From: an uncultured Candidatus Saccharibacteria bacterium | Lineage (GTDB): Bacteria > Patescibacteriota > Minisyncoccia > Phycocordibacterales > SBAW01 | Reading direction: 5' to 3' | Length of the DNA stretch: 64,000 nucleotides | Assembly: GCA_964566795.1 (NCBI GenBank) | Contig: CAZMIU010000001.1 | Location: 333,091-397,090 of the forward strand | In this document: piece after piece, positions 1-64,000 of the stretch | Layout: each line of letters starts with the position of its first letter | Position numbering within the stretch: position 1 is the stretch's first letter | Translations under genes and position numbers: made by a program | Notes under the pieces: generated by a model | What the model saw: only the letters and a program-made list of their open reading frames with translations | Databases searched by the model: none | Told to the model about the DNA's origin: nothing

Positions 1-73
1 CCATCACCTCATATACGGCAAAGGCGATAACAAAGCCCAGGCACAACACCGCCACATAAATAAGCGCACTCAT
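1..73 (-). CDS. Partial (N-terminal) hydrophobic membrane protein; the gene continues beyond the window start.
   Basis: The reverse complement of 1-73 reads ATG AGT GCG CTT ATT TAT GTG GCG GTG TTG TGC CTG GGC TTT..., translating to MSALIYVAVLCLGFVIAFAVYEVM, a TM-like N-terminus. Palindrome copy 1 lies about 47 bp upstream. Confidence 0.25.
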   Translation of the reverse strand, partial: MSALIYVAVLCLGFVIAFAVYEVM

Positions 74-119
74 CGCCCCTCAATTCTAAACCCTCTTTTC
101 CCCTCCAACTTCTATGCTA

Positions 120-135
120 GTGTTTTGCAAAACAC
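120..135. promoter_or_regulatory. Copy 1 of the 16-bp perfect palindrome GTGTTTTGCAAAACAC, a putative ArsR-family operator.
   Basis: Exact palindrome read in the sequence. It lies upstream of the minus-strand gene that starts near 73. Confidence 0.5.
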
Positions 136-154
136 CAAAATAACAGCACTTGAA

Positions 155-430
155 TTAAAGTAGACGCAGTGTAAAGGAAACTTTGTCTTTGTCGTATATC
201 CCCTCCTTTTGCCGCACCTGCGCCTTGAGCGGCAAAAGATACGTGCCCGACTTTTTGTCGGGGAATATAGATGTCTCCCAGTTCGTTTTGCCAAGCGTGA
301 CTCCGACACGAAGCGAGCCCCACCCTTTTGCCACCTTACCAAAATCCTTTTTTATCGCTTGCGACTCTTTAGCGGGCACACTTATAAAATGCCACCCGGC
401 CATGCCCGGATAAGCCCACACCTGACTCCG
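155..430 (-). CDS. DUF1905-like small protein.
   Basis: ORF 155..478. The motifs WHFISVPAKESQ...GWGSLRVGVTLGKTNWETSIFPDKKSGTYLLPLKAQVRQKEG resemble the DUF1905 family. The start is uncertain (M at about 430 or 478). Confidence 0.45.
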   Translation of the reverse strand, partial: RSQVWAYPGMAGWHFISVPAKESQAIKKDFGKVAKGWGSLRVGVTLGKTNWETSIFPDKKSGTYLLPLKAQVRQKEGIYDKDKVSFTLRLL

Positions 431-484
431 CATCTTGTATATCCTCTTTGCCGCCATGGTCGTCCAATAATACCCCACCCACCC

Positions 485-781
485 TTATGTTAGTGTTTTG
501 CAAAACACCAGAATAGACTCCCCGAGTGGCGTTATTTTGTGGCGCACGGATGAGCCCTCGTTGCGCTTCATGACTAACCCCGCAATGGCTAGCTTGCGGA
601 TATGATCAGAAGTATTTATATACCCGATATCCAAATGTTCGGATATGTCGGCGACAGAAAGCTCCGGAACCCGCTTGACCAGCTCCAAAATCTCGACGCG
701 CCTGTGGTTTGCAGCGCCCTTGAGCACCCTCTCTATCCTCCTGAAATATATCTGCTTGCTTTGCGACATGGCGCGCATCAT
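485..781 (-). CDS. ArsR/SmtB-family HTH transcriptional regulator.
   Basis: 98 aa. It carries an ArsR-type wHTH: RVEILELVKRVPELSVADISEHLDIGYINTSDHIRKLAIAGLV. The palindromic operator sits immediately upstream (793-808) and at the 3' end (493-508). Confidence 0.8.
   Translation of the reverse strand: MMRAMSQSKQIYFRRIERVLKGAANHRRVEILELVKRVPELSVADISEHLDIGYINTSDHIRKLAIAGLVMKRNEGSSVRHKITPLGESILVFCKTLT
493..508. promoter_or_regulatory. Copy 2 of the palindrome GTGTTTTGCAAAACAC.
   Basis: Exact 16-bp palindrome. It overlaps the arsR-like stop and lies upstream of the DUF1905 gene start. Confidence 0.5.
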
Positions 782-792
782 ACAGTGTTCTA

Positions 793-808
793 GTGTTTTG
801 CAAAATAC
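793..808. promoter_or_regulatory. Copy 3 of the palindrome (GTGTTTTGCAAAATAC, one mismatch), part of the 22-mer CTAGTGTTTTGCAAAATACTAG.
   Basis: It lies about 10 bp upstream of the ArsR-family gene start at 781, which suggests autoregulation. Confidence 0.5.
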
Positions 809-897
809 TAGAACAGATTTGTGGTATGTTGCCAGATAATAATAAATATTGTATTATGCTACATAGGTAAGCACACCCAAAACGCGCGGAGGACCAC

Positions 898-1323
898 ATG
901 CGCATCCTACTCTCCTCTATCAGCCTTCTTGTACTGATCCTCGCACAACCGGCACAAGCCTATTCGCCGACAATCAAAGCCGTAGAAGCCGCAGTGCATT
1001 TGGCATTCGGGTATAGTCTGCCCGACGAGTTTGATCCTGCGGCGATACAGCACACGTTGTGCGATAAGCCCAAGGCCGGCAAGGCCAAGTGCAGCAACGA
1101 GATCGGCGCATTCCAGGACAGGCAGATCGAGATACTGTCTTATCTTGAAATGGCCAAGGAGGCGGAAATCGCGGGGAGTCAGGAGATGCTCAACGAGACG
1201 CTCACAAAGCTGAGCGCAGCTTTGGGAGCGTACCGCTCGAGCCTTAGGACATGGTACGGCAGCAATATTGGCAAGATAAAGGATATTCCTATCCCGCCGC
1301 TGCGCCCAGCCGCAAAAAATTAG
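898..1323 (+). CDS. Secreted hypothetical protein with a signal peptide.
   Basis: The N-terminus MRILLSSISLLVLILAQPAQA is signal-peptide-like. No recognisable domain. Confidence 0.45.
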   Translation: MRILLSSISLLVLILAQPAQAYSPTIKAVEAAVHLAFGYSLPDEFDPAAIQHTLCDKPKAGKAKCSNEIGAFQDRQIEILSYLEMAKEAEIAGSQEMLNETLTKLSAALGAYRSSLRTWYGSNIGKIKDIPIPPLRPAAKN

Positions 1324-1369
1324 ACCGCGCCTGCGCGGCACCTGCCCCGCCATCTTAAGATGGCGGGGT

Positions 1370-1594
1370 TTACTTTTCGTCAACTGAAAAGAGTTTAGAC
1401 GGGCTCGTGTGGCCTGAGATAAGCCGCACACGGGCAAGCGGCACGCGCAGGTGCGCGGCCACTACCTCTTGCACGCGCTTGTTGGCCAGGTTGCGCTCGG
1501 CGGGCGCCTTAACCCATACCTTAAGCCGGCCGCGGGGCAGGACCTCTAGCTTTTCCTGCCTAGCCCCAGCGACCACGCGCACGCTTATATACAT
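1370..1594 (-). CDS. DUF167 / YggU-family protein.
   Basis: ISVRVVAGARQEKLEV...LKVWVKAPAERNLANKRVQEVVAAHLRVPLARVRLISGHTSPSK matches the YggU/UPF0235 pattern. The start is probably the internal M, which gives about 75 aa; the long ORF extends to 1639. Confidence 0.55.
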   Translation of the reverse strand: MYISVRVVAGARQEKLEVLPRGRLKVWVKAPAERNLANKRVQEVVAAHLRVPLARVRLISGHTSPSKLFSVDEK

Positions 1595-1628
1595 GTCATT
1601 ACCGTACACCCAAAATTTCTTTATACCA

Positions 1629-1644
1629 GTGTTTTGCAAAACAC
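1629..1644. promoter_or_regulatory. Copy 4 of the palindrome GTGTTTTGCAAAACAC.
   Basis: Exact palindrome upstream of the DUF167 gene. Confidence 0.5.
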
Positions 1645-1733
1645 TAGATACCTACGCCCGGCTAGAAGTCTAGCCGGGCGTTTTCTTTTGTGATATCTTG
1701 CTCTCAGCACAAACCAGAAACAGGAGTTCCTTA

Positions 1734-2330
1734 ATGACCACCCACTTGCTGCCCATGCCAGGCGAAGATCTTGATACGCTGCGCTCTATCGCCCAGTCTA
1801 TGTATCTGGACGGCGAGTGCTACGCCTTTGCGATCGCCGTCTCGCGCGGCACCAGGCTCCCTATTGTGGGGCTTATGGAGGGCAGCGTGCCGCGGCACGC
1901 GCTCGTCTACTGGAAGGACAAGAACAAGTTCGTGGACGTGCGGGGCCTGCATGGCATACACGAGCCCGCGCTGGGCCAGCCGTTTGGCCACCGGCCGGGC
2001 TCCTACGACCTGCAGGAGATACCGGAGGCAAAGCTGTACGCGCAGCGCCAGATCGACGACAGCTCGATAGCCTACGCACAGAAGTACGCCGACATCCTGC
2101 TGCCAATGCTCCCGTGGAAGCAGGGCCGGGCCCTGCGAGCCAAGGCCTTCTGCGACGAGCTCGAGGACCTATGCCGGCGGCACGGCTTCTGGATCCGCAG
2201 CCCTGTCCCGGCCGCCAAGCCAATACTCTGCGAGGGCCATGGCGACGAGGACGGCTACAGCATCAAGCCGACCAGCGATGGCGGCCAGTTCACTATCGAC
2301 CGCAGGCTCAAAGGCGAGTCTCTGCAGTGA
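1734..2330 (+). CDS. Hypothetical protein.
   Basis: ORF 1698..2330. The ATG at 1734 is preceded by CAGGAG, a good RBS. No recognised domain. Confidence 0.5.
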   Translation: MTTHLLPMPGEDLDTLRSIAQSMYLDGECYAFAIAVSRGTRLPIVGLMEGSVPRHALVYWKDKNKFVDVRGLHGIHEPALGQPFGHRPGSYDLQEIPEAKLYAQRQIDDSSIAYAQKYADILLPMLPWKQGRALRAKAFCDELEDLCRRHGFWIRSPVPAAKPILCEGHGDEDGYSIKPTSDGGQFTIDRRLKGESLQ

Positions 2331-2338
2331 CAGCAAAA

Positions 2339-2366
2339 GCCCCGCGCCATGGCGCGGGGCTTTTCT
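2339..2366. terminator. Bidirectional rho-independent terminator between convergent genes.
   Basis: GCCCCGCGCC-AT-GGCGCGGGGC is followed by TTTTCTTAT. Confidence 0.6.
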
Positions 2367-2821
2367 TATGCAATAACTGGCGCGTCGGTAGCAACCGGCA
2401 GCGCCTGCATGAGCTCGTGCGTGGTGGCCAGTGTCACAAACACCACGCCCCCGCCGCCTGCGATAACACCTTGCGTGAGCGCCTGCGTGTAGGGCTGCCA
2501 GCTCTTCTTGAGCTCGTGGTGGTAGTACACAACCCGTATCTTGTGGTGCCGCACCTGCTGCGCCACGCGCACAGAGAGCGCCGCTACCTCGGCATCTTGC
2601 AGACGATGGTCGTAGTACGGGATACCTGTGTCGGCCGGGATAAGGCCCATTACCCCCGAGAGGATAAAGTAGGGCCTATGCCGGGCCGCAGCCTGCGCAA
2701 GCTTAATGTGCTCGCCCAGATAGCGCTTGCAAGCCGGCATCAGGGGCGGGCCCTCGGCCTTTTCCCTGCTACATATAGTGCAGACGACTTCCTTAAGCTT
2801 GTCCTTGCGGTAGTAAAACAT
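2366..2821 (-). CDS. Hypothetical protein, possibly DUF6884-like.
   Basis: CTICSREK...PACKRYLG...RPYFILSGVMGLIPADTGIPYYDHRL fits the C..K / YFILSAK.GL / PYD pattern I associate with DUF6884. The family is recalled from memory and is unverified. Confidence 0.4.
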   Translation of the reverse strand: MFYYRKDKLKEVVCTICSREKAEGPPLMPACKRYLGEHIKLAQAAARHRPYFILSGVMGLIPADTGIPYYDHRLQDAEVAALSVRVAQQVRHHKIRVVYYHHELKKSWQPYTQALTQGVIAGGGGVVFVTLATTHELMQALPVATDAPVIA

Positions 2822-2945
2822 CGGGCCCTCCTGCCTCTGGTGACATCTGCCCCCACCCTACCACACAAGGCTCAATGTGCCAGTATTTGGATTTTTGTAC
2901 GGGCATTAGTATAGTGACCTCAGACGACACAAACGGGAGGCAGCG

Positions 2946-3449
2946 ATGCGATTCTTGTGGATGTTTTCGATCTTTTTTCTGACACTCGTTCCAAATGAGC
3001 CGCTCGCGGCGCAGGAACACCGACATCACGACCGCGCACAAGTAGCACCGGCCTCTCCGCCAGGCTTTGAGCGCTATCTCAAACTTCTGGAGAAGCCTCC
3101 GCAATTGGGAGATTGGGCGTATCGGCACGACGAGCTCCACGACCTGGGGCTCGTGGCCAAGCTGCGCATGGCTACCGGCAGCAACTGCTGCAACGGAGAG
3201 AAGAGCGGCGAGTGCCGCGTCACCAAGGTAAACCTGGTCGACAAGAAGGTGTACGTCGACCGCCAATGGTGCCCGTACTACTACAACACCAAGGTTGTCG
3301 TTATGGGCGAGATGGAGACCATACACGACAACGGCGAGGATGTGGCCATGGTATGCGCCGGCCGCACGATAAGGGTGCCGCATGCGCCCCTTTCGCCCAA
3401 TATGTGCCCGGGGGTATACTGTATCGCTGTACGACCAGCCAAGATCTAA
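2946..3449 (+). CDS. Secreted cysteine-rich hypothetical protein.
   Basis: Signal-like N-terminus MRFLWMFSIFFLTLVP. There are several Cys (CCNGEKSGEC, C..YYY, MCPGVYC). Confidence 0.45.
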   Translation: MRFLWMFSIFFLTLVPNEPLAAQEHRHHDRAQVAPASPPGFERYLKLLEKPPQLGDWAYRHDELHDLGLVAKLRMATGSNCCNGEKSGECRVTKVNLVDKKVYVDRQWCPYYYNTKVVVMGEMETIHDNGEDVAMVCAGRTIRVPHAPLSPNMCPGVYCIAVRPAKI

Positions 3450-3451
3450 CC

Positions 3452-3478
3452 AAAGGCCGCCCCAGAGGGGCGGCCTTT
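3452..3478. terminator. Bidirectional intrinsic terminator.
   Basis: GGCCGCCCC-AGA-GGGGCGGCC is flanked by T/A runs and lies between convergent genes. Confidence 0.55.
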
Positions 3479-3480
3479 CA

Positions 3481-3827
3481 CTATGCGCGCTCTATGCGGC
3501 GCAAAGCAGCGCGCAGTTCTTTGTGGTTTGGCAGAGCCTCCGAGACCAGCGCCCAAAACTCCGGCCCGTGGTTAAAGTGCCTCAGGTGGCACAGCTCGTG
3601 CACCACCACGTAGTCCAAGACCTCCTGCGGCAAAAAGATAAGCTTGTAGTTAAAGTTGAGGTTGCCCCGGCTTGAGCAGCTGCCCCACCTGCTCTTGCTG
3701 TTTTTAATAAACACCCGCCTGTACGTGTGCCCGTAGTGCGCGTTGTAGCGCGCAAGCCTCTCATGTACCGCCGCACGTGCCTGCTCTTTGTGTGCCTGGT
3801 AGTGTTTGATGCTCCTGCGCCGCAACA
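3481..3827 (-). CDS. YgjP/DUF45-like (SprT/WLM-type) zinc metallohydrolase domain protein.
   Basis: The C-terminal 115 aa of the 258-aa ORF carry HELCHLRHFNHGPEFW (HExxH...H). An ATG start at about 3827 gives MLRRRSIKHYQAHKEQ. The rest of the long ORF overlaps the DoxX gene and is rejected. Confidence 0.55.
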
Positions 3828-3844
3828 TTGTACTACTGTAACGC

Positions 3845-3870
3845 AAAAGCCCCGCGTATGCGGGGCCTTT
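3845..3870 (-). terminator. Intrinsic terminator downstream of the DoxX gene.
   Basis: On the minus strand: GGCCCCGC-ATAC-GCGGGGC followed by TTTTGCG. Confidence 0.55.
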
Positions 3871-3889
3871 GCAACATGTTCTGCCTTTT

Positions 3890-4279
3890 TTAGTCGCGCT
3901 CCATGCTGTAGAGGCTGTACTTGCCAGCGCCCACAAGGAAGACCGCGAGAGCACCTGCAGCCAAGAGGATCTCAAGCTCGTAGTTGCCGCTCGGAGCGCC
4001 AACCAACAGCGTTGCGACCACCATCTCGATGCCGAGCACAACGCCCGCCAAACGCGGAGCAATGCCCAGGGCGAGCATGATGCCGCCGATAACCTCGATA
4101 GCAGCGATAAGCATCGCTGTGCCCGGAGGCAGGCCCAAGCCTGCAAAGAAGCTGTCTGCACCGCGCAGGTTCTGGAGCTTGGTCCAGCCGTGGTTAATAA
4201 ATACCCAGCCCGTGGCCAAACGGACCAGCAAGAGGCCCATGGCCTTGTGGTACGCAAAGCGCGTAACGTGATGAATCAT
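3890..4279 (-). CDS. DoxX-family membrane protein.
   Basis: The hydrophobic profile is typical of DoxX, with GLLLVRLATGWVFINHGWTKL. Confidence 0.75.
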   Translation of the reverse strand: MIHHVTRFAYHKAMGLLLVRLATGWVFINHGWTKLQNLRGADSFFAGLGLPPGTAMLIAAIEVIGGIMLALGIAPRLAGVVLGIEMVVATLLVGAPSGNYELEILLAAGALAVFLVGAGKYSLYSMERD

Positions 4280-4344
4280 ACAAAGGGTTAACTACTAATA
4301 ATCCCTTGGCTATAAGTATACTCCCGCTTTAAACGCGCAAGCCC

Positions 4345-4641
4345 CTATTTCAACATCCCCTGTGCCTGCTCCTCGATGGCCTTCTTAAGCCTGCCCTCAA
4401 ACATGCGGAGCATGAGTGGCAACTTGGCATTAAGCTCAAACTCATTGTCGCGTACCTCAAAGGTGCCCGATATACTTTGCCCCTGCGCGGTAAAGCCAAA
4501 GGTAAGGACGTTGTCATTCCACTCCTCTTTGTCGATAGTGGCCTGGTCGCCAATTTTGGCACGAGCCTCGTCGAGCGCTTGCATGACCTTACTCTTGGCG
4601 GCAGCCGCCGAGCCTGCCTGGTGCGGTATCTTGATTTGCAT
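4345..4641 (-). CDS. Polyhydroxyalkanoic-acid-system family protein (TIGR02610-like).
   Basis: The I.I.H...W.DN.L.F.F...G.ISG..V.....E.......L.L..F.G.L...IE pattern resembles the PHA granule-region small proteins. Recalled from memory, unverified. Confidence 0.45.
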   Translation of the reverse strand: MQIKIPHQAGSAAAAKSKVMQALDEARAKIGDQATIDKEEWNDNVLTFGFTAQGQSISGTFEVRDNEFELNAKLPLMLRMFEGRLKKAIEEQAQGMLK

Positions 4642-4642
4642 A

Positions 4643-5329
4643 CTACTTAAGCTCGACAGAGGTGATAACCATTGGCTGTACCGGCCTGTCGCCTGCGGCT
4701 GTTGGCGTGGTCTCTATTGCCTTAACTACCTCCATGCCCGACACGACTTTGCCAAACACGGTGTGCTTTTGGTCGAGGAAAGAGTTTTCGGCAACGTTGA
4801 TAAAAAACTGCGAGCCGTTGGTGTTGGGCCCTGCGTTGGCCATCGAGATGGTGCCGACGCCGTTGTGGTTGCCTGCCGCAATCTCATCGGCAAACTGGTA
4901 GCCCGGCCCGCCGGTGCCCCAGCGCGCCTGCATTGAGTCGTCTTTTGTCAGCGGGTCGCCGCCCTGGATCATAAAGCCGGCTATAACGCGATGGAACTTG
5001 GTCCCATTATAAAAGCCTTCTCCCGCAAGCTTAGTAAAGTTGGCCACGGTCTTTGGGGTTGCACTGATAAACTCGATTACGATGTCGCCCTTAGTCGTGT
5101 GGAATGTTGCCTGCATGATTTTTTGATTATTAGTGCTTGTAGTTGGGGTTGTGGTTGATGATAGCGCCTCAGGGACCGCTGGAGTGCTTGTCGCGCCCGG
5201 CTCCTGCGTGAGGAGCGTCGTTGTGAACAGGTCGGCTGCAGCCGGCGGCTTGCTGCCCTCGACAACGTACCACGTGCCTGCCGCAGCTACGAGTACGGCA
5301 ACCACTGCGATAAGTGACATTTTATCCAT
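4643..5329 (-). CDS. Cyclophilin-type peptidyl-prolyl cis-trans isomerase, membrane-anchored.
   Basis: N-terminal TM, then cyclophilin motifs: FHRVIAGFMIQGGDP, GTISMANAGPNTNGSQFFI, HTVFGKVVSGMEVV. Confidence 0.85.
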   Translation of the reverse strand: MDKMSLIAVVAVLVAAAGTWYVVEGSKPPAAADLFTTTLLTQEPGATSTPAVPEALSSTTTPTTSTNNQKIMQATFHTTKGDIVIEFISATPKTVANFTKLAGEGFYNGTKFHRVIAGFMIQGGDPLTKDDSMQARWGTGGPGYQFADEIAAGNHNGVGTISMANAGPNTNGSQFFINVAENSFLDQKHTVFGKVVSGMEVVKAIETTPTAAGDRPVQPMVITSVELK

Positions 5330-5340
5330 ATGCGCAGGGC

Positions 5341-5952
5341 CTATTGTAGCAAATCCTTTAGCACCGGCGCTACACGCCCAGCCAAGCGCGCATAGCCCTG
5401 GTCGTTGGGATGCACGCTGTCCGCCATAAACTCATCGCGGCCCAAGAGCCCCTTGAGCGCGTCCTCTATATATGCGGTTTTGTATTGGCGCGACACATCT
5501 TTAAAACGCGAGGCGTACTGGTCGACAAGCACGCCGCCGCGTATACCCACCAGGAGCACTATAGCGCCCCGCTTGTGAATGTCCTCGACAATCTTTGAGA
5601 CGTTCTCAAACACCGCCTCGTCCGGTACGCGGCGCAGGTAGTCGTTGCCGCCCACGAGCACTATCACCACCTTAGGGGTGTATGCATCAAGCTCGCTTAT
5701 GCGCTTGAGCACATCGGTGCTCGTGTCGCCCGCGCGCCCCAAATTAACAACCTTCTCGCCCACCGCACCTGAGACCAGCGATACAAAGTCGTGCCCCGCC
5801 GTTGAGCCAACCCCGGCAACCAAGCTGTCGCCTATGGCAATGATGTCTGTGCCTGAAGACGGGTAGTTGGTTATCTCTGGCGTGCGCAGCAAAAAGTACC
5901 ACGAACCGGCGGCCGCAACCACGAGTGCAGCAGCCACAACGCCTGAGCGCAT
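5341..5952 (-). CDS. SGNH/GDSL-family hydrolase.
   Basis: Motifs IAIGDSL (block I), VGGNDY (block III) and DSVHPN (block V). Confidence 0.75.
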   Translation of the reverse strand: MRSGVVAAALVVAAAGSWYFLLRTPEITNYPSSGTDIIAIGDSLVAGVGSTAGHDFVSLVSGAVGEKVVNLGRAGDTSTDVLKRISELDAYTPKVVIVLVGGNDYLRRVPDEAVFENVSKIVEDIHKRGAIVLLVGIRGGVLVDQYASRFKDVSRQYKTAYIEDALKGLLGRDEFMADSVHPNDQGYARLAGRVAPVLKDLLQ

Positions 5953-6566
5953 CAGAGTATCTCCAAAGACTCGCGGATAGTGTCAAACTGGCGCAGGAGC
6001 GCTTGGCGGTCAAAGTTCTGTACAGCACCCTTAGGGTAGTTCTCTATAGCGCCGTAGTGCACAAAGTACCGCACGGCCAGGCAGCCGCCGTCGACAGGTG
6101 TGGCGTACACGCGCTCCTCGTAGCGGTTGCCTGCTGCAGCACCCATTGATGTTGAGACCGAGTAGCGATGACCCGCAACATCGACAAACCCCTCGTGTGT
6201 CGAGCCCTCGGCAAGATATATGGAGGCACTGCAGGAGTTAATCGCACCCGGCAGGGGCTCCACACTGATGTAGGAGTCCTCAGAGAGATTGGTGCCCGAG
6301 GCAAATGCGGGCGCTATAAGCAGACGGGTGCCCGAGATTGTGCGCCCGGGGCCCAGGGCCTGGTAGACATACTGCTCTGGCGTATAGCCCTCGGGGTACG
6401 AGATACGGAACTTGCCCGAGGTATCGGTGTAGGTCATAAGCGGCGTCGAGGTGGGAGTATCAGTTGTGGTGTCGCGCACCACTGGCTCGATGCGGCCCAC
6501 GGTCAAAGACAGCCACACGCCAAGCGCGACCACGCACGCAATTAGTATGCCCACTACCCACTTCAT
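5952..6566 (-). CDS. Membrane-anchored hypothetical protein.
   Basis: N-terminal TM (MKWVVGILIACVVALGVWLSL) and a Thr-rich linker. No known domain. Confidence 0.4.
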   Translation of the reverse strand: MKWVVGILIACVVALGVWLSLTVGRIEPVVRDTTTDTPTSTPLMTYTDTSGKFRISYPEGYTPEQYVYQALGPGRTISGTRLLIAPAFASGTNLSEDSYISVEPLPGAINSCSASIYLAEGSTHEGFVDVAGHRYSVSTSMGAAAGNRYEERVYATPVDGGCLAVRYFVHYGAIENYPKGAVQNFDRQALLRQFDTIRESLEIL

Positions 6567-6575
6567 ACCTATAGT

Positions 6576-6956
6576 TTACACAGACGCGCCCGAAACTCCA
6601 TTCTTACGCTTGCTAAATGCGTCTGCCGCAAGTGCCGCTGCTGCAAGCGCGATCGATACATCCCTAAACAGGACCTCAAATTGCACTGCGTTAAACGCAA
6701 CGATTGCCAACAACATCACGGCAGCAATAGCCGCGGGGATCTCGAGCCGCCAGCCCCAGAGTATCCACACCGCGATGACAATCTCGACAACACCAAAGCT
6801 GTGCAGCAATACCTCGCTGGGGATGCCTAGTGAGAACATAAACGGCGGGAAGTAGCCTATCCAGGAGTCCGGGTTGGCAACAGCATCAAGCGGCGGGTAG
6901 ACAAAGGCAAACGCCACTGCGATGCGAAGGAGCCACTGTGCCGCGTTACTCATCAC
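6576..6956 (-). CDS. Small multi-pass membrane protein, DoxX-like.
   Basis: Four predicted TM helices and a DoxX-like profile. Confidence 0.4.
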   Translation of the reverse strand: MMSNAAQWLLRIAVAFAFVYPPLDAVANPDSWIGYFPPFMFSLGIPSEVLLHSFGVVEIVIAVWILWGWRLEIPAAIAAVMLLAIVAFNAVQFEVLFRDVSIALAAAALAADAFSKRKNGVSGASV

Positions 6957-7453
6957 TGCACAACTACCATACCGCTAAACTGCGCCGCAGAGTGGTTGTG
7001 ATACTCAAAGCTGCCCGCCTTGGTAAAGACAAAGGTGTAGCTTGATCCTGCCTGGCACTGGTCAAACGGGGTTGCGCCGGTGTAGGTGCCCGAGCAGTGC
7101 GTTGCGCGGTCGGTGCTGTCGTACTCGGTGTGTGTTGGGTGCTCGTCTGCAGCTACCCACATGGCGCCCGAGGTGTCGTTGATAAATGTCACCTTCTCAC
7201 CTGCCTTGATGGTTACGCTCTTGGGAGTAAAGCCAGCGGTAGTGTAGTGCACCTCAGCACCGCCGGTTGTAGGAGCAACTGCGTCGCCGCCAACCATGCC
7301 GTTGTCGGGCGTCTGCGTACCCTCAAGCTGCGTCCCGCCTGCGGCTGCAGTGGTGTCGGTGGGAGTGGCAGGCGACTGTGCCATAAACCACCAGCCCGCG
7401 CCCAAAAGTATAACGACTACAAGTATGATTGCCGCCCATCCGGTATTGCTCAT
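6953..7453 (-). CDS. Membrane-anchored cupredoxin-like (Cupredoxin_1-type) protein.
   Basis: N-terminal TM, then a beta-rich domain with FTPKSVTIKAGEKVTFIN...HPTHTEYD...C...YHNHSAAQFSGM. It resembles a second cupredoxin gene at 43120. Confidence 0.4.
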   Translation of the reverse strand: MSNTGWAAIILVVVILLGAGWWFMAQSPATPTDTTAAAGGTQLEGTQTPDNGMVGGDAVAPTTGGAEVHYTTAGFTPKSVTIKAGEKVTFINDTSGAMWVAADEHPTHTEYDSTDRATHCSGTYTGATPFDQCQAGSSYTFVFTKAGSFEYHNHSAAQFSGMVVVQ

Positions 7454-7618
7454 AGGTTAGGTAATGAAAGGTTAATACACCTACTATAACATCATCATTG
7501 CCTGAAGGTCACATGAAATCTATGTACCTCGCTGGCAGGCTTACATCCGCTAGCAAAACGGAGTTTGAACATGTGTTCAAACTCCGTTTTGCAGAGGTCA
7601 GATCTATGTCGGGATGGA

Positions 7619-7855
7619 TTAGCTGTTGTCGGTGGTGGCGTAGGCCAGGCAGCGCAGGCACCTAGACTGCCCGGCCCTGGTCTTAAGGTATTTATTGCCG
7701 CACTCGCACAAGAGTATGGGGGTCTTTTTAATCTTGACGACCCAATGCCCGTCCTGCTGGAAGGTCTTGGTCGGCCCGCGGCCCATGCGGTTAGGCTCGG
7801 GCCTCAGTTTAGACTCGTGCTCTACTTTGGTTGTCTTTTTAGCCTTCTTTTTCAT
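7619..7855 (-). CDS. Small basic zinc-ribbon protein.
   Basis: CECGNKY...CLRC gives four Cys. It lies directly downstream of the helicase gene. Confidence 0.3.
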   Translation of the reverse strand: MKKKAKKTTKVEHESKLRPEPNRMGRGPTKTFQQDGHWVVKIKKTPILLCECGNKYLKTRAGQSRCLRCLAYATTDNS

Positions 7856-7868
7856 ATGAGGATGCGGG

Positions 7869-9188
<1,320 letters not shown>

Positions 9189-9229
9189 TGCCCAGTACTA
9201 TATCACAATGAAGCCCTAATCGTCAATGG

Positions 9230-10789
9230 CTATTTAAGGAGTGCCCACATGGCAGGGTCCTCTGCGCCGCCCATGCTAAACACCGCTACTCCGCGCAGGC
9301 CATACTCGCGTGCCTGGTCAATTTTGTCTTTAATCGCGATAGCATCGCTCCAGGTCACGTAGTTAAACGGCTTAGATCCGCTAAGCTGGCTGCCCAGGTT
9401 CGTGGTGGTACCATCTGCGGGGCCGATTTGCGACTGCGTCTTGGTTGCCCCCTCCCCGCTGGGCGCGTGAGCATCGCCATCGTAGTAGGTAAACCCTATC
9501 TCATTTGCACTGGTGCGATGCGGGGTTACACCCAGCTTCTTGGCCAGATCCAAAGCGTAGCCGGGGTTAAACGCCCAGAGCGACTGATAGTCAAAGCCGC
9601 CCCCGCCCTTGGGCGTCACTTTGTACTCATAGCCGTAGGTGGGCACGCCGAGTATCAGCTTCTTTTTATCAATGCTCTGCGCCGCAAGCTCAATCATGGC
9701 GCCCGTCCAACCCGGGTCGGCAACCGGGGCATACGGCGCCGAGCGCGCAGAGTTAAGGAGCTGATCTACAATGCCCTGGTCGTAGGCCATAATCTCTACC
9801 CTGTCGCAGTACTTGTTCATCGCGCTGTAGTCGTTGGCATAGTCCAGCGAGTCCGGCGGTATGGTCTGCCCAGGCAGATAGCGGTGGTTTAAGGGTGAGC
9901 GCGACTCAATAGTGCAGTAGACCCACTTTTTGCCCATGGCGGCATAGAGCTCCTTGAGGAAGGTCGAGAAGTAGTCTTTGGTGCGGGCCTGCTTGGCCTC
10001 AAAGTCGATGTCGATGCCGTCAAAGCCGTTGGCGTTTACAATGCTGACAAGCTCGGTTACCAAAGCTTTCCGCTTTGTGGCGTTGGAGAGCACCTCGTGG
10101 TTGGTGGGGCCGTCGCCAATGACGACAGACGGGACCACGCGCACCTTCTTGGCTTTTGCGTCTGCGATAAACGTCTTCCACGGCTCCATGGTCGGGATAA
10201 AGTCGCCCACGACCTGACCCTCAAAGTTAACCTTGTAGCCAAACGGCATCACCGAGGTGAGCTGGTTTAGGTGCGGCGTCACATCTGCCACCGCAGCTTC
10301 AGTACGCCAGTCGGGCATCCAGCCCGAGAACTCCAGAGGCCCTGTCCACTTGGGGCCGATAGAGTACCCGGTGAGCACGCCCTGCTGGTTTGGGTCGGAG
10401 CCTGGGGTTACACCTGCGGGAGGTGCCACATATTTACTGCCAACATTTGCCGAGCCCGCAGTGGAGCTTGTCGAGCCGCCAGTGGACGCACCACCCGCAA
10501 GCCCGAGCGCGGCCTGGGTCTTGGGACCCACCATGCCGTAGCTGCTGCCCGAGCAGACAATATTTTGTGCGCATTGAAATTTTTTCACACCCGCGAGTGT
10601 GGCCGGGCCAAAGCGCCCGTTTGGGGTTGCGGTAAGGTAGCCCTTGCCCGCAAGCGCCTCCTGCAGAGCGGTCACATCAGCACCGGTCATGCCTTGGGTG
10701 AGCGTGCGCGCTGACACGCTTGCGGGGAGCGCGGCGAGTACAAGGATAAAAACTGTGGCAGCAATGCCGAAATGTTTTGAACTATGCAT
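9230..10789 (-). CDS. Secreted PG_binding_1-domain + GH18-family glycosyl hydrolase, a likely peptidoglycan/chitin hydrolase.
   Basis: Signal peptide. PG-binding domain: MTGADVTALQEALAGKGY...GPATLAGVKKFQ. GH18 catalytic motif DGIDIDFE (DxxDxDxE), plus MAYDQ and LGVPTYGYEY. Confidence 0.6.
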   Translation of the reverse strand: MHSSKHFGIAATVFILVLAALPASVSARTLTQGMTGADVTALQEALAGKGYLTATPNGRFGPATLAGVKKFQCAQNIVCSGSSYGMVGPKTQAALGLAGGASTGGSTSSTAGSANVGSKYVAPPAGVTPGSDPNQQGVLTGYSIGPKWTGPLEFSGWMPDWRTEAAVADVTPHLNQLTSVMPFGYKVNFEGQVVGDFIPTMEPWKTFIADAKAKKVRVVPSVVIGDGPTNHEVLSNATKRKALVTELVSIVNANGFDGIDIDFEAKQARTKDYFSTFLKELYAAMGKKWVYCTIESRSPLNHRYLPGQTIPPDSLDYANDYSAMNKYCDRVEIMAYDQGIVDQLLNSARSAPYAPVADPGWTGAMIELAAQSIDKKKLILGVPTYGYEYKVTPKGGGGFDYQSLWAFNPGYALDLAKKLGVTPHRTSANEIGFTYYDGDAHAPSGEGATKTQSQIGPADGTTTNLGSQLSGSKPFNYVTWSDAIAIKDKIDQAREYGLRGVAVFSMGGAEDPAMWALLK

Positions 10790-10829
10790 ATATACAGTAT
10801 AGACGAGAGCGGCAGTATTTCATTACCCG

Positions 10830-11108
10830 TTACTCGTATATGCCGGCCTCTTGGCGCGGGACAAACTCGTACACCGAGCTGTCGTCCTCCTCTATATGCG
10901 AGAACGCGAGGCCCTGCTCCTCAAATATATCGAAGAACTCTCCCCACGTAAGGCGCATTAAGGACTCATCACCCTCGCCCCAGTCAAAGCGCAGTTGCGC
11001 CTCGCTGCCCTCGACAATAGCGGGCATACCTCCGCGCCCCGCCGCCCACCTGCGTATATGCGTATGATCTGTTGTGTACGTTTGCTGCATACCCCACTTG
11101 TATCTCAA
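10830..11108 (-). CDS. Small conserved hypothetical protein.
   Basis: TTDHTHIRRWAAGRGGMPAIVEGS...LRFDWGEGDESL...WGEFFDIFEEQGLAF resembles a small DUF family I cannot name with confidence. Confidence 0.35.
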   Translation of the reverse strand: MRYKWGMQQTYTTDHTHIRRWAAGRGGMPAIVEGSEAQLRFDWGEGDESLMRLTWGEFFDIFEEQGLAFSHIEEDDSSVYEFVPRQEAGIYE

Positions 11109-11183
11109 GCCGGGTGTAGCGCAGATGAAGTCCCGACGCTGCCAGAGGCGGTTGCAGGATCCCGACCGCTTTGCGCGTCGGGA

Positions 11184-11744
11184 CTACCAACCCAGGCCCC
11201 GTGCGGCAAAGCCTATAAGCAGTATGCCGAGCGCGTTCATGGTGTAGGAGATAACAAAAAAATACCGGTTATTGATCTTTGAGAGCCCCAAGAGCGCTAA
11301 GCCCAGCTCGTCCGGCAAGGGCGATGCAATGATAAGCGCGCCCACTATGGGGAGCACGCGCCTAAAGTGCCTATGCTTAAAGATATGCAAAACGCGCATA
11401 ATCCTTGGCCCGCGCAGCATAAACGTGGCATCTCTGGTTATCCTGTCGCGCACAAACAAGAAGATGATGAAGTCGCCGAGCACGGCGCCAAAGGCCCCGA
11501 CCAGGGCCACAGCGTACATGTTGCCCTCCTGCGACAACTCGCCCAAGACCGCAATAGCGGGCGCGGTAGTGACAACCGAGGTAAAGAATGCGCCCGCAAT
11601 AAGGCTCGCCCATAACACGCCGTCGCCCGTGTACTGCAGAGCCGCATGCACCAAGTCGTAGTGCACGATAGCCCACGCCGCCACAAGCGAGAGCAAAATA
11701 ATCAGGCCATCTTCGCGCAGATGCGAACGAGCACGCTTCATCTC
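11184..11744 (-). CDS. Multi-pass membrane protein (hypothetical).
   Basis: Several TM helices. The start is probably the M at MKRARSHL. Confidence 0.4.
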   Translation of the reverse strand, partial: EMKRARSHLREDGLIILLSLVAAWAIVHYDLVHAALQYTGDGVLWASLIAGAFFTSVVTTAPAIAVLGELSQEGNMYAVALVGAFGAVLGDFIIFLFVRDRITRDATFMLRGPRIMRVLHIFKHRHFRRVLPIVGALIIASPLPDELGLALLGLSKINNRYFFVISYTMNALGILLIGFAARGLGW

Positions 11745-11837
11745 TCTAGTATCACACAACAATTTCCGCAATATTGGGGTGCTAAGCACCCATATTTTGG
11801 CATTTTTGTGGTGTAATTTTATTTACCTTTTGCCCTC

Positions 11838-12242
11838 TTACTCGCTCATGGAGCCGTCCCAGTGGTCGTTAGGCTCGTCGGCGTCTGTATCTGCTTTTGT
11901 CTTGTGCACCAGCCCGTCTTTGTGGTTGGGTGGCGAGTATACCGTGTAGAGCTTAAGCGGCACCTCGCTCGAGGTATTTACAACATTATGCTTGGTGCCT
12001 GCCGGCACCGTAATAGAGAAGCCATCGCTCACCTCGTGCTCAACGCCGTTTACTATCGCCTTGCCCTGCCCCATCTCAATGCGCAAAAACTGGTCTACAT
12101 CTGTATGGGTCTCCTCGCCTATCTCGCCACCCGGCACAATACTCATCACCACCAGCTGCTGGTGTTTGCTGGTGTAGAGCACCTTTCTAAAATTATCGTT
12201 GGCAAACGTCTCCTTCTCGATATCTGTTACAAAGCCTTTCAT
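11838..12242 (-). CDS. Cupin-domain protein.
   Basis: Cupin motifs: G(X)5HxH-like ETHTDVDQFLRIEMGQG and GTKHNVVN. Confidence 0.65.
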   Translation of the reverse strand: MKGFVTDIEKETFANDNFRKVLYTSKHQQLVVMSIVPGGEIGEETHTDVDQFLRIEMGQGKAIVNGVEHEVSDGFSITVPAGTKHNVVNTSSEVPLKLYTVYSPPNHKDGLVHKTKADTDADEPNDHWDGSMSE

Positions 12243-12259
12243 AAGGCTAGTATATCAAA

Positions 12260-14029
12260 TTAGCGCATGCGGCCGCCTGGCTTTTTGCGCAGGCGCACCG
12301 ACTTGGGGGTAACCTCCAGGTACTCATCGCCCTGCATGACCTCAAGGCCGCGCTCGATGGTGAGCGTGTACGGCGGGATAAGCTGAATTGCCTCGTCAGA
12401 GCCGGAGGCGCGCATGTTGGTGAGCTGCTTGCCCTTGGTCGGGTTGGCAAACATCTCGTCGCCCTTACTTGTGTTGCCTATAACCATGCCCTCATACACC
12501 TCGGTGGCGGCACCAATGTAGAGCGTGCCGCGGTCCTGCAGGTTATAGAGCGAAAAGCCAAGCGCCTTGCCTGCGGCCATGGAGACCATGGAGCCCACGG
12601 CGCGCTTCTCTATCTCGCCGGCGTGCGGCCTAAACTCAACAAAGCGCGAGGAGAAGATGCCCTCTCCCTTAGTATCCAAAACAAACTGCGAGCGGTAGCC
12701 GAGCAATCCGCGTGTGGGGCCCTCAAATATCATGCGCACTGCGCCATGACCCAGCTTCACATCCTTGAGTATCGCCTTGCGCTTGCCAAGCTTCTCGATG
12801 ATGGCGCCCTGATACTCCTCTGGGGTGTCGATAGTGACCTCCTCAAACGGCTCGAGCGTGACACCATTCTCCTCATGGAAGATTACCTGCGGCTCAGATA
12901 CCTGGAGCTCGTAGCCCTCGCGGCGCATGTTCTCCAAAAGGATGGCGATGTGGAGCTCGCCGCGGCCGTACACCCTAAACGCCTCTGCGGAAGAGAAGTC
13001 TATTTTGAGCCCCACGTTTATCTCAAGCTCCTTCTCGAGCCTGTCGCGGATCTGGCGCGTTGTTACAAACTTGCCCTCGCGGCCCGCAAACGGACTGTTG
13101 TTAACCAGGAAGTTCAGGCCGATGGTGGGCTCGTCCACGGCGATAGTAGGCAGGGGCTCCACCTCTGCGCTCTCACCCACCGTGTCGCCGATGTATACGT
13201 CGCCGAGGCCCGCCACCAGTACAATGTCGCCGGCCTGCGCCTCTGGGATCTCCACGCGCTCCAACCCCTTAAAGGAGAATATTTTTATAACCTTGGCCGC
13301 ATGGCCGGAGCCGTCTGGCTTTTTAACAAAAAGGTTTTGTCCTGTCTTGAGCACGCCCTCATAAATGCGTACCACCGCCAAACGGCCCAAAAAGTTGTCG
13401 TAGCCGAGGTTAAACGGCTGCGCGCGCATGGGCTTCTGTGCAAGGGACTGGTCTACAGAGGGCACATGCTCGAGTATCGCGTCCAAAAGCGGCGTGAGGT
13501 CCTTAGAGTCGTCGTCGAGCTTCTTTTTTGCAATACCCTGGCGGCCTATCGCGTAGATGACCGGGAAGTTGCTCTGCTCGTCGTTGGCGCCCAGCTCCAA
13601 AAAGAGCTCTAGCACCTGCTCCTCTGCCTGTGCCGGGTTTGCTGCGGGCTTGTCGATCTTGTTGATGATAACCATGGGGCGCAGGCCAAGCTCCAGCGAC
13701 TTCTTAAGTACAAAGCGGGTCTGGGGCATCGGGCCCTCCTGCGCATCTACCACCAACAGCACCGAGTCGATGCTACGCAGCACGCGCTCCACCTCCGAGC
13801 CAAAGTCGGCGTGGCCCGGGGTGTCTACAATGTTTATTTTGGTGCCCTTGTACTCCACGGCCGCGTTCTTAGCGTAAATCGTGATACCGCGCTCGCGCTC
13901 GAGGTCGTTGCTATCCATCGAGGTGCCCTCGGCCGCGGCATTAGTCTGGCGCAAAATAGCGTCAGTGAGCGTGGTTTTGCCGTGGTCCACGTGGGCGATG
14001 ATGGCGATATTGCGGATTTCCATAGTCAA
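12260..14029 (-). CDS. typA: Translational GTPase TypA/BipA.
   Basis: [31 protein letters not shown], and full EF-G-like domain architecture. About 589 aa. Confidence 0.9.
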
Positions 14030-14153
14030 AATGAAAAGGCGGGCTGGCCCCGCGCTTCCTTATATATACTATACCTCGATTACAAGATTACACAAGTCGT
14101 TTTGTAATATTGTTTTGTGTACCGCCCGCGGCCAAAACTCGTAGGCTTAAGAG

Positions 14154-14693
14154 ATGCGCCATGGTGAGCAAAGTAAGCTGTTTGACCTACCGGAGCAGTT
14201 GCCTACCGGGCTTGTATACCGCCCAGAGTTTGTCACCCCGCACGAGGAGGAGGTCTTGCTGGCTTACATAGACAACCTCTCGATGCCGCTCATGAAGTTC
14301 CGCGAGCATAGGTCCAAGCGCCGCGGGATGAATTTTGAGGGTGTGCTGCCGCTGTTTTTACAACCCCTGCAACGCCGCATAGCTAAATGGCTCGATGTCC
14401 CCGCACGGCGCATCAACGAGGCGTTTGTGCAGGAGTATCCGGTAGGCTATGGCATTGGCTGGCATAGAGACCGTGAGACTCCGCTTGTAGTGGGGGTGTC
14501 TTTGCGCGGATGGGCGCGCATGCGCTTTAGGCCTTTGGATAAAATCGGTGACGCCCAGGCTGTAGTCTCATTTGAGGTCGAACCTAGAAGTGTCTACGTG
14601 ATGCAAAAGGAGATAGCCACCCGCTGGCAGCACAGCGTGGCCCCTGTCGAGGCCCCGCGGGTCTCTATCACCTTGCGTATGCTGCTTACTTAG
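14154..14693 (+). CDS. AlkB-family 2OG-Fe(II) dioxygenase, DNA/RNA alkylation repair.
   Basis: GIGWHRDRE (HxD), a downstream H in WQHSV, and RVSITLR (RxS...R 2OG-binding). Confidence 0.7.
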   Translation: MRHGEQSKLFDLPEQLPTGLVYRPEFVTPHEEEVLLAYIDNLSMPLMKFREHRSKRRGMNFEGVLPLFLQPLQRRIAKWLDVPARRINEAFVQEYPVGYGIGWHRDRETPLVVGVSLRGWARMRFRPLDKIGDAQAVVSFEVEPRSVYVMQKEIATRWQHSVAPVEAPRVSITLRMLLT

Positions 14694-16137
14694 ACAAATC
14701 GAGCACCTCATCGATGCGCACCTGTGCCACAAACTCCGGCACGTGGCTCACAAGTATCATCGGGCCCTCGTAGGCCGAGAGCGCCTGCGCTATTACCGGC
14801 AGGTGGCGGAAGTTGATGTGGTTGGTGGGCTCGTCGAGTATAAGGAGCCCCGGCTTGAGCAATACCAGGCGCGCAAACGCCACGAGGCCCTTTTGCCCCT
14901 CACTAAGCGTGCCAATCTTGGAGTGGAACAGCTCTCCCGAGATGAGAAACCCAGATGCCACACGGCGCACCTCCTCCTCTATGGGGCGGCTCAATACCGC
15001 CGAGAGTTCCTGGTACACCGTTTTGTCAAAGTCGAGGTTGGAGAAGTCCTGGCGATAGTAGCCTATGCGCACGCCTTTTTGCAGGGTTGCTCCCTTGGCG
15101 CTGCCGTCTGCCAGAGACTGCAGCAGGGTCGACTTGCCTATGCCGTTTGGACCGGCAAGCAGGAGGTGGAAGTTCTTTCTAAGAGACGCCTTCTTTTTGC
15201 GCTCAACCGGCTTGTGCTTTTGTATGACCGTCATCGAGGTAATGGCGAGCACCTCGCCAATGAGCCCGTCCTGCATCGGGATTTTAAACGGACGTATGGC
15301 CTTGTCCTCTTTGCGTACATCTACCTTCTCCTCCTCAAGCTCCTCGGCCTTCTCGCGCATGCGCTTGGCTACCATGCGCATCTGGCCTCCCTTGTTTGCA
15401 AAGAAGTTGGCCTTGTCCTTATTCTCCTGTATCTCTTTGGCCAACAGCGCGTTTTTGCGGTTTTCCTTCTCGATGCGGGCAGATATGTCCTCAAGCACAT
15501 CGTCATAGTTGCCGACATACTGCTCCACCTTGCGTGTTCTCGCATCAAGGTAGAGCACGCCCTGCGTAAACGAGTTTAAAAACTCGGCGTCGTGCGATAT
15601 AACCACCACAGTCTTTTTGTACTCGACAAGAAACTTGGTAAGGTGCGCAATCCCTTCGTGATCGAGGTTGTTAGTTGGCTCGTCGAGCAAAAGGAGGTCC
15701 GGATTTTGTATAAGGGCCGAGGCCAACAAGAGGCGTGCCTGCTGCCCACCCGAGAAGGAGCGCACTATGCGCTCGTGCGGGGCCAACAGATTAACCACCT
15801 CAAGCACCTGGTCGATGCGCGGGTCTATGTCGTACACCTTCTTGGGAAATACGTTTTGAAAAAACTCACGCACTGTAAGGTCGAGCTGGTCACGAGGGAT
15901 AACTTGGCGGCCTATCGCGATTGAGAGGCCGTTTTGGATTATGATGCGACCGTCCTGCGGTGCCTGCGCACCGGTAATAAGCCCAAAGATAGTACTCTTG
16001 CCTGCGCCGTTTTGGCCCATGAGCGTGATCTTTTGGCCGCGGCGAATCGAAAAGTCCACCCCGTCGAGGATGGGCTTTTTGATTCCGAAGTCGTGACTAA
16101 CTCCCTGAAACCGCACAATAACCTCGCCCGCTGTCAT
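14686..16137 (-). CDS. ABC-F family ATPase with two ABC cassettes, a ribosome-associated translation factor type.
   Basis: Two Walker A motifs (GQNGAGKST, GPNGIGKST), two signatures (FSGGQQARLLLA, LSEGQKGLVAFA) and an interdomain linker. Confidence 0.85.
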   Translation of the reverse strand: MTAGEVIVRFQGVSHDFGIKKPILDGVDFSIRRGQKITLMGQNGAGKSTIFGLITGAQAPQDGRIIIQNGLSIAIGRQVIPRDQLDLTVREFFQNVFPKKVYDIDPRIDQVLEVVNLLAPHERIVRSFSGGQQARLLLASALIQNPDLLLLDEPTNNLDHEGIAHLTKFLVEYKKTVVVISHDAEFLNSFTQGVLYLDARTRKVEQYVGNYDDVLEDISARIEKENRKNALLAKEIQENKDKANFFANKGGQMRMVAKRMREKAEELEEEKVDVRKEDKAIRPFKIPMQDGLIGEVLAITSMTVIQKHKPVERKKKASLRKNFHLLLAGPNGIGKSTLLQSLADGSAKGATLQKGVRIGYYRQDFSNLDFDKTVYQELSAVLSRPIEEEVRRVASGFLISGELFHSKIGTLSEGQKGLVAFARLVLLKPGLLILDEPTNHINFRHLPVIAQALSAYEGPMILVSHVPEFVAQVRIDEVLDLSK

Positions 16138-16172
16138 GCACTACACAATACCACACGTTTGAGAGAAATCAA

Positions 16173-17411
16173 TTAGAGCTCATCTTCTGCGTCTTTGGCG
16201 AGGTCCTCGGCATCGCGGCCCAGCTCTTTTGCCTCGTCGTAGTCCCTGTCGTCATATGCGTCCTCAGCATCACTCAGCTTATTCTTGGCATCTTTGAGTA
16301 CATCGCGCGCATCTTTAACGTCGTCGCCGTCATCCTCTGCGTCATCTATCTTCTCCTTGGCGTCGTTGTACGCGTCCTGCGCATCCTCTATGGCGTCCTC
16401 TGCCTTCTGCTTGTCGCTCTTGTCGTCGTCATCGTCGCTGTCCTCATCTATCGCATCAAGCGCGTCGTTGGCCTGGCTGCGTGCCTCTTTGGCGAGTTTC
16501 TTTGCCTTGTCGTAGTCCTCGTCCTTGTTGGCAGTCTTGGCATCTTTGAGCATCTTCTCCGCATCAGCAAAGAGGTCCTCGGCCTCGTCGACATCCTTGC
16601 CGTCGTCGTCGGCCTGGTTTATCTCATCCTCCACGGCATCAAGCCTGTCCTCCACATCATCTATAAGACTATCTATTTCATCCTCCTCAGACTCACCGCC
16701 TGCATCCTCAAACGCATCGGTTGCATTTTTAAGAGCCTCTTCTGCCTTGCCCGTCGCCTCATCGTAGTCATTCTTGAAGTAGGCCATCACCGCATCAAAG
16801 ATGTCATCCTGGGCATCCTCGAGATTGCCTTTGGCTTTTGCCACATCGCCGCCGCCATCATCTATCTGCTCGTCTGCCTCCTCGTACATGTCGAGCGCTT
16901 TCTCTATAGCGTCGCTCGCCTTCTTTTGGTCGCCTGTGGTGCCGGCCGATGCGGCCTTGGCTGCCGCAAGCTCCTGCGTGAGCGAGGAGACCTGCGAGGT
17001 AAGCGATATGATGGTTGCTGCGTTACCCGCGCTCTCGGTCGAGGCGCCAAGCACAGTGGGAGTGGAACCTGAGTCTGCAAGGCTTGCGTACTTGGCACGC
17101 GATTGTGCGCCAAAGTAGCCTATAGCCGGCGAGAGCCCTTGGGCCTGCTGCCACTTAACCACTGCATCTGTGGTTTTGTCGCCAAACTGGGTTGTCTCGT
17201 GGCCCGGGGAGCCGCCACCGGAGGTGGCAATAGTGTAGCCGTTGTCGTTGAGATACTTTTGCAGGCACATGACGTCTGTGCCTACCATCCCCTTCTCTAA
17301 GTTGCGGGTAAAGGTGCACGAGGCGGCGTGCGCCGGCGTGACAGCTATAAGCGAGAGTACAAAAACCAGGCCCAAAGCCAATAAAAGCGTGCGGGATTTC
17401 ACTAGAGTCAT
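16173..17411 (-). CDS. Secreted protein: PG_binding_1 domain plus about 270 aa of acidic D/E/A/K low-complexity repeats.
   Basis: Signal peptide. PG-binding domain: LEKGMVGTDVMCLQKYLNDNGY...KWQQAQGL. The C-terminal region has repeats such as DAEDAYDDRDYDEAKELGRDAED / KDEDYDKAKKLAKEARSQANDALDA. Confidence 0.6.
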   Translation of the reverse strand: MTLVKSRTLLLALGLVFVLSLIAVTPAHAASCTFTRNLEKGMVGTDVMCLQKYLNDNGYTIATSGGGSPGHETTQFGDKTTDAVVKWQQAQGLSPAIGYFGAQSRAKYASLADSGSTPTVLGASTESAGNAATIISLTSQVSSLTQELAAAKAASAGTTGDQKKASDAIEKALDMYEEADEQIDDGGGDVAKAKGNLEDAQDDIFDAVMAYFKNDYDEATGKAEEALKNATDAFEDAGGESEEDEIDSLIDDVEDRLDAVEDEINQADDDGKDVDEAEDLFADAEKMLKDAKTANKDEDYDKAKKLAKEARSQANDALDAIDEDSDDDDDKSDKQKAEDAIEDAQDAYNDAKEKIDDAEDDGDDVKDARDVLKDAKNKLSDAEDAYDDRDYDEAKELGRDAEDLAKDAEDEL

Positions 17412-17454
17412 CCCTTAAGTATAGGGCAGGTTTTGGGGATATCCCCACCCTCGA

Positions 17455-17853
17455 TTATTTCTTCTTACGGGCAGCCTGTGCCTTTTTAATATTGGCTTTT
17501 TGGGCCTTTTTCATCGCCGGGGTGGGCTTTTTGGCCTCGGGCACGTTGCGCGGATGCGCCCTAAATATGTCGCCCTTTATATGTACAATGGGCCCCTTAA
17601 TCTGCTTGAGCACGCTCCTCTCCTTTGCACCGGTGATTTTTAAATGCCCTTTAACGACGTCCGCCTTGTCCTTGGCAACAAGCCACGAGACCGTGTCCCA
17701 ACTGCCACTCCTGCGGTGTCCGGCCAGTCTCTCAAGCCCGCCTTTCTTCCCCACATCCTGCACCCTAAAGCTTGAGAACTGACCCTTGGGACGCAGCTCG
17801 ATGCGGTAAAACTTGCCTTTGCCTGTCGAGCCCGGAGCTTTGCGTTTTGCCAT
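17455..17853 (-). CDS. Basic hypothetical protein, possibly nucleic-acid binding.
   Basis: Lys/Arg-rich termini (MAKRKAPGSTGKGK ... KKAQAARKKK). No recognised domain. Confidence 0.4.
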   Translation of the reverse strand: MAKRKAPGSTGKGKFYRIELRPKGQFSSFRVQDVGKKGGLERLAGHRRSGSWDTVSWLVAKDKADVVKGHLKITGAKERSVLKQIKGPIVHIKGDIFRAHPRNVPEAKKPTPAMKKAQKANIKKAQAARKKK

Positions 17854-17861
17854 ACGTAGTA

Positions 17862-18341
17862 TCAGTTACCTTTTAATGGGATCTCCTGCAGCACGTGCCC
17901 GCTGCCGTCTAGCTGGAACGCGTAGTCTGCCCAGCGTACCCATGTGGGCTTGATCCACACGACAACAATGTCTTTAGGGTCGAGTTTGCTTATAGGGCCA
18001 TAAAACCAATTGTTGGAGTTCAGCACCTCCATGAGCAGAGGGAGCTTTTCCTTGGCCTCGTCGTCAAGCGATATGTCCATGGCCACGCCCTCCATCTGGA
18101 GCGTTTGCGGCACGTCGGGTGTTGAGACGGTAAAAGCTACCTTGGGGTTGGCCTCGAGCGCTACAAACTTGCGGCTGTCGATGAGCGTGAGAAAGAAGAT
18201 ATTAAAATTGTCATCGACAGTATAAAACACCATGCTTGCATGCGGCCCGCCGCCCGGGGCAACAGTCGCGAGCACTCCCGTTTTGTGATGCTTTAAAAAC
18301 GAGAGGGCGTCTTTGCGGGCGTTTTCGGTATTGCTGTCCAT
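17862..18341 (-). CDS. Pyridoxamine 5'-phosphate oxidase-like FMN-binding split-barrel protein.
   Basis: LKHHKTGVLATV...GPHASMVFYTVDDNFNIFFLT...KFVALEANPKVAFTV has a PNPOx-like fold signature. Confidence 0.6.
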   Translation of the reverse strand: MDSNTENARKDALSFLKHHKTGVLATVAPGGGPHASMVFYTVDDNFNIFFLTLIDSRKFVALEANPKVAFTVSTPDVPQTLQMEGVAMDISLDDEAKEKLPLLMEVLNSNNWFYGPISKLDPKDIVVVWIKPTWVRWADYAFQLDGSGHVLQEIPLKGN

Positions 18342-18346
18342 ATATC

Positions 18347-18508
18347 TAGGCCATCGCCGACAATGCTACGCCCAGGTAATACGGCCAGATAACTATTGCC
18401 AGTACTCCCTGCCAAAACCCCAGATGCAGGTAGCCTATAGTAAACAACCAAGCCGCAACCCATACCCCTCCTGATAATGTGTGGTGCTCTATCTTGATCT
18501 TCTCCATA
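18347..18508 (-). CDS. Small (53 aa) membrane protein. It is below the ORF-track cutoff.
   Basis: Hand translation gives MEKIKIEHHTLSGGVWVAAWLFTIGYLHLGFWQGVLAIVIWPYYLGVALSAMA, which is hydrophobic. Confidence 0.25.
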
Positions 18509-18536
18509 GGGTAATCATACTCCTATCTGGAGAGCG

Positions 18537-19103
18537 TCAATAGGGGTGTTTTGTGCGGGACAGTATGCCAACCATGCCGGTATTGAGCATAATCATGGCT
18601 ATCGAGTGGAGCGTTGTAGCCAGGTTGTATGTCTGCAAGGACGCCAGTATAAGCATGTGTCTGAGCACGTTCGAGCCGTACAGCGCCCGCGACTCTGTTG
18701 ATGGATGCGCCCACGATTTGCGCACAGTGGGCGCAAACGACACCAGGTCAACGCCAACGGCAATCGCGATGGAGAGCGTGGGGTCGTTTGTCAAAACCCA
18801 CGGCACAAGGCCCGCGAGTGCGATACACAGAAACGCCGCGTCGCTTTTGGTAATGCCAGTAAACCCATACTTAAACGAAAAGAGAAATATAAGGATGGTA
18901 AAAAGTTCTGATACGGCGATAGGCAGTGCGCCAATGCCCGCGCCCTTCTCCAGCATCCCAAACAAGACAGTTGCCGAGACAATACTGCCCACAAGCCACG
19001 TGTATGGGTGCGGGCGGACCGTACCTCTTACCATGTCACGCAGATACGGCACATTGCCCACGACCGCAAGGAGCGAGGCCACAACGGCAAGAAAAATAGT
19101 CAT
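18537..19103 (-). CDS. Multi-pass membrane protein (hypothetical).
   Basis: 5-6 TM helices. No known motif. Confidence 0.45.
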   Translation of the reverse strand: MTIFLAVVASLLAVVGNVPYLRDMVRGTVRPHPYTWLVGSIVSATVLFGMLEKGAGIGALPIAVSELFTILIFLFSFKYGFTGITKSDAAFLCIALAGLVPWVLTNDPTLSIAIAVGVDLVSFAPTVRKSWAHPSTESRALYGSNVLRHMLILASLQTYNLATTLHSIAMIMLNTGMVGILSRTKHPY

Positions 19104-19205
19104 ACCTTTGCTGGCCGTCTCGGGCTAGAACCGTCCTCGGCCAAGCCCTGCAAGGCGGATTAGCTATATTTTACCCTAGCCCCACGACGCGTCCTGAGCG
19201 CTCTA

Positions 19206-19556
19206 TCAATTTACTAAAACGTGTATTTTCTGCTCTCGTATCTTTGAGGCCTCAGCCAAGGCGTCGGCAATCTCCTCTAAGTGGAGCCTAACCATCTCAT
19301 TGGGAATATGCATGGTGTTGTACCCATTCTTATGGGAGTAGTAGCCACGGCCCAAATCGGCCAAGATCTGCTTAGGATCGGTAAGGTGCTGGATGCCGTC
19401 TACCTCAATGTTTATTTTGGCTCTTGGGAGCGCCAAATCCACAGTTTTAAAACCGTCGTGTAATTCCACGTATACCTTTACATCCCTATCCTCTAGAGCC
19501 TGCCTTAGCGACTCGGCTTCTGCGGTCGGGACCTTAAATCGAGTTAGTTTTAGCAC
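19206..19556 (-). CDS. DUF559-domain protein with a Vsr-like endonuclease fold.
   Basis: TAEAESL...F..VDLALPRAKINIEVDGIQH...D...GY matches the DUF559 pattern (IEvDG.qH). It lies 50 bp downstream of, and co-oriented with, the PHP-ATPase gene. Confidence 0.55.
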   Translation of the reverse strand: MLKLTRFKVPTAEAESLRQALEDRDVKVYVELHDGFKTVDLALPRAKINIEVDGIQHLTDPKQILADLGRGYYSHKNGYNTMHIPNEMVRLHLEEIADALAEASKIREQKIHVLVN

Positions 19557-19606
19557 ACCCCTATTCTACCGCTGTTTTCAGGCAGAAAGTGACAATAGTG
19601 ACACTT

Positions 19607-22216
19607 TTACCGGATATTGAGCTTCTGCATACGTTTCCTCAATGCTTCTTGGCCGCCCTCTAGTATCCTTATGATGTCACTCCTCCTGTCGGAGTTTTCT
19701 ATAGACCCAGTGGCGTAGGCAAAGTCGTACTTCCCGTTCGCCACTCTTTTAATGTCTGAGGCGACAATGTTCTCAGAGTCCGCACATATAACGAGGCTGG
19801 CATTGTGTGTGACGACTATTATCTGCCTTTCCTCTTTTTCCGACTTAACGAAATTGACCAAGTCAGTGGCTACCCCGCCTACATCGAGATCATCTTCAGG
19901 CTGGTCGATAAGGATTGGATATTTTTCGTCGTCAAATCGGAATATGAGCTCAAGCAGGGCTATTGCCTTTTGTCCGCCCGTCATATCCTTAAAGTGCGTT
20001 TCTCCCCCTTTCGTCTTCACTGAGTTAAGGTAGTCGATCTCATATCTGTTCCGGAGAAGCTGCGAGAGCACGGACGATAGATCGCCCGCTTCTACTTTTG
20101 TCCTAATCTTGCCGTCGACAAGTCCGACCACTATTTTCTTTACAGCTTGCTTACTCAACGGCACCGGGGCGTCGCCAAAAAGAGCCTTAATATCCCCGTC
20201 ACCCTTAAGGGCGGGGTCAGAATCCCGAGTGTTTATATTCCTTTCGACAAAAAGTTTGAGTTGGTCGGTATTGTATTTTGCGGATACCTCGATTTTAAGG
20301 AATGAGAACTTTTCGTCGAATTTGATTGTCTTGTAGATAGACTCCTGCTGGGCGTCAAAGTCCGCGTACGAATCTACAAGATCCTCAATGGCCTTATCCC
20401 GTTGCTGTTTCGCCTTCTCAAGCTTCTCGGTAAGGTCTTTAATCTTGTCCTGCAACTCCTGAAGTGAGGAGAGTTCTTTCGTAAGGTCGTCGAGGGCCTT
20501 ACTTTTCTTAATCTTGTCTTCCAGAGCTTTTACGACTTTTCCCTGCTCAGAGATTTCGGCTTCTGCTTCCTTAATCTGCTTGTCGATCCTCCCTATTTCG
20601 TCGGCGATGAGCTTTTTAAGGCTCTCTTTGCTCTTCTTGCTCAATTCCTCCCGGATCAACTCCTGCCGCGCCGCCGAGAGTAAGCTGAATTCCTGATCGG
20701 AAATGAAGATGCTAGCGCCGGTTTTTTGGAGCGACGACAGAATCTCCTTGTCTTGCTTCAGCACATCAACTGCCTTGGTGCCGTTTGATACTGCTTTTTG
20801 GGCTTGCGAATACTTCTGTATTTCTTGGCTGGTAAGCCGGGAATTGCCCGAGCCCTTGTACTTGCCTATCTGCGTGTTCTTCTTTTTTACTTCCTCATCG
20901 ATCTCTTTCTTCGATCCCTGCTTTTTCAGAGCAGCCTCGGTCTCCTTGATCCTGGAATCTGCCGTTATCAGCTTTTCGATAACGCCCTCAATCTTCACCC
21001 TATTCTTCGAGACAAAATTCTCGTAAGCCTGCACCGCGTTCGCAAACCTAGTATTTTTCTTAAGCAGTTTAGTGAGGAACACGTCGCGTTCGCCGGTCTT
21101 TTCGCCATCGTCATATGCCAAAGCGCTCAAGTAGTTCTGTGGGATGTAGAAAATACTTTTAGGGCTTTCCTCGGTGCCGCCGTTCTTCTGTCCATCGCCC
21201 CATACCACTTCGAAGCTGCCCAATGGATAGGGACTGCGCTTTTCTTTATCATTGAATTCTGTAGGATCTATCTTTTGGGCCGTATTCCTCAAAAGGGTCG
21301 ATTTGCCGCTGCCGCGGACACCGATGATCGAGTTGAGGTCTTTATTGAAGTAGACCACCCTTTTATCTCCGGACGATGTCTTGTAAGTTACATGGTCAAT
21401 GACAACCCTGCCGGTCTTAGCCTCGCCCGGATCCCTCTCCTGAATCCGCACCCGGTCTCGTGGCTCGTACAGCGCCTCCTTTAACCCCAGGAAGGTCGTA
21501 TCAGCTTTTATCCATGTAAAGCCGGATCCTATTGTGGATTTTTGATGGGTGTCGGAGCAAAAGAAGACCGGCTTTGGCTCTGCGTCCTTGTAGCGGTCAG
21601 TCTTAAGAAAAAAGTCGGTGTCTTCCTTTTTGCCAAACAACGCATCGGTTTTCTTATCGATTACAACTGCGAGGTTGTTTCCTCGTCCGTCATCCTGCGC
21701 CGACGGCCGGTAGCTGCCGTCGCCGCGCGGACAGGCCACAAGGATATAGTCCTCAAGGTGCTTAATATCCTTATCTTGCTCAAGCGCGGTTTTGAGCGAG
21801 TCAAATGCGATAGAGGTATTTTTTATCTCGGTAGGCGTTAGATCCTTGCAGTACTTGTCATCAATGGTCTTAAGCCTTCCGAGGAATCCTTGGATTTTTG
21901 CCGGAGACACTTGCTCGGAGAAAATGACGTGGATGTGCATCTCCTCGTTATCCTTATTTTGAGGCTGTGTCCTAAACTCAAGATTTGGAAGCACTGTTAT
22001 GCCCTTTGCCTTGAGCATCGCCCCAATATTCTCTAGTTCGTCCTCCGCGAAGTGGAAGTAATTGGTCATGCCGACTACGGCAATATCTTTTGCGACAAGT
22101 TCAGCCACAAACTCGTCGGCGGTGCACCCGTCATATTTATTGGCCAAAAAGGTCTGCGGCGTGTGCACGTGCAAATCCCATTTCCGCCACTCTGTGCCTC
22201 GTTCGTGCTTATTCAT
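19607..22216 (-). CDS. PHP-domain phosphoesterase fused to an SMC/SbcC-like ABC ATPase with a coiled-coil insert (869 aa).
   Basis: N-terminal PHP motif: WDLHVHTPQT, then a metal-ligand His/Asp pattern. Walker A GVRGSGKST. About 350 aa of Lys/Glu coiled coil. ABC signature MTGGQKA, Walker B ILIDQPEDDLD, H-loop VVTHN. It resembles what I believe NCBI labels TrlF-family AAA-like ATPases; that label is unverified. Confidence 0.8.
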   Translation of the reverse strand: MNKHERGTEWRKWDLHVHTPQTFLANKYDGCTADEFVAELVAKDIAVVGMTNYFHFAEDELENIGAMLKAKGITVLPNLEFRTQPQNKDNEEMHIHVIFSEQVSPAKIQGFLGRLKTIDDKYCKDLTPTEIKNTSIAFDSLKTALEQDKDIKHLEDYILVACPRGDGSYRPSAQDDGRGNNLAVVIDKKTDALFGKKEDTDFFLKTDRYKDAEPKPVFFCSDTHQKSTIGSGFTWIKADTTFLGLKEALYEPRDRVRIQERDPGEAKTGRVVIDHVTYKTSSGDKRVVYFNKDLNSIIGVRGSGKSTLLRNTAQKIDPTEFNDKEKRSPYPLGSFEVVWGDGQKNGGTEESPKSIFYIPQNYLSALAYDDGEKTGERDVFLTKLLKKNTRFANAVQAYENFVSKNRVKIEGVIEKLITADSRIKETEAALKKQGSKKEIDEEVKKKNTQIGKYKGSGNSRLTSQEIQKYSQAQKAVSNGTKAVDVLKQDKEILSSLQKTGASIFISDQEFSLLSAARQELIREELSKKSKESLKKLIADEIGRIDKQIKEAEAEISEQGKVVKALEDKIKKSKALDDLTKELSSLQELQDKIKDLTEKLEKAKQQRDKAIEDLVDSYADFDAQQESIYKTIKFDEKFSFLKIEVSAKYNTDQLKLFVERNINTRDSDPALKGDGDIKALFGDAPVPLSKQAVKKIVVGLVDGKIRTKVEAGDLSSVLSQLLRNRYEIDYLNSVKTKGGETHFKDMTGGQKAIALLELIFRFDDEKYPILIDQPEDDLDVGGVATDLVNFVKSEKEERQIIVVTHNASLVICADSENIVASDIKRVANGKYDFAYATGSIENSDRRSDIIRILEGGQEALRKRMQKLNIR

Positions 22217-22554
22217 AAAATTAAGGCCTCAGCCTTACCCGCTACATTACCACTTTTCCCAAGAAAAAACGCCTGTCTCAAAAAAGCGCAAAAGTATGGA
22301 GATAGTTGGAAGTATTTGCAATTGACGACGTGCTTTTTAGGTTTTCGGATACAAAAATTCATCTAAAAATGCTCAAAATGAGCGTTTTTGATTGTAAATT
22401 TTTGCGGTACTGTCGCGCTCGTGCTACAATTGAAATTAATAACGGTAACTGGTCCGATACACGAGACCTAACATAACCGGCACAATCTCCGATCGCGACG
22501 CCGTCGATCACGCGGGACCGCCAACACTATCAGTTCGTTAACAACAGAATAGTT

Positions 22555-23838
22555 ATGGCAAACGTATCTATCAAGTACGTCTCTATCGACGTGCTTAAAC
22601 CCGCGGCGTATAACCCGCGCAAGATCTCGCCAGAGGCCCTGGCGCAGCTCAAAGAGAGTATCGCCAAGTACTCTGTGGTCGACCCGTTAATCGTCAACTC
22701 CGCTCCCAAGCGCAAAAACGTGGTCATTGGGGGCCATATGCGCCTTAGGGCGGCCAAAGAGCTCGGGCACAAGGAGATACCGGTCGTGTATCTCAATATC
22801 CCCGACATCAAGAGGGAGAAAGAGCTCAATCTTCGCCTGCACAAGAACATGGGCGAATTCGACTTCGATCTCCTCAAAAAGCTCGATTTCGACCTCTTGC
22901 TCGATGTAGGGTTCGACAAGGACGCTCTCAACGACATCTGGGCAGAGCAGCTTAAATCGCGCTCCGATGCCTTCGATGTCGATAAGGAGCTCAAGAGCAT
23001 CAAGAAGCCGCAGACGCGGCTGGGCGACCTCATACTCCTCGGCCCGCACAAGCTCTTGTGCGGCGACTCGACCAAGCCCGAGAACTTAGAGCACCTGCTC
23101 GGCGACGAAAAGGCGGCGATGATATTCAGCGATCCCAAGTACAACATCAAGTTGGACTACAACGGCGGGGTCGGCGGCAAGAAGTCCTACGGCGGCAAAG
23201 TCGACGATAACCTATCCGACGAGAAGTACCGCGACTTCCTCAAGGCCAGCATGGAGGCAGCACTCGCGGTCACGCAAGAGGACGCGCATATCCTGTACTG
23301 GTGCGATCAGACCTATATCTGGCTCGTGCAATGCCTCTACCGCGACCTCGGCATTGCCAATAAAAGAGTTTGCATCTGGCTCAAGAATGGCCAGAACCCT
23401 ACCCCGGGCGTAGCCTTCTCCAAGTGCTACGAGCCCTGCGTATATGGCGTGCGCGGCAAGCCGTACCTCAATAAGAAGCTGACTAAGCTCAATGAGGTGC
23501 TCAACGCCGACACGACAACGGGCAACAGCCTGCTAAGCGAATCGCTCGACCACCTGGATGTATGGGCGGTCAATCGCGTGCCCGGCAAGGACATGGAGCA
23601 CGCGACCTCGAAGCCTCCGGCACTGTATGAGAAAGCGATAAGGCGCTGCACAAAGCAGGGAGACATAATCCTGGATTCCTTCTCCGGCTCGGGCAGCACA
23701 CTTATTGCGGGCGAGCAGACAGGCCGCAAGGTCTACGCGGTCGAGCTTGAGCCTATCTTTTGCGACCTCACCATTCGTCGATATGAAGCGCTAACAGGCA
23801 CAAAGGCCAAGATTATCCGCTCCGATGAAGAAGTCTAG
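22555..23838 (+). CDS. ParB-like nuclease domain fused to a beta-class N6/N4 DNA methyltransferase.
   Basis: ParB N-domain: VSIDVLKPAAYNPRK...GGHMRLRAAKELGH. MTase motif IV variant FSDPKYN lies before motif I ILDSFSGSGST, the beta-class order. Fusions of this kind are typical of phage and plasmid orphan MTases. Confidence 0.8.
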   Translation: MANVSIKYVSIDVLKPAAYNPRKISPEALAQLKESIAKYSVVDPLIVNSAPKRKNVVIGGHMRLRAAKELGHKEIPVVYLNIPDIKREKELNLRLHKNMGEFDFDLLKKLDFDLLLDVGFDKDALNDIWAEQLKSRSDAFDVDKELKSIKKPQTRLGDLILLGPHKLLCGDSTKPENLEHLLGDEKAAMIFSDPKYNIKLDYNGGVGGKKSYGGKVDDNLSDEKYRDFLKASMEAALAVTQEDAHILYWCDQTYIWLVQCLYRDLGIANKRVCIWLKNGQNPTPGVAFSKCYEPCVYGVRGKPYLNKKLTKLNEVLNADTTTGNSLLSESLDHLDVWAVNRVPGKDMEHATSKPPALYEKAIRRCTKQGDIILDSFSGSGSTLIAGEQTGRKVYAVELEPIFCDLTIRRYEALTGTKAKIIRSDEEV

Positions 23839-24256
23839 GAGAAATCAGTTCCTGGACCAGCTCTGCACAATTCCTAATGTCTCGCTCGCGTGCGAGAAGA
23901 CAGGGCTATCTAGGAACACCATCTACCGGTGGCGCGGCGAGGACGAGGAGTTCAAGAAGGAAATGGACGCCGCGCTCAAAGCAGGTGTCGAGACCATCAA
24001 CGATTTGGCCGAGAGCAAGCTCATCAGCCACATCAACAACGGCAGCATGAGGGCTATCGAGTATTGGCTTACCAATCACAAGAAAGCTTATGTGCGCCCG
24101 AAGCCCAAGGACTTCTGGGACGATCTCTTGGGCAAGATTCCCGTCACCTCAATCAACATCCTGCCACCCCTGCCCCCTTCCCAGGCGCAGGCGGAGCACT
24201 TGGAGAAGATTCGCAAAGAGCGGGAGGAGGGGCAGCATGGATCAGTTAATCAGTAA
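23825..24256 (+). CDS. Phage terminase small-subunit-like HTH protein.
   Basis: FLDQLCTIPNVSLACEKTGLSRNTIYRWRGEDEEFKKEMDAALKAGVETINDLAESKL is the classic N-terminal HTH of small terminase / phage DNA-binding proteins. Confidence 0.5.
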   Translation: MKKSRRNQFLDQLCTIPNVSLACEKTGLSRNTIYRWRGEDEEFKKEMDAALKAGVETINDLAESKLISHINNGSMRAIEYWLTNHKKAYVRPKPKDFWDDLLGKIPVTSINILPPLPPSQAQAEHLEKIRKEREEGQHGSVNQ

Positions 24257-24270
24257 TCATTAACATAGTT

Positions 24271-24507
24271 ATGAGAAAAGGTGCTAAACCGGCTTCAAAG
24301 CCGACAGTCGAAGAATTAGAAGAGAGAATCCATAGGATCTATCACTTCCTTACTGATTGGGCCAACTCGCCCGATGCAGACGATTGGCTCCGCTACCATG
24401 TCATGGTAGCCGTCAGGATTCTGCATGGCGAGAGTCTTAAGGGGACCTTAATTCAGAACCTTAAGACAGGAGGGATTGAAGTCCTCAGCGACGATCACGA
24501 CCATTAG
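24271..24507 (+). CDS. Hypothetical protein.
   Basis: 78-aa ORF placed in the operon after the TerS-like gene. No known domain. Confidence 0.3.
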   Translation: MRKGAKPASKPTVEELEERIHRIYHFLTDWANSPDADDWLRYHVMVAVRILHGESLKGTLIQNLKTGGIEVLSDDHDH

Positions 24508-24511
24508 CCAC

Positions 24512-24537
24512 AAACCCCGCGAACTATCGCGGGGTTT
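24512..24537. terminator. Intrinsic terminator hairpin.
   Basis: CCCCGCGA-ACTA-TCGCGGGG is followed by TTTGTGTG. Confidence 0.5.
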
Positions 24538-25234
24538 GTGTGTTATATGCCTGTCCTACATGCCACCTAAGGCGCTCATAGGAGCCAGTATCAAGCGCTC
24601 GTTGGCCACTGAGCATTGAGGAGAAGAATATCGGCACTTGTCCACTATCCAATTCAAGCCAATGAAAGCCGTGGTCCTCATCAAACGATAGTTTATCCGC
24701 AAAGTGCGCTCTTATTATCCCGCACGACCCTGCGTTAGACACTACTATTGCCTTGGGCCGTATCTCATTGAGAGCTTCGAGAAAGATATCGAGCTGATCG
24801 CGGCCAAACTCGTTGAGAGCCTTATCCTTGTCGCGTACAAGCTGGAGAAAATCATTTTGCTTCGTCTGCCGGTATACGAATAAGTCGATGTGCTGGAAAT
24901 GCGTCCTGCAGAGTTTCGCCATCTCATGCATACGCTTAAAGAACGCATACCCTTCCTTGACGAGCCTGCCGGAGCGCACAGAATCATCGACGCTGTTTGG
25001 ATTGGAGGCAAAATTGCTCCAGGAGTAAAAGGATCCAGGATCCCTCGTCTCGAATTCTGTGCCGCGCATAAGCTTACGGACTCCAACAGGATTAAACGAA
25101 GGGTTCATGCCGATAAACAGGATGCCGCCCTGTTTAAACTCGTCATAGAAGATAGGCGCGTATACTTCCTTGTTGTCGCTAAAATATTTCTTCCATACCG
25201 CAAGAATCTTGCGGTTTATTTTCTCATTAATCAC
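24524..25234 (-). CDS. Hypothetical protein, possibly UDG-superfamily-like.
   Basis: GILFIGMNPSFNP is reminiscent of the motif A of Mug/TDG-type glycosylases (GINPG). The GTG start is inferred. Weak. Confidence 0.3.
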   Translation of the reverse strand: MINEKINRKILAVWKKYFSDNKEVYAPIFYDEFKQGGILFIGMNPSFNPVGVRKLMRGTEFETRDPGSFYSWSNFASNPNSVDDSVRSGRLVKEGYAFFKRMHEMAKLCRTHFQHIDLFVYRQTKQNDFLQLVRDKDKALNEFGRDQLDIFLEALNEIRPKAIVVSNAGSCGIIRAHFADKLSFDEDHGFHWLELDSGQVPIFFSSMLSGQRALDTGSYERLRWHVGQAYNTQTPR

Positions 25235-25469
25235 TTGCTCTAGCGGGTTTTAGAGCGACGGAGTAAGCCCAAATCAAAAGGCTCCTGGCCATCGCGACAG
25301 AACCTTTCGGCCCTGCCCATAGCGGTTTCCCGATATGACCCGCTAGAGTGACTCTGACCAGGAGTCCTTTGATCTCTAGCGGGATTTTCGACCTTGCCGC
25401 AACAGGATGTTACGGGGTAGGCCCTTTTATATAATTGTCCGTAATACGATGCTATGTATTACGCCCTTG

Positions 25470-25560
25470 ATATTAACGCACATTTCTAAACCTGCTAAGG
25501 CCTCTTACTAATGGGCGACGAATTGACTAGTCTGCATAGCAGTAGATACTTGATCGGGAG
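25470..25560. repeat. Left copy of a roughly 90-bp imperfect direct repeat (about 70% identity) that flanks the DUF4279 gene.
   Basis: ttgatattaacgcacatttctaaacctgctaaggcc...gcgacgaattgactagtctgcatagc at 25470-25560 matches ttgatactaacgtatatccccatccctgctaagccc...gcgacgaatccgctagtttgcatagc at 25990-26080. Confidence 0.6.
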
Positions 25561-25984
25561 GATATATATCAAGCCCTAGTCCGATATTCAACTCAGTAAG
25601 TCTTTTAAGCAAGACGGGGTCAAAGACTAAACCACTGTTTGCCTCAATTTTAATACCAACGAAAAAATCTAGCTTCCCTCCACTATTATTTACTCTCTTA
25701 AATATTTCCTTATAAGGAGCAATCTTATCAAGGAACTTATTCAAAGCCATTTCAAGCGACTCGTTATCGCTATTTTCCCATTTTTCAAGAAAACTGAAAC
25801 CGAATTGGGATTCAGAATATTCACCAGAGAGAACCTTCCCTTTTTGGTCTTTCCGTGTCTTACCGACCTCCTTTAATCTTCCAATAATAATGCTCGGAAT
25901 TGCAGAAAGCCGTTCATGCTCCTCTTTCAAGTTTGAAGTAGGGTGTTTTACTCCCAAAGAAACTATGTATTCGTATGGATTCAT
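25508..25984 (-). CDS. DUF4279-like protein.
   Basis: YEYIVSLGVKHP...KRLTELNIGLGLDIY follows the two-part pattern of DUF4279, which ends in ...DIY. Recalled from memory, unverified. Confidence 0.45.
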   Translation of the reverse strand: MNPYEYIVSLGVKHPTSNLKEEHERLSAIPSIIIGRLKEVGKTRKDQKGKVLSGEYSESQFGFSFLEKWENSDNESLEMALNKFLDKIAPYKEIFKRVNNSGGKLDFFVGIKIEANSGLVFDPVLLKRLTELNIGLGLDIYPPDQVSTAMQTSQFVAH

Positions 25985-25989
25985 AACTT

Positions 25990-26080
25990 GATCTGTATCA
26001 AGACTTTGATACTAACGTATATCCCCATCCCTGCTAAGCCCTTATATGACCACGCGACGAATCCGCTAGTTTGCATAGCT
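25990..26080. repeat. Right copy of the repeat. It also contains a pseudogenised C-terminal fragment of a second DUF4279-like gene (AMQTSGFVAW vs AMQTSQFVAH*).
   Basis: Hand translation of the minus strand across 26045-26075 gives ...AMQTSGFVAW..., matching the last 10 residues of the intact gene at 25508-25540. Confidence 0.55.
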
Positions 26081-26114
26081 ATACAGGATTGACAGGTCTG
26101 GCATTAATGGTCAT

Positions 26115-27434
26115 ATGGAATTATCAACCAAAGTCCCTATAGGGACGGTAGTCCCATTATCAATAGAAAAAGTTAAGTACGCCCTGTATGCCCGCAAGTC
26201 GACCGAACAGGACGAGCGGCAAGCATTATCCATCGACTCCCAAATAAAGGAGATGTTGGCAGTAGCAGAGCGAGAGGATTTGGACATTATAGATATCCGG
26301 CGAGAATCCCATTCAGCAAAAGAATCAGGTCAAAGGCCAGTGTTTAAGGAACTGCTAGAAGACATAAGACGAGGCAGATTCAACGGGATACTTACCTGGA
26401 ATCCCGATCGCCTAAGCCGCAACGCAGGCGACCTTGGCTCCGTAGTAGACCTCATGGACCAAAAATTGCTAGTCGAAATCCGTACTTATGGGCAGCATTT
26501 CCGCAACTCGCCCAATGAGAAGTTCCTGCTCATGATTCTGTGTAGTCAGGCGAAGTTAGAGAACGATAATAAAAGCATTAATGTAAAGCGCGGCCTCAAG
26601 ACAAGGGTGGAAATGGGCCTATGGCCCTCTCCTGCTCCAACTGGATACTTAAAAGAAAAGAGGATGGACCGGAAATGCGAAACCATCATAGACCCCGCCA
26701 GGGCACCGGTCATCAAACAAATGTTTGAGAAGGTGGCCTACGAGAAATGGAGCGGCCGCAAAGTCTACAACTGGCTCAAGTTCGAGCTTAACTTCAAGAC
26801 CCCAGGCGGCAATAAAAACCTGACGCTCAGCAACGTCTATATGTTGCTCCAAAATCATTTTTACTACGGCGTATTTGAGTACCCCAAAAAGTCCGGCCGC
26901 TGGTATCAAGGCAAGCACGAACCTCTTATCACCAAAGAGCTATTCGATTTAGTCCAGACGCAAGTCAAAAGCCAGTTTGTAAGGGCTGAGAGCAAGGAGT
27001 TTGCCTTTACAAAACTTATGGAATGCGGCTTATGCGGCTCTGGTATTACCGCTGATGAGAAGTTCAAGAAGCAGAAGAATGGAAATACCCACCGGCATGT
27101 CTATTATGGATGCACAAAAGCGAGGGACAAGAATTGCAAAGGCGGGTATATAAACGAGGTGGTGCTGATTGAACAGTTTGTCGGGCTGATGGATACAATA
27201 GACCTAAACGAGATCGGGATCAAAGAAAAGATAAAAGCAGAGGTAGAGAGATTTAAGAAGTTTCAACAGTCAGTCCTAGGAGCCAAGGCCAAAATACAAG
27301 TAGCTGATATCGACATCCGCAATTACGCAAAATATCTTCTACAAGAAGGTGCCCCTATTGAAAAAAGAGAACTTCTATCTTGCCTCAAAAGTAAAATGCT
27401 ACTCAAAGAAAAGAACATATATTTAAGTCAGTAG
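26115..27434 (+). CDS. Large serine recombinase with a resolvase/invertase catalytic domain, a recombinase domain and a zinc ribbon.
   Basis: N-terminal catalytic domain: YALYARKSTEQD..., with the Ser nucleophile in the RKST context. Zinc ribbon: CGLCGSGI...YYGCTKARDKNCKGGY. Confidence 0.85.
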   Translation: MELSTKVPIGTVVPLSIEKVKYALYARKSTEQDERQALSIDSQIKEMLAVAEREDLDIIDIRRESHSAKESGQRPVFKELLEDIRRGRFNGILTWNPDRLSRNAGDLGSVVDLMDQKLLVEIRTYGQHFRNSPNEKFLLMILCSQAKLENDNKSINVKRGLKTRVEMGLWPSPAPTGYLKEKRMDRKCETIIDPARAPVIKQMFEKVAYEKWSGRKVYNWLKFELNFKTPGGNKNLTLSNVYMLLQNHFYYGVFEYPKKSGRWYQGKHEPLITKELFDLVQTQVKSQFVRAESKEFAFTKLMECGLCGSGITADEKFKKQKNGNTHRHVYYGCTKARDKNCKGGYINEVVLIEQFVGLMDTIDLNEIGIKEKIKAEVERFKKFQQSVLGAKAKIQVADIDIRNYAKYLLQEGAPIEKRELLSCLKSKMLLKEKNIYLSQ

Positions 27435-28078
27435 GACGTAAAAAGTTCTCTCTCCTTAGGAAAGAAATAAAGAGTTATGTGATAAATACCGTAAGTTATA
27501 AAAAAAGCCGCAAATATATCTATGCTGTAGTGCAGGTGTCCAAGCAAGGAAAACACACCTGAAAGTACCGACCAGCAAAGGAAAATATACCGCAATACTT
27601 TGTCCTGCCAGAACATCAAAGCCAAGAGGAAAGTAACTCCTGTATATCCGGAAAAGAAAAGGTCAGCCCCTCCAAACACCCTAGAAACAATAACTCCTGC
27701 ATCAAAGGATATTTGAGTTGGAAAGGGAGCTAAATGCGTCAGGGAGACAAAGATTGCCCGAATGAAATAGAAGATTGATAGGGCATAAAGCACAAACAGG
27801 ATGCGCTGCGGCCTAATAACGCATAGCCCAACAACAAAAACCACCAAGACAAAAGCGCTGTAGACGAAGAACCAGCCCACATCGAATACCGGTATATTCG
27901 AAAGGATTAGATCGGCAACTGCACTACTGGCATTCTTGCTTGCATACACTGCCGCATAGAGGTTAGAAGCTACACTTGCCATGAAGAGCGCTGTTGCGAC
28001 TAAGACTGACACGACAAAGCGTCTATTGAGACAAATTTTCCTATATCGTCCTAAGACACTGATAAACCACTGATTCAT
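27428..28078 (-). CDS. PAP2-superfamily-like membrane protein.
   Basis: Six TM helices. FSGYTGVTF and GHLHYSIDIFAAFFI resemble PAP2 / sphingomyelin-synthase motifs 2 and 3 (SGH; H...D). Confidence 0.4.
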   Translation of the reverse strand: MNQWFISVLGRYRKICLNRRFVVSVLVATALFMASVASNLYAAVYASKNASSAVADLILSNIPVFDVGWFFVYSAFVLVVFVVGLCVIRPQRILFVLYALSIFYFIRAIFVSLTHLAPFPTQISFDAGVIVSRVFGGADLFFSGYTGVTFLLALMFWQDKVLRYIFLCWSVLSGVFSLLGHLHYSIDIFAAFFITYGIYHITLYFFPKERELFTSY

Positions 28079-29962
28079 TTAAGCGTTGTATAGACGTAGG
28101 CCATTAAGGATGACAAGTATCGCAACGCCAGTATCAGCCATGATGGCAACCGGCAACGTAGCAAGACCGAATACAGCCAGCAATATAAATACTGCCTTAG
28201 CTAAAAGAGCAGCTCCTACATTTTGCTGTATTGTGCGAACTGTCCTCCTACTGAGCGAGACAGTTTCTGGAATAGCCTGCAAGTTGTCGTTCATAAGTGC
28301 AATATCGGCAGTCTCAATAGCGACATCTGATCCCTGTGCGCCCATAGCAATACCAACATTTGAGAGCGCGAGTGAGGGAGCGTCGTTTACACCGTCGCCC
28401 ACCATGGCCACTGAGCCGTACTTTTCCTTTAGTTCCCTCACCTTCTCTACCTTCTGTTCAGGAAGGAGAGAAGCATGGGACTCATTTATACCCACTCGCG
28501 CTGAAACCGCACTAGCGGTATGTTCGTTGTCTCCAGTCAACATGACAGAAGTAAGGCCTAAGTCTTTAAGTCGACCAATAACTGACTTCGATTCGTCTCG
28601 CACCTTGTCGGCAATGGCCAATGCTCCCATTACCTGCTTACCCTCGCTGATAAGAACGATGGTCTTGCCCTCACGCTCTAGCGGTTCAGTCTTTTGGAGC
28701 ACCTCTTTGGTCGGTATATCATGCGCATCCATAATCTTCGGGTTGCCTACGCAATGCTCTACATCGTCGCAGACCAGACAAACAGCCTTGCCGCCCTTGC
28801 CCGGGATATTTTCATACCTAGACATATCATGCGGGACGATTCCCTTTTCCTTAGCAAAAGCAAGAATGCTCTTGGAAAGCGGGTGCGAGGAGAACTGCTC
28901 CAGACCTGCGGCATCTTCAAGCACCTGCTTTTCGGTAAAACCCTCGAATGCAATGATGTCTGAGACGTACGGTTCGCCGCGAGTTAAAGTACCCGTCTTA
29001 TCGAACGCGATTGCTTTTACTTTCTTCAGCTCTTCCAGATACTTGCCGCCCTTAATGAGAACCCCTCTGCGCGAGGCTCCCCCAAGCGCGGAAGTAATGG
29101 CTACTGGTGTTGCTATGACCAGGGCACAAGGACATGCAATGACGAGAAGAATAAGGGCGCGGGAAAACCAAAGAAGGAACGGCTCCCCTAGCGCAAGCGG
29201 AGGAACAATTGATATGACAGCTGCAATACCGATCACGGACGGAGTGTAGTACTTGGCGAAACTGTCGATAAACTCCTGTGCCGGTGCCTTAGCCTTTTGC
29301 GCTTGCTCGACAAGCGATACAATCTTAGCAAAAGTAGAATTCTTACTTTCTTTTGTTACCTTGATTTCCAAGTAGCCTTGCTCGTTAAGCGTGCCGCCAA
29401 ACACGGCATCGCCCTCGCGCTTGTCCTTTGGTATGGGCTCCCCAGTGATGGTCGCTTCGTTGACTGCCGATATACCCTTAGTTATAAGGCCATCGAGCGG
29501 TATCATCTCGCCGGGCTTTACTGCAACAACCGTGTCGACTGTGACATCGGCAATTGGCTTAGTACTGCCATCCAGGAGCGTCGCGGTTTGTGGCGACTTA
29601 TGCAACAAAGCTTCGAGCGCCTTGCGCGACCGTCCTACTCCATAATCTTCCAGCGCCTCCGAAAGCGAGAAGAAGAAAACAACTGCTGCGGCTTCGGGAA
29701 GTTGGTTTATAAATATCGCCCCTATTGTCGCAATCACCACGAGAAAGTCGATATTGAGGAAACGTTGTTTAAGGAGCCCCTTAAGAGCGCCTAGCACGAC
29801 GTAGATACCGCCGGTCGCTATGCCGGTGAAGTACAGAGCGGTAAGAATCGCTGGCGAGATGGCGAAGAACGACAGTACGAAGGCCGCACCGGTAAACAAA
29901 CCGGAGATTATAGTGAAAATCTTTTTTAGGTCGAGATTCATATATACGTTTGAGTTAATCAA
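28079..29962 (-). CDS. P1B-type heavy-metal-translocating ATPase with a CPC motif, Zn/Cd/Pb- or Cu-type. It has no N-terminal HMA domain.
   Basis: ACPCALVIATP (TM6 CPC), [19 protein letters not shown]. Confidence 0.85.
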   Translation of the reverse strand: MINSNVYMNLDLKKIFTIISGLFTGAAFVLSFFAISPAILTALYFTGIATGGIYVVLGALKGLLKQRFLNIDFLVVIATIGAIFINQLPEAAAVVFFFSLSEALEDYGVGRSRKALEALLHKSPQTATLLDGSTKPIADVTVDTVVAVKPGEMIPLDGLITKGISAVNEATITGEPIPKDKREGDAVFGGTLNEQGYLEIKVTKESKNSTFAKIVSLVEQAQKAKAPAQEFIDSFAKYYTPSVIGIAAVISIVPPLALGEPFLLWFSRALILLVIACPCALVIATPVAITSALGGASRRGVLIKGGKYLEELKKVKAIAFDKTGTLTRGEPYVSDIIAFEGFTEKQVLEDAAGLEQFSSHPLSKSILAFAKEKGIVPHDMSRYENIPGKGGKAVCLVCDDVEHCVGNPKIMDAHDIPTKEVLQKTEPLEREGKTIVLISEGKQVMGALAIADKVRDESKSVIGRLKDLGLTSVMLTGDNEHTASAVSARVGINESHASLLPEQKVEKVRELKEKYGSVAMVGDGVNDAPSLALSNVGIAMGAQGSDVAIETADIALMNDNLQAIPETVSLSRRTVRTIQQNVGAALLAKAVFILLAVFGLATLPVAIMADTGVAILVILNGLRLYNA

Positions 29963-29978
29963 ATTGTTATTTTAATTT

Positions 29979-30341
29979 CTAATCACTTTGGGACTGCGCA
30001 GAAACCTCGTCGCCCATAAACATCTCGTCCATAGAAGAGCCGCCGGACATTCCCCCGTGCTGAACATTATTCATAATCCACAACGTACCTCCTACAAGAA
30101 TACAGACGACAAGGAGAGCGAAGGCTAATACCATCAGATTCCATCGTGGCCCTGATTCCTTGCCCACATGCAGGAAGAAGATAAGTTGTGCCGCAAGTTG
30201 TAAGGTCGCAAACACAACCAAAAGTACAATCACAACGGTCGCACTAAGCGCTTGCCCCATAACTAGGTAAAACGCGAGAAGCGTCAGAATGGCTGAGATC
30301 GCGAAGCCTGCGGCGTAAGATTTTACAGTTCCTTTGGTCAT
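29979..30341 (-). CDS. cyoD: Cytochrome bo3 quinol oxidase subunit IV-like.
   Basis: About 120 aa from [27 protein letters not shown]. It has three TM helices and a 4-nt overlap with the subunit III stop. Confidence 0.6.
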   Translation of the reverse strand: MTKGTVKSYAAGFAISAILTLLAFYLVMGQALSATVVIVLLVVFATLQLAAQLIFFLHVGKESGPRWNLMVLAFALLVVCILVGGTLWIMNNVQHGGMSGGSSMDEMFMGDEVSAQSQSD

Positions 30342-30913
30342 GGTATTTGTAGCGCACCTAGTAAATAGACGAAAGTAAAGATAAAAATCCATATAATATC
30401 AAGAAAGTGCCAAAACAAGCTTAGGCACGATAGTTTGCGCAGTGTAGCAGCTGTAAGGCCGCGCACCGCAACATGCACAAGCAGAACAACTATCCATAAC
30501 GATCCGATCAGCACGTGCAATCCGTGTGCACCTACTAGAGCAAAGAATGAAGATAAAGAGGCGCTTTTGTCCGGGCCATATCCCTCCAATATGAGATTTT
30601 TAAATTCGCTTACTTCCATGGCAAGGAAAGCGGCACCTAGAAGGAGGGTTACCGCGAGTGCTGCAATGACCCACTGCTTCTTTTGATTGTGAGCCGCGAC
30701 CATGGCAAGCCCTATCGTAAAACTACTTGTCAAAAGAATCATCGTTTCTATGAGCACAAAAGGCAGACTGAACAGTTCTCCGGGCTCCGGAGTGCCAAAT
30801 GTCGCGCTTCGCAGTACTGCATACGTGGCAAAAAGCCCTGCAAAGAGCACGCAGTCGCTCATGAGGTACACCCAGAAACCGGAAACTACTTTGTCGTCAG
30901 AGTGTTCTTTCAT
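30338..30913 (-). CDS. cyoC: Heme-copper oxidase subunit III (quinol oxidase type).
   Basis: 191 aa, five TM helices. [28 protein letters not shown] and [16 protein letters not shown] are typical of CyoC/CtaE. Confidence 0.75.
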
Positions 30914-32829
30914 GTTATTTTCTCTGCGGGAAGGACATATTCGATCTTGTCGTTAAACGAACGGACAACAAGGCAGGCAAATACTCCGACGATACCGAGA
31001 ACGGCAAGCCACCATATGTGCCAAATCATTGCAAAACCAAAGCAAAGGCTGAGGCCTGCGATGATAAAGCCGACAGAAGTGTTAGCGGGAAGATGGATAT
31101 CCTCGCGGGCGCTGGGTACGCCTTCTCTGGACTCTTTCATTGTCCAAAAAGCATCCTTCCCGCTCACATGCGGAATGCTGGAAAAGTTGTACTCCGGCGG
31201 GGGCGAAGTAGTAGACCATTCAAGCGTTCTCCCGTTCCATGGATCGTTTCCAGCGATATTTTGCTTTCGCTGTCGGACACTTACGACAATCTGGAGAACT
31301 TGGAAAAATACTGCAAGCGCAATGACACACGCTCCAATAGCAGCAACTATCAACAACGGTTGCCAACTTGCGTCTACCTGCGAAAGACGGCGCGTCATTC
31401 CCATGAGCCCCAGTGCATAGAGCGGGATAAAGGCAAGCAAGAATCCGACGATCCAGCTCCAAAACGCGTATCTGCCTAAACGTTCGTTTAGCGTAAAACC
31501 GAACATTTTAGGGAACCAGTAAACAAACCCTGCAAAAAACCCGAAGAGCACACCGCCAATGATCATGTTATGGAAATGCGCGATTACAAACAAACTATTG
31601 TGCAGCTGGAAATTCACTCCTGGTATCGACAAAAGAACGCCTGTCATGCCACCAAGCACGAAAGTCGTCATAAAACCCATAAACCATAGCATCGGAGTCT
31701 TAAAGATAATTCGACCTCGAAACATAGTGAAAAGCCAGTTAAATACTTTTACTCCTGTTGGAATCGCGATGACCATCGTCATAATACCGAAGAAGGCATT
31801 TACATTAGCGTTGGTGCCCATGGTAAAGAAGTGGTGTCCCCACACCATGAATGAGAGTACGCTTATAAGAAGCGTCGCAACGACCATGGAGGTGTACCCG
31901 AACAATCTTTTTTGGGCAAACACGGGTACGATTTCAGAGAATATACCGAATGCTGGCAAAATAAGTATGTAGACTTCCGGATGACCCCATGACCAGATAA
32001 GGTTGACGTACATCATAGCGTTGCCGCCGAGGTCAGTGGTAAAAAAGTGCATGCCAAAAATGCGGTCGAGTGACAGGAGGCCGAGCGTGGCGGTAAGAAT
32101 AGGAAAGGCAAAAATAACCAGAATCATCGACCCGAGCGTGGTCCAGACAAATACCGGCATGCGCATAAGAGTCATTCCGGGTGCACGCATTTTAATAATC
32201 GTGATGAGGAAGTTGATACCTGAAATGAGCGTCCCGGCACCTGCGACTTGCAGTGCCCAGATATAGTAGTCGACGCCAACACCGGGACTGTATTGAAGTT
32301 CTGAGAGCGGCGGATATGCAAGCCAGCCGGTAGCAGCAAATTCTCCTACGACCAGAGAAAGATTGATGAGTATAGCCCCCGCAACCGTGAGCCAAAAGGA
32401 AACCGAGTTAAGAAAAGGGAAAGCTACATCTCGACTGCCAATCTGGAGTGGCAGTATGTAGTTTATGAGGCCGAACATAAATGGCATAGCCACGAAAAAG
32501 ATCATGATTATTCCGTGGGCCGTAAACACTTGGGAATAGTGTTCCGGGGACAAATATCCTGTGTTTTCTCCGGCCGCTAAAGCTTGTTGCGCGCGCATCA
32601 TAAAAGCATCCGTAGCGCCTCTCGCTAGCATGACCGCAGAGAGGAGTAAATACATAATGCCTATCTTTTTGTGATCTACAGACGTAATCCACTCTTTCCA
32701 AAGCCACTTCCAGCGCTTGAAATAGAACAGCAACCCTACCACCGCGACCACACCAAGAATTACAGTAAATTGAGCAACCGTCTCAATCGGTCCGTGTATG
32801 AATGCGTCTAAGGTAATTTTGCCAAACAT
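30910..32829 (-). CDS. cyoB: Heme-copper oxidase subunit I (cytochrome bo3 ubiquinol oxidase subunit I-like).
   Basis: 639 aa. Conserved His ligands in [20 protein letters not shown] and FHNMIIGG, with about 14 TM helices. The size and the C/D-type neighbours favour the quinol oxidase. Confidence 0.85.
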
Positions 32830-32886
32830 AATTTCAATTTTGTGGTGACTCTATATTTCTTCGCCTTGTTCCTGTTACCCACGTAC

Positions 32887-33093
32887 TCATGAGTCAGTAT
32901 GCGCCTCAGGTTCATGATTAGTCGGTATTTCCATCGAATCTATGGTATTTGCAGGTGCCGGCTGAGGTGCCGTGTTCTCCTGCTGATTAACCCCTGACTC
33001 AGGCTGCCAATGCCACCACAGGAAAATCCCCGCCGCTAGCGCCAGCACTATTAGTCCCCCTACTATCACTTTGATGTAAGATTGAAGTTCCAT
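32887..33093 (-). CDS. Small single-TM protein directly upstream of cyoB. It is not a recognisable subunit II.
   Basis: 68 aa. It has one TM helix and a Pro/Gln/Glu-rich tail, with no cupredoxin domain. Confidence 0.3.
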   Translation of the reverse strand: MELQSYIKVIVGGLIVLALAAGIFLWWHWQPESGVNQQENTAPQPAPANTIDSMEIPTNHEPEAHTDS

Positions 33094-33096
33094 ACT

Positions 33097-33948
33097 TTAT
33101 TGTTGTGCAGATAATGTTGCTACTTTGGCTTCGCTCGATTGCGTTAGCTGTTGTTCAAACTCCTTAAGAAGGAAGAGGCTTATGTCGTCCATCGTGTCGT
33201 GACCCTGCCGGAACGGTTTCTCTATGGCGCGAATAAGCTGCCTGATATAGAGAAGCAGGTAGGATATGAACCCCAGGAGCACTACCGACTCGGGCGACCC
33301 TTCAGTCTGGACGAACAAGAGAAGGAACACGATGCCGAGCGCAAGCGATTCAGCCAGTACGTGAGCAGAAGGCAGGAATTGCGTTCTCTGGATGTGGTAG
33401 ACCCTTAGCACGCTTCGGCGCAGAGCCGCTTGTTCTCCCTCAAGACGGACAATGTAATTGGGGGGCATGTCGAGCTTTTCCATCTGAGCATAAGACTCTG
33501 AAAGCTCGTTAACCGACGCGATGCATGGCTCAAGCTTATAATGGTCGCCCTCATGTCCAAGTCCTTTGATAAAACTACGTACGATTGCTACTATCCTCTC
33601 TCGCATCTTTACCAAGTCAAATTCTTTTTTGTCACGGCTAAAGAACTTGCCCTCTTCCCAAATATTCTCAAGCGATGAGCGCATATCGGCTGGTATCTTT
33701 TCAGCCTCCTTGTAGTCAGCGATAATACCCGCAAGTAAGAAGCCGACGATGAATATTGCTCCCGCTATTGCGCTCGAGAACAGCGCATTGAGGGAGAAGA
33801 CCTCTACACCCCATGTATGGATGAGGAACTTCGCCCCCATGATTACAGTGACGATCGCTAGCGTCCATATGCTGATCTTTAGTTTCTTAAGCATGCGGTG
33901 GTCATGGGCACAATACTTAGTAGTTAACGTAGTATTTAACTTTTGCAT
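33097..33948 (-). CDS. Membrane protein (hypothetical) with four TM helices and a central soluble region.
   Basis: Hydrophobic segments sit at the N- and C-termini. No recognised domain. Confidence 0.4.
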   Translation of the reverse strand: MQKLNTTLTTKYCAHDHRMLKKLKISIWTLAIVTVIMGAKFLIHTWGVEVFSLNALFSSAIAGAIFIVGFLLAGIIADYKEAEKIPADMRSSLENIWEEGKFFSRDKKEFDLVKMRERIVAIVRSFIKGLGHEGDHYKLEPCIASVNELSESYAQMEKLDMPPNYIVRLEGEQAALRRSVLRVYHIQRTQFLPSAHVLAESLALGIVFLLLFVQTEGSPESVVLLGFISYLLLYIRQLIRAIEKPFRQGHDTMDDISLFLLKEFEQQLTQSSEAKVATLSAQQ

Positions 33949-34537
33949 TCGCCGTCAGTTCAGCAACCCATTTTTGTGCCTCTTGCTGCAACTTTTGCTC
34001 CCTTAGCTGCTCATTAATCTGAGCCTTGAACTCCTCCATTTTCGTACCGGCTGGAGGTGTCGCCTTGGTGTCTTTTATGTACGCCTCCACCTCATCTGCA
34101 GAAACTGAAACCTTATCGCCCAAAAGTTTTTCTAGCTTCTTTTGGATGGTAATTTGCTCTCGCAAGTCTTCCTCGGTCATGCCCTGGGCAGCAAGGGCCT
34201 GTTCAAGGGTACTCCCCTGACCTGCAACTTCTGCTTCAAGTTTCTTTATCTCAGCCTCAATCTCTTCTGGAGCTAGAGTCACTTTTTGCTTATTAAGTTC
34301 GTTCTCGACTAGTCGTTTATTTATCATTGCGTCCAAGGCCTGCTTGCCGGATTGTTTTTCCAGTTCACCAATAACAGCTAAGCGGCTTATTGGGCTGCCA
34401 TTTACTGTCACCGCTACGAAGAGACCCCTAGCAAAGAACAACCCCGCAGCAAGAAGAACGACCGCTGCCACGATGACAACAACCAGTGGCTTGGGCTTTT
34501 TTAACTTTAGGCTTATGTAGTTTGAATTATTTTCCAT
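33917..34537 (-). CDS. SurA N-terminal-domain-like periplasmic chaperone, with no PPIase domain.
   Basis: TM anchor, then AVTVNGSPISRLAVIGELEKQSGKQALDAMINKRLVENE, a SurA_N-like chaperone pattern. Confidence 0.45.
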   Translation of the reverse strand: MENNSNYISLKLKKPKPLVVVIVAAVVLLAAGLFFARGLFVAVTVNGSPISRLAVIGELEKQSGKQALDAMINKRLVENELNKQKVTLAPEEIEAEIKKLEAEVAGQGSTLEQALAAQGMTEEDLREQITIQKKLEKLLGDKVSVSADEVEAYIKDTKATPPAGTKMEEFKAQINEQLREQKLQQEAQKWVAELTANAKVKYYVNY

Positions 34538-34559
34538 AGTGATTTATATAGTTATTTTT

Positions 34560-35129
34560 TTACCCATTTACCAGTACGCTGCGCTTCAGGGTAAGATGCG
34601 CAAAACCTGCAAACATCAACATGCTCCCAAACACCATGATTCCCATGAAAGGGATGGTTGCAAACCCATACACGAGAATTGGCGAGTCGGTGCAGGCAGG
34701 CATGAGCCCTCCATAGGAACATGGCAACGAGAGCTTGTTACCGAGCACGAAGCCTTGGAAGTGGTAGTAGTAATGGTAGATCGCGTACCACAACCCGAAC
34801 GCAGAGAGGATAGCCACAGTTATGTGCGTCTCGCGGGTTTTGTACCACAGTGCGACTAAGGTTATTACACTCGTCGGATACAGGAATATCCGCTGCCACC
34901 AGCACAGCTCGCATACTGGGGTGTCGTACACCAACTGATAGACAAGAGAACCTGCTATAGAGATGCATGCAATTGCGGCCAACGCTGCAATAAACCAGAA
35001 GTACGGTACGCGCTGTATGCGGGCCCGTACGCCGACTGACAACCAATACAATATCCCTACAGCCACGAGCGCGACAAAGAGTCCTATCGATCCAGAAACC
35101 AGAAGTGTGGAATAGGTATCGAGTGTCAT
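34560..35129 (-). CDS. dsbB: Disulfide bond formation protein B-like.
   Basis: Four TM helices. The first periplasmic CxxC sits in a ...CELCWWQR context, which is DsbB-like. A second Cys pair is LPCSYGGLMPAC. Confidence 0.65.
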   Translation of the reverse strand: MTLDTYSTLLVSGSIGLFVALVAVGILYWLSVGVRARIQRVPYFWFIAALAAIACISIAGSLVYQLVYDTPVCELCWWQRIFLYPTSVITLVALWYKTRETHITVAILSAFGLWYAIYHYYYHFQGFVLGNKLSLPCSYGGLMPACTDSPILVYGFATIPFMGIMVFGSMLMFAGFAHLTLKRSVLVNG

Positions 35130-35132
35130 ACT

Positions 35133-35804
35133 CTATTGATTTACGGGGGCGGATGTACTGACTTTTGCCTTAATAAGCGCTTTGAACGGCTCATAGCCCT
35201 GCGGGTTCTGTATCTTTTCTCCATTGAGGAAGAAAGTCGGCGTACCGCTGTTGCCGAGCTTTTTACCTGAGTCAATATCGCGCTGCACTCGGGCAGCAAC
35301 CTCTGGCGAAGCGACATCTTGTTTGAACTTCTCCATATCAAGCCCGAGCTGCTTAGCATAGTCCTCAAACACGGCCGGTGTCGAAGTATTCTTCTCTCCC
35401 CATTTCTCCTGTTCGGTAAACAATAGGTCGTGCATTTCTGTGTACTTGTTTTGTCGCGCAGCGGCCTCAACGGCAAGTGCGGCAGTCATGCCATTTTTGT
35501 GTCCGGGAAGTGGAAAATATCGGCGCACTACCCTAAGATCATTCGGGAATTCCTGCTCAAGCTGTTTGACGAGCGGAAAATACGCGCCGCACGCCTCACA
35601 CTCGAAGTCGAGGTACTCGATGAGCGTTGCTTTTGCGCTTGTAGACCCGACCACATAATCATCGACGACAACCGTAAGCAAGTCATTGGGCGGTACCTCT
35701 TTTTTCTGAGACCCGGGGACAACAAGCCACACAAGGCCTATGACTACGACTATCGCTAGGACAATCCACTTCACAAACTTGGTATTTGGTTTAGTTTGAT
35801 CCAT
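35133..35804 (-). CDS. DsbA-family thiol:disulfide oxidoreductase, membrane-anchored.
   Basis: Thioredoxin fold with active site FECEACG, and a cis-Pro region. Confidence 0.75.
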   Translation of the reverse strand: MDQTKPNTKFVKWIVLAIVVVIGLVWLVVPGSQKKEVPPNDLLTVVVDDYVVGSTSAKATLIEYLDFECEACGAYFPLVKQLEQEFPNDLRVVRRYFPLPGHKNGMTAALAVEAAARQNKYTEMHDLLFTEQEKWGEKNTSTPAVFEDYAKQLGLDMEKFKQDVASPEVAARVQRDIDSGKKLGNSGTPTFFLNGEKIQNPQGYEPFKALIKAKVSTSAPVNQ

Positions 35805-35932
35805 ACAGTAATTGATTTTTAGAAGATAAACGGAAAGACATGCGCTGCTCTACCCTAGACCCTGGTAATGGAGCCATATCACTGATGCCATGATCGCCGC
35901 CATAATTGAACCGGTTACGATGTAGCTCATTA

Positions 35933-36650
35933 TTAATTCCCAGCCAGAGCTTTATCAACCAGCTGCTTTACGTTTGCGTACGGCTGAGCGCCAGAGAGCG
36001 GGTACTTCTTTCCGTCCTTGCCCACCACAATGCTCCAGGGCGTGCCTTGACCCCCGGTTGCGGTTGCATTAGCAACCTCGTCTTCAATATGCTTATCGAA
36101 CTTGCCGCTCGTGAGGCATGAATTGAATTTAGCAACATCGAGCCCGACATATTGCGCAATTTTAGGAAGCTCTGCGGCATCGAGTCCGTCATTAGATGGC
36201 GTAACCTCGTATACACGGTCTGCATAGGCCCAAAATTTGTCATTGCCACCTTGGTCGCCTGCACACTCAAGCGCTACTGCCTCATTGCGTGCCTTGGCAT
36301 GGAGCGAATCAAGCGGGAAATGGCGGTATATCCACGCGACTTGCGAACCATACGTGCTCACAACCTGCTTCATGGTGTTATGGAACTGCTTGCAGAAGGG
36401 GCACTCGGTGTCGGAGTACTCGACTACCTTGACCGGAGCGTTTATATCGCCTCGAATATGGTCGCTTGCGGTAACTGCAGTCATTGCCTCCAGATCACCT
36501 GTAGGCTGTGCCGGGACCTGTCCTTGCGGCTGAACAACTGCAGCAGGCCCAGGGAGACGGCTACTGAATAGTATTGCTCCGGCAATGATGATGCCGGTGA
36601 TGATAATGGCAACGGAGGGCGATATTTTATTTTGTAGTGATTCCATGTTT
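35933..36650 (-). CDS. Second DsbA-family thiol:disulfide oxidoreductase.
   Basis: Active site TECPFCKQF. TM anchor from start MESLQNKISPSVAIIITGIIIAG, with the ATG at 36650. Confidence 0.7.
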
Positions 36651-36710
36651 TTGGACCATAGGGAAAGCGAATAAACGCCGGACACACCGGCAGCCTTAGA
36701 GAAAAGCTGA

Positions 36711-37118
36711 TTAGAATGCCCGAGAATTAAGTATGCCCCGAGCGTAGGCTTCTTGGAGCACTGTGCGTGAAGATAGCGGCGGATATGAAAAGGCTCCAAC
36801 TAGAGCAATCGACAGCGGCGAAACAAGGGCTTCTTTTCTAAAAGCTCCTACAAGTACAACCGCGAGAAAAAGGAAAGAAATTAGAAAAAGGACGTCTGCT
36901 GGTGGGAGCGCGACGAACATGCTTTGTATTTCTTGAATATGCTCTATTGGATTTACTTGGCAAAGAGCCGCTGCATGGCTAGGCATAAAGGGACAGTTGC
37001 CCGTCTTCCCTCCCATGGAGCCCATCCCGAAATAGGCAGACCCAAGGGATGGAAGCAAAAGTAGCACCAGTACCGCTAGCAATAGACCGGCTTTTCTCCA
37101 TGGAACGGCGAAGGGCAT
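36711..37118 (-). CDS. Secreted/membrane hypothetical protein with a CxxxxxxxxxC pair.
   Basis: Signal peptide, GNCPFMPSHAAALC, and a C-terminal TM helix. Confidence 0.35.
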   Translation of the reverse strand: MPFAVPWRKAGLLLAVLVLLLLPSLGSAYFGMGSMGGKTGNCPFMPSHAAALCQVNPIEHIQEIQSMFVALPPADVLFLISFLFLAVVLVGAFRKEALVSPLSIALVGAFSYPPLSSRTVLQEAYARGILNSRAF

Positions 37119-37435
37119 ACCTATACCTTACCAGATATTTTTACTTGGCGTATTTTATCAAACGCTTGCTTCGACCTCTGAAATGTGGTCAAAAACTGAC
37201 TTATCCACAGTCCTTAACTTCTCTTCCCCTAAGGGGAGTTACTAGGTTTTTTACGCAACAATAGGATTACTTCCTGAAGTCATGGGTTGTGCGCCCATAT
37301 CTGCCTTGGTAGGGTTTATAGGACGGTCATGAAGGATTGATGAAATGGCTCAACAGAGCCATTTTTCTCACAAAAGGCTGAAATACCGTTAAAAATAGGC
37401 TTATAAGACTCTTTAGAAAAATTTCTCCTCCGAGG

Positions 37436-38455
37436 TTGAAAGTACCGGAGAAGTTCAAAACTCCCACGCTGCGCGTTGCCCTACTGGGCGGCTGTCTTTT
37501 GGTCGTCCCCGCCTTTCTATCTTTTGCCGGTATTCATTCATCGGTATTTATTAGCGCAAATGCCGCCAAAGCGGGCTATACGGCTTCTCAACACAACTCT
37601 CAAACAATACCGGTACTCATGGCTGCCAACAATATAGATCCAAATCCCTCGGTAGGAGGAGGCGACATTTTAATTAGCGGAAGTGCGTTAATGCCTCAAG
37701 GTGGAGCTTCTAATAGCGACGCGGATCAAGACAGACATGCCGGATCCTCGCAGATAAACGTCTATATCGTACGCGAAGGAGATACCCTGAGCGATATAGC
37801 AGAAATGTTCGATGTGTCGGTAAACACCATTGCTTGGGGCAATGACATCAAGGGCAGGGTCATTAAACCGGGCCAGGAGCTTGTAATCCTTCCCGTAACC
37901 GGCGTCCAACACACGGTCCAAAAAGGAGACACAATCGCCTCTCTGGCTAAAAAGTACAGCGCCGATGCGTCAGAGATAGCGCATTTCAACGAACTTGCTA
38001 CCGACGCGTCCTTGGCCGTTGGGACCGTCATAACGGTACCAGATGGCGCACTACCGGCCCCAACGGCCAAAAGCGCGTCTAGCCGCGCTGGAGGGCTCTC
38101 AGGGGCTGGTGGCTACTACGGATGGCCGCTGAGCGGAGGGGTCATTACGCAAGGTATCCATGGATACAATGCGCTCGACATAGGGGCCAGTAACGGAACG
38201 GATATTTATGCCTCGGCTGGAGGTACTGTGGTTATCGCCCGCAACGGCGGCTGGAACGGCGGCTACGGCAACTATGTGGTTATAAAGCATAGTAATGGCA
38301 CCCAAACCCTTTATGCGCACGCGAGCCAGGTATTAACATCGGCTGGTGCGCGAGTAGAAAAAGGCGATCTCATCGCCTTGGTGGGATCGACCGGCAAGTC
38401 TACGGGCAATCATTTGCACTTTGAGGTTCGCGGCGCGACAAATCCTTTCAGATAA
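37436..38455 (+). CDS. Cell-wall hydrolase with two LysM domains and an M23 metallopeptidase domain.
   Basis: LysM 1: YIVREGDTLSDIAEMFDVSVNTIAWGNDI. LysM 2: HTVQKGDTIASLAKKYSADASEIAHFNEL. M23: HGYNALDIGA...YGNYVVIKHSNG...GNHLHFEV. A TTG start is inferred. Confidence 0.8.
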   Translation: MKVPEKFKTPTLRVALLGGCLLVVPAFLSFAGIHSSVFISANAAKAGYTASQHNSQTIPVLMAANNIDPNPSVGGGDILISGSALMPQGGASNSDADQDRHAGSSQINVYIVREGDTLSDIAEMFDVSVNTIAWGNDIKGRVIKPGQELVILPVTGVQHTVQKGDTIASLAKKYSADASEIAHFNELATDASLAVGTVITVPDGALPAPTAKSASSRAGGLSGAGGYYGWPLSGGVITQGIHGYNALDIGASNGTDIYASAGGTVVIARNGGWNGGYGNYVVIKHSNGTQTLYAHASQVLTSAGARVEKGDLIALVGSTGKSTGNHLHFEVRGATNPFR

Positions 38456-38460
38456 CTTTC

Positions 38461-39246
38461 TTAATGGGACGTCTTGACAGCATGAGACTCACTGCCATGA
38501 GGCTCTTCAATTGCGATTTTTATAAATGCCAACGTAAGAATGGCGAATACGGCCGCCTGCAAAAGGCCGATAAATGCTTCGAATGCCATAAGTGGCACCG
38601 GCAAGAAATACGGCACGAAGAGCGTGACTATCATCAATAAAATCTCCCCGGCGAATATAGCGCCGAAGAGCCGAAACGAAAATGAAATAAGTCGGGCAAA
38701 GTTACCGATAATTTCCAGCAATCCAACCGCAAAGCCTATAAAGCCGTTCGAGAAATTAATGAATTTTGAACCGTATTTCCAGAGCCCCAGTGTAAGTATG
38801 CCGCTTAGTTCGATTACAAGAAATGAAATCATGGCAAGAGCCAGAGTCGTATTGAGGTCCGCATTTACAGGACGAAATAGCGGTGTGAGCGAGCTTTTAC
38901 CCTCACTCACATGTTCAAGACCTATCGTACCGAAAATGGGCAGGAAATTGAAAGTGTTAGCAATGAATATAAAAATAAATATGGTGACTATAAACGGAAA
39001 ATAGCGCAGAGCCAGCTGTCGACTGCCAAGAGTCTGCTCTATCAATCCAAGTACATACTCAAAAAACATTTCTACGGCGCTTTGGATTCTCCCTGGCACG
39101 ACCGACACTTTGCGGCCAATAATAAAAGCTACCAGTAGTATGCCCGCCATGACAATCCATGTAGTAAGGAGCGAATTGGTAACAGGAAAGCCCCAGATAT
39201 CAAAAATCTTCTCCGAGGCAAGGGCGATATGTAATCCTTCTTCCAT
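38461..39246 (-). CDS. atpB: F0F1 ATP synthase subunit a, an orphan copy.
   Basis: Conserved essential Arg in ARLISFSFRLFGAIFAGEILL, and C-terminal EAFIGLLQAAVFAILTLAFI. Five to six TM helices. Confidence 0.7.
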   Translation of the reverse strand: MEEGLHIALASEKIFDIWGFPVTNSLLTTWIVMAGILLVAFIIGRKVSVVPGRIQSAVEMFFEYVLGLIEQTLGSRQLALRYFPFIVTIFIFIFIANTFNFLPIFGTIGLEHVSEGKSSLTPLFRPVNADLNTTLALAMISFLVIELSGILTLGLWKYGSKFINFSNGFIGFAVGLLEIIGNFARLISFSFRLFGAIFAGEILLMIVTLFVPYFLPVPLMAFEAFIGLLQAAVFAILTLAFIKIAIEEPHGSESHAVKTSH

Positions 39247-39313
39247 TTAGGAGGTTAATTTAACATACTGAAAGGAATACTGAAACTCTAAATGTAGTGC
39301 ATTAAAACCGCAC

Positions 39314-39913
39314 TCATTGGGAATAGACTCCGACAAAAACCGCCGAAACGATAAAACGATCTTCTTTTGCACCTAGCGTGTTGCATGTTACCAGCTTTAG
39401 ATATGTACCATCTTGTGGCATGGAAATTGTATCTACGGTTGCGTTTGCAGTCTCGACCCCGGTCACGCGATAGCGATACTCACGAGTATCTGAGTAGACG
39501 TTGATAGTGTCGCCCTCTTCTAGCTCTTGGATATCATTAAACGCCTTGTAGGCTTGATTGCGTACGATTGGCAAAGAAGTCGAGTGCCCGAGTAAAACTA
39601 CGGTACCCTTAGTGCCTAACTGTGCAGACGTGGGATACCGTATTGCGCCTTTTAGCAGTGCCGCATTTAGCACATCGAGATCAGTGCTTGTGCGGTTTTC
39701 TACTGTCACATCAAGTTTTATCTTTGATGCAGTAACCCGTATTGGATCCTCAGGAATTACAGACGGGCCAGTTTCTTTAACAGACGGACTTTCTGGAATC
39801 GGAGTAACGAGAGTGGGTTCCGGTAAGGCGTCAACCGCACTGAGAAATATAAAAGTAAGCCCAAAGAGCGCCGTGAATGTAAATACGAAGGCAAAAAAAC
39901 GCTTTCCCATCAT
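39314..39913 (-). CDS. Sortase-family transpeptidase.
   Basis: Catalytic His in VVLLGHST, a Cys in the LVTCNT (TLxTC) motif, and a conserved Arg downstream. Confidence 0.75.
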   Translation of the reverse strand: MMGKRFFAFVFTFTALFGLTFIFLSAVDALPEPTLVTPIPESPSVKETGPSVIPEDPIRVTASKIKLDVTVENRTSTDLDVLNAALLKGAIRYPTSAQLGTKGTVVLLGHSTSLPIVRNQAYKAFNDIQELEEGDTINVYSDTREYRYRVTGVETANATVDTISMPQDGTYLKLVTCNTLGAKEDRFIVSAVFVGVYSQ

Positions 39914-40248
39914 AAGAGTATATTACACACCACTTGCAGGGTCTTGATAGCTCCCCTACTAACTCGTATTTGCTACTGCATGCTTTTTGTCAGAAACAGG
40001 TTCGTCTACCCAAGAGCCGTCAAGGATGTCCCATTGTGTACGAAAATGTCACCCGGCTTATGGGTCACTTTCTTGTATACCAGAAAACTGACGAGCAGTC
40101 CGACCAAAATCAAGCTGAGGATGATGTATTTGTAAGGCATGGTAATTTGTTAGCGGTATTTACCATATCGCGTTATGCCTCTTCCTTCGCGATCAGGATG
40201 CGTTCTTTCAGAGATAGTTAATTCCCCAACCAAACATAAGGTGACATC

Positions 40249-40452
40249 TTAACCGCGCTTGCTTGTCCACGCACGTACATGGGCAACGAGACCGAATATA
40301 ACCAATATCCACGCTATGACGACAGGGAAAAACGCATTACCGGCAAGATAGTCCTGCAGCAAGACGGCTATACCAAAGCCGAGCGCCGTATGGCTGGCAT
40401 TAGACAGGAGTATATGACGGCGGTCAAACTTCATCGCTTCTTTTATAGACAT
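40249..40452 (-). CDS. Small two-TM membrane protein (hypothetical).
   Basis: 67 aa, hydrophobic. Confidence 0.3.
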   Translation of the reverse strand: MSIKEAMKFDRRHILLSNASHTALGFGIAVLLQDYLAGNAFFPVVIAWILVIFGLVAHVRAWTSKRG

Positions 40453-40606
40453 ATAGTTTTATTCATTAATGGTTTGATAATACATCACTAAAATTGTAAC
40501 ATCCTCATTAACAGGGAGGCCTCGCCCCCTGTTCCGAAACTCGTGAATAAAGGCGGAAACCGGAGCGGGAAGGACGATTTCAAGTTTTCTTTGACGGCCA
40601 CTAACC

Positions 40607-41827
40607 TCAGTGCCCGCCTCCACTTTCTATTTTTCCGTCAAAAATCGTGGGGTCTGCCTCTCCCTCTACGCGCAAAAGTCCCCACGCGCCGCGGTCGAGT
40701 CGGGCAAGCGCATGGTCGACAAGCATATAATTTCCGGGGTAGTCGGCTTTGAACTCAACCACCGCGGCACCGCCGGCGGGAATGAGGGTCGTCTGTATGC
40801 TTCGCGCAGGAGGACTCACAATATCTCCCTCGCGATATACGCGGTCAAATATCTCCCCGATTACATGAAAGCTTGAAATGAGATTGACGCCGCCGTTTCC
40901 TACGTAGAGGCGGACGGTCTCCCCGACTTTGACATTCATGTTGTTCTGCAATGCTCCTGTTTTTCCGTTAAAGACTATGTATTGCGGCTTCCCGTCGAGC
41001 ATCGCTTGTGCGTCAAACAACTGCAGTCCCTTTCGACCCAATTCCCCGGATGTATAAAACTCTCCCTGCATCACGTAAAACTCTTTATCGACCGGAGGCA
41101 ACCCTTCTTTTGGCTCGATGAGAATGAGCCCATAGAGTCCGTGCGCCATATGACTCGGCACATTAGGATGAGCACAATGGTATACGTACAAGCCGGGATT
41201 AAGCGCTTTGAAACGGAATGTTTTTGATTCTCCTGGGGCGACGTTCGTCGCAGGTGCTCCGCCGCCTGGCCCATTAACCGCATGTAAATCAATGTTATGC
41301 ATATGGAGGCTCGTCTTGTCGTTATGAAGCGTCAATTCGACCGTGTCGCCCTCGCGAGCTCTCAAAAACGGCCCCGGCACGGTGCCGTTGAACGTCCAGT
41401 AGTTGAGAGTGACCCCGGGAGCAATTTCAGAGATGACTTCTTTTGTGGTAAGTTCCATTTTGACCGTCTGCGGTTCCGAGCGATTAATTGGCGGTGGAAT
41501 GTCCGCGGGATTTTTTGCTATGTCGGGAACTCGCTCGAAGGAACCGAAATTCCTGAAGAACTGAAGTACATTTTTGAAAGGAAGAACGGGGCCTTCGCTC
41601 GGGCCGAACGTTTTAAGAGAAAAAGGATACTGAAAAGCGTTTGGTATTCCGTTTGGAACGTAAAATGCAAGAGAAACCCCGACAAATATTGCCACAAGCG
41701 CCGCGGTAAGCTTCCACGAATGGAACTGACGGAGCACGAGAAAAATGAAAAGAGCCGCAAAAAAATACGCAATAGCAAGACCGAATGCCTGCACGATGTA
41801 TTGCCAAAGGTAAGAAAGTAGTTCCAT
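40607..41827 (-). CDS. nirK: Copper-containing nitrite reductase (NirK-type two-domain multicopper protein) with N-terminal TM helices.
   Basis: LHNDKTSLHMHNIDLHAVNGPGGG (T2Cu His) and YVYHCAHPNVPSHMAHGLYGLILIEP (T1Cu Cys/His/Met). An N-terminal 60-aa hydrophobic anchor. Confidence 0.8.
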   Translation of the reverse strand: MELLSYLWQYIVQAFGLAIAYFFAALFIFLVLRQFHSWKLTAALVAIFVGVSLAFYVPNGIPNAFQYPFSLKTFGPSEGPVLPFKNVLQFFRNFGSFERVPDIAKNPADIPPPINRSEPQTVKMELTTKEVISEIAPGVTLNYWTFNGTVPGPFLRAREGDTVELTLHNDKTSLHMHNIDLHAVNGPGGGAPATNVAPGESKTFRFKALNPGLYVYHCAHPNVPSHMAHGLYGLILIEPKEGLPPVDKEFYVMQGEFYTSGELGRKGLQLFDAQAMLDGKPQYIVFNGKTGALQNNMNVKVGETVRLYVGNGGVNLISSFHVIGEIFDRVYREGDIVSPPARSIQTTLIPAGGAAVVEFKADYPGNYMLVDHALARLDRGAWGLLRVEGEADPTIFDGKIESGGGH

Positions 41828-41842
41828 AGACTGATTAGATTA

Positions 41843-42420
41843 TCATAACAAATCTCCATTGGGACACCTAATCCTTTGGCAATCTTGGCGACCGTTTGCC
41901 ATGGCGCGCAGTGACGTTTCAAGAATTTCCTTTCCATGATTAACGATTATTGAGATATGTCCTTCGTTGGGATAGAACGTTACTTTTGCGCCGGTGAATT
42001 GTTTTATCAATTCTCGCATCTCCGCCTCTTTAACTTGATTATCAAGTGCGCCATGCCACACTTGTATTTTTGACGCATCGATATTCGAAATGTAAATCCC
42101 CAGGTACGTTGTCCTATGAGCATACCGTCATAGGCCGCACCTTTTGCGCCTTGGCGCACGCTTTCAGCGAGCGAAGCTACCATGATTTGGAGCGTATCGG
42201 AACCTTCCAATGCTTTTCTGTCCGGTTCTACCCAGCGGCTTGAGGCGCGTTCCAATAATCGCTTTGCTTTCTCCTCGGTGTTAAACGTATTTTTTGTCAT
42301 CGGAAGCATAATCCACGGCACCCATCGCGCGAGAAAAGAAACAAGTCGGGTTGTCCGCCCAACACCCGATACGACACCGCACCGCGTTATCGGGTGCGGG
42401 ATTTGATACATGCAAGCCAA
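41843..42420 (-). pseudogene. Disrupted alpha/beta-hydrolase C-terminal fragment. Two overlapping ORFs sit in different frames and the N-terminal nucleophile region is missing.
   Basis: ORFs 42007..42420 and 41843..42061 together encode ...AYDGMLIGQRTWGF...KVTFYPNEGHISI, the His region of the catalytic triad. There is no GxSxG. Confidence 0.4.
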
Positions 42421-42429
42421 CGAGCCATA

Positions 42430-42972
42430 TTACACAGCTCCCCGTCTCAGCCTCCACATTCCCCACCACGCTGCTGGTGCAAGTACTATCACACTCGCCA
42501 TACCTGGGAAGTAGCCATACGGTTCTGGAGTTAGGAGCGGAAGGAAAAAGTGTGCGAGTTCGGTAACGCCCATTGCTGTAAAGAAAGTCCAAGCCAAATA
42601 GTATCCAAAGGAATATTCGCGACTGACGAAATACGGGATCAGGAGCCATGCGGCAGCAAGCGTGTACAGCAGGATTATGAGAAAGCTCGCTTCCGGCACA
42701 GGAACTCCGGTTATCTCCGAAAGTCGCGGAAAGAAATCCATCTCCCGTTCCTCTATCTTGTGGAGTACAAAGAAAGAGAGTGTGAGGAAGTACGGAATCT
42801 TTATGGAAGCAAAAGAAGCCTTGGTTGGGATAAGGAGCCAAAGAATGAGTCCACCGAGAAATCCGAATACGAAGAGGAATGCGGGCAGTAGACCCAGCAT
42901 GACGTAGCCGAGCGCTACTACGGCAATAGTGAACATGACCGCAAAAGCCATTGTAGAAACACTTCTTTTCAT
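42430..42972 (-). CDS. HXXEE-domain membrane protein.
   Basis: LHKIEEREMDFF gives H-x-x-E-E within a multi-TM protein. Confidence 0.55.
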   Translation of the reverse strand: MKRSVSTMAFAVMFTIAVVALGYVMLGLLPAFLFVFGFLGGLILWLLIPTKASFASIKIPYFLTLSFFVLHKIEEREMDFFPRLSEITGVPVPEASFLIILLYTLAAAWLLIPYFVSREYSFGYYLAWTFFTAMGVTELAHFFLPLLTPEPYGYFPGMASVIVLAPAAWWGMWRLRRGAV

Positions 42973-43007
42973 GGGTATATCTTACACCTTGTCATAGGCA
43001 TTACCGA

Positions 43008-43065
43008 CGCGTCTCGGGCGCGATAACCTAGCACGAGTTGGTTGCGACTCCTGAACGAAGTTCGA
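43008..43065. repeat. Left att-like direct repeat: a 28-bp exact core plus a degenerate copy of the tRNA-Gln 3' end.
   Basis: gcgtctcgggcgcgataacctagcacga at 43008-43035 is identical to 48197-48224. The following 30 bp resemble the tRNA-Gln 3' part. Confidence 0.6.
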
Positions 43066-43119
43066 ACTATTGCAATGTCCGGAAACACCGTATTTAGCCG
43101 CGTAACGGTTACAGATTAA

Positions 43120-43518
43120 TTAACTGACCTTGATCTGAAAATTATACATCCCCATACCACATACTCCCTGCACCTTATCTCCCGATTTTGGAGTACCTAA
43201 ATCTATTTCCTCCTCACCGGTTGGTTGCAATATCTTCTGAAAACCAACAGAACGGACCACGAGCGACGCTGAGCAATCATATGTACCATCTGTCTTCACA
43301 ATCAATTTGGTAGGTACTCCGCCTTTAATTTCCGTGATGCGCGGAGAATAACCGCCCTTTGCAGTCACAGTCACATACTGCACACCGTCTCTAACCTCGA
43401 CATTCTGTGATTGCGCGACTTCGTCGCCTGAAGACGCCGATCTATCAGAAACAAAGTAGAGAGTACCTCCAATGAGGGCAATACTGAGGATAATGGATAT
43501 GACTGTGTTTTTTTGCAT
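43120..43518 (-). CDS. Membrane-anchored cupredoxin-like (Cupredoxin_1) protein.
   Basis: TM anchor, then a beta-rich domain with YDCSASL and GVCGMGM (Cys/Met copper-site-like). It is a paralogue-like match to the gene at 6953-7453. Confidence 0.5.
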   Translation of the reverse strand: MQKNTVISIILSIALIGGTLYFVSDRSASSGDEVAQSQNVEVRDGVQYVTVTAKGGYSPRITEIKGGVPTKLIVKTDGTYDCSASLVVRSVGFQKILQPTGEEEIDLGTPKSGDKVQGVCGMGMYNFQIKVS

Positions 43519-43534
43519 AGATTAACTAATAAGA

Positions 43535-44542
43535 TTATATGTTAAATAAAGGATCAATAATACCGAGCCCTGCAAGTCCTGCGAGGAGCGCGAAAGCTCC
43601 GAGGCCAATTACCAAAACACCTGCCGATTTGAAGAAAAGTGGCGCGTGTCTTGATTGTGCGAATGAGGCAGAGCCGAACGACAGAAGCGCGAGCATTGGT
43701 AGCGTGCCTAGGGCAAACGCTGTCATGATCAAGAACCCCGAGAGAAAGGAACCACTTGAAAGTGCCGCAACTTGCATCGCTTGAGTAAATCCGCACGGCA
43801 AGAAGAAAGTCCCAACACCGACCAAAAACGGCGCTATGGTCTTATGCTCCATCTTACGGAAGAAGCTAAAGACTCCAGAAGGTAGCGCAATCATATTTTT
43901 CTCAAAAATTCCTACCAGATTAAGCCCGAGTACAATCATCACCACCGATGCGATGATCCCGAGGATTGCGGTAGCGGTAAAACTGATACCAACTGCACTT
44001 CCGATGGCACCAAGCACACCGCCAAGCACAGCAAAACTGATTAGTCGGCCTCCGTGAAAGAGCATCATCGGCTTTACATCGCTTATCTTGTCCTGGGACA
44101 CCGTTGCAGAAAGCGAGAGGACAAGCCCTCCAACGACCGCAAGACAGCTCGAGACGGAAGCAATGAGACCGATGATAAAACTCGTAACTGGGGTTACTGT
44201 TCCTCCCAGGCCGAAATTCAGAATCCCTGACTTTTGGACAATGAAAAAGAGAGCCAGAAGTGCTAAGCCAATAGGCAAGGCTTGCCAAATGACGCCAGTA
44301 TCCTTTTTCTCCCTAGTTTTCTTCTCAACCGAAAGTGAATAGCCGTTGTGTTTTATCTTTTCGGTCAAAACCTCCGCGAGTTTTTGCTGACTGTCATCAA
44401 GACTTGTGTCAAAAGAAACTGTCTCTTGTTTTAGGTTGACGTACGCATTCTCAATACCCATATGTTCATTGAGAACGTCCTCAATGAGGATTTTACATGA
44501 AGCGCAGTGGATGCCAGAAACGTGAAATGTAAGTGTTTTCAT
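43535..44542 (-). CDS. HMA-domain fused to a multi-TM permease, TauE/SafE- or DsbD-like.
   Basis: N-terminal GIHCASCK (GMxCxxC metal-binding), then about 7 TM helices with FLPCGF. Confidence 0.55.
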   Translation of the reverse strand: MKTLTFHVSGIHCASCKILIEDVLNEHMGIENAYVNLKQETVSFDTSLDDSQQKLAEVLTEKIKHNGYSLSVEKKTREKKDTGVIWQALPIGLALLALFFIVQKSGILNFGLGGTVTPVTSFIIGLIASVSSCLAVVGGLVLSLSATVSQDKISDVKPMMLFHGGRLISFAVLGGVLGAIGSAVGISFTATAILGIIASVVMIVLGLNLVGIFEKNMIALPSGVFSFFRKMEHKTIAPFLVGVGTFFLPCGFTQAMQVAALSSGSFLSGFLIMTAFALGTLPMLALLSFGSASFAQSRHAPLFFKSAGVLVIGLGAFALLAGLAGLGIIDPLFNI

Positions 44543-44558
44543 AAACCGCTTTGCTGAG

Positions 44559-44780
44559 TTAGAGTGTCTCGCCGCGCTTTTCCAGCATCATGTGATGAAT
44601 TGTTGCGATTTGAAGCCAGGTTGCAATAAGGATAAGTATGCCGGCACAGAGTAGAGCGTCGATTTTAGTAACACCCAATACGGAATTGTCAGCTCCTCCG
44701 AAGACTGCGGCTAAAAATGAAATCACTCCAATCAAACCGACCGCAACACTGGCGACATGCATTACTTTTGATAGTTTCAT
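44559..44780 (-). CDS. Small two-TM membrane protein.
   Basis: 73 aa, hydrophobic. It sits inside the copper operon. Confidence 0.3.
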   Translation of the reverse strand: MKLSKVMHVASVAVGLIGVISFLAAVFGGADNSVLGVTKIDALLCAGILILIATWLQIATIHHMMLEKRGETL

Positions 44781-44810
44781 ATATTTTAGGTTTAATTATT
44801 TTTAATAAGT

Positions 44811-45425
44811 TTATTTGTACCACTGCACATACCACGACTGCATCTGCTGTATCTCCTCTGACTGTGAGGAAATGATATTTTTTGCAAGCTGTTGCATTTC
44901 AGGTCGATTGGTCCCTGATTGGAGCATATTCGCCATCATAATCGCCAGCTGATGATGAGGGATCATTTGTTCAATAAAAGCCTTATCGAAATCAGATGCG
45001 TTTTCCAGTGCAGTCATGTCTTCCTGTCCACCCATATGCATTCCGCCTTGCGACATCATGCCGCCACTCATCATGCCCGTGCTTACCTTTGGCACAGTGC
45101 TTCCGAACCAATCCTTATACCAGCCGTTCATATCTTGAATCTCTGCTGTCTGGGCTGCAATGATAGCTGTTGCTAAGGTTTTAATCTCTGGACGCTTTGC
45201 CTTTTGGAGCGCGAGGTTTGCCATAGCGATTGCACCGTCATGATGAGGAATCATTTGCTCGATGAAATGTTTGTCGATTGTGTTGGCAACTTGAGTGTTT
45301 CCATTTTCCCAATTCATCATTCCAGATCCTCCATATCGCATCATCGGAGTGAAGACTGAGACCAAGAGAATTCCAAGGACTATTCCTCCGATACCGTATA
45401 CTATTTTGTTGTTTTGATTGTTCAT
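44811..45425 (-). CDS. DUF305-domain protein associated with copper resistance.
   Basis: A tandem repeat of FIEQMIPHH...AI.MAN, with Met/Gly-rich linkers. Confidence 0.75.
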   Translation of the reverse strand: MNNQNNKIVYGIGGIVLGILLVSVFTPMMRYGGSGMMNWENGNTQVANTIDKHFIEQMIPHHDGAIAMANLALQKAKRPEIKTLATAIIAAQTAEIQDMNGWYKDWFGSTVPKVSTGMMSGGMMSQGGMHMGGQEDMTALENASDFDKAFIEQMIPHHQLAIMMANMLQSGTNRPEMQQLAKNIISSQSEEIQQMQSWYVQWYK

Positions 45426-45458
45426 ATATTTTTATTAAAATTAATTTGATAATTTTGC

Positions 45459-47753
45459 TTACAATCGTTTGGCTTTGATTCTAAGCGAATTCGACACTAC
45501 GGATACTGACGACATTGCCATAGCAAAACCTGCAAAGACAGGGTTCAAGAGCCACCCAAATACCGGATATAAAGCCCCAGCCGCAAGAGGAATGCCTACA
45601 ATATTGTAGATGAATGCCCAGAAGAGATTCTGCTTGATGCCGCGCATAGTGATCTTTGAAAGTTTGATCGCCTTTACAAGCTTCGAAATATCGCCACCAA
45701 GAAGGGTGATACCCGCCGATTCGATGGCAACATCGGTCCCGGTCCCCATGGCAATTCCCACATCTGCCTGTGCAAGTGCTGGTGCATCGTTTACGCCGTC
45801 ACCCGCCATGGCGACTATCTTGCCTTGCGACTGGAGTTCCTTAATTTTATTGAGCTTATCCTCTGGGAGTACGTGAGCCATCACCTCATCAATCCCCACG
45901 AGTGATGCGATGTACTTTGCCGCTCTTTCGTCATCTCCCGTGAGCATAACCACCTGTATGCCGAGCTTGTGAAGATTCTTTACGGCCTCGACTGACTCCG
46001 CTTTTATCTCATCAGCAACCATAACGAACCCGAGTACTTTTTCTCTAGTAGCGAGAATGACTGGGGTCTTTCCTTGCAAGGTAAATTCATTAAGTCTAGC
46101 GACATCAAATGGAAGTTTGAGATCGCTTACGAGCTTTACATTACCAACAAAATACTCATCGGTATCAATAACCCCGCGCAAACCCTTGCCTTGTATCCCC
46201 TCAAAATCGGAAACGCTCGACAATGGGATATTTTTCTCTTGTGCGTACTGTACAATCGCGTGCGCAATCGGATGCTCTGACTTCTTCTCAAGCGATGCGA
46301 GAATTGATACAAGGGCATCATCTTTTAAATCTGAGAGATTCTGTATATCGACTAGGGTGGGTTTGCCTTTAGTGATCGTTCCTGTTTTATCAACCACAAC
46401 CGTATTCACCTTGTGGAGTTTCTCAAGCGTAGCGGCATCTTTAATGAGAATACCTTCTTTGGCCCCCTTACCGACTCCTACGATAATTGCCGTCGGTGTT
46501 GCGAGTCCGAGCGCGCACGGGCACGCAATTACGAGAATTCCCACAAAGGATACAAGGCCGAATGACAAGGCCTGAGAGAACCCAAGATACTGCGACCCAA
46601 CGATAAGCCATGCTCCGAGAGTAAGAAAAGCGATTACGAGAACGATGGGCACAAATACCGCCGATATTTTATCCGCAAGTGCTTGTATGGGGGCACGACT
46701 TCCTTGAGCATCTTCAACCATCTTGATAATCTGGGCGAGGAGTGTTTCTGATCCAACTTTGGTGGCCTTGAATGTGAAGGAACCACTGGTATTGATTGTC
46801 CCGGACACGACATTGTCACCAAGCTTTTTCTGGGCTGGCATCGGCTCACCGGTAACCATAGATTCGTCGACGAAGGAACTTCCCTCGGTAATAACGCCAT
46901 CGACAGGGATCTTTGCTCCGGGCTTAACGATAATAAGATCGCCATGTTTAACATCGTTTACTGAAATTTCCAATTCTCTTCCTTCACGGATAACTAACGC
47001 CGTTTTGGCCTGAAGATTAAGAAGTTTCTCAATGGCATCACCTGTCTTTATCTTTGATCGCGCCTCGAGATATTTTCCAAGCGTAATAAATGTAATGACT
47101 ACGATTGTCACGTCGTAGTACTGGTAGTCAACGTTTATAAATGGACGAAGAACATCCTCAAAAGCACTGACTGCAAAACTGTATAAAAAGGCTGCAACCG
47201 TGCCGATGCCGATAAGCGTATCCATGTTCGCCTTGCCATAGCGGAGGAATCTATAAAAACCGAGAAGATAGGGTTTGCCAACGACAAACAAAATGTATGT
47301 GGCAAGTATTGGAAGCAGGTGATGAAAAAATTCTTTGAGCGTATAGCTCATTGCGGGAGCGATACTGTATTCAGCGAGTATGTCCCAGCCCATGACAAAG
47401 GCGGCGAAAACGGCGATGGGAATAGCTGATAGCACTTTTATTCGCATATCCGCTACTTCCGCTAGCTTTTCTTTCTTGGACTGGTTGAGACCCAGGTGTG
47501 ACGCGTGTTCACTTGGAGACATCCCCATTTCTTCGGCACTAGTCGGAACTTCTAGGGAATATCCGAGTGGTTCAATATGCTTGGAAAGGTCATGAGGATT
47601 TGTTTTTGATGGATCAAAAGAAACCTTTGCTTTTTCTGTACCATAATTAACTTCCGCGGAATGTACGCCCTCCACCTTCTTAAAAGTCTTCTCGATTACC
47701 GAGGAGCACGAGGCACAATGCATTCCTTTGACTCTGTATGTTTGTGTATGCAT
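45459..47753 (-). CDS. copA: Copper-translocating P1B-type ATPase.
   Basis: N-terminal HMA domain ([13 protein letters not shown]), CPC in [28 protein letters not shown]. 764 aa. Confidence 0.9.
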
Positions 47754-47754
47754 A

Positions 47755-48030
47755 TTATTTCCTCTTAAGCTTATACACCTTAATGATCTCCGCCTTTGCT
47801 TTAGCGGTCTGTCCAGTTTTCATCTGATGGTGGACGCAGTGATCAAGATGGTTTTCAAGAAGCAAATCCTCGACGTTAGATAGCCCTTGCTTCACGGCGG
47901 ATGTCTGAGTAATCACATCTATGCAATAGGTATCATTTTCAACCATCTTTTGAAGACCTCGAACTTGTCCCTCAAGCAATTTGAGGCGACGAACAACCTT
48001 TGCCTTATTTTTATCGTCCATGTACTCCAT
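47755..48030 (-). CDS. csoR: CsoR/RcnR-family metal-sensing repressor.
   Basis: [36 protein letters not shown]...[10 protein letters not shown] carries the C-H-C copper-ligand signature. Confidence 0.8.
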
Positions 48031-48034
48031 ATGA

Positions 48035-48064
48035 ACCACTATACCCCCTAGGGGGTATAGTGGT
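48035..48064. promoter_or_regulatory. 30-bp perfect palindrome ACCACTATACCCCCTAGGGGGTATAGTGGT, a putative CsoR operator.
   Basis: Exact inverted repeat with a C5/G5 core, like known CsoR operators. It abuts the csoR start. Confidence 0.6.
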
Positions 48065-48106
48065 CAAGTATATATCTGAGTGAAATAATAAACGTCAAGC
48101 TTAAAC

Positions 48107-48136
48107 AGAAAGACCGCCCTTTCGAGCGGTCTTTCT
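48107..48136 (-). terminator. Hairpin terminator downstream of tRNA-Gln.
   Basis: AGAAAGACCGC-N8-GCGGTCTTTCT, with a T-rich tail on the minus strand. Confidence 0.45.
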
Positions 48137-48196
48137 GTCTGAATACTGCTCTCAGCAGGTATGCCTTTTCTGAATAGTGACTCGGAGATTATCTAT

Positions 48197-48226
48197 GCGT
48201 CTCGGGCGCGATAACCTAGCACGACT
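48197..48226. repeat. Right att-like direct repeat abutting the tRNA-Gln 3' end.
   Basis: The 28-bp core is identical to 43008-43035. Confidence 0.6.
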
Positions 48227-48301
48227 TGGCTGCGGGACTAGGACTCGAACCTAGATAACAACATTCAGAGTGTTGCGTCCTACCATTAGACGATCCCGCA
48301 A
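48227..48301 (-). tRNA. tRNA-Gln(CTG).
   Basis: Hand-folded: acceptor TGCGGGA/TCCCGCA; anticodon stem CAACA/TGTTG with loop CTCTGAA (anticodon CUG); T-arm CTAGG-TTCGAGT-CCTAG. The discriminator and CCA are encoded. Confidence 0.85.
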
Positions 48302-48652
48302 TTACTTCTTTTTTCTGTCCTCGAAATGGGCCTTCCGGTGACAGTTTGCGCATAATACCACACACTTCTGTATCTCGTGAAGCATGCGCTTTTTACCGTA
48401 CCCCCACCCGCTTATGTTGCCTAAACTAAACTCTTTTGTTGCACCATCCTTGTGATGAAAATCTAAGCAAGCAGGATGAGTTTCGCTGCACCGAGAACAG
48501 GACAGATTGGACTTGTATTCATCGAGCCAAATCCGCATCTCGCTCCTGCGAGCCCTAACCCGCGCATACGTTGCAGCTTTATTATTTAAGTAAAACTCCT
48601 TGTTCCACTTTTTTAAATACTCCTTTTGCCGGTTAGGGTCGCGATAGGGCAT
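48302..48652 (-). CDS. HNH endonuclease.
   Basis: CSRCSE...CLDFHHKDG...LCANCHRKAH is an HNH motif with zinc-binding Cys pairs. The stop codon directly abuts the tRNA-Gln 5' end. Confidence 0.7.
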   Translation of the reverse strand: MPYRDPNRQKEYLKKWNKEFYLNNKAATYARVRARRSEMRIWLDEYKSNLSCSRCSETHPACLDFHHKDGATKEFSLGNISGWGYGKKRMLHEIQKCVVLCANCHRKAHFEDRKKK

Positions 48653-48699
48653 CCCATAAGTATACTAGGTTCTGAAATATAAGAATAGCTCAAAACTTT

Positions 48700-50337
48700 C
48701 TAAATCGAGCGTTCTCCTGCAGCCTTAACAAACGCCATAAACAGCGGGTGCGGATTAAGCGGGCGCGAGAGGAACTCGGGGTGGAACTGGGTCCCAAGCA
48801 TAAAAGGGTGCTCCGTAGTGGCAAGCTCGGCAATCTCCATAAGATTGTGCTCGGGGTTGATGCCGCTAAATATCAGCCCCGCGCTTTCTAGCTTGCCCAC
48901 ATACTCCGGGTTAACCTCGTAGCGGTGGCGGTGGCGCTCGCTCACCTCAGACTCCCCATATGCAGCGCGTGCGATAGTGCCGTCTTTAAGTGCGCAGACA
49001 TAGGCGCCCAGGCGCATCGTGCCACCGTAGTCGCTCTTGATAAGTTTGTCTTTTTGGTCGGGCATCACGTCTATCACGACATGCGGCGCGTCTTTGTTAA
49101 TCTCTGCGGTGTTGGCACCCGCAAGCCCCGCCTTGTTGCGCGCATACTCAATACACAAGAGCTGCATGCCATAGCACAACCCAAAGTACGGTATTTTGTT
49201 CTCGCGGGCATACTGTACCGCGGCGATAATGCCCTCTACACCTCTTGTGCCAAACCCGCCCGGCACCAGTATCCCATGGTAGCCCGAGAGCTCTTTAAGC
49301 TTAGTTGGGTCCTTCTCGTAATCTTCCGAGTCAAGGTAGCTGAGCTCGATTTTAGCCTGGTTGTAGTAGCCGGCGGTCTTTATAGCCTCCAGGACCGAGA
49401 TGTAGGAGTCTGCCAGCACGTAGTCGCCTGTCTCAAAGTACTTGCCCACCACCGCAATCTTAAGCGTCTGTGTGGTGTTTTGTGCCTTCTCTACAAATGC
49501 CTTCCACTCCAAAAGGTCGGTGGGGCGGCGCTCAAGCCCCAGCACATCGCACAAGATGTCACCCATGCCATCCTTCTCATAGTTAAGGGGCACATCATAA
49601 ATGCTCTTTACATCCGGCGCGGAGATTACGCGCGAGGCCGGTATATTGCAAAAAGTCGCTATCTTTTCCTTGCGCTTACCATCAAGCGGCACGCTGGCGC
49701 GCGCCAGTATGACATCGGCCTGCACGCCCGTGGAGTTGAGCTCGCGGTTAGCATGCTGGGTGGGTTTGGTCTTCATCTCGCCGATGTTGCCAGGTATGGG
49801 TACATAGGACAGGAGCACCACCGCGACATCCTGCGGATGCATCTGCCGCAGCATGCGTGCCGCCTCAATAAAGAGGATGTTCTCATACTCGCCCACTGTG
49901 CCGCCCACCTCGATAATGCACACGTCTGCCTGGGCTTGCGTCTGTGCCTCCTTAATGCGGCGTATCACCTCCAAGGGTACATCGGGCACCACCTGCACGT
50001 TGCGGCCCTTGTACTCCAGGTTGCGCTCGCGGCGTATTACCTCCTGGTACACGCGGCCGGTTGTCATGTAGTTGACACTGGGGAGCGTCTCGTCCAAAAA
50101 GCGCTCGTAGTTGCCCATGTCCTGGTCGGTCTCGTAACCGTCCTGCATCACAAACACCTCGCCGTGCTCGGTCGGGTTCATGGTGCCGGCGTCCACGTTT
50201 ATATACGGGTCAATCTTGAGCGCCGTTACCTTGTACCCCTTAGATTTTAAAATCCGCCCGATGGCGGATGAAGCGACTCCTTTCCCTATCCCGGACATTA
50301 CACCGCCCACGACAAAGATGTATTTTGGAGCCGCCAT
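48700..50337 (-). CDS. pyrG: CTP synthase.
   Basis: KYIFVVGGVMSGIGKG... N-terminal synthetase domain, and C-terminal glutamine amidotransferase GLCYGMQL...HPEF. Confidence 0.95.
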   Translation of the reverse strand: MAAPKYIFVVGGVMSGIGKGVASSAIGRILKSKGYKVTALKIDPYINVDAGTMNPTEHGEVFVMQDGYETDQDMGNYERFLDETLPSVNYMTTGRVYQEVIRRERNLEYKGRNVQVVPDVPLEVIRRIKEAQTQAQADVCIIEVGGTVGEYENILFIEAARMLRQMHPQDVAVVLLSYVPIPGNIGEMKTKPTQHANRELNSTGVQADVILARASVPLDGKRKEKIATFCNIPASRVISAPDVKSIYDVPLNYEKDGMGDILCDVLGLERRPTDLLEWKAFVEKAQNTTQTLKIAVVGKYFETGDYVLADSYISVLEAIKTAGYYNQAKIELSYLDSEDYEKDPTKLKELSGYHGILVPGGFGTRGVEGIIAAVQYARENKIPYFGLCYGMQLLCIEYARNKAGLAGANTAEINKDAPHVVIDVMPDQKDKLIKSDYGGTMRLGAYVCALKDGTIARAAYGESEVSERHRHRYEVNPEYVGKLESAGLIFSGINPEHNLMEIAELATTEHPFMLGTQFHPEFLSRPLNPHPLFMAFVKAAGERSI

Positions 50338-50348
50338 TGATACTACAT

Positions 50349-51278
50349 TTATATCTTAAGATACCTGCGCACCGCAAGGAAGCTGGCTATGGCACCCAAG
50401 AGGACGCCCGTGCCGACAATAACCCCGAAGAACATGAGGAAGTGCGAGAGGTAGTAGGTAAAGACGTTTACTCCGCCAAAGAAGGAGGCCGTAGACGCCC
50501 CGAGCCACCAGGTAAGCGGGTAAAACAGCAACAGCGTGATAACGCCGGCAACCAGGCCATAGAGCATGCCCTCTATCATGAAGGGCGCCCTGATAAAGAA
50601 GCTGCCCGCACCCACAAGCCTCATGACCTGTATCTCCTCGCGCGATGAGTATATGGCCAAACGCAGCGTGTTAAACGATATGGCGATAGTCGTGAGTATG
50701 AGTATCACGATAACAATAAGGCCCAGGCGCTGAGCCGAGTTGGTGATGCTCTGGAGCCTGTCGAGCGCCACGCGGTACTTGGCGTCATAAAAGCTGATCT
50801 TGTCTATCGAGGTTGCCGTGCCGTCCGCGCTGTCGGCGCTCTGCGCAAACTCTGCCACCGCCTCGTACTGTGATATGTCGCGGGCGCGCACCTGCAAAGA
50901 CGCCTCGAGCGGGTTTTGGCCCAGCTCCTCAAGCGCCTGGAGCGCCAACTGGTCGTCTTTGTAGCGCTCCCTAAACTCCGCAAGCGCCTCGTCGCGCGAT
51001 ACGTAACGCACCTCCACAACCTCCGGCCTGGCCTCGAGTGCCGACTTAAGGCTCAGTATCCTGTCCTCGGGCGTCGTGGTCAAAAAGTATATGCTCACAT
51101 CCACCTTATTCTTCAGCTCGGCGATAGTGAAGTTGAGCATCACACCCGCAAAAATAGTCATACCCACGACAAAGAGGGTCACAGTCATCACCAGGATGGA
51201 CGCAAAGGACACAAATGCATTGCGCCAAAAGTCCAGGAAGCCTGCGCGGAATATACGTTTGATGGTGACAAGATTCAT
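50349..51278 (-). CDS. ftsX: Cell division permease FtsX.
   Basis: N-terminal TM, a periplasmic domain, and three C-terminal TM helices. It lies immediately downstream of ftsE. Confidence 0.8.
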   Translation of the reverse strand: MNLVTIKRIFRAGFLDFWRNAFVSFASILVMTVTLFVVGMTIFAGVMLNFTIAELKNKVDVSIYFLTTTPEDRILSLKSALEARPEVVEVRYVSRDEALAEFRERYKDDQLALQALEELGQNPLEASLQVRARDISQYEAVAEFAQSADSADGTATSIDKISFYDAKYRVALDRLQSITNSAQRLGLIVIVILILTTIAISFNTLRLAIYSSREEIQVMRLVGAGSFFIRAPFMIEGMLYGLVAGVITLLLFYPLTWWLGASTASFFGGVNVFTYYLSHFLMFFGVIVGTGVLLGAIASFLAVRRYLKI

Positions 51279-51281
51279 ATT

Positions 51282-51962
51282 TTAGAGAATGTATTTACCC
51301 TCGCGGTCGTCGCGGATAACTTTGCCGCGGTCCATGGTAATGACCCGCTTTTTGAGCGAGTCTATCACGCCCTTGTTGTGGGTGGTCAGTATGATCGTGG
51401 TGCCCAAGTCGTTTATTTTTTTTAAAATCTGCACCACCTCAAAGGTGTTAACCGGGTCGAGGTTGCCGGTGGGCTCGTCGGCCACAATAACGTCGGGCTG
51501 GTTAACTATTGCGCGCGCAATTGCCACCCGCTGCTGCTCGCCGCCCGAGAGCTCGTCCGGAAAGTTGTTCATCTTGTCGCCCAGGTCTACAAGCTCGAGC
51601 ACGTGCGGCACGTCTGAGCGGATGTCTGCCTCGGAGCGGCCTGCGGCCTCCATGGCAAAGGCAATATTCTCGTACGCGGTTTTGTTGGGCAGGAGCCTAA
51701 AGTCCTGGAACACGGTGCCTATTTTGCGGCGCATCTCGCCCATGCGGTGCAGGGGCAGGTCGTGGATATTTATAGACTCAAAAAATACAGAGCCGGTGGA
51801 GGGCCGCTCCTCGGCGAGGAGCATTTTAACCAGGGTGGTCTTGCCGGCGCCGGAGTGGCCAACTATCGAGATAAACTCGCCGGGCTCGACGCTGAAGGAC
51901 ACATCCTCCAGGGCAACGGAGTTATCTGCGTACACTTTAGATACGCGATCGTAGTAAATCAT
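51282..51962 (-). CDS. ftsE: Cell division ATP-binding protein FtsE.
   Basis: [34 protein letters not shown]. Confidence 0.9.
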
Positions 51963-52068
51963 AGGAATGCTGTAGCACCTGCGTCGCTCGCAATCGAAAG
52001 TAAACTTTCGTTGTCTCGCTTTCCTCGGTGATAGATCATAGCAACCTATGTATTTTACCCCCTAATTT

Positions 52069-52929
52069 TTATTTCGCCAAAAAGGGCTCTATAGCACCGT
52101 CTAGCACACCCTCGGCGTCATGCACCTCTACCCCTGTGCGGTGGTCCTTGACGAGCTTGTACGGATGCAGCACATAGGAGCGTATCTGGCTGCCCCACTC
52201 GATCTTGCCCGAGGCCACCGAGAGCTCGCTTATCTTTTCCTTGCGCTCCTGCTCCATCAAATGCTTAAGCTTGGCCACGACAATAGCCAGTGCCTTTTCT
52301 TTATTTGCGCCTTGAGTGCGCTCGCCGTCTACATGCGCCGATATGCCGGTTGGCGTGTGCACCACACGCACCGCTGTCTCGCGCTTGTTTACGTTCTGCC
52401 CACCAGGACCGCCCGAGCGCGCCACGGTTATCTCCAGCTCCTTTTCATCGAGCTCGATATGCCCGACCTTCTCCAGTACGGGCAGTACCTCTACCAGCAC
52501 AAACGATGTCTGGCGCTTTTGGTTGGCATTAAACGGCGACTGCCGCACCAAGCGGTGCACGCCATACTCATTCCTAAGCAATCCGTACACGCCCTTGCCC
52601 TCAATCTCAAAGCTCGCATTGCGGTAGCCGCCGTGGTCGTTCTCATTGCGGTGCAGCTCGCGCATATCCCATCCGCGTGCCTCAACAAACTTGCGGTACA
52701 TCTGCACAAGCATCTGGGCAAAGTCCTCGGCGTCGTCGCCGCCCGCACCGGCGACAACCGACAGTATCGCCCCGCCGCGGTCATAGGCAGAGCCGCCCTC
52801 GGCTTCTGCCTTAAGGTCCTGGAGCTCTTTTATCAGAGCCTGCGCATCCTGCGGGTCGCGCCAAAAGTCCGGCGCTATCATGGCAGCCTCCAGCTCCCTG
52901 ATACGGATGTCTCGCGCTTCTTTGTCCAT
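52069..52929 (-). CDS. prfB: Peptide chain release factor 2, with no room for a programmed frameshift.
   Basis: SPF motif (RQSPFNANQ) and GGQ ([11 protein letters not shown]). An alternative start at 52881 (MIAPDFW) has a good GGAGG RBS. The ORF start at 52929 directly abuts tRNA-Thr. Confidence 0.85.
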
Positions 52930-52930
52930 C

Positions 52931-53006
52931 TGGAGCCGGAGGTCGGGATCGAACCGACGACCTATCCCTTACGAAGGGATTGCTCTACCGACTGAGCTAC
53001 TCCGGC
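52931..53006 (-). tRNA. tRNA-Thr(CGT).
   Basis: GCCGGAGTAGCTCAGTCGGTAGAGCA...; anticodon stem ATCCC/GGGAT with loop TTCGTAA (anticodon CGU); T-arm GTCGG-TTCGATC-CCGAC; CCA encoded. Confidence 0.85.
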
Positions 53007-53020
53007 GTAAGGAAAAATTA

Positions 53021-53461
53021 TCACACAAACAGCTTAGCAGCAATTGCTCTTTTACTTTGTGAGCGATGCTGACGGCCATTGCCCTTATTCAAGGCTGCAT
53101 AGGTTGGACTCAATGAGTCACAGTTGGGACAAATAAGCCTTAAATTTGCTTCTGTATTATTTTGCCAATTGCCGTCTATATGATCTGCCACAAGCGGTAC
53201 GCGCCCTGTTTTTGGATTTATCTGTGCCCACCCACACAAGCAGCACTTGTTTCCAAATTTTTCCCTTAAATATTTCTTAATCGGGTTGGTCACAATACCA
53301 GTAACCCGCAGGCCGTTCTCACGGCCCTCCTTCCATCTTTCAATGTAGACCTTGTACTGGTATTTCCCCTGGCAAATATTGCTGCAATATTTGTAACCAG
53401 ATCTAGCCGGCTCCCTGCCACACGCCAAACAATTGGGTCTAGATTTCTTGGGCATCGGCAT
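53021..53461 (-). CDS. HNH endonuclease with zinc-finger Cys pairs.
   Basis: CLACG...CCLCGW...ADHIDGNWQNN...LICPNCD. It lies 14 bp from tRNA-Thr(CGT). Confidence 0.65.
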   Translation of the reverse strand: MPMPKKSRPNCLACGREPARSGYKYCSNICQGKYQYKVYIERWKEGRENGLRVTGIVTNPIKKYLREKFGNKCCLCGWAQINPKTGRVPLVADHIDGNWQNNTEANLRLICPNCDSLSPTYAALNKGNGRQHRSQSKRAIAAKLFV

Positions 53462-53514
53462 GCCATAACAATACTCAAACTACGACCAGTGTACATACAC
53501 AAATTGGGTCTCAC

Positions 53515-54978
53515 ATGCCGTACAATGGTGCTATGCAGGATGGCAGCCACACCTTCGACTGGAAGGGCTTTATATTTTTTATAAAAACGCTTGCCGTGGC
53601 ACTTGTGATAGGCACCGCGGGGTATTGGGGCGTTATCTATGCGCACGTGTACTATGCGACTCCAACCATGGCCGCGATTGTGTCTACATCAACGCCCGCA
53701 GTCCACACAGCACTGCCGCCGGCCCCAGAGGCCTCGCAGCGGGTCATCGAGTCGCTCACTATTAGCGACGTTGTGCCGCCAGAAGGCAAGTTTATCGCCG
53801 CCGACCTCGTCAACATGAAGCTCTACCTGTACGCCACGGGCACTATGGTCGCAGAGTATCCGATACAAACCAAGGGCAAGCCGGGTACGCCGTGGGAGAC
53901 ACCAAGCGGATTGTACTCCGTGAGGACAAAGGAAAAGAGCCACTTCTCTACCATTGGCCACGTGTATATGCCCTACAGCATGCAGTTTTATGGCAACTAC
54001 TTTATACACGGATGGACCCATTACCCAGACGGCACCCCTACTGCGGCCTCATTCTCGGGCGGATGCATCAAGCTTAAAACAGATGATGCACAAAAGGTGT
54101 TTGAGTTTGCAGACCTTAACACGCAGGTGTTTGTATACGACAACAAGCAGGACACGCCGCTTAAAACACTCACCTTTGTAAACATACCCAAGCCCACAAT
54201 AGACGCGGGCGCATTTTTGGTGGCAGACATAGACACCGGCGACGTGTATGCAGAGCGCAACGCCAGCGAGGTCAGGCCCATAGCCTCTGTCACCAAGCTT
54301 ATGACTGCGCTCGTGGCCAACGAGACCATAAGCCTCGACAAAAAAGTTGCCGTGCCAGAGGGCGTGCTGTACAACCCGCCCGTGGCCTCAAGCACGACAG
54401 AGAAGTCGTTTTTGGTTAATGACCTGTTTTACCCCCTGCTCATGCAGTCGAGCAACGGCGTTGCAGAGTCGCTGGCCTCTTACTACGGCAAAAACGCATT
54501 TATCAACTGGATGAACGCAACCGCCAGGAGCTTAGACATGCGCTCGACTAGGTTTGCAGATGCAAGCGGCATATCGCCCGACAACCTGTCCAGTGCAGAC
54601 GACCTCTTTAGGCTCGCGTCCTACCTCGCTCACAAAAAATCTTTTGTACTCAAGATTACCGACACGGCCAAAAAAGATATTGTCTCGGATGACGGTACAA
54701 CTTACAAAGTTACAAATGTTAATGCGCCCGCGTTTGAGGAGCCGTTTGAGGGCGGCAAGGCCGGACACACCACCGCCGCACAAGACACCATGGTGTCGGT
54801 CATGACGGTTGAGACCGATGATGGGCCGCGCCGCATTGCGGTTATCGTACTGGGCTCTCTCGACCAGATAGAGGCAACACGCTCGCTGGGGCTGTGGGTA
54901 GAGAGCGCTATTGCCTATGTGGGCTACCAGAGCGCCTGCGTGTCGTGCGTGGAGCCCGGCCGCCAAATTGACCTGTAA
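53515..54978 (+). CDS. Fusion of an L,D-transpeptidase (YkuD) domain and a D-alanyl-D-alanine carboxypeptidase (S11/PBP5-like) domain.
   Basis: LDT domain: HG...FSGGCIKL (catalytic His and Cys). DD-CPase domain: SVTKLMT (SxxK), SSNGVAES (SxN), KAGHTTAA (KTG-like). Confidence 0.7.
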   Translation: MPYNGAMQDGSHTFDWKGFIFFIKTLAVALVIGTAGYWGVIYAHVYYATPTMAAIVSTSTPAVHTALPPAPEASQRVIESLTISDVVPPEGKFIAADLVNMKLYLYATGTMVAEYPIQTKGKPGTPWETPSGLYSVRTKEKSHFSTIGHVYMPYSMQFYGNYFIHGWTHYPDGTPTAASFSGGCIKLKTDDAQKVFEFADLNTQVFVYDNKQDTPLKTLTFVNIPKPTIDAGAFLVADIDTGDVYAERNASEVRPIASVTKLMTALVANETISLDKKVAVPEGVLYNPPVASSTTEKSFLVNDLFYPLLMQSSNGVAESLASYYGKNAFINWMNATARSLDMRSTRFADASGISPDNLSSADDLFRLASYLAHKKSFVLKITDTAKKDIVSDDGTTYKVTNVNAPAFEEPFEGGKAGHTTAAQDTMVSVMTVETDDGPRRIAVIVLGSLDQIEATRSLGLWVESAIAYVGYQSACVSCVEPGRQIDL

Positions 54979-54989
54979 TCCTGATCTAT

Positions 54990-55131
54990 TTCGTGAGCCG
55001 TTGGTCGGGACATTCACTGCTCGGCTAAAGCCTGCGCTTTCAAAACCCTCGGTTTTGAAGAATTCCTCCACGGGGAGACGACCCGTCTCCCCGACCCCCT
55101 CTCGGGTTCAATCCCGAGCAAACTTACTCTT
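54990..55131. repeat. 21-bp direct duplication of the tRNA-Thr(GGT) 3' end, plus a GC hairpin and a T-arm-like element. This looks like an att remnant or a tRNA pseudogene fragment.
   Basis: ttcgtgagccgttggtcggga occurs at 54990-55010 and again at 55132-55152. Between them lie ggggagacg-acc-cgtctcccc and ctcgggttcaatcccgag. Confidence 0.5.
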
Positions 55132-55137
55132 ACTTCG

Positions 55138-55212
55138 TGAGCCGTTGGTCGGGATTGAACCGACGACCTGCTCCTTACCATGGAGCTGCTCTACCAACTG
55201 AGCTACAACGGC
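55138..55212 (-). tRNA. tRNA-Thr(GGT).
   Basis: GCCGTTGTAGCTCAGTTGGTAGAGCA; anticodon stem GCTCC/GGAGC with loop ATGGTAA (anticodon GGU); T-arm GTCGG-TTCAATC-CCGAC. Confidence 0.8.
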
Positions 55213-55457
55213 TTAGGTCCTACAGTAGCCGATTTCTCCGACTTTTTCAAACAAACGGGTTAGGAGACAACGCCCACTAGGGTGCGGGCAAAGTTGAGTA
55301 TCAGGGTAAGGATAGAGATAAAAAAGTTGATAATGAGGGTCAAAAATTGGAGCAAGAAGTCCAATATGACCTGAAAGAAGTTGGTAATTACATCCATGCG
55401 CCTATAGTATCATGGGGGTTCACATATAGGCGTTTTTACGCTACAATCGGCCTGTTT

Positions 55458-55531
55458 GCGGGAGTAGCTCAACTGGTTAGAGCGCTGCCCTGTCACGGCA
55501 GAGGTTGCGGGTTCAAGTCCCGTCTCTCGCG
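55458..55531 (+). tRNA. tRNA-Asp(GTC).
   Basis: GCGGGAGTAGCTCAACTGGTTAGAGCG; anticodon stem CTGCC/GGCAG with loop CTGTCAC (anticodon GUC); T-arm GCGGG-TTCAAGT-CCCGT. A TTCACA-N17-TACAAT promoter ends 10 bp upstream. Confidence 0.85.
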
Positions 55532-55547
55532 CTCGCAAGAACAAAAA

Positions 55548-55574
55548 CCCGGCCTTGTGCCGGGCTTTTGTTTT
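55548..55574 (+). terminator. Intrinsic terminator after tRNA-Asp.
   Basis: CCCGGC-CTTGT-GCCGGG followed by CTTTTGTTTT. Confidence 0.6.
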
Positions 55575-55622
55575 GACATAGTAGGTTGAAACTGAGGGTC
55601 AAAAATGATACTTTAACCCCAC

Positions 55623-55699
55623 GTCAGGGTAGCTCAGATGGTTAGAGCACAGCATTCATAACGCTGAGGTCGAGGGTTCGACTCCCTCCCCTGACACCA
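55623..55699 (+). tRNA. tRNA-Met(CAT), elongator-type. An Ile2 (lysidine) identity is not excluded.
   Basis: GTCAGGGTAGCTCAGATGGTTAGAGCACA; loop TTCATAA (anticodon CAU); G1-C72 paired; T-arm CGAGGG-TTCGACT-CCCTC; CCA encoded. Confidence 0.8.
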
Positions 55700-55702
55700 A
55701 GT

Positions 55703-56440
55703 TTAGTGATGGCTGTGGCGAGCTTTCAGTTTCAGATAGATATGCGAGTACGCGATAAGCGAGATAGGCACGGTTATAAGCAGGCCCACGACCAGCGCAA
55801 TGAGGCCAAGCACGTTAAGAGCTATGAGCGCGAGCATAAAGAGCACAAGATGCCATTTGGCACCGTAGGTCAGCTTGGTACTGCGGCCAAGGCTCTCGAT
55901 AATCTCGCTGCCGTCTAGTACCGCCAGGCGGCTCATGGAGTAGCGCACGCCGGCATACACGCTGCAGGCCAAGGCGGCAAGCATAATGAGCAGGGCAAAG
56001 GCAAACTGTGTCTCATGGCCTGCTACGGGCACTCCCTCAGAGAAGTTGATAGACCCGGTAATCGACAAGAACCCAAGCGACACCAGGGCGCCTGCCGCAA
56101 GCGGCAAGACCGTTATGAGGCCCGACAGAATGCTCGCGGCAAAATACTTCCATACAAGCTTCAGGTCCGGGAGAATCTGGCGATACTCGGCGTGTTCTCC
56201 TTTTGCCAGCTTAAGAAAGATAAGGGTCATGCCGGCACCAAGCACAACGCCCGCCACGGCAAGCACGATAGATGCCGCGGCCCCCAAGAGCGTACCCTCC
56301 AGAGACTTTTGTACTACCGATGAGGCCACCTCGAGCGCAAACATGGTAAGCACCACACCAAACACGAGCGCCGAGTGCGTCTTAACCTTGTGCCAGCCAA
56401 ACACCACTGCCTCTTTTATAGAAAAATGTGTCATGCCCTT
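55703..56440 (-). CDS. Multi-pass membrane protein (hypothetical).
   Basis: The long ORF is 55703..56569. The likely start is MTHFSIKEAVVFGW, at about 56440. Six to seven TM helices. Confidence 0.45.
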   Translation of the reverse strand, partial: KGMTHFSIKEAVVFGWHKVKTHSALVFGVVLTMFALEVASSVVQKSLEGTLLGAAASIVLAVAGVVLGAGMTLIFLKLAKGEHAEYRQILPDLKLVWKYFAASILSGLITVLPLAAGALVSLGFLSITGSINFSEGVPVAGHETQFAFALLIMLAALACSVYAGVRYSMSRLAVLDGSEIIESLGRSTKLTYGAKWHLVLFMLALIALNVLGLIALVVGLLITVPISLIAYSHIYLKLKARHSHH

Positions 56441-56592
56441 AGTATACATAGGCAGGAATCGGTCACAAGTCTGATTTTGCCGTCGCAAAATCCGCTTGCG
56501 ACCCCACCTCGCGGCCCTGCCGGTGCAGGGCAACGCTGCGGTCTGCAATTCCTGACAGGACGTGCTCAAGCACGTCCCTCCCCCGCAACACG

Positions 56593-56614
56593 AAAAAATC
56601 CCGCTTTAGCGGGA
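56593..56614 (-). terminator. Intrinsic terminator downstream of tRNA-fMet.
   Basis: On the minus strand: TCCCGC-TAAA-GCGGGA followed by TTTTTTCG. Confidence 0.6.
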
Positions 56615-56628
56615 CTCTTTCATATTCG

Positions 56629-56702
56629 TGTTGCGGGGGCAGGAATTGCACCTGCGACCTTCAGGTTATGAGCCTGACGAGCTACTACTGCTCCACCCCG
56701 CT
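56629..56702 (-). tRNA. Initiator-type tRNA-fMet(CAT).
   Basis: (A)GCGGGGTGGAGCAGTAGTAGCTCGTCAGGCTCATAACCTGAAGGTCGCAGG...CCTGCCCCCGCAACA is very close to bacterial initiator tRNA, with an unpaired 1:72. Confidence 0.75.
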
Positions 56703-56737
56703 ATAGTAGCGCTATATGCGCTATTGACACCACTATA

Positions 56738-57352
56738 TCAAATTGCGCCCAATTCTTCAAATACGCGGCGGTACTGGTCTATAGCCACGCGCATGTCGCG
56801 CTCGGTCAGGTTGTAGGCCTCGCCGCCGTGGGCCACTTCATTGCGCACCTTGTGCGCCTTCCAAGCCAAGTCGAGTGTCGTAAGCTGGAAGGGGTTTGCC
56901 ATCTTAAGCTGGTCCCCCACGCTCGTGCCCTCATAGCCCACCTCCAAGAGCACGGCCGAGAGCATAATGTCGGCCTCGAGTATTGCGCGCCGCCAGTCGC
57001 TTTGGTTGCCTGATGAAGCAAGCTCCATAACGCGGCGCCAGCGCTCCTGCTGCGGCGGAGTTTCCTCCATGTGCGCCTCGTGCACCTGGTGCACCTCCTT
57101 GGCATGAAAGCCCTCATGCTCAACCATCACCAGCCGTATCTGGAAGTACACGAGCAGTATCAGGAGCAGGAGTGTCAGCACCATGCCCCAAATGACAATC
57201 TGCAGCGAGACAAACGACACCCACGACGGGAGCGTGGCCCACAGCTCTCCGATACTGAAGCTCCCAGACAATTCATACACCCGGGTAAGGATGTACTCAA
57301 GGTTAAAAAAATTTACTCCCTGGCTCACGCTACTATTGTAGCTCCTTTCCAA
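56738..57352 (-). CDS. Membrane-anchored hypothetical protein with a DUF4145-like C-terminal motif.
   Basis: KAHKVRNEVAHGGE resembles the RxxGNxxAH motif of DUF4145. Recalled from memory, unverified. Confidence 0.35.
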   Translation of the reverse strand: MERSYNSSVSQGVNFFNLEYILTRVYELSGSFSIGELWATLPSWVSFVSLQIVIWGMVLTLLLLILLVYFQIRLVMVEHEGFHAKEVHQVHEAHMEETPPQQERWRRVMELASSGNQSDWRRAILEADIMLSAVLLEVGYEGTSVGDQLKMANPFQLTTLDLAWKAHKVRNEVAHGGEAYNLTERDMRVAIDQYRRVFEELGAI

Positions 57353-58731
57353 GGGTCATGAGCCCTGCCTCATCCCCATGTGCCGCCATACACTGAAAGC
57401 CGACAGGAAGCTCAGCACCGTCTCTTATAACCGTGCCCATAGGTACCGATACGGCGGGGTTGCCGGTGATGTTTGCTGTCACGGTAAAGATGTCGGCCAG
57501 ATATGCCGTAAGCGGGTCAGACTTCTCCCCTATCTTCCAGGCGGCCATGGGCATAGTGGGCATCACAATCGCGTCCACGCGCTCTAGCACCTCGGCAACC
57601 TCCCGGCGCAGGGCCTCGCGTGCGGCTCCTGCGCGGCCATAGTACGCGTCGTAGTAGCCCGAGGAGAGCACATAGGTGCCAAGCATAATGCGGCGGCGCG
57701 TCTCTGGGCCAAAGCCCTCGGCACGGCTTATGGCGTAGTCCTCATGCAAAGACTCCCCCTTTTTTGAGAGCCCGTAGCGTACGCCGTCAAAGCGCGACAG
57801 GTTAGCCGACACCTCGGCAAAGTTAATAATGTAGTAGGTGGCCAGGGCGTAGGAGAGTGACGGTATCTCTACATCGACAATCTCATAGCCTTTGGCGCGG
57901 AGTACTTCTGTCTTTGCATCAAACGCGGCGCGGATGTCTGGCTCGAGCCCCTGCTCAAGCAGGCTGCGCGGCACGCCCACTTTTTTTATGCGAGCTTTAG
58001 CCGGGTAGATTGTAGGGTCGATGGAGGTGCTGTCGAGCGAGTCATGGCCCGCGATAGCACTAAGCAGCAGTTCTGCGTCCTCAACTGTTTTTGCCAGAGG
58101 CCCGCACTGGTCAAATGATGACGCCGCGGCTATCAGGCCAAAGCGGGAGACAAGCCCATAGGTGGGCTTCAATCCCACCACCCCGCAAAAGCTCGCTGGG
58201 TTGCGCACCGAGCCGCCCGTGTCGGTCCCAAGCGCGCCAAGTGCCATACCTGCGGCAACGGCCGCTGCAGAGCCGCCCGATGTGCCGCCGGCCACACGCG
58301 TTGGGTCGTGTGGGTTGCGGGTCACGCCGTAGGCGGAGTTCTCGGTCGAGCCGCCCAAGGCAAACTCGTCCATGTTGGTGCGGCCCACAAACACCGCCCC
58401 GGCGGCCCTGAGTTTCCTTATCACCGTCGCGTCATACGTAGCCACATAGTGCTCGAGCATCTTAGATGCGGCAGAGGCTTTTTTGCCCTCAATCAAAATA
58501 TTGTCTTTTATCGCAAGCGGTATGCCCAAAAGCGTATGGCTCTCGCCTGCCTTGCGGCGGGCATCTGCGGCCTCGGCCTGCGCAAGCACATCATCAAACA
58601 CCTCAAGGTATACATTGAGCTCCTTATTGCGCGCCTCGACGTTGGCCAAGCATGCGCGCGCCAAGTCCACAGCCGTTATCTCGCCTGCGGCGAGTTTTAC
58701 TCCAGCCTCTTTAATTGTCAGGTCGGTAAGA

Positions 58732-58739
<8 letters not shown>
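57333..58739 (-). CDS. gatA: Glutamyl-tRNA(Gln) amidotransferase subunit A.
   Basis: Amidase signature GGSSGGSAAAVAAG, and the catalytic Ser-cisSer-Lys context. 468 aa. Confidence 0.9.
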
Positions 58740-61064
<2,325 letters not shown>

Positions 61065-61075
61065 TTACATCCTAA

Positions 61076-61600
61076 TTAGTAGCTAACGCGCAGCGTACGT
61101 TCGAGACGCGCTGCGCCCGTTGTGCCGCAGTTGTTGTAGCCTTTAGATATGATAGTGGTATAGAGTATGCCTCCTTGCGTAAATTTGCCCACCTCCACGC
61201 GCGCGCAGTAGGTAAACTGCGGCAGCATACTAAGCGTAAACGTTGTCGTTGCCGCGGTAGCTGTGTTGGCAATAGCCCACGGGGTCCAGCCCGTCGGCGG
61301 CGTTGCAATAGGAGTGGGCGGCGTGCCGTTTGCCGCAATATCCTGGCCGTTGCAGTTTATGTCGGAGGCCCACACCGAGTCGCTCGATGTGCCGAACGCG
61401 CTCTCATTGGTGTTGTACTTGGAGTCCCAATACAAGGCGCACTCTACCCCGGAGTCTGCGGCATAGATAGCGTATTGCGACTGGCTCGCCGCCGCAGAGA
61501 GGTCAATCTCGCGCACTGTAAGGTCATAGATAGCAAAGCCCACCGCCAAAGAGAGGCTCCCCACCAACATCGCAAAAAATATAGTAAAGCCTTTATTCAT
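61076..61600 (-). CDS. Type IV pilin/pseudopilin-like protein.
   Basis: N-terminus MNKGFTIFFAMLVGSLSLAVG is prepilin-like but degenerate. Gly/Thr-rich. Confidence 0.45.
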   Translation of the reverse strand: MNKGFTIFFAMLVGSLSLAVGFAIYDLTVREIDLSAAASQSQYAIYAADSGVECALYWDSKYNTNESAFGTSSDSVWASDINCNGQDIAANGTPPTPIATPPTGWTPWAIANTATAATTTFTLSMLPQFTYCARVEVGKFTQGGILYTTIISKGYNNCGTTGAARLERTLRVSY

Positions 61601-61604
61601 ACGT

Positions 61605-62135
61605 TTATTGCCAGTCTGTCAGGTTCTCTCTCACGCTAACCGTGCGTGTCAGGCCAGACTGCGCGCGCCATGTCACCACAACGGAGAGTACGGTCTCGCC
61701 TGTCTCGCCGGTCGATGGTGTCGAGAGCGTAATGGTACGTCTAAACTGCTGCGGCGTTGCGTTGCCAAGCCCATAGGTAAACAATACCTGAGTGCCGTTC
61801 TCATACCTGTTTAAGACCGGGCAAGTGCCCGAGCAGGCATCAACGTCTGCCGTTGAGGGCTCTATTGTGCAGCCGTCGGCACCCGTGCACGCGGTCAGGT
61901 TAGTGAGCCACGGGTTGCCCGAGAGTTTGTTGCTGTCGCGCACGAACCGCACATACTCCACCGCCTCCTGTGCCAGGTAAAACGCCACCATTTGGTCGCG
62001 GGCAATAAGCGAGGCCGAGAGCCCTTTGGCGGCAATGGTAAGCGGCCCCGCAAGAGCGGTCGCGAGCAGCAAGACCGCAATGAGCGTCTCTATCAGGGTA
62101 AATCCCTGCACTATGTGTTTAATTCTATTGATCAT
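61605..62135 (-). CDS. Prepilin-type N-terminal cleavage/methylation-domain protein (pilin/pseudopilin).
   Basis: QGFTLIETLIAVLLLA is a class III signal peptide motif (G|FTLIE). Confidence 0.65.
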   Translation of the reverse strand: MINRIKHIVQGFTLIETLIAVLLLATALAGPLTIAAKGLSASLIARDQMVAFYLAQEAVEYVRFVRDSNKLSGNPWLTNLTACTGADGCTIEPSTADVDACSGTCPVLNRYENGTQVLFTYGLGNATPQQFRRTITLSTPSTGETGETVLSVVVTWRAQSGLTRTVSVRENLTDWQ

Positions 62136-62706
62136 AGAGTCTTTGCGCTACAGAGGTCTGCAAGTCAAACGTCGACGTCTGCAAGCCGCCCACTGGCACC
62201 TCGCCCGAGAGGTATATAGCAACATACGGCTGCAGAGCCGTGTCCTCTGCGCCTTTGACATAAAATTCCAGGTTGGTTACGGTCACCTCGGAGGCCGTAA
62301 GCGGCGCGTAGGAGCCGCCGTTTTTAGACACAAGCACTGCTGTGCCGCTGGAGGAGCATGACGAACCGTTGCCCAGGCAGTAGCGTACAGACTGCCCCTC
62401 GGCCGAGCGGAACGCCATCGAGGTTGCGCCGGTGGCGCAGTCGCGCGGGCTGGTCACAGTGCCCACCGACACATCGCAGTGGTAGTTAACGCCGGTGCGC
62501 ATCGAACGCGACATTGCGTCAAGCGAGAAGTTGAGGTTATTGATAACCGACTTAAGCGTCTGCGCCTTGCGGTCCGACTCCGACATTGCAAGGAGCGCCC
62601 CAAGCGCCATGGTCATAACCGTGGCAAAAATCGCAACCGACACCAAAATCTCGATGAGCGTAAAGCCCTTGTTTAACGTTTGAAATTTGAGATGTGGAAA
62701 TTTCAT
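62125..62706 (-). CDS. Prepilin-type pilin/pseudopilin.
   Basis: KGFTLIEILVSVAIFA. Confidence 0.65.
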   Translation of the reverse strand: MKFPHLKFQTLNKGFTLIEILVSVAIFATVMTMALGALLAMSESDRKAQTLKSVINNLNFSLDAMSRSMRTGVNYHCDVSVGTVTSPRDCATGATSMAFRSAEGQSVRYCLGNGSSCSSSGTAVLVSKNGGSYAPLTASEVTVTNLEFYVKGAEDTALQPYVAIYLSGEVPVGGLQTSTFDLQTSVAQRLYDQ

Positions 62707-62709
62707 ATC

Positions 62710-63432
62710 TTAGCAAGCTGCCACACCGGCAGCGTCCAGGTTTGGCTTGCATACGGCAATCTGACCCGTGCTCGTTATTTTTATCGTGCGCCAATCGCTG
62801 TTTGCCGCAGATGAGCGCAGTTGTATGTAGGCGTAGTCATAGGTAGGCGGCGTGGTAGCGGTAGCACACGCAGTTGGCACATCATCTGTTGCAAAGCAGG
62901 CATCCGGGTTGGGACGCCTAAAATATACCGACACCCAGTTGAGCCTGGGCGAGGTTGCAGGGTTGCTTGAGGTACACTTGTCGCCGCTGCTAATGGAGTG
63001 CGCGCAAATGTTCTTAATGACATAGTCCGCACCAGTGGAGCGGCCGTTGCCTATAGTAAAGCGCGGCAACTCCTCTCCGGCCAAGTACTGCCCGTTGCCG
63101 TTGGCATCGGCAAACATAAGGTAGTGGTTAAAGTCGGCAAGCCCGGAGTTTTGCGAGAAAAACACCCCATAGCCCGGTGCAAACACGCCCGAGCCCGCGG
63201 CGCTCTCGCGCACAGATACGCCATACACCTGTGCCTGGCGCACCGAGAGCGCCACGCTGTAGGAGAGGCTGCGCAGGAGTGTCGCGCTGTTAAAGCCCTG
63301 CTGCCTAAACAGCACAAAGCCGGTGATAAGCACAATAATGAGCGACACCACCAACAGCTCGATAAGCGTAAAGCCGCGCTGCGCGCGGGTCAGTTTAGAA
63401 AAGAAGCGGCAAAGACGAGAAAAGGTCGACAT
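62710..63432 (-). CDS. Prepilin-type pilin/pseudopilin.
   Basis: RGFTLIELLVVSLIIVLITG. The likely start is MSTFSRL, at about 63432. Confidence 0.6.
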   Translation of the reverse strand: MSTFSRLCRFFSKLTRAQRGFTLIELLVVSLIIVLITGFVLFRQQGFNSATLLRSLSYSVALSVRQAQVYGVSVRESAAGSGVFAPGYGVFFSQNSGLADFNHYLMFADANGNGQYLAGEELPRFTIGNGRSTGADYVIKNICAHSISSGDKCTSSNPATSPRLNWVSVYFRRPNPDACFATDDVPTACATATTPPTYDYAYIQLRSSAANSDWRTIKITSTGQIAVCKPNLDAAGVAAC

Positions 63433-64000
63433 GCAGGGCATAGGCACACCATGCACCCATAATAAGGAACGGGGCAAAGGGTACTTCGCTTTTCATTGTA
63501 TATCTATTTTTTGCCAGGGCGAGCAGCACAAGCCCTACAACGGCACCCGACCAAAAGGCAATCATAAGCGCCGTAAGCCCTGCCGTAAGCCCAAGCAGCC
63601 AGCCCACAGATAGCTCCAAGAACCCGTCGCCCAACCCCATCCAGCGCCCCCCGGATATAAGCGACAGCAAGAGGAGCGGCAGCGCAAGCACCGGACCCGA
63701 CCACCATGTACCCCACGCTCCCCCGCCCTGGCCCCACAGCCCCAACAGCACCCCGCCCAAAGAGAGCGCCATGAGCGTGAGCGAGGCGGACCATGGGATA
63801 ATTTTGTGCCTGAGATCATACACAAGCACAAACAGGAGCGTCATCCACACCACAAACCAGTACGCAAACCACAGCGGCTCGGGAGAGCTGCTGTACGCCA
63901 CAACCGCAACAGCCGCCGCGGCTGCCTCTACCGCCGGATACTGCACAGAGATGCGCGTGCGGCAGTAGCGGCACCGCCCGCGCAAGAAGGCGTACGAGAG
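63395..64000 (-). CDS. Prepilin peptidase (A24 family), partial. The N-terminus lies beyond the window end.
   Basis: LRGRCRYCRTRISVQYPAVE is the zinc-binding CxxC of PilD. It is followed by multiple TM helices and Asp residues. The ORF remains open at 64000. Confidence 0.65.
   Translation of the reverse strand, partial: LSYAFLRGRCRYCRTRISVQYPAVEAAAAAVAVVAYSSSPEPLWFAYWFVVWMTLLFVLVYDLRHKIIPWSASLTLMALSLGGVLLGLWGQGGGAWGTWWSGPVLALPLLLLSLISGGRWMGLGDGFLELSVGWLLGLTAGLTALMIAFWSGAVVGLVLLALAKNRYTMKSEVPFAPFLIMGAWCAYALHVDLFSSLPLLF

Follow-up and report, generated by a model that had tools for sequence, protein, structure and literature searches.

Within a 64-kb stretch of Candidatus Saccharibacteria DNA (hereafter, the window), four copies of one palindrome are packed in 1.6 kb, and they are most likely the sites of an ArsR-type protein encoded among them. 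The gene arrangement and its conservation suggest that this protein is probably an autoregulated repressor with a local cluster of four promoters, its sites belonging to a family found across Patescibacteria.

Palindromes and neighbouring genes in the window

The initial annotation placed a 16-bp palindrome at four positions, and a scan of the 64 kb bears this out. The 16-mer GTGTTTTGCAAAACAC occurs with no mismatch at 120-135, 493-508, and 1629-1644, and with one mismatch, reading GTGTTTTGCAAAATAC, at 793-808. No further match is found in the 64 kb at up to two mismatches, so that the remaining 62 kb have no copy. Shuffled sequences give a mean of 0.03 matches, and none of 100 shuffles reaches four. 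The 16-mer is the core of a longer palindrome of 20-34 bp, yTATnC-TAGTGTTTTGCAAAACACTA-GnATAr. In particular, the 20-mer TAGTGTTTTGCAAAACACTA lies at 118-137, 491-510, 791-810, and 1627-1646, each time with exactly one mismatch.

The copies are spaced 373, 300, and 836 bp apart, in step with gene lengths. This irregular spacing rules out a CRISPR array, as the initial annotation had argued; the sole Rfam CRISPR match has an E-value of 5.8. An Rfam search with the palindromes returns no family at the gathering threshold, and the matches up to E=10 are noise alone. An intrinsic terminator is also rejected, since the stems are AT-rich and flanked by a T run on the 5' side and an A run on the 3' side, leaving no 3' U tract. 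Copy 3 is the only window copy caught by a terminator scan, with three GC pairs and a poor tail. In addition, only weak hairpins are predicted for the copies in the window (-8 to -10 kcal/mol, z -1.1 to -2.9), which favours a duplex-DNA site here.

We number the copies 1 to 4 along the window and give them without strand. Copy 1 (118-137; TAGTGTTTTGCAAAACACCA) lies between the stop of the DUF1905 gene (155-457, minus strand; Pfam DUF1905, E=1e-23) and the start of a minus-strand gene whose 5' end occupies 1-73. The latter had been described as a partial membrane gene. Instead, it encodes the N-terminus of a DUF2726 protein, with PF10881 found at loci L001, L002, and L128 and a length of 166 aa at L001. 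Copy 1 is kept at L001-L003 and L128. Copy 2 (491-510) lies within the last codons (I-L-V-F-C-K-T-L-T-stop) of the ArsR/SmtB-fold winged-helix gene (485-781, minus strand), upstream of the DUF1905 gene. The longest ORF of the winged-helix gene encodes 98 aa, and ATG 769-767 is its likely start, giving 94 aa. Copy 3 (786-815; TGTTCTAGTGTTTTGCAAAATACTAGAACA) forms a palindrome of 30 bp in which a single pair is mismatched; it is positioned at the promoter of this gene and also upstream of a divergent plus-strand gene (898-1323; 141 aa). The product of the divergent gene has no Pfam match, and its N-terminus looks signal-peptide-like by eye. Copy 4 (1627-1646; CAGTGTTTTGCAAAACACTA) lies upstream of the DUF167/YggU gene (1370-1594, minus strand; 74 aa; Pfam DUF167, E=1e-14), the start of which, MYISVRVV, agrees with L027 and L055.

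Pfam thus agrees with the DUF1905, ArsR-type (HTH_5/HTH_27), and DUF167 identities proposed earlier. Other parts of the initial annotation need revision. The four minus-strand genes are not consecutive, as the plus-strand gene at 898-1323 separates the ArsR-like gene from DUF167. Of the three ORFs described as ending in LVFCKTL, the ArsR-like gene alone holds up; ORF 112-342 (minus strand) shares DNA with the DUF1905 gene in a different reading frame and ORF 1407-1673 (plus strand) is antisense to DUF167, and neither is credible. The distance of 10-50 bp between copies and start codons was derived from longest-ORF starts. With ATGs picked by homology and -10 boxes (73, 457, 769, and 1594), the edges of the 20-mers are 44, 33, 21, and 32 nt from the respective starts, a range of 21-44 nt. 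The palindrome centres lie at about -31.5 (regulator), -42.5 (DUF167), -43.5 (DUF1905), and -54.5 (DUF2726) relative to the ATGs, and we count these unequal distances as a point against an operator model.

L128, a close relative (97% identical), retains the gene order and every one of the four sites, with one half-site of copy 4 degenerate. On an 18-kb contig from the window species, these four copies are the only ones. DUF167 is linked to the regulator also at L027, L055, and L130.

The ArsR/SmtB-fold protein and its two flanking sites

The product of the winged-helix gene matches PF01022 HTH_5 (30.3 bits, cutoff 22) and PF13463 HTH_27 (32.3 bits, cutoff 22.2). A phmmer search against PDB sequences finds CzrA, CadC, and HlyU at E-values of 7e-5 to 3e-4. 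The AF2 model (pLDDT 91.8) predicts helices at residues 2-23, 26-37, 43-50, 54-66, and 85-96 and strands at 70-75 and 78-83. The predicted order, α1-α2-α3-αR-β1-β2-α5, is that of the ArsR/SmtB fold, and the best Foldseek matches of the model are CadC, HlyU, ArsR, CzrA, SmtB, and SqrR (TM 0.68-0.80). Homologues are 90-98 aa long and have no further domain and no catalytic domain; among the matches listed, 120 of 120 share 60-78% identity with the window protein.

ArsR-fold proteins bind duplex DNA, and the operators of the ArsR/SmtB family are 12-2-12 inverted repeats. The window protein resembles the repressors of this family (CzrA, SmtB, CadC, and ArsR, and the non-metal HlyU, BigR, and SqrR) in its fold (TM 0.7-0.8), in being small and presumably dimeric, and in the long inverted repeat at its own promoter, which is comparable to the 12-2-12 operators. 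It differs in having one Cys and no α3N/α5 metal ligands. Both ligand sets (α3N CXC; α5 DxH...HxxH) were sought in the window protein and are absent. ELSVADIS aligns to ELCVCDIA of CadC, and after the wing only TPLGESILVFCKTLT is present where CzrA has DDIHVATMLKQAIHHANH. Metal sensing is therefore rejected, and the metal or oxidant signal suggested by the initial annotation is unsupported. These ligand sets mark the metal-sensor subset and not the ArsR/SmtB fold family.

The regulator promoter (minus strand, 804-777) consists of TTTGCA, a 16-nt spacer, and TATGAT. The TTTGCA is the centre of the palindrome, and this centre doubles as the -35 box. The -10 box (777-782) is positioned 7 nt before ATG 769, implying a leaderless mRNA. 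In accordance, homologues repeat this geometry: TAnnnT is found 4-9 nt ahead of the ATG in 34 of 38 regulator homologues, compared with 8.6% of all ATGs at the same loci, and the core is most often 20-21 nt away from the ATG, so that the palindrome centre falls near -31. We infer that regulator genes have leaderless starts. Candidate -10 boxes also precede the other three genes on the minus strand. TATTAT (472-467) is 9 nt before ATG 457 of DUF1905 and TAGAAT (88-83) is 9 nt before ATG 73 of DUF2726, both read from the sequence, and TACGGT (1606-1601) is 6 nt before ATG 1594 of DUF167. Within the window, clear overlap of a copy with a core promoter is seen only at the regulator's own site.

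Wherever a regulator homologue has usable sequence on both sides, a copy precedes the gene and another covers its stop region, with 288-328 bp between the two. The upstream copy is the best conserved one. The stop-region copy overprints the last seven codons (ILVFCKxL), so that in the window copy 2 encodes helix α5 (residues 85-96). Among homologues, the tail is frozen at its synonymous positions (CTA 29/30, GTG 26/26, TTT 30/30, TGC 29/30, and AAA 30/30), the corresponding figures for these codons in the gene body being 8-53%. A second predicted operator inside its own α5 codons is a further difference from known ArsR/SmtB repressors. The distance between the two copies tracks gene length, and no 10.5-bp helical phasing, as for DNA looping, is obvious over the 288-328 bp. 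In six paralogues with 35-65% identity (L021, L037, L047, L054, L057, and L103), the layout is kept and both the palindromes and the recognition helices differ, indicating that protein and site co-vary. The gene beside the regulator varies, with no conserved partner over the homologue loci.

These observations argue for the part of the initial annotation that proposed an ArsR-family operator: every homologue examined has a copy upstream and at the 3' end, paralogues have different palindromes at these two positions, and the -35 box falls within the upstream copy. In our preferred model, the ArsR-fold protein would bind the 20-34-bp palindrome, presumably as a homodimer or possibly as a pair of dimers. 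In the regulator promoter, the TTTGCA at the site centre would serve as the -35 box, with a TAnnnT -10 box 16 nt on and the ATG 6-7 nt further, yielding a leaderless mRNA. Binding should then shut off transcription of the regulator gene, a predicted repression rather than activation. The second site, in the last seven codons of the regulator gene, would also lie just upstream of the promoter of the next gene, and the two remaining sites upstream of the putative DUF2726 and DUF167 promoters of the window genome. Because sites lie at four adjacent promoters, the ArsR-like, DUF1905, DUF2726, and DUF167 genes are predicted to answer to one protein, as four small, separately promoted genes under a single predicted regulator.

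Distribution across Patescibacteria and alternative readings

An 18-mer scan of 596 Gb of genomes yields at least 118 matching genome stretches, ~100 of them from Patescibacteria. Among the matches listed, 18 are from outside Patescibacteria, in line with a chance estimate of ~17. The metagenome and MAG sets overlap partly in origin. The 20-bp core is identical in copies from many named Patescibacteria lineages, and the only universal copies are the two that flank the regulator, the DUF2726 and DUF167 copies being lineage-specific. The compact regulon of the initial annotation does not fit this distribution, and the same core over many lineages, together with in-frame housekeeping copies, sets the system apart from known ArsR/SmtB repressors. 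The hundreds of genomic sites that were to identify a REP-like element are not seen: the window species has 4 copies in ~74 kb, and fetched loci elsewhere indicate roughly at least 4-11 copies per MAG. A high-copy REP element is rejected on these numbers, and an origin from phages or mobile elements is rejected as the 18-mer has no match in IMG/VR viral contigs.

The context of the copies is mixed. Among the matches listed, 58 are in tandem, 26 in convergent, and 18 in divergent contexts, a roughly random orientation; these classes are approximate because genes in the fetched loci were called with a crude longest-ORF caller. At least seven copies are well supported as separating convergent genes, a setting in which one would not expect a promoter. 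The 61 start-facing genes share no common function, with 106 Pfam families and at most two genes per family, and a coherent regulon of start-facing neighbours is rejected for want of a dominant family. Outside regulator genes, site-to-start distances spread evenly from 9 to 180 nt with no peak. A bidirectional promoter formed by the TAGnAT/TTATGC flanks is rejected too, because the -35-like match is poor and few genes are rightly spaced (for example, DUF167 at L055). The mixed start-facing functions, the even distances, and the convergent and in-frame copies count against the operator model, and in this respect the plain promoter-operator part of the earlier proposal does not stand.

About 10-15% of the copies among the matches listed are in-frame inside long housekeeping genes, including tsaD, miaA, truB, sua5, iscS, pyrC-like, tatD, and Mur ligase genes. 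The copies are whole 30-nt units read as SVLQNT in 17 of 17 and 18 of 18 host ORFs of two listings, in what is the one hydrophilic open frame; a few of the ORFs look spurious, and Pfam confirms real host genes. In tsaD, the element sits in variable loops and adds residues compared with element-free orthologues. The same gene families recur with copies at differing positions: upstream of tsaD or in two different loops, inside miaA or 15-22 nt past its stop, and on both sides of a TrpRS/TyrRS gene. The host bias by Pfam is towards TsaD, IPPT, Sua5, TruB, Aminotran_5, PyrC-like, and TatD, mainly tRNA modification and nucleotide synthesis; in a control set of 140 genes, none of these families reached the two-member minimum of the list. 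This recurrence has the appearance of selection that ties the element to certain genes. Between orthologues, identity is 87-100% for intragenic copies and 59-81% for their flanks, indicating that the copies are maintained rather than decaying.

A possible but tentative extension of the operator model is that of a portable control module. Here, a Patescibacteria-wide, perfectly palindromic site of ~30 nt for a minimal ArsR-fold protein would serve at the regulator's own promoter, in its dimerisation-helix codons, and in-frame in gene loops. Its hosts may be tRNA-modification (tsaD, sua5, miaA, truB, and iscS), aminoacyl-tRNA synthetase, and nucleotide-synthesis genes, and its intragenic copies may act as an elongation roadblock or a strand-independent mRNA hairpin. 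Intragenic operators and roadblocks (lacO2 in lacZ, galOI in galE, and cre/CodY sites) likewise place a repressor site in coding sequence, where it could act by looping or elongation block; this would account for in-frame copies in other genes as well as for the one at the 3' end of the regulator gene. However, those sites are degenerate and fitted to existing codons, whereas the units here are whole palindromes of 30 nt that add residues.

Less probable, and in our view unlikely, is that a repeat element, dispersed and low in copy number, accounts for the palindrome and was copied into spacers and tolerant loops, with the winged-helix protein as its dedicated binder, in which case the window copies would not be operators. 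The indifference to gene orientation, the functionally mixed neighbours, the copies between convergent genes, the invariant in-frame SVLQNT units, and the extra residues in tsaD loops are all expected of such an element. So are three copies with more than 20 nt of common flank on one Zambryskibacteria contig. The gene between two copies recalls the RAYT/REP layout or the terminal repeats of an insertion sequence. REP elements, too, are short spacer palindromes, often at gene 3' ends, that co-vary with a cognate protein between lineages. However, the copies here number about at least 4-11 per MAG instead of hundreds, and the repeat-flanked gene encodes a non-catalytic winged helix of 90-98 aa, not a Y1 (IS200/IS605-type) transposase. 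The core is conserved over classes, copies occur in-frame within genes, and viral contigs carry none. Rickettsia palindromic elements are the closer parallel for the coding copies, as they are in-frame repeats in loops that tolerate extra residues; yet they span ~100-150 nt, compared with a unit of 30-42 nt here, and decay, whereas the present copies keep their identity between diverged orthologues. The decay and unbiased hosts of a selfish element are thus not observed; instead, the hosts are biased, recurring at differing positions, and a dedicated binding protein is predicted.

It is very unlikely that an RNA hairpin with a ~15-bp stem and a UGCA loop is the functional form, acting in stability, processing, termination, or translation, with the protein binding RNA or merely sharing the sequence at its own gene. 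A perfect palindrome would give the same stem in transcripts of either strand and could act anywhere in the mRNA (5' UTR, coding sequence, or 3' end), consistent with the position-independent association with tsaD, miaA, and TrpRS/TyrRS and with the many copies that separate convergent genes or come straight after a gene's 3' end. A folding energy of -24 kcal/mol (z -9.6) is computed for the consensus 42-mer, and the two arms co-vary at flank position n, being complementary in 67% of cases where 35% would be expected. One variant family, bordered by A5 on one side and by T5 on the opposite side, resembles a bidirectional terminator. In contrast, in the main family T runs precede an AT-rich stem and A runs follow it, leaving no free U tail, the window copies fold weakly, and no Rfam family matches. 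The best-conserved upstream copy would fall outside the predicted leaderless regulator transcript, and proteins of this fold bind duplex DNA. Symmetric arm changes are equally expected from a homodimer with drifting specificity. Across genomes the motif reaches 34-42 bp, and this reach and the arm co-variation are as compatible with a hairpin or copied element as with a symmetric dimer, a point against the operator model.

Least probable of all, and highly unlikely, are marks of chromosome organisation of the parS/ParB, matS/MatP, or AspA centromere type, which would serve segregation, condensation, or domains with autoregulation as a side function. parS sites are deeply conserved, few per genome, and tolerated in genes, including one inside spo0J, the gene of their binder, and the palindrome shares these properties; AspA of pNOB8, whose palindromic target precedes the gene that encodes it, is also an ArsR-like winged helix, with weak similarity to the window protein (E=0.003; Foldseek rmsd 0.9 over 68 columns). 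However, ordinary ArsR-family repressors match better than AspA, the 90-aa ArsR fold includes no ParB-like, CTPase, or coiled-coil domain (Pfam gives winged-helix families only), no ParA or other conserved partner gene adjoins the regulator, the sites on the few large contigs available (259 kb and 72 kb, fetched in 8-kb blocks) look scattered or loosely grouped, and ties to particular gene families are not expected of positional marks.

Implications for gene regulation in Patescibacteria

A substantial part of bacterial diversity belongs to Patescibacteria (Candidate Phyla Radiation). To our knowledge, they have few recognisable transcription factors, and their gene regulation is almost unexplored. 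A full-text literature search that included the motif string returned nothing on the regulator-palindrome pair, and the site family and its ArsR-fold partner are apparently undescribed so far.

The conserved winged-helix protein and the constant 20-bp core constitute a directly testable factor-site pair. The regulator genes also lend sequence-level support to leaderless promoters in Patescibacteria, and their 3' ends are a clear case of a protein-coding tail that doubles as a predicted DNA site. The in-frame copies, if functional, would represent an unusual mode of gene control or an unusual domesticated repeat. The motif can be used as a marker of Patescibacteria contigs, and it could supply the few Saccharibacteria that are open to genetics with a putative regulated promoter. 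If the portable-module reading is true, the palindrome would provide new regulon wiring in extremely reduced genomes.

Palindromes and predicted promoters of the window

The 16-mer GTGTTTTGCAAAACAC occurs exactly at 120-135, 493-508, and 1629-1644, and with one mismatch at 793-808, bearing out the four palindromes and the positions reported in the initial annotation. The scan of the 64-kb window yields no fifth match at up to two mismatches, and 0.03 matches are expected in shuffled window sequence. Every copy differs from the 20-mer TAGTGTTTTGCAAAACACTA at one position, and copy 3 (786-815) is palindromic over 30 bp except for one mismatched pair. Three contigs of this species obtained from other samples have the same four copies and no additional palindrome within 18 kb.

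The palindromes face four minus-strand genes. Pfam assigns a DUF1905 gene (155-478), a winged-helix regulator (HTH_5/HTH_27, 485-781), and a DUF167 gene (1370-1639); the fourth, a DUF2726 gene of 166 aa cut off at the window edge, is identified from relative contigs. The predicted regulator promoter consists of TTTGCA, a 16-nt spacer, and TATGAT (782-777), followed after 7 nt by the ATG at 769. Of 38 regulator genes, 34 have a TAnnnT hexamer 4-9 nt (mostly 6-7) ahead of the ATG, a placement seen at 8.6% of ATGs overall in these loci, and the ATG most commonly lies 20-21 nt after the 20-mer. The regulator mRNAs are therefore probably leaderless, with the palindrome centre TTTGCA at the -35 place. 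Protein bound over TTTGCA would repress its own gene. The annotated N-terminus of the window protein, MMRAM, is probably untranslated, since the -10 box overlaps the first two of its ATGs. The promoters of these genomes seem to yield leaderless mRNAs, having TAnnnT 6-7 nt before the ATG and no Shine-Dalgarno sequence (e.g., at regulator loci L026, L033, L035, L049, and L086 of other genomes, and at 767-782 of the window).

The DUF1905, DUF2726, and DUF167 genes have poor -35 regions and -10-like boxes (TATTAT, 472-467; TAGAAT, 88-83; and TACGGT, 1606-1601, respectively) 6-9 nt before the ATG. The corresponding palindrome centres are located at about -43.5, -54.5, and -42.5, where predicted binding may result in either repression or activation.

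The regulator family and its paired sites

The regulator adopts an ArsR/SmtB fold, with Foldseek TM scores of 0.7-0.8 to CadC, HlyU, ArsR, CzrA, SmtB, and SqrR. The alpha-3N CXC and alpha-5 His/Asp ligand sets are both absent, so the metal signal considered in the initial annotation is unsupported. Of 363 homologues found, the 120 listed share 60-78% identity over 79-115 residues, except for one near-identical 97% relative (locus L128), and the named ones belong to Patescibacteria; a filter-free search extends the family to 383 representatives. All homologues with usable flanks carry one palindrome upstream and one over the last codons, 288-328 bp apart. The two-site layout persists in paralogues at 35-65% identity, whose palindromes (e.g., TCTAACGTTTTGCAAAACGTTAGA, CCAACATTCTGCAGAATGTTGG, and TTTGTTAATTCAnTTGAATTAACAAA) and recognition helices are nevertheless different; additional copies of these variant palindromes occur elsewhere. 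Of the computational evidence, this co-variation of protein and site argues most strongly for recognition of the palindrome by the protein.

The 3' copy encodes I-L-V-F-C-K-x-L, corresponding to helix alpha-5 of the ArsR fold (residues 85-96 in the AF2 model, pLDDT 91.8), and the tail peptide is found in 107 of the 120 listed homologues. In 30 diverged genes (37-60% GC), the tail codons are nearly fixed as CTA (29/30), GTG (26/26), TTT (30/30), TGC (29/30), and AAA (30/30), whereas in gene bodies the same codons account for 8% (Leu), 45% (Val), 50% (Phe), and 53% (Lys), indicating at the level of codon usage that the stretch is constrained as nucleic acid and not only as protein. The codon of the single, invariant Cys, TGC, sits exactly at the palindrome centre, so this residue may be owed to DNA rather than protein reasons. 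The most distant paralogues have the site just downstream of the stop codon and no Cys in the tail. In L054, the locus of a distant paralogue, the 3' copy (6560-6640) is split at the palindrome centre by a second GC-rich hairpin (GGCCGATA-TCAATTC-TATCGGCC), making a stem-loop of ~60 nt directly after the stop codon.

Surroundings of the palindrome cluster

Between palindrome 4 and a plus-strand gene (1734-2330), a GC-rich 12-bp hairpin is followed by TTTTCTTTT (1654-1690, plus strand). No plus-strand gene upstream would require termination at this point, and the hairpin may serve as a leader attenuator or mark where a short transcript ends; this region differs in L128. Otherwise near-identical contigs differ in which restriction-modification or nuclease genes occupy the slot downstream of DUF2726, just left of window position 1: two C5 methylases and an HNH protein (L001, 8979-12317), an N6_N4 methylase and a ResIII helicase (L002, 4847-8874), or an Endonuclease_7 protein and a LexA_DNA_bind-methylase (L128, 6250-7889). 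It is a strain-variable defence slot adjoining the cluster. In this clade, lexA lies 1.5-7 kb from the regulator (L001, 15141-15812; L129, 3597-4283; L130, 4627-5298), and PIF1 helicase and MsrB are often nearby. Peptidase_S24, the lexA domain, is the commonest Pfam family in control genes within 8 kb of palindromes (5/140; LexA_DNA_bind, 4/140).

A low-GC block (18000-48300; 0.45-0.49 versus 0.55-0.60 elsewhere) ends at tRNA-Gln (48227-48300). It carries a ParB_N and N6_N4 methylase fusion (22555-23838), a large serine recombinase (26115-27434), two P-type ATPases (28079-29962 and, with an HMA domain, 45459-47753), a COX1 haem-copper oxidase (30910-32829), and a multicopper oxidase (40607-41827), and looks like an integrated island with copper and oxygen genes, unusual for a Patescibacteria-like genome. 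Within the block, ~700 nt upstream of the recombinase gene, lies a minus-strand LOOT RNA (25296-25423; Rfam RF03000, full-length model, 70.7 bits, gathering score 46.4).

Dispersed copies and the readings they bear on

An exact 18-mer scan covering one genome per species (596 Gb) matched at least 118 stretches. About 100 are from Patescibacteria (Kaiser-, Sacchari-, Parcu-, Moran-, Taylor-, Zambryski-, Wolfe-, Lipton-, Adler-, and Nomurabacteria, Paceibacterota, and Minisyncoccia); the remaining 18 are from unrelated phyla, against a chance estimate of ~17. Allowing mismatches gives 173 sites in these loci, at least about 4-11 per MAG, and a metagenome scan adds at least 132 unique sites. Alignment of 162 sites extends the motif to yTATnC-TAGTGTTTTGCAAAACACTA-GnATAr, often with T-rich and A-rich arms beyond; the two n positions complement each other in 67% of sites versus 35% expected. 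In one Zambryskibacteria contig, three copies (L043, 5278; L079, 2552 and 3731) share ~20 nt of near-identical left flank, and two of them also the right flank; therefore, larger palindrome-containing units are duplicated within one genome.

The 61 genes whose starts face intergenic copies are functionally mixed, with 106 Pfam families among them, and site-to-start distances are even over 9-180 nt. By a crude gene caller, 58 contexts are tandem, 26 convergent, and 18 divergent, with at least seven well-supported copies between convergent genes. Inside long housekeeping genes, the whole 30-nt unit is invariably in the frame (H/Y)-x-S-V-L-Q-N-T-x-I. Pfam-checked hosts are TsaD, IscS-like Aminotran_5, MiaA, Sua5, TruB, TatD, PyrC-like amidohydrolase, Mur ligases, and HhH-GPD glycosylase, none of which reaches the two-member minimum of the Pfam summary shown for 140 control genes in the same loci. 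All 18 candidate intragenic copies in the metagenome set share this frame, with PyrC-like, IscS, TatD, TsaD, MiaA, and TruB hosts by peptide context, and AlaRS and PurN-like formyltransferase read by eye. The element lies in two different loops of tsaD or 68 nt upstream, inside miaA or 15-22 nt past its stop, and on both sides of a TrpRS/TyrRS gene. Between orthologues, the unit is 87-100% identical, compared with 59-81% for the flanking 90 nt. On this evidence, these copies are maintained and associated with particular genes, which argues against decaying selfish DNA and favours a cis function independent of position in the transcription unit, for example by roadblock, looping of the DNA, or a hairpin in the mRNA.

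Within the window, the best-fitting model is an operator in duplex DNA, because hairpin potential is weak there (-8 to -10 kcal/mol), each of the four copies precedes a promoter, and L128, the closest relative, keeps all four. We consider an autoregulated repressor with a local four-promoter cluster somewhat favoured. The ArsR operator and regulon proposed initially is partly supported, in that the window copies precede promoters and the site co-varies with the protein, but does not explain the mixed neighbours or the convergent and in-frame copies. Given the wider data, less probable alternatives are a dispersed palindromic element that has its own binding protein, a hairpin acting at the RNA level, and a parS- or AspA-like chromosome mark.

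A full-text literature search, including the motif string, found no description, and no family in Rfam matches. Autoregulators of the ArsR family with palindromic operators are of a known kind. What appears new is a 20-bp site core shared unchanged by copies from many named lineages of Patescibacteria, an operator superimposed on the alpha-5 codons of the regulator itself, and maintained in-frame copies in genes for tRNA modification and nucleotide synthesis.

Follow-up and report, generated by a model that had tools for sequence, protein, structure and literature searches.

A 29.1-kb mobile island abutting a tRNA-Gln gene of an ultra-small CPR bacterium belongs to a large family of serine-recombinase elements targeting tRNA genes

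Within the 64,000-nt stretch of DNA analysed here (the window), about 29 kb of AT-richer sequence ends at a tRNA-Gln gene of a Candidatus Adlerbacteria-like CPR bacterium. Is this block a mobile element, how did it come to lie at the tRNA, and does it represent one insertion or several? A preliminary description, made by eye, had reported the drop in GC and a rise in AAA and GAA codons. Both were borne out. GC is 0.564 for positions 1–19113, 0.480 for 19114–48228 and 0.558 for 48229–64000; in 500-nt windows, the flanks (0.561±0.033, n=69) and the island (0.480±0.039, n=58) are clearly separated (Mann-Whitney p=1.6e-17). Along this stretch the tetranucleotide signature also breaks down, its correlation with the flanks being 0.07–0.49 within the island and 0.85–0.96 outside, GC3 is 0.35–0.62 for island genes and 0.64–0.75 for flank genes, and codon counts show the enrichment of AAA and GAA in the island. 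The AT-richness holds for the island overall but not throughout, as the segment at 22.5–24.3 kb has a GC of 0.56 and a GC3 of 0.77.

The boundaries can be placed exactly. An empty tRNA-Gln site, which the preliminary description had proposed to seek in related genomes, is present in three metagenome contigs of the same species from three different sequencing runs (L086, L087 and L088). They join the tRNA-Gln 3′ end straight to window position 19113, reading GTCCCGCAGC and then directly AAAGGTATG, and they agree to the nucleotide that the island sits at the 3′ end of the tRNA. The boundaries first drawn by eye proved exact on the right and correct within 40 bp on the left. The following features define the insertion.

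19110–19150, minus strand: left terminus (attL), P arm of the element; the empty-site contigs resume at 19113
48188–48232, minus strand: right terminus (attR), from the junction compared with the empty site in L086
48227–48300, minus strand: tRNA-Gln(CTG), the integration target (ARAGORN; Rfam, 63 bits)

Read on the minus strand, the left terminus is CAGGGCTTGGCCGAGGACGGTTCTAGCCCGAGACGGCCAGC followed by native AAAGGTATG, with a CAGC core at 19110–19113 forming the end of the P arm. At the right terminus the core lies at 48229–48232 and is followed by the P′ arm of the element, CAAGTCGTGCTAGGTTATCGCGCCCGAGACGC. The 3′ end of the tRNA points toward the island, and the tRNA body is the same in occupied and empty alleles (0 mismatches at 48229–48300 between L086 and the window), the CA of the encoded CCA being contributed by the element. 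In the left flank the empty-site contigs are 99.9–100% identical to the window (1 mismatch in 1343, or 0.07%), whereas toward pyrG the empty-site strain diverges by ~3%, with 17 mismatches at positions 48332–48856. With these limits, the block is a real mobile island of ~29.1 kb (29,119 bp; span 19114–48228), placed precisely where the tRNA-Gln gene of this ultra-small CPR/Patescibacteria bacterium ends.

Could the block instead be a chimeric assembly, a mis-binned contig, or a native low-GC region deleted elsewhere? One contig (L001) does stop within the tRNA, precisely at 48231, as is common where a variable site hampers assembly. However, both junctions recur with 100% identity among independent contigs of several sequencing runs (L002, L083, L084 and L085), and the points where the block begins and ends match termini that unrelated genomes also conserve. 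The ftsE-ftsX-pyrG-tRNA-Gln synteny is kept across relatives, and there the ancestral order from pyrG through tRNA-Gln to an ABC-F gene occupies 2.6–6.5 kb, not 32 kb as here, which contradicts vertical inheritance of a syntenic low-GC block. Independent junction contigs, conserved termini and the short pyrG–ABC-F interval together refute this explanation.

We then considered which enzyme made the insertion. The attB, attL and attR sites, compared between empty and occupied junctions, have only CAGC in common. In register, the P arm matches the tRNA 3′ end at 16 of 23 positions, no more than chance yields when the region is searched freely; dyad symmetry in the reconstructed attP is judged by eye only. 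The P arm is kept in six other loci (L101, L107, L100, L118, L006 and L110), terminating at CAGC, with divergence immediately past it. The P′ motif, (A)GTCGTG(C/A)TAG...CGAGAnGC, is likewise conserved beside tRNAs in relatives, bordering tRNA-Gln, Glu, Ser and Trp genes. The tRNA-distal part of the island contains the putative integrase and the backbone genes.

19206–19556, minus strand: ORF with a DUF559/Vsr-like endonuclease fold, 116 aa (Pfam DUF559, 9e-5)
19607–22216, minus strand: TrlF-family AAA-like ATPase, 869 aa (NCBIfam NF045780, 470 bits, cutoff 350)
22555–23838, plus strand: fusion of ParB-N and N6/N4 DNA methyltransferase, backbone (Pfam; phrog_498, 3e-94)
23825–24256, plus strand: TerS-like HTH protein, backbone (phrog_4044 terminase small subunit, 1e-11; Pfam HTH_Tnp_1_2)
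24524–25234, minus strand: 236-aa ORF starting 64 nt downstream of the LOOT RNA, same strand; no match in Pfam, PHROGs or PADLOC
25296–25423, minus strand: LOOT RNA (Rfam RF03000; 70.7 bits, gathering score 46.4, E=1.3e-11)
25508–25984, minus strand: DUF4279 ORF, 158 aa, GC 0.38 (Pfam, 1e-4)
26115–27434, plus strand: large serine recombinase (LSR), 439 aa, proposed integrase (Pfam Resolvase, Recombinase and Zn_ribbon_recom)

The mobility genes named in the preliminary description (LSR, ParB-methylase and TerS-like HTH protein) were all recovered by these searches, while the pseudogene that it had also listed was not found when the gaps were screened. The LSR is the sole recombinase detected in the island by Pfam and PHROGs searches. 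It is full length, aligns end to end with its relatives, contains the YARKST motif and matches the phrog_95 integrase (3e-65); among solved structures, the SPbeta integrase comes closest. A recombination directionality factor was not recognised. The ParB-methylase has a host-like GC3 of 0.77. The TrlF-family ATPase, whose C-terminal part fits the PADLOC Ppl model (1e-25), is a possible anti-phage gene.

Relatives of the LSR turned out to be numerous: metagenomes contain more than 575, and IMG/VR, which collects predicted viral sequences, has 38. We surveyed 118 related LSR loci. In all 47 loci with a tRNA downstream of the LSR, the nearest one has its 3′ end toward the LSR gene, at a distance of 155 nt to 8.3 kb. 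Moreover, LSR phylogeny follows tRNA identity: the nearest neighbor in the LSR tree has the same tRNA amino-acid type in 34 of 46 cases, compared with a mean of 10.9 and a maximum of 21 in 2000 permutations. LSRs also lie beside tRNA-Gln in L036 and L059, and a CPR MAG (L074) has the matching order of tRNA-Gln, LSR, HTH and ParB-MTase. Upstream of the LSR, a ParB-methylase homolog on the same strand is found at 51 of the 118 loci and a TerS-like homolog at 64. The LOOT RNA, so far an orphan Rfam motif, was present in 10/10 relatives tested with Rfam and at 55/118 LSR loci, compared with 3/80 control loci, and is a hallmark non-coding RNA of the family. The island therefore belongs to a large LSR family targeting tRNA genes, of which we found no published description.

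Islands at tRNA 3′ ends are usually products of tyrosine integrases, according to the Islander paper. The present island resembles such Islander/TIGER-type islands in its tRNA 3′-end position, atypical composition, strain-variable presence and adaptive cargo. It also contains a 47-nt direct repeat (43000–43046 and 48188–48234, 89% identity, none expected by chance) that covers 8 nt of the tRNA. One might accordingly suppose a tyrosine-integrase island that has lost its integrase gene, with the repeat as att and the LSR as an unrelated passenger; the preliminary description, which had pointed to these repeats near 43008 and 48197, implied the same att logic. Yet Pfam detects no tyrosine-integrase domain in any island ORF, the outer junctions share 4 nt only, the distal end has no displaced copy of the host tRNA end, and the crossover lies past the discriminator base, not inside the tRNA. 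Together with the family-wide link between LSR and tRNA, the junction and domain evidence makes this account highly improbable and close to refuted. The third, weak att match that had been suggested at ~19180 is due to chance, since it fails at up to 3 mismatches in 24 and the true left terminus is at 19110–19150.

The reading that we favor, with a probability of about three in four, is that 19114–48228 is a single 29.1-kb integrative element inserted by its own LSR after the discriminator base of tRNA-Gln(CTG). The LSR would recombine two sites, one on the element (P arm, CAGC, P′ arm) and one on the chromosome (tRNA 3′ end, CAGC and an A-rich trailer that carries the RBS and start of the next gene); as the crossover is very short, no long target duplication would result. 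On this basis, the LSR probably catalyses the integration and the whole block is likely to move as a unit. The excised circle (attP junction) gave 0 matches in IMG/VR. Given the unequal divergence of the two flanks, homologous recombination in the DNA around the island, rather than fresh integration, could have carried it from strain to strain.

The family backbone (ParB-methylase, TerS-like protein, TerL, LOOT RNA and LSR) is probably phage-derived, TerL having been lost here. TerL immediately follows the TerS-like gene in 51/118 relatives but is absent from the window, and a PHROGs search of the island ORFs revealed neither TerL nor recognisable virion genes (portal, capsid or tail). Serine-integrase phages such as SPbeta (SprA), phiC31, A118 and TP901-1 share the Resolvase, Recombinase and Zn ribbon architecture and minimal att identity, and many members of the LSR family have terminase genes. 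They differ from the element in the window, of whose 29 kb ~21 are metabolic and metal cargo. To our knowledge, the sites used by their integrases lie mostly in protein-coding genes or between genes rather than at tRNA 3′ ends. The island could be the decayed, immobile remnant of a CPR temperate phage, its polymorphism arising by homologous recombination between strains or from an old segregating insertion. The lost TerL and the relatives on IMG/VR contigs would fit, as would the more diverged right flank, a sign that a recombination tract may end there. On the other hand, the LSR is intact over its length, both termini are intact and fit the family consensus, and over the stretches examined, neither capsid nor portal genes are recognisable in two TerL-bearing relatives (L194 and L205), so that the family may at no stage have been a phage in the conventional sense. 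This alternative, which we consider unlikely but worth serious attention, bears on present-day activity and does not contest the way in which the insertion arose.

Next to the LSR lies a cargo region of ~21 kb (20.8 kb).

27428–29962, minus strand: PAP2_C membrane protein and P1B-type heavy-metal ATPase without HMA domain (Pfam; TIGR01525, 595 bits)
29979–32829, minus strand: cyoD, cyoC and cyoB, subunits IV, III and I of a bo3-type quinol oxidase (NCBIfam)
33097–37118, minus strand: 283-aa membrane protein, SurA_N-like protein, DsbB, two DsbA-like thioredoxins and a 135-aa ORF (Pfam)
37436–39913: LysM-M23 peptidase (plus), orphan F0 ATP synthase subunit a (minus) and sortase (minus) (Pfam)
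40607–42972, minus strand: copper-containing nitrite reductase NirK, then two ORFs of unknown function (TIGR02376)
43000–43075, minus strand: internal att-like junction, a P′ copy (tRNA-proximal element end) preceded by a degenerate stretch resembling tRNA end and P arm
43120–48039, minus strand: copper cassette without recombinase, comprising cupredoxin, HMA-DsbD_2, DUF305, CopA and CsoR (Pfam; NCBIfam CopA-type)

The island thus brings copper-handling, oxidase and nitrite-reductase genes, two P1B ATPases in total, in accordance with the accessory metal and redox functions first proposed. CyoB, CyoC and CyoD score 1062, 249 and 97 bits (NCBIfam cutoffs 1020, 224 and 81) and NirK 358 bits (cutoff 296). 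No cyoA was recognised, the 283-aa ORF upstream of the cyo genes having no COX2 signal, and for the F0 subunit a all NCBIfam F0F1 subunit A models stayed under their cutoffs. Cargo recurs beside the LSR in L097, L101, L102, L122, L126 and L138. Homologs of the PAP2_C protein and P1B-ATPase adjoin it in L097 (63%) and L122 (53%), the Dsb/ATPase set does so in L097, L102 and L122, and homologs of the NirK region occur in L035 (76%) and L126 (58%). Family members probably gain cargo mainly between the integrase gene and the tRNA-proximal end; here, the region has come to hold the family-typical Dsb/P1B-ATPase set, cyoBCD, NirK, sortase and the copper cassette, the last bracketed by a second P′ end.

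Were these parts acquired in series at the same tRNA, as the preliminary description had it? In that case the copper cassette (43047–48228) and a 23.9-kb LSR element would be separate integrations at the tRNA-Gln of the same genome. The 47-nt repeat of the element end indeed flanks the recombinase-less 5.1-kb cassette, with a single mismatch over 30 positions of the internal P′ copy. In composition the cassette stands apart from the remaining island (GC 0.454 vs 0.484–0.487), and its nearest relatives are not those of the rest: the copper module is 67–77% identical in a Nomurabacteria locus (L031), though PyrG of that locus is only 65% identical. Tandem arrays do occur in the family, as the clean internal P-CAGC-P′ junction of L100 indicates, and tRNA 3′ ends are repeated in L014 and L068. 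However, nine sequencing runs yielded contigs with the full arrangement or with the empty site and none with an intermediate, in sampling that is thin and mostly from one study, so that intermediates may have been missed. In addition, the internal junction, with a CAAC rather than CAGC core and only 17 of 41 positions of its left half in agreement with the P consensus, is too decayed to reconcile easily with formation in a lineage 99.9% identical on the left to the empty-site strain. Serial acquisition thus has partial support only, and in situ in this genome it is improbable: the integrative island at tRNA-Gln stands, but the block is found complete or missing altogether, and its integrase is of the serine type. 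Within the single element that we favor, the copper cassette is best read as a second element that accreted in tandem and now travels with the first.

Composite islands of this kind are known from staphylococci, where SCC elements (SCCmec, ACME, COMER) use Ccr large serine recombinases and occupy the 3′ end of rlmH. They form tandem arrays with repeated att sites, and recombinase-less cassettes, including those for copper resistance, ride with a recombinase-bearing one. The likeness extends to the large serine recombinase, to insertion at the very 3′ end of a conserved housekeeping gene that is left functional, and to cargo-rich cassettes. In contrast, the present family inserts at tRNA genes, its members using different tRNAs, and the host here belongs to the CPR. 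Its phage-like backbone (ParB-MTase, TerS-like, often TerL) includes a LOOT RNA, and among solved structures the LSR is nearest to the SPbeta integrase. Tycheposons of Prochlorococcus, ascribed to Hackl et al. 2023, reportedly have a deep-branching tyrosine recombinase, and some are said to be phage-satellite-like. They too are reported to target tRNA 3′ ends, form genomic islands, occur in tandem and bring niche-adaptive cargo into a streamlined genome; the present element differs in its LSR, 4-nt shared core, other hallmark genes and LOOT RNA.

Hundreds of islands predicted from composition, one with a type I R-M system, have been reported in groundwater Patescibacteria (mSystems 2025, PMC12455944). 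That paper sets no boundaries, att sites, integrase family or backbone, and the words tRNA, integrase and recombinase are absent from its main text. Type I R-M cargo was likewise observed in the present analysis beside tRNA-Gln, in L011 and L051.

An exact-protein look-up of the 188-aa open reading frame (ORF) on the left flank of the island retrieved three contigs, each assembled from a different sequencing run, in which the tRNA-Gln site is empty: L086 (DRR198497), L087 (DRR512863) and L088 (DRR198509). In all three, the 3′ end of the tRNA gene is fused straight to window position 19113 (...GTCCTAGTCCCGCAGC/AAAGGTATG; here and below, the slash marks the junction), and the left flank is 99.9–100% identical to that of the window. 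The preliminary description had suggested searching related genomes for an empty tRNA-Gln site, and these contigs provide it, exact to the nucleotide. The occupied junctions recur at 100% identity in independent contigs, the left one in L083, L084 and L085 and the right one in L002, which excludes an assembly artefact. Comparison of empty and occupied junctions thus defines an island of 29,119 bp, at about 19114–48228. In minus-strand reading, the tRNA-side junction is ...CCCGCAGC/CAAGTCGTGCTAGG... and the far-side junction is ...GAGACGGCCAGC/AAAGGTATG; the attP junction was reconstructed as ...CCCGAGACGGCCAGC/CAAGTCGTGCTAGG..., and attB was written out as ...GTCCCGCAGC/AAAGGTATGAC.... The only sequence common to attB, attL and attR is CAGC, with no long target duplication. 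The tRNA body is left unaltered by the insertion, the CA of the encoded CCA being supplied by the element. An exact search of IMG/VR with the attP junction gave no matches.

The features on which the analysis draws are listed here by window position, with the strand where assigned.

14686–16137: ABC-F gene, left of the island
17455–17853 and 18537–19103: left-flank ORFs
19114–48228: island
22555–24256: ParB-methylase gene and neighbouring HTH gene
24524–25234: ORF following the LOOT RNA
25296–25423, minus strand: LOOT RNA (Rfam RF03000)
26115–27434: large serine recombinase (LSR), 439 aa
29979–33948: cyoB, cyoC and cyoD with the ORFs upstream of cyoB
38461–39246: orphan F0 ATP synthase subunit a (Pfam ATP-synt_A, 7e-39; no NCBIfam equivalog model reaches its cutoff)
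43000–43046 and 48188–48234: 47-nt direct repeat
43000–43075: internal junction
43120–48039: copper cassette with CsoR, CopA, DUF305, HMA-DsbD_2 and cupredoxin (NCBIfam/Pfam)
Island cargo (NCBIfam/Pfam): NirK
Island cargo (NCBIfam/Pfam): Zn/Cd-type P1B ATPase
Island cargo (NCBIfam/Pfam): DsbB, two DsbA-like proteins and a SurA_N-like protein
Island cargo (NCBIfam/Pfam): LysM-M23 peptidase; sortase
48227–48300, minus strand: tRNA-Gln(CTG), 3′ end towards the island
48700–50337: PyrG

Base composition changes over the same span, as had been judged by eye. GC content is 0.480 in the island and 0.564 and 0.558 to its left (1–19113) and right (48229–64000). In 500-nt windows, the flanks average 0.561 ± 0.033 (n=69) and the island 0.480 ± 0.039 (n=58; Mann–Whitney p=1.6e-17). 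Tetranucleotide correlation to the flanks falls from 0.85–0.96 outside to 0.07–0.49 within, and GC3 is 0.64–0.75 in flank genes versus 0.35–0.62 in island genes. The rise in AAA and GAA codons was confirmed. The direct repeats placed near 43008 and 48197 proved to be a real 47-nt pair with 89% identity (chance expectation 0). Two details of the preliminary description fell away. The third att match near 19180 was not found when up to 3 mismatches in 24 were allowed, the actual left terminus being at 19110–19150. Nor was the proposed pseudogene found: screening every gap in the island by tblastx against about 210 related loci revealed no gene remnant. The same screen turned up the LOOT RNA. The exception to the low GC inside the island is the ParB-methylase gene with its HTH neighbour (GC 0.56, GC3 0.77). 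Gene by gene, GC3 in the element backbone is 0.77 for the ParB-methylase and 0.76 for the small terminase (TerS)-like protein, which is host-like or higher, 0.54 for the recombinase gene 2 kb away and 0.35 for a DUF4279 ORF; the backbone is compositionally mosaic. Other GC dips lie outside the island, at 1–1000 (0.486) and at 53001–54000 (0.499), the latter beside tRNA-Thr(CGT) at 52931–53006.

Genomic islands linked to tRNA genes are textbook knowledge. The LSR is the sole recombinase found in the island. It has the Pfam domains Resolvase (PF00239, 8e-21), Recombinase (PF07508, 4e-14) and Zn ribbon (PF13408, 4e-8), matches the phrog_95 integrase (3e-65) and contains the YARKST motif. Its closest solved structure is SPbeta integrase, to whose N-terminus the motif YALYARKSTEQD near residue 29 aligns. 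The catalytic serine is predicted to reside in this conserved N-terminal motif, the nucleophile being assigned from its position in the sequence alone. The 4-nt shared core fits serine-recombinase chemistry rather than a tyrosine integrase. We also considered a tRNA island of the tyrosine-integrase (Islander) type, and rejected it: neither a Phage_integrase domain nor a transposase occurs in any island ORF, and no displaced tRNA fragment was found above chance. At the far end, the displaced tRNA 3′ end amounts to a degenerate resemblance of 16/23, not above chance in a free search. Across the window and 38 relatives, the best distal copies reached 12–16 of 22 positions, no better than shuffled controls, which gives no support for duplication of a tRNA fragment. 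A domain search of the roughly 34 island ORFs detected no genes for a relaxase, a coupling protein or type IV secretion, and no candidate recombination directionality factor was identified.

The recombinase has more than 575 relatives in metagenome contigs, the best 80 of which, at 62–83% identity, were kept; a further 38 on IMG/VR contigs share 44–77% identity. In every one of the 47 loci with a tRNA gene downstream, the nearest such gene is encoded on the other strand and points its 3′ end towards the recombinase, at a distance of 155 nt to 8.3 kb. These tRNAs are of eight types (Gln 16, Ser 16, Arg 5, Glu 4, Asp 2, Trp 2, Lys 1, Asn 1). In the recombinase tree, the nearest neighbour has the same tRNA amino-acid type in 34 of 46 cases (mean 10.9 and maximum 21 in 2000 permutations). 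The element ends are conserved as well. In many loci the tRNA-proximal end (P′), with the motif (A)GTCGTG(C/A)TAG...CGAGAnGC, follows straight after the tRNA, be it tRNA-Gln, Glu, Ser or Trp. The far end (P) has the consensus CAGGGCTTGGCCnACnACGGTTCTAGCyCGAGwCGGCCAGC in the related loci L101, L107, L100 (twice), L118, L006 and L110, and similarity among far ends ceases right after CAGC, at the boundary placed by the empty site. In a CPR metagenome-assembled genome (MAG; L074), tRNA-Gln, recombinase, HTH and ParB-methylase genes occur in the same order beside pyrG, and the recombinase adjoins tRNA-Gln in two more related loci (L036 and L059). These comparisons strongly support integration of the elements at tRNA 3′ ends by the recombinase, with catalysis inferred. 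We found no account in the literature of CPR serine recombinases that, as a family, are tied to the 3′ ends of tRNA genes. A family with such constant placement could yield new site-specific integrases with conserved natural landing sites.

What lies upstream of the recombinase was surveyed in 118 recombinase-anchored loci, 84 of which include more than 3 kb of this side. A ParB-methylase gene on the same strand is present in 51, a TerS-like HTH gene in 64 and a large terminase (TerL) gene in 51, including the close relatives L097, L098, L099 and L101. The TerS-like HTH protein of the window matches phrog_4044 (1e-11), and the terminase of L205, a member of the recombinase family, matches phrog_38 (4e-80). 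The backbone is derived from a phage packaging region. We rejected the reading that this copy is a tailed prophage: the window showed no TerL, portal, capsid or tail genes, tblastn with the family TerL being negative and none of its backbone ORFs matching a structural phage gene in PHROGs. Even in the examined stretches of the TerL-bearing L194 and L205, PHROGs recognised no capsid or portal, the matches being to TerS, TerL, methylases, helicases and a diversity-generating retroelement (DGR). The DGR, consisting of Avd and a reverse transcriptase (phrog_1423, 3e-112), is at 3610–5004 of L194, between TerL and the recombinase; L194 is an IMG/VR contig whose element is integrated beside tRNA-Glu. 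Phage satellites retain a TerS-like gene without TerL. By analogy, with TerS kept and TerL lost, the window element may be a satellite of a CPR phage; searches of the island ORFs with Pfam, PHROGs and PADLOC found no replication module (primase/replicase, origin) or helper-responsive repressor.

The backbone also includes an RNA. Conservation at the nucleotide level at about 25270–25435 was identified through Rfam as LOOT (70.7 bits against a gathering score of 46.4). We take LOOT to be an orphan motif encountered only in metagenomes; retrievable mentions add nothing on its function, and we found no description of its genomic context. All 10 relatives run against Rfam contain LOOT, at 71–90 bits. 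With a covariance model built from these sequences, LOOT was detected in 55 of 118 recombinase loci and in 3 of 80 pyrG-anchored control loci (Fisher p=3e-12), so that the orphan motif gains a genomic home. It is located 127–485 nt upstream of the recombinase gene, divergently oriented, in 35 cases, and 43–138 nt downstream in 5. Across the 57 LOOT loci examined, LOOT is mostly followed on the same strand by an ORF of 50 aa or more, whose start is 43–102 nt away (64 nt in the window). Several unrelated families are represented among these ORFs, including small membrane-anchored and zinc-ribbon proteins. LOOT may serve a variable gene slot as its leader or as a promoter-proximal element and not act as a free sRNA. 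A role in guiding target choice found no support: the longest identical or complementary stretch between LOOT and its own att junction averages 7.16 nt, compared with 7.24 nt for non-cognate junctions (p=0.69).

The host to which the island belongs is a CPR/Patescibacteria bacterium, as PyrG has its top matches in Candidatus Adlerbacteria and other Paceibacteria MAGs, with at most 77% identity to any GTDB species representative. Genomes in this group are about 1 Mb in size, with little or no respiratory chain, and scattered oxidase, NirK and metal-resistance genes have been reported in some CPR lineages. In the island, CyoB, CyoC and CyoD all exceed the curated NCBIfam cutoffs. No cyoA (subunit II) was found; upstream of cyoB there are a 68-aa ORF and a 283-aa membrane protein without a COX2 signal in Pfam, NCBIfam or PDB sequences. 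The F0 subunit a gene stands alone in the cargo, other ATP synthase genes being absent nearby. At the left end, an 869-aa TrlF-family ATPase matches the anti-phage protein Ppl in its C-terminal part. Similar cargo recurs beside the recombinase in other loci of the family: Dsb and P1B ATPase genes in L097, L102 and L122, copper genes in L101 and L138, and NirK in L126. Moreover, the copper cassette proteins are 67–77% identical to those of L031, a Nomurabacteria locus, and the PyrG proteins of L031 and the window share only 65% identity, which points to transfer among CPR lineages.

Taken together, we tentatively read these loci as a widespread element family, seen here in CPR bacteria and with no published description that we could find, at somewhat less than even odds (about 0.45). 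Its LSR lineages would have diversified to target different tRNA genes at the very 3′ end (Gln, Ser, Glu, Arg, Asp, Lys, Trp and Asn). Its members would combine a phage-packaging-derived module (ParB-methylase and TerS, with or without TerL), a LOOT RNA that adjoins the integrase gene and immediately precedes a variable gene slot, and, from the integrase gene to the tRNA, a cargo region that can expand. TerS-only members may be CPR phage satellites, and the family would be a main channel for these ultra-reduced bacteria to gain and lose oxidases, nitrite reductase, metal resistance, DGRs and defence systems. Patescibacteria islands have been predicted earlier by composition alone, in a study that never uses the terms tRNA, integrase or recombinase in its main text (PMC12455944). 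Published surveys of such islands are composition-based, without boundaries or mechanism. The window is a case exact to the nucleotide: a 29-kb unit, about 3% of a genome of roughly 1 Mb, occurs in some strains but not in others, and delivers cyoBCD, NirK, two P1B ATPases, Dsb proteins and a copper cassette to a minimal genome. It also opens onto the larger set of related elements with a readable architecture. The interest lies mainly in the family so revealed and in respiratory and copper cargo reaching a minimal genome.

The preliminary description had further proposed serial acquisition of elements at the tRNA, and here the evidence is divided. At the internal junction, the P′ end is repeated at 29 of 30 nt, preceded by a degenerate stretch and with the core CAAC, and the 47-nt repeats bracket a copper cassette devoid of a recombinase. 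Arrays do form in the recombinase family, as the clean P-CAGC-P′ junction in L100 (5937–7349) demonstrates. On the other hand, the left half of the internal junction matches the P consensus at only 17 of 41 positions, and no internal P′ duplicate occurs in other long-cargo loci; the duplication is specific to the window island. Nor is the P′ motif found next to the copper modules of the related loci L031, L101, L013, L138 and L036. Each contig recovered carries either everything or nothing; exact-protein look-ups with the LSR and with the ORF beside the internal junction gave the same arrangement only, with no intermediate haplotype, and among the contigs recovered none shows the copper cassette moving separately. 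The most economical reading is that a two-part array was put together earlier and now moves as one unit, since the internal core no longer matches. Such an array would resemble the SCCmec, ACME and COMER composites, in which cassettes mobilised by serine recombinases follow one another at the 3′ end of a housekeeping gene, with repeated att sites. By that analogy, the copper cassette without a recombinase may represent SCC-like accretion outside Firmicutes.

The insertion also bears on its flanks. The integration site (19103–19113; 702–715 in the empty-site contig L086) overlaps the ribosome-binding site and start region of the 188-aa gene directly after the tRNA (CAGC/AAAGGTATG). After insertion this gene is parted from the tRNA, and its transcription must start within the left end of the island. 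Compared with the window, L086 has 17 differences within 48332–48856 on the pyrG side (about 3%) and only 1 in 1343 nt on the other flank (17771–19113). This uneven divergence suggests a homologous-recombination tract ending at the island, and homologous recombination on the pyrG side may have had a part in the spread of the island within the species. L001, an independent contig from this strain, ends at 48231, the crossover point in the tRNA, which is consistent with strain heterogeneity at the site within that sample.

The ancestral locus can be recognised in other CPR genomes. The order ftsE-ftsX-pyrG is kept across about 80 of them, with tRNA-Gln mostly next after pyrG. The distance from the ABC-F gene to pyrG is 2.6–6.5 kb in five related loci (L014, L025, L038, L046 and L068) versus 32.5 kb in the window, and homologues of the two left-flank ORFs come after the tRNA in L019 and L021. 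The tRNA-Gln site is a recurrent hotspot, occupied by elements that are tandem or decayed. In other Paceibacteria loci, L014 (12058–13440), L068 (about 12650–12720) and L100 with its clean junction, serial copies of an element end or of the tRNA 3′ end follow tRNA-Gln. Defence-type cargo is found at the same tRNA-Gln site in the CPR loci L011 (5836–10620), L051 (13297–19183) and L074 (12763–16620), comprising type I restriction–modification, Fic, HNH and PD-(D/E)XK nucleases, DUF4145, Hypoth_Ymh and a Schlafen-like AlbA_2 protein.

What the first reader, a model, noticed from the sequence alone, without database searches (positions are those of the whole stretch)
19206..23838. Candidate uncharacterised defence module: a PHP-nuclease–SMC-type ATPase fusion plus a DUF559 endonuclease, divergent from a ParB–DNA-methyltransferase.
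The 869-aa protein combines an N-terminal PHP phosphoesterase with a Rad50/SbcC-like ABC ATPase. The PHP motif is WDLHVHT. The ATPase has Walker A GVRGSGKST, a long coiled coil, signature MTGGQ, Walker B LIDQPEDD and H-loop VTHN. It is in effect a single-chain SbcCD- or Mre11/Rad50-like machine in which PHP replaces the calcineurin-type nuclease. A DUF559 (Vsr-like endonuclease fold) gene follows 50 bp downstream on the same strand. A ParB-nuclease–beta-class MTase fusion is transcribed divergently from a shared 338-bp intergenic region. An ATPase-nuclease beside a methyltransferase resembles a restriction-modification or abortive-infection logic. The PHP–SMC architecture is, to my knowledge, at most annotated generically as a 'TrlF-like AAA ATPase', with no demonstrated function.
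Basis: partly seen in the sequence, partly recalled or inferred. Interest (0 to 1): 0.8.

Follow-up and report, generated by a model that had tools for sequence, protein, structure and literature searches.

The report
Ppl-like defence nuclease on mobile element
The 869-residue protein is a real PHP-nuclease/ABC-ATPase fusion, but it belongs to the catalogued TrlF family and is an end-to-end relative of Ppl, a single-gene anti-phage nuclease whose mechanism is published. The neighbouring DUF559 and methyltransferase genes are not its dedicated partners.

Summary

The 869-aa protein is a full-length member of NCBIfam "TrlF family AAA-like ATPase" (470 bits, cutoff 350). A TrlF profile aligns end to end with E. 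coli Ppl (hhalign 99.7%, E 2e-25). Ppl is a validated single-gene anti-phage PHP 3'-5' exonuclease gated by NTP depletion and 3'-OH DNA ends. The architecture is therefore not uncharacterised, although I found no experiments on TrlF itself.

The three-gene module is not supported:
- The 116-aa DUF559 gene is a promiscuous, 70-95% conserved Patescibacteria gene. It sits behind unrelated genes and was absent from 57 other TrlF loci. One DUF559 locus, L097, does carry a TrlF.
- The ParB-MTase belongs with a TerS-like gene, a LOOT RNA and a large serine recombinase. This phage-like element backbone also occurs without TrlF.
- TrlF can occur alone among housekeeping genes.

Across the family, TrlF genes abut methyltransferases or complete type I, II, IIG and III R-M systems, integrases, and defence genes on conjugative plasmids.

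Verdict: a new member of a known kind, most likely a stand-alone Ppl-type defence nuclease carried as mobile-element cargo. Interest is modest.

The parts
19607..22216 (-). TrlF-family PHP-ABC ATPase gene (869 aa), the core of the finding.
   Evidence: NF045780 scores 469.7 bits (cutoff 350) over model positions 1-943 of 944. hhalign against E. coli Ppl gives 99.7%. There are 979 cluster representatives at E<=1e-30.
21467..22201 (-). PHP phosphoesterase domain (aa 6-250), the predicted nuclease.
   Evidence: Carries HxH at aa 16-18, plus E80, H96, D222 and H224, all conserved. Aligns to Ppl model positions 1-246. Foldseek matches the Pol III alpha PHP domain and RNase AM.
21101..21409 (-). ABC ATPase head, N-lobe (aa 270-372), with Walker A G299-T307 and Q-loop Q360.
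   Evidence: Motifs are invariant in the alignment. The AriA and Rad50 P-loop regions are the only solved relatives found by sequence.
20327..21097 (-). Antiparallel coiled coil (aa 374-630). The apex lies near aa 500-515 and carries the conserved motif ISDQEFSLLS. There is no CxxC zinc hook.
   Evidence: AlphaFold secondary structure, conservation and Cys positions 31, 123, 162, 220 and 811 only.
19619..20299 (-). ABC head, C-lobe (aa 640-866): signature MTGGQ (745-749), Walker B and catalytic Glu in LIDQPEDD (769-776), and H-loop H804.
   Evidence: Aligns to Ppl model positions 758-881. The DQPE Walker B matches that of AriA.
19206..19556 (-). Small DUF559 (Vsr-like) endonuclease-fold gene, 50 nt downstream of TrlF. 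Probably co-transcribed, but not a dedicated partner.
   Evidence: Pfam 22.7 bits. There are 319 homologues, the 120 listed being 66-100% identical, in Patescibacteria. Their contexts are heterogeneous. No terminator-like site lies on the minus strand between the two genes.
22217..22554 (.). 338-nt divergent intergenic region, 42% GC.
   Evidence: The promoter scan is no better than shuffled sequence.
22555..23838 (+). ParB_N plus beta-class N6/N4 DNA methyltransferase. Part of the phage-like element backbone.
   Evidence: Pfam and PADLOC MTase_II at 233 bits. Homologues occur in L060 (57% identity), L092, L062 and L053 and in 607 phage records. GC3 is 0.77, against 0.60 for TrlF.
23825..24256 (+). 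TerS-like HTH gene, overlapping the MTase stop codon.
   Evidence: HTH_Tnp_1_2 at 29 bits and a weak Sf6_terminase hit. It is paired with the MTase in L060, L092 and L053. In L092 a TerL (Terminase_6C) follows it.
25296..25423 (-). LOOT RNA (RF03000), an element-associated non-coding RNA.
   Evidence: 70.7 bits against a gathering score of 46.4. It is also present in L053, L060, L062 and L092.
26115..27434 (+). Large serine recombinase, the likely integrase of the element.
   Evidence: Resolvase, Recombinase and Zn_ribbon_recom domains. Homologues 60-64% identical abut TrlF genes in L060, L016 and L011.

Best explanation
The 869-aa gene encodes a TrlF-family protein, a distant but end-to-end homologue of the anti-phage protein Ppl. 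I propose that it is a self-contained, single-gene defence nuclease. It is carried as cargo in a variable slot of a small phage-like integrative element of a Patescibacteria/Saccharibacteria-type genome. The element backbone comprises a serine recombinase, a ParB-MTase, a TerS-like gene and a LOOT RNA.

Shown here:
- Family membership and homology to Ppl.
- Intact PHP metal-ligand residues.
- A complete set of ABC ATPase motifs, with an AriA-like DQPE Walker B.
- A long coiled coil with a conserved apex.
- Mobile-element and R-M/defence-island context across the family.

Inferred by analogy with Ppl:
- Two ABC heads engage on NTP and hold the PHP 3'-5' exonuclease off.
- During infection, NTP depletion plus free 3'-OH DNA ends license exonucleolytic degradation of invading DNA.

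More speculative: the frequent adjacency to R-M systems means the ends are often supplied by restriction cleavage.

The DUF559 gene and the ParB-MTase are neighbours by element architecture, not obligate subunits.
For: Family and homology:
- NF045780 scores 469.7 bits against a cutoff of 350, over the full length.
- The N-terminus, Walker A region and C-terminus are collinear with the Ppl model.
- hhalign of the TrlF profile against E. coli plasmid Ppl WP_000233113.1 gives 99.7%, E 2.1e-25, over 777 columns (query 9-874, Ppl 2-888).
- Catalytic residues are conserved, and the fold matches PHP plus SMC-like ATPases.

Autonomy:
- L058 (72% identical) is a solo insertion. Its only upstream neighbour is a malic enzyme and a sigma factor lies downstream.
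- The gene upstream of TrlF in the closest relative with one (L060, 348 aa) has no homologue beside any other TrlF, and the window has no gene in that position.

Defence and mobile-element context:
- TrlF abuts a type III R-M system (L061; Lactococcus plasmid).
- It abuts a type II EcoO109I R-M pair (L005) and lies inside a type I operon (L027).
- It abuts type I and type IIG systems.
- Among 98 immediate neighbours, the commonest families are MTases, ResIII and recombinases.
- 17 of 57 loci have an MTase within 5 kb.
- 1120 plasmid records match, 806 of them conjugative. One Klebsiella IncFII plasmid carries an ATPase+UvrD pair, TrlF, an Abi gene and CcdAB together.
- Serine recombinases 60-64% identical abut TrlFs of 28-69% identity.

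Ppl function and mechanism come from PMC11482910, PMC12904381 and PMC13434339 (its reference 51, Xu et al. 2026).
Against: - No experiment exists for any TrlF-family protein that I could find.
- The Ppl model score (116 bits) is far below its cutoff of 1000, and identity to Ppl is only 21%. Activity and triggers may therefore differ.
- The first His of the HxH motif is Gln in one aligned homologue, P0113.
- PHP folds also include RNases such as RNase AM, so the substrate could be RNA.
- The recurrent MTase/R-M adjacency, and a second TrlF...DUF559 co-occurrence (L097), leave room for functional coupling that I cannot exclude.
- The element boundaries were not determined.
Confidence: 0.6

Rival explanations
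1. TrlF (ATPase-nuclease), DUF559 (second nuclease) and the ParB-MTase form one R-M-like or abortive-infection module. Methylation marks self DNA and TrlF/DUF559 attack unmodified DNA.
For: - MTases are strongly over-represented next to TrlF.
- TrlF and this ParB-MTase backbone recur in L060 and L053.
- L097 has TrlF, a PD-(D/E)XK nuclease and DUF559 in a row.
- The L023 MTase beside TrlF carries an embedded DUF559 domain.
- L010 and L001 pair TrlF with a lone MTase.
Against: - DUF559 is absent from 57 other TrlF loci, including the 65-72% identical ones.
- DUF559 sits behind aminoacyl-tRNA synthetase, DnaX, MscL and RNase H genes, among others.
- The ParB-MTase/TerS pair occurs with unrelated cargo (L062, L092) and in hundreds of phages.
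- TrlF occurs solo (L058).
- Composition differs: TrlF GC3 is 0.60 and MTase GC3 is 0.77.
- The MTase partners elsewhere belong to at least five unrelated classes and mostly bring their own restriction enzyme.
Confidence: 0.1
2. TrlF is a guard of restriction-modification, analogous to PrrC, RloC or PARIS AriA. It would stay latent while the neighbouring R-M or MTase is functional. Phage anti-restriction proteins would trigger it, and its PHP domain might then cleave RNA rather than DNA.
For: - TrlF is embedded within or abutting type I, II, IIG and III R-M operons.
- The only solved sequence relatives of its ATPase head are AriA and Rad50, and it shares AriA's DQPE Walker B.
- The PHP domain also matches the exoribonuclease RNase AM.
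- The PrrC and PARIS precedents are from my own knowledge, plus the abstract of PMC11464382.
Against: - The closest characterised homologue, Ppl, is reported as a DNA 3'-5' exonuclease that senses NTP levels and DNA ends, not anti-restriction proteins (PMC12904381).
- TrlF also occurs with no R-M nearby (L058; 40 of 57 loci have no MTase within 5 kb).
- There is no TOPRIM or anticodon-nuclease partner.
Confidence: 0.12
3. TrlF serves the mobile element itself rather than the host. For example, it excludes competing phages, plasmids or satellites, or processes DNA ends during element replication or packaging.
For: - TrlF recurs beside one serine-recombinase clade although the TrlF sequences themselves are only 28-30% identical (L011, L016).
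- It sits next to the ParB-MTase, TerS-like gene and LOOT RNA in the window, L060 and L053.
- 806 of 1120 plasmid hits are conjugative plasmids.
- A few phage or satellite-sized records carry full-length copies.
Against: - This overlaps with the best explanation, because defence genes carried by mobile elements are the norm.
- The same backbone carries unrelated cargo (L062, L092).
- TrlF is also chromosomal with no element genes (L058), so it is not an essential element function.
Confidence: 0.12
4. TrlF is a housekeeping DNA double-strand-break repair machine, a single-chain analogue of SbcCD or Mre11-Rad50.
For: It has an SMC/Rad50-like fold and a nuclease fused to an ABC ATPase.
Against: - Its distribution is sporadic and horizontally transferred across phyla.
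- It lies in a low-GC island.
- Its neighbours are R-M genes, integrases and Abi genes, not repair genes.
- Rad50 models score 15 bits against cutoffs of 700-1087.
- It has no zinc hook.
Confidence: 0.03

Closest known systems
Ppl (single-gene anti-phage system; NCBIfam NF042955, PADLOC Ppl)
   Same: - Same length class (891 versus 869 aa) and the same collinear architecture: N-terminal PHP, ABC Walker A lobe, coiled coil, then signature/Walker B lobe.
- Shared motifs: HxH, SDAH, W-K..D..F.GL and GxRGSGKSTL.
- hhalign gives 99.7%.
- Both are found on conjugative plasmids and mobile elements.
   Different: - Only 21% identity.
- It scores 116 bits against Ppl's cutoff of 1000, so it is a different family (TrlF).
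- The trigger, substrate and NTP regulation are untested for TrlF.
TrlF family AAA-like ATPase (NF045780) and the sister Spaf_1101 family (NF045781)
   Same: A full-length match above the curated cutoff. The family includes annotated genes on Klebsiella, E. coli and Lactococcus plasmids.
   Different: Nothing differs, because it is a member. The family name carries no demonstrated function that I could find.
PARIS AriA, Gabija GajA and other OLD-type ABC ATPases
   Same: An ABC head with a DQPE Walker B and a coiled-coil insertion. AriA is the best solved relative by sequence. Both have a defence context.
   Different: In TrlF the nuclease is a fused PHP domain. PARIS uses a separate TOPRIM protein (AriB), and Gabija uses a fused TOPRIM domain. 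No partner gene is conserved beside TrlF.
Rad50/SbcC-Mre11/SbcD, and the SMC-like defence systems Wadjet JetC and Lamassu LmuB
   Same: The overall fold of ABC head plus antiparallel coiled coil. The logic of an ATPase coupled to a nuclease.
   Different: There is no calcineurin-type nuclease partner, no zinc hook, no kleisin or KITE subunits, and no significant sequence-model scores.
PrrC/RloC (ABC-ATPase nucleases embedded in type I R-M loci)
   Same: The genomic habit of sitting inside or beside R-M operons (L027, L045, L015).
   Different: The nuclease domain is different (PHP, not an anticodon nuclease), and no homology is shown. The resemblance comes from my own knowledge and is only a lead.

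Membership tests
TrlF family AAA-like ATPase (NF045780) | Whole-protein score above the curated cutoff, with full-length model coverage. | tested here: met
   469.7 bits against 350; residues 6-866 align to model positions 1-943 of 944.
TrlF family AAA-like ATPase (NF045780) | Conserved PHP metal ligands and a complete set of ABC ATPase motifs. | tested here: met
   E80, H96, D222, H224, G299-T307, Q360, M745-Q749, D771-D776 and H804 are invariant, and H18 is nearly so.
Ppl anti-phage protein (NF042955 / PADLOC PDLC02208) | Score above the family cutoff (equivalog). | tested here: not met
   116 bits against a cutoff of 1000. PADLOC Ppl scores 87.7 bits, mostly over the C-terminus.
Ppl anti-phage protein (NF042955 / PADLOC PDLC02208) | Collinear PHP, ABC ATPase and coiled-coil architecture, homologous over the whole length. 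| tested here: met
   hhalign 99.7%, E 2.1e-25, 777 columns, 9-874 against 2-888. Fragment scans agree.
Ppl anti-phage protein (NF042955 / PADLOC PDLC02208) | Acts as a single-gene system with no conserved partner. | tested here: inconclusive
   No neighbour is conserved across 57 loci, and there is a solo insertion in L058. Autonomy of function needs an experiment.
Ppl anti-phage protein (NF042955 / PADLOC PDLC02208) | ssDNA 3'-5' exonuclease activity, inhibited by NTPs and licensed by 3'-OH ends. | not testable with these tools
   This is biochemistry reported for E. coli Ppl only (PMC12904381; Xu et al. 2026, via PMC13434339).
Restriction-modification system (TrlF as restriction subunit with the ParB-MTase as cognate) | Nuclease and MTase are conserved as a linked pair. 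| tested here: not met
   The pair is seen only on this element type (window, L060, L053). The MTase occurs without TrlF in L062, L092 and phages, and TrlF occurs without it in more than 50 loci.
SbcCD / Mre11-Rad50 | A calcineurin-type nuclease partner, a CxxC zinc hook in the coiled coil, and a Rad50 model score. | tested here: not met
   There is no such neighbour, no CxxC, and Rad50 models score about 15 bits against cutoffs of 700-1087.
PARIS (AriA/AriB) | An adjacent TOPRIM AriB partner. | tested here: not met
   The neighbours are DUF559 and the ParB-MTase. AriA similarity is limited to the P-loop and Walker B regions.
DUF559 (PF04480), Vsr-like endonuclease fold; applies to the 116-aa gene | Pfam gathering score and a Vsr-like fold. 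| tested here: met
   22.7 bits against 20.6. Best fold hits are 3r3p (I-Bth0305I, probability 0.98, E 0.012) and 3hrl, from a low-confidence model (pLDDT 64.6).

The most novel reading that the evidence does not exclude
TrlF proteins are restriction-coupled exonucleases. Their licence would be the DNA ends produced on unmethylated DNA by the neighbouring restriction enzyme, or in this window by the DUF559 nickase. The adjacent methyltransferase would then define 'self' for TrlF indirectly. In that case TrlF plus any R-M system forms a modular two-stage 'cut then shred' immune unit. This might be especially important in reduced Patescibacteria genomes, where other end-processing nucleases may be missing (I did not check this).
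Probability: 0.15. Interest if true: 0.6.

Novelty: new member of a known kind. Interest (0 to 1): 0.35.

Why it matters
The practical value is a correction. The PHP-ABC ATPase architecture is already a validated anti-phage design (Ppl), and this gene belongs to its large, catalogued but untested sister family, TrlF.

Three things remain worth knowing:
- TrlF is very widespread. There are 979 clusters at E<=1e-30, and hundreds of conjugative Klebsiella and E. coli plasmids carry it, yet no experiment was found.
- Its recurrent placement next to or inside R-M systems of every type suggests functional synergy. That could be tested easily with the enterobacterial plasmid copies.
- It illustrates how ultra-small Patescibacteria acquire defence genes, on serine-recombinase, phage-like elements that also carry the orphan LOOT RNA.

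Tried and rejected
- Literature on 'TrlF': no relevant paper. The origin of the name was not found.
- The primary Ppl paper (Xu et al. 2026) is not held. Its mechanism is cited second-hand from PMC12904381 and PMC13434339.
- Millman 2022 preprint and Aravind 2024 paper: no mention of Ppl or PHP.
- PDB by sequence: no Ppl or TrlF structure, only the AriA and Rad50 P-loop regions. Foldseek against viral structures gave only generic Rad50/gp46-like hits.
- A conserved upstream partner in the closest relatives was rejected. The upstream gene in L058 is a malic enzyme. The 348-aa upstream gene in L060 has no homologue beside other TrlFs or in the window.
- att sites and element ends: only short, chance-level repeats, so the boundaries are unresolved.
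- The promoter scan of the 338-nt intergenic region was no better than shuffled sequence.
- The MTase-proximity control used DUF559 loci, which turned out to be MTase-rich themselves (10 of 84). The seeds came from TrlF loci. The 17-of-57 figure is therefore indicative only, not a calibrated enrichment.
- p236 (24524-25234) has no Pfam, NCBIfam, PADLOC or PDB match.
Full report
OBSERVATION. The three ORFs are exactly as described: 869 aa at 19607-22216(-), 116 aa at 19206-19556(-) and 427 aa at 22555-23838(+). The gaps are 50 nt and 338 nt. All quoted motifs are present in the translation. In an alignment of 15 homologues (45-72% identical), the ABC motifs are invariant: Walker A G299-T307, Q360, signature M745-Q749, Walker B D771-D776 and H804. 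So are the PHP ligands E80, H96, D222 and H224, and H18 is nearly invariant. Pfam itself did not call PHP here. The PHP assignment rests on the NCBIfam alignments, on these conserved residues, and on an AlphaFold model (pLDDT 76). The N-terminal barrel of that model matches the Pol III alpha PHP domain and RNase AM. The rest of the model matches MukB, JetC, Rad50, LmuB, AriA and RecN. The coiled coil (about aa 374-630) has a conserved apex motif (ISDQEFSLLS) and no CxxC hook. The small gene scores just above the DUF559 gathering threshold. Its low-confidence model best matches the Vsr-like catalytic domain of homing endonuclease I-Bth0305I and the DUF559 structure 3hrl. The MTase carries ParB_N plus N6_N4_Mtase in the beta-class motif order.

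WHAT THE BIG PROTEIN IS. It is a full-length member of NCBIfam NF045780, 'TrlF family AAA-like ATPase' (469.7 bits, cutoff 350). It scores more weakly against the Spaf_1101 family and against 'anti-phage protein Ppl'; PADLOC also reports Ppl as its best hit. Scanning fragments shows collinearity with Ppl: the N-terminus matches Ppl model positions 1-246, the Walker A region matches 265-295, and the C-terminus matches 758-881. I retrieved an annotated Ppl (WP_000233113.1, 891 aa) from E. coli plasmid pCY598. A profile comparison with the TrlF alignment gave 99.7% probability, E 2.1e-25 and 777 aligned columns running from end to end, at 21% identity. Ppl is a single-gene anti-phage system with a PHP and an ATPase domain (PMC11482910). 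It is now described as an ssDNA 3'-5' exonuclease whose PHP and NTPase domains are inhibited by bound NTPs, and which is activated by phage-induced NTP depletion together with 3'-OH ends (PMC12904381; primary reference Xu et al., Mol Cell 2026;86:180, cited in PMC13434339 and in 10.64898/2026.05.12.722862). I could not read the primary paper. For TrlF proper, however, I found no literature. The family is large: 979 cluster representatives at E<=1e-30 and 3937 at E<=1e-10.

IS THERE A THREE-GENE MODULE? I fetched 57 genomic loci with TrlF relatives, contigs for the three closest homologues, and 86 loci carrying the small DUF559 gene.

(a) DUF559. No homologue of the window's DUF559 lies in any of the other TrlF loci. 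This includes the 72%, 69% and 65% identical ones. The DUF559 protein is itself remarkable. It has 319 homologues, and the 120 listed are 66-100% identical across Saccharibacteria, Paceibacterota, Minisyncoccia and other groups. It is almost always co-directional with an unrelated upstream gene and only a few nucleotides behind it. Those upstream genes include aminoacyl-tRNA synthetases, DnaX, YceG, MscL, RNase H, MTases, ResIII and an integrase. Only one of 84 DUF559 loci (L097) has a TrlF nearby. There the order is ResIII helicase, TrlF (516 bits to NF045780), a PD-(D/E)XK nuclease, then DUF559. DUF559 is thus a promiscuous, possibly selfish, small gene that sometimes lands in variable regions. 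It is not a dedicated TrlF subunit. It is probably co-transcribed with TrlF here, because no terminator-like site lies between them on the minus strand.

(b) ParB-MTase. It overlaps a TerS-like HTH gene. The MTase-HTH pair recurs in L060, L053, L062 and L092. In L092 a large terminase follows it. Homologous MTases occur in 607 phage records, for example just upstream of terS/terL in Streptococcus prophage Javan100. A LOOT RNA (RF03000) lies in the window at 25296-25423 and also in L053, L060, L062 and L092. A large serine recombinase (26115-27434) has 60-64% identical homologues next to TrlF in L060, L016 and L011. L060 is syntenic with the window: SerRec, LOOT, HTH, MTase, then TrlF on the divergent strand. 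It has two extra genes between the MTase and TrlF and no DUF559. L062 and L092 keep the frame 'HTH<-MTase | -> variable genes -> DUF559' with unrelated cargo. The MTase therefore belongs to a phage-like element backbone, and TrlF occupies a variable cargo slot. Composition agrees: TrlF and DUF559 have GC3 of 0.60 and 0.56, against 0.77 and 0.76 for the MTase and HTH gene. The wider low-GC region runs from about 19 kb to a tRNA-Gln at 48.2 kb.

(c) TrlF alone. In L058 (72% identical), TrlF sits among housekeeping genes, with a malic enzyme upstream and a sigma factor downstream. The gene upstream of TrlF in L060 has no relative beside any other TrlF or in the window.

WHAT SURVIVES OF THE R-M IDEA. 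Across the family, the commonest immediate neighbours are DNA methyltransferases, R-M subunits and recombinases. The cases found were:
- type III Mod-Res followed directly by TrlF (L061, 65% identical; Lactococcus plasmid);
- M.EcoO109I-like MTase, R.EcoO109I, then TrlF with no gap (L005), and an EcoRI-like MTase upstream (L002);
- hsdM, a 406-aa gene, TrlF, hsdS (L027), and hsdR, hsdMS, TrlF (L045), with a similar arrangement in L015;
- type IIG enzymes (L013, L023, L036), including one with an embedded DUF559 domain (L023);
- lone MTases (L010; L001).

Seventeen of 57 loci have an MTase within 5 kb, and most of these abut TrlF. This count is not calibrated: the seeds came from these loci, and my control set was itself MTase-rich. 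On plasmids, 1120 records match, 192 over the full length and 806 on conjugative plasmids. A Klebsiella IncFII plasmid carries an ABC-ATPase plus UvrD pair, TrlF, an Abi gene and CcdAB in a row. Since most of these R-M systems have their own nuclease, TrlF looks like an additional defence layer rather than a restriction subunit.

MECHANISM.

Shown:
- homology to Ppl;
- intact PHP and ABC catalytic residues;
- an AriA-like DQPE Walker B;
- a coiled coil with a conserved apex;
- mobile-element and defence context.

Inferred:
- NTP-dependent head engagement keeps the PHP 3'-5' exonuclease off;
- NTP depletion and free 3'-OH ends during infection release it to degrade invading DNA.

Speculative: restriction cleavage by neighbouring R-M systems, or nicking by DUF559, supplies those ends.

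Rivals:
- an R-M guard of the PrrC or PARIS type, possibly RNA-targeting (0.12);
- a function for the element itself (0.12);
- SbcCD-like repair (0.03).

COMPARISON AND NOVELTY. The gene is a member of the TrlF family. It is homologous to Ppl but is not a Ppl equivalog. It is not an SbcCD, PARIS or R-M subunit by the defining features tested. I class it as a new member of a known kind. Its residual interest lies in three points: the TrlF family is untested although widespread, its linkage to R-M is unexplained, and its carrier is a LOOT-RNA-bearing serine-recombinase element in Patescibacteria.

Noticed in passing
window 25296-25423 (-); also L053:549-677, L060:2611-2736, L062:1896-2020, L092:356-482: A LOOT RNA (Rfam RF03000, 70.7 bits against a gathering score of 46.4) lies between p236 and the DUF4279 gene. 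It recurs in four other Patescibacteria loci that share the ParB-MTase, TerS-like gene and, where visible, the serine-recombinase backbone. This orphan RNA motif appears to be a component of that mobile-element family.
   Followed up: partly
window 19206-19556 (-); loci L062-L147: The 116-aa DUF559 protein is 70-95% identical in its closest relatives, which span very different Patescibacteria lineages. It sits a few nucleotides downstream of unrelated genes, both housekeeping and defence. Its model resembles the catalytic domain of homing endonuclease I-Bth0305I. This pattern suggests a mobile or selfish small endonuclease gene.
   Followed up: partly
window 26115-27434 (+); L011:5063-6373, L016:10788-12110, L060:1156-2439: One clade of large serine recombinases (60-64% identical) is found directly beside TrlF genes that are only 28-30% identical to each other (L011, L016) or 69% identical (L060). 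In L011 and L016 a tRNA gene lies close by. This suggests a long-standing pairing of this integrase clade with TrlF cargo.
   Followed up: partly
window ~19100-48300: GC content drops from about 57% to about 48% across roughly 29 kb and returns to host level beside a tRNA-Gln (48227-48300). This larger, probably composite island includes a P-type metal ATPase (28079-29962) and ORFs that look like cytochrome-oxidase subunits; these labels are my reading of the translations and were not tested.
   Followed up: no
window 22555-23838, aa 193-196: Motif IV of the ParB-MTase is DPKY. Its closest relatives have DPIY (L060) and DPNF (L092), while more distant ones keep the canonical DPPY (L062, L053). 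The second proline is lost in this sub-clade, and activity and specificity are unknown.
   Followed up: no
L023:3717-7973: A 1418-aa type IIG-like protein directly upstream of a Bacteroidota TrlF has the domain order DUF7149, DUF7814, DUF559, Eco57I, TaqI_C. It carries a strong DUF559 domain (99.8 bits) inserted in the enzyme.
   Followed up: no
L148 (Klebsiella pneumoniae plasmid NZ_CP091063.1): A compact plasmid defence island contains an ABC/OLD-like ATPase plus a UvrD helicase, TrlF, an Abi family protein and CcdAB. Nearly identical TrlF copies occur on many clinical Klebsiella and Enterobacteriaceae plasmids, and I found no functional study.
   Followed up: partly
window 22175-22216: The public NCBI protein for this gene is 855 aa (P0001), while the ORF is 869 aa. 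Residues 6-14 (RGTEWRKWD) are conserved in homologues and align with the N-terminus of Ppl, so the longer start is the better one.
   Followed up: yes
window 24509-24540: A perfect 14-bp stem with a 4-nt loop lies between the convergent p78 and p236 genes. It is probably a bidirectional terminator separating two transcription units of the element.
   Followed up: no
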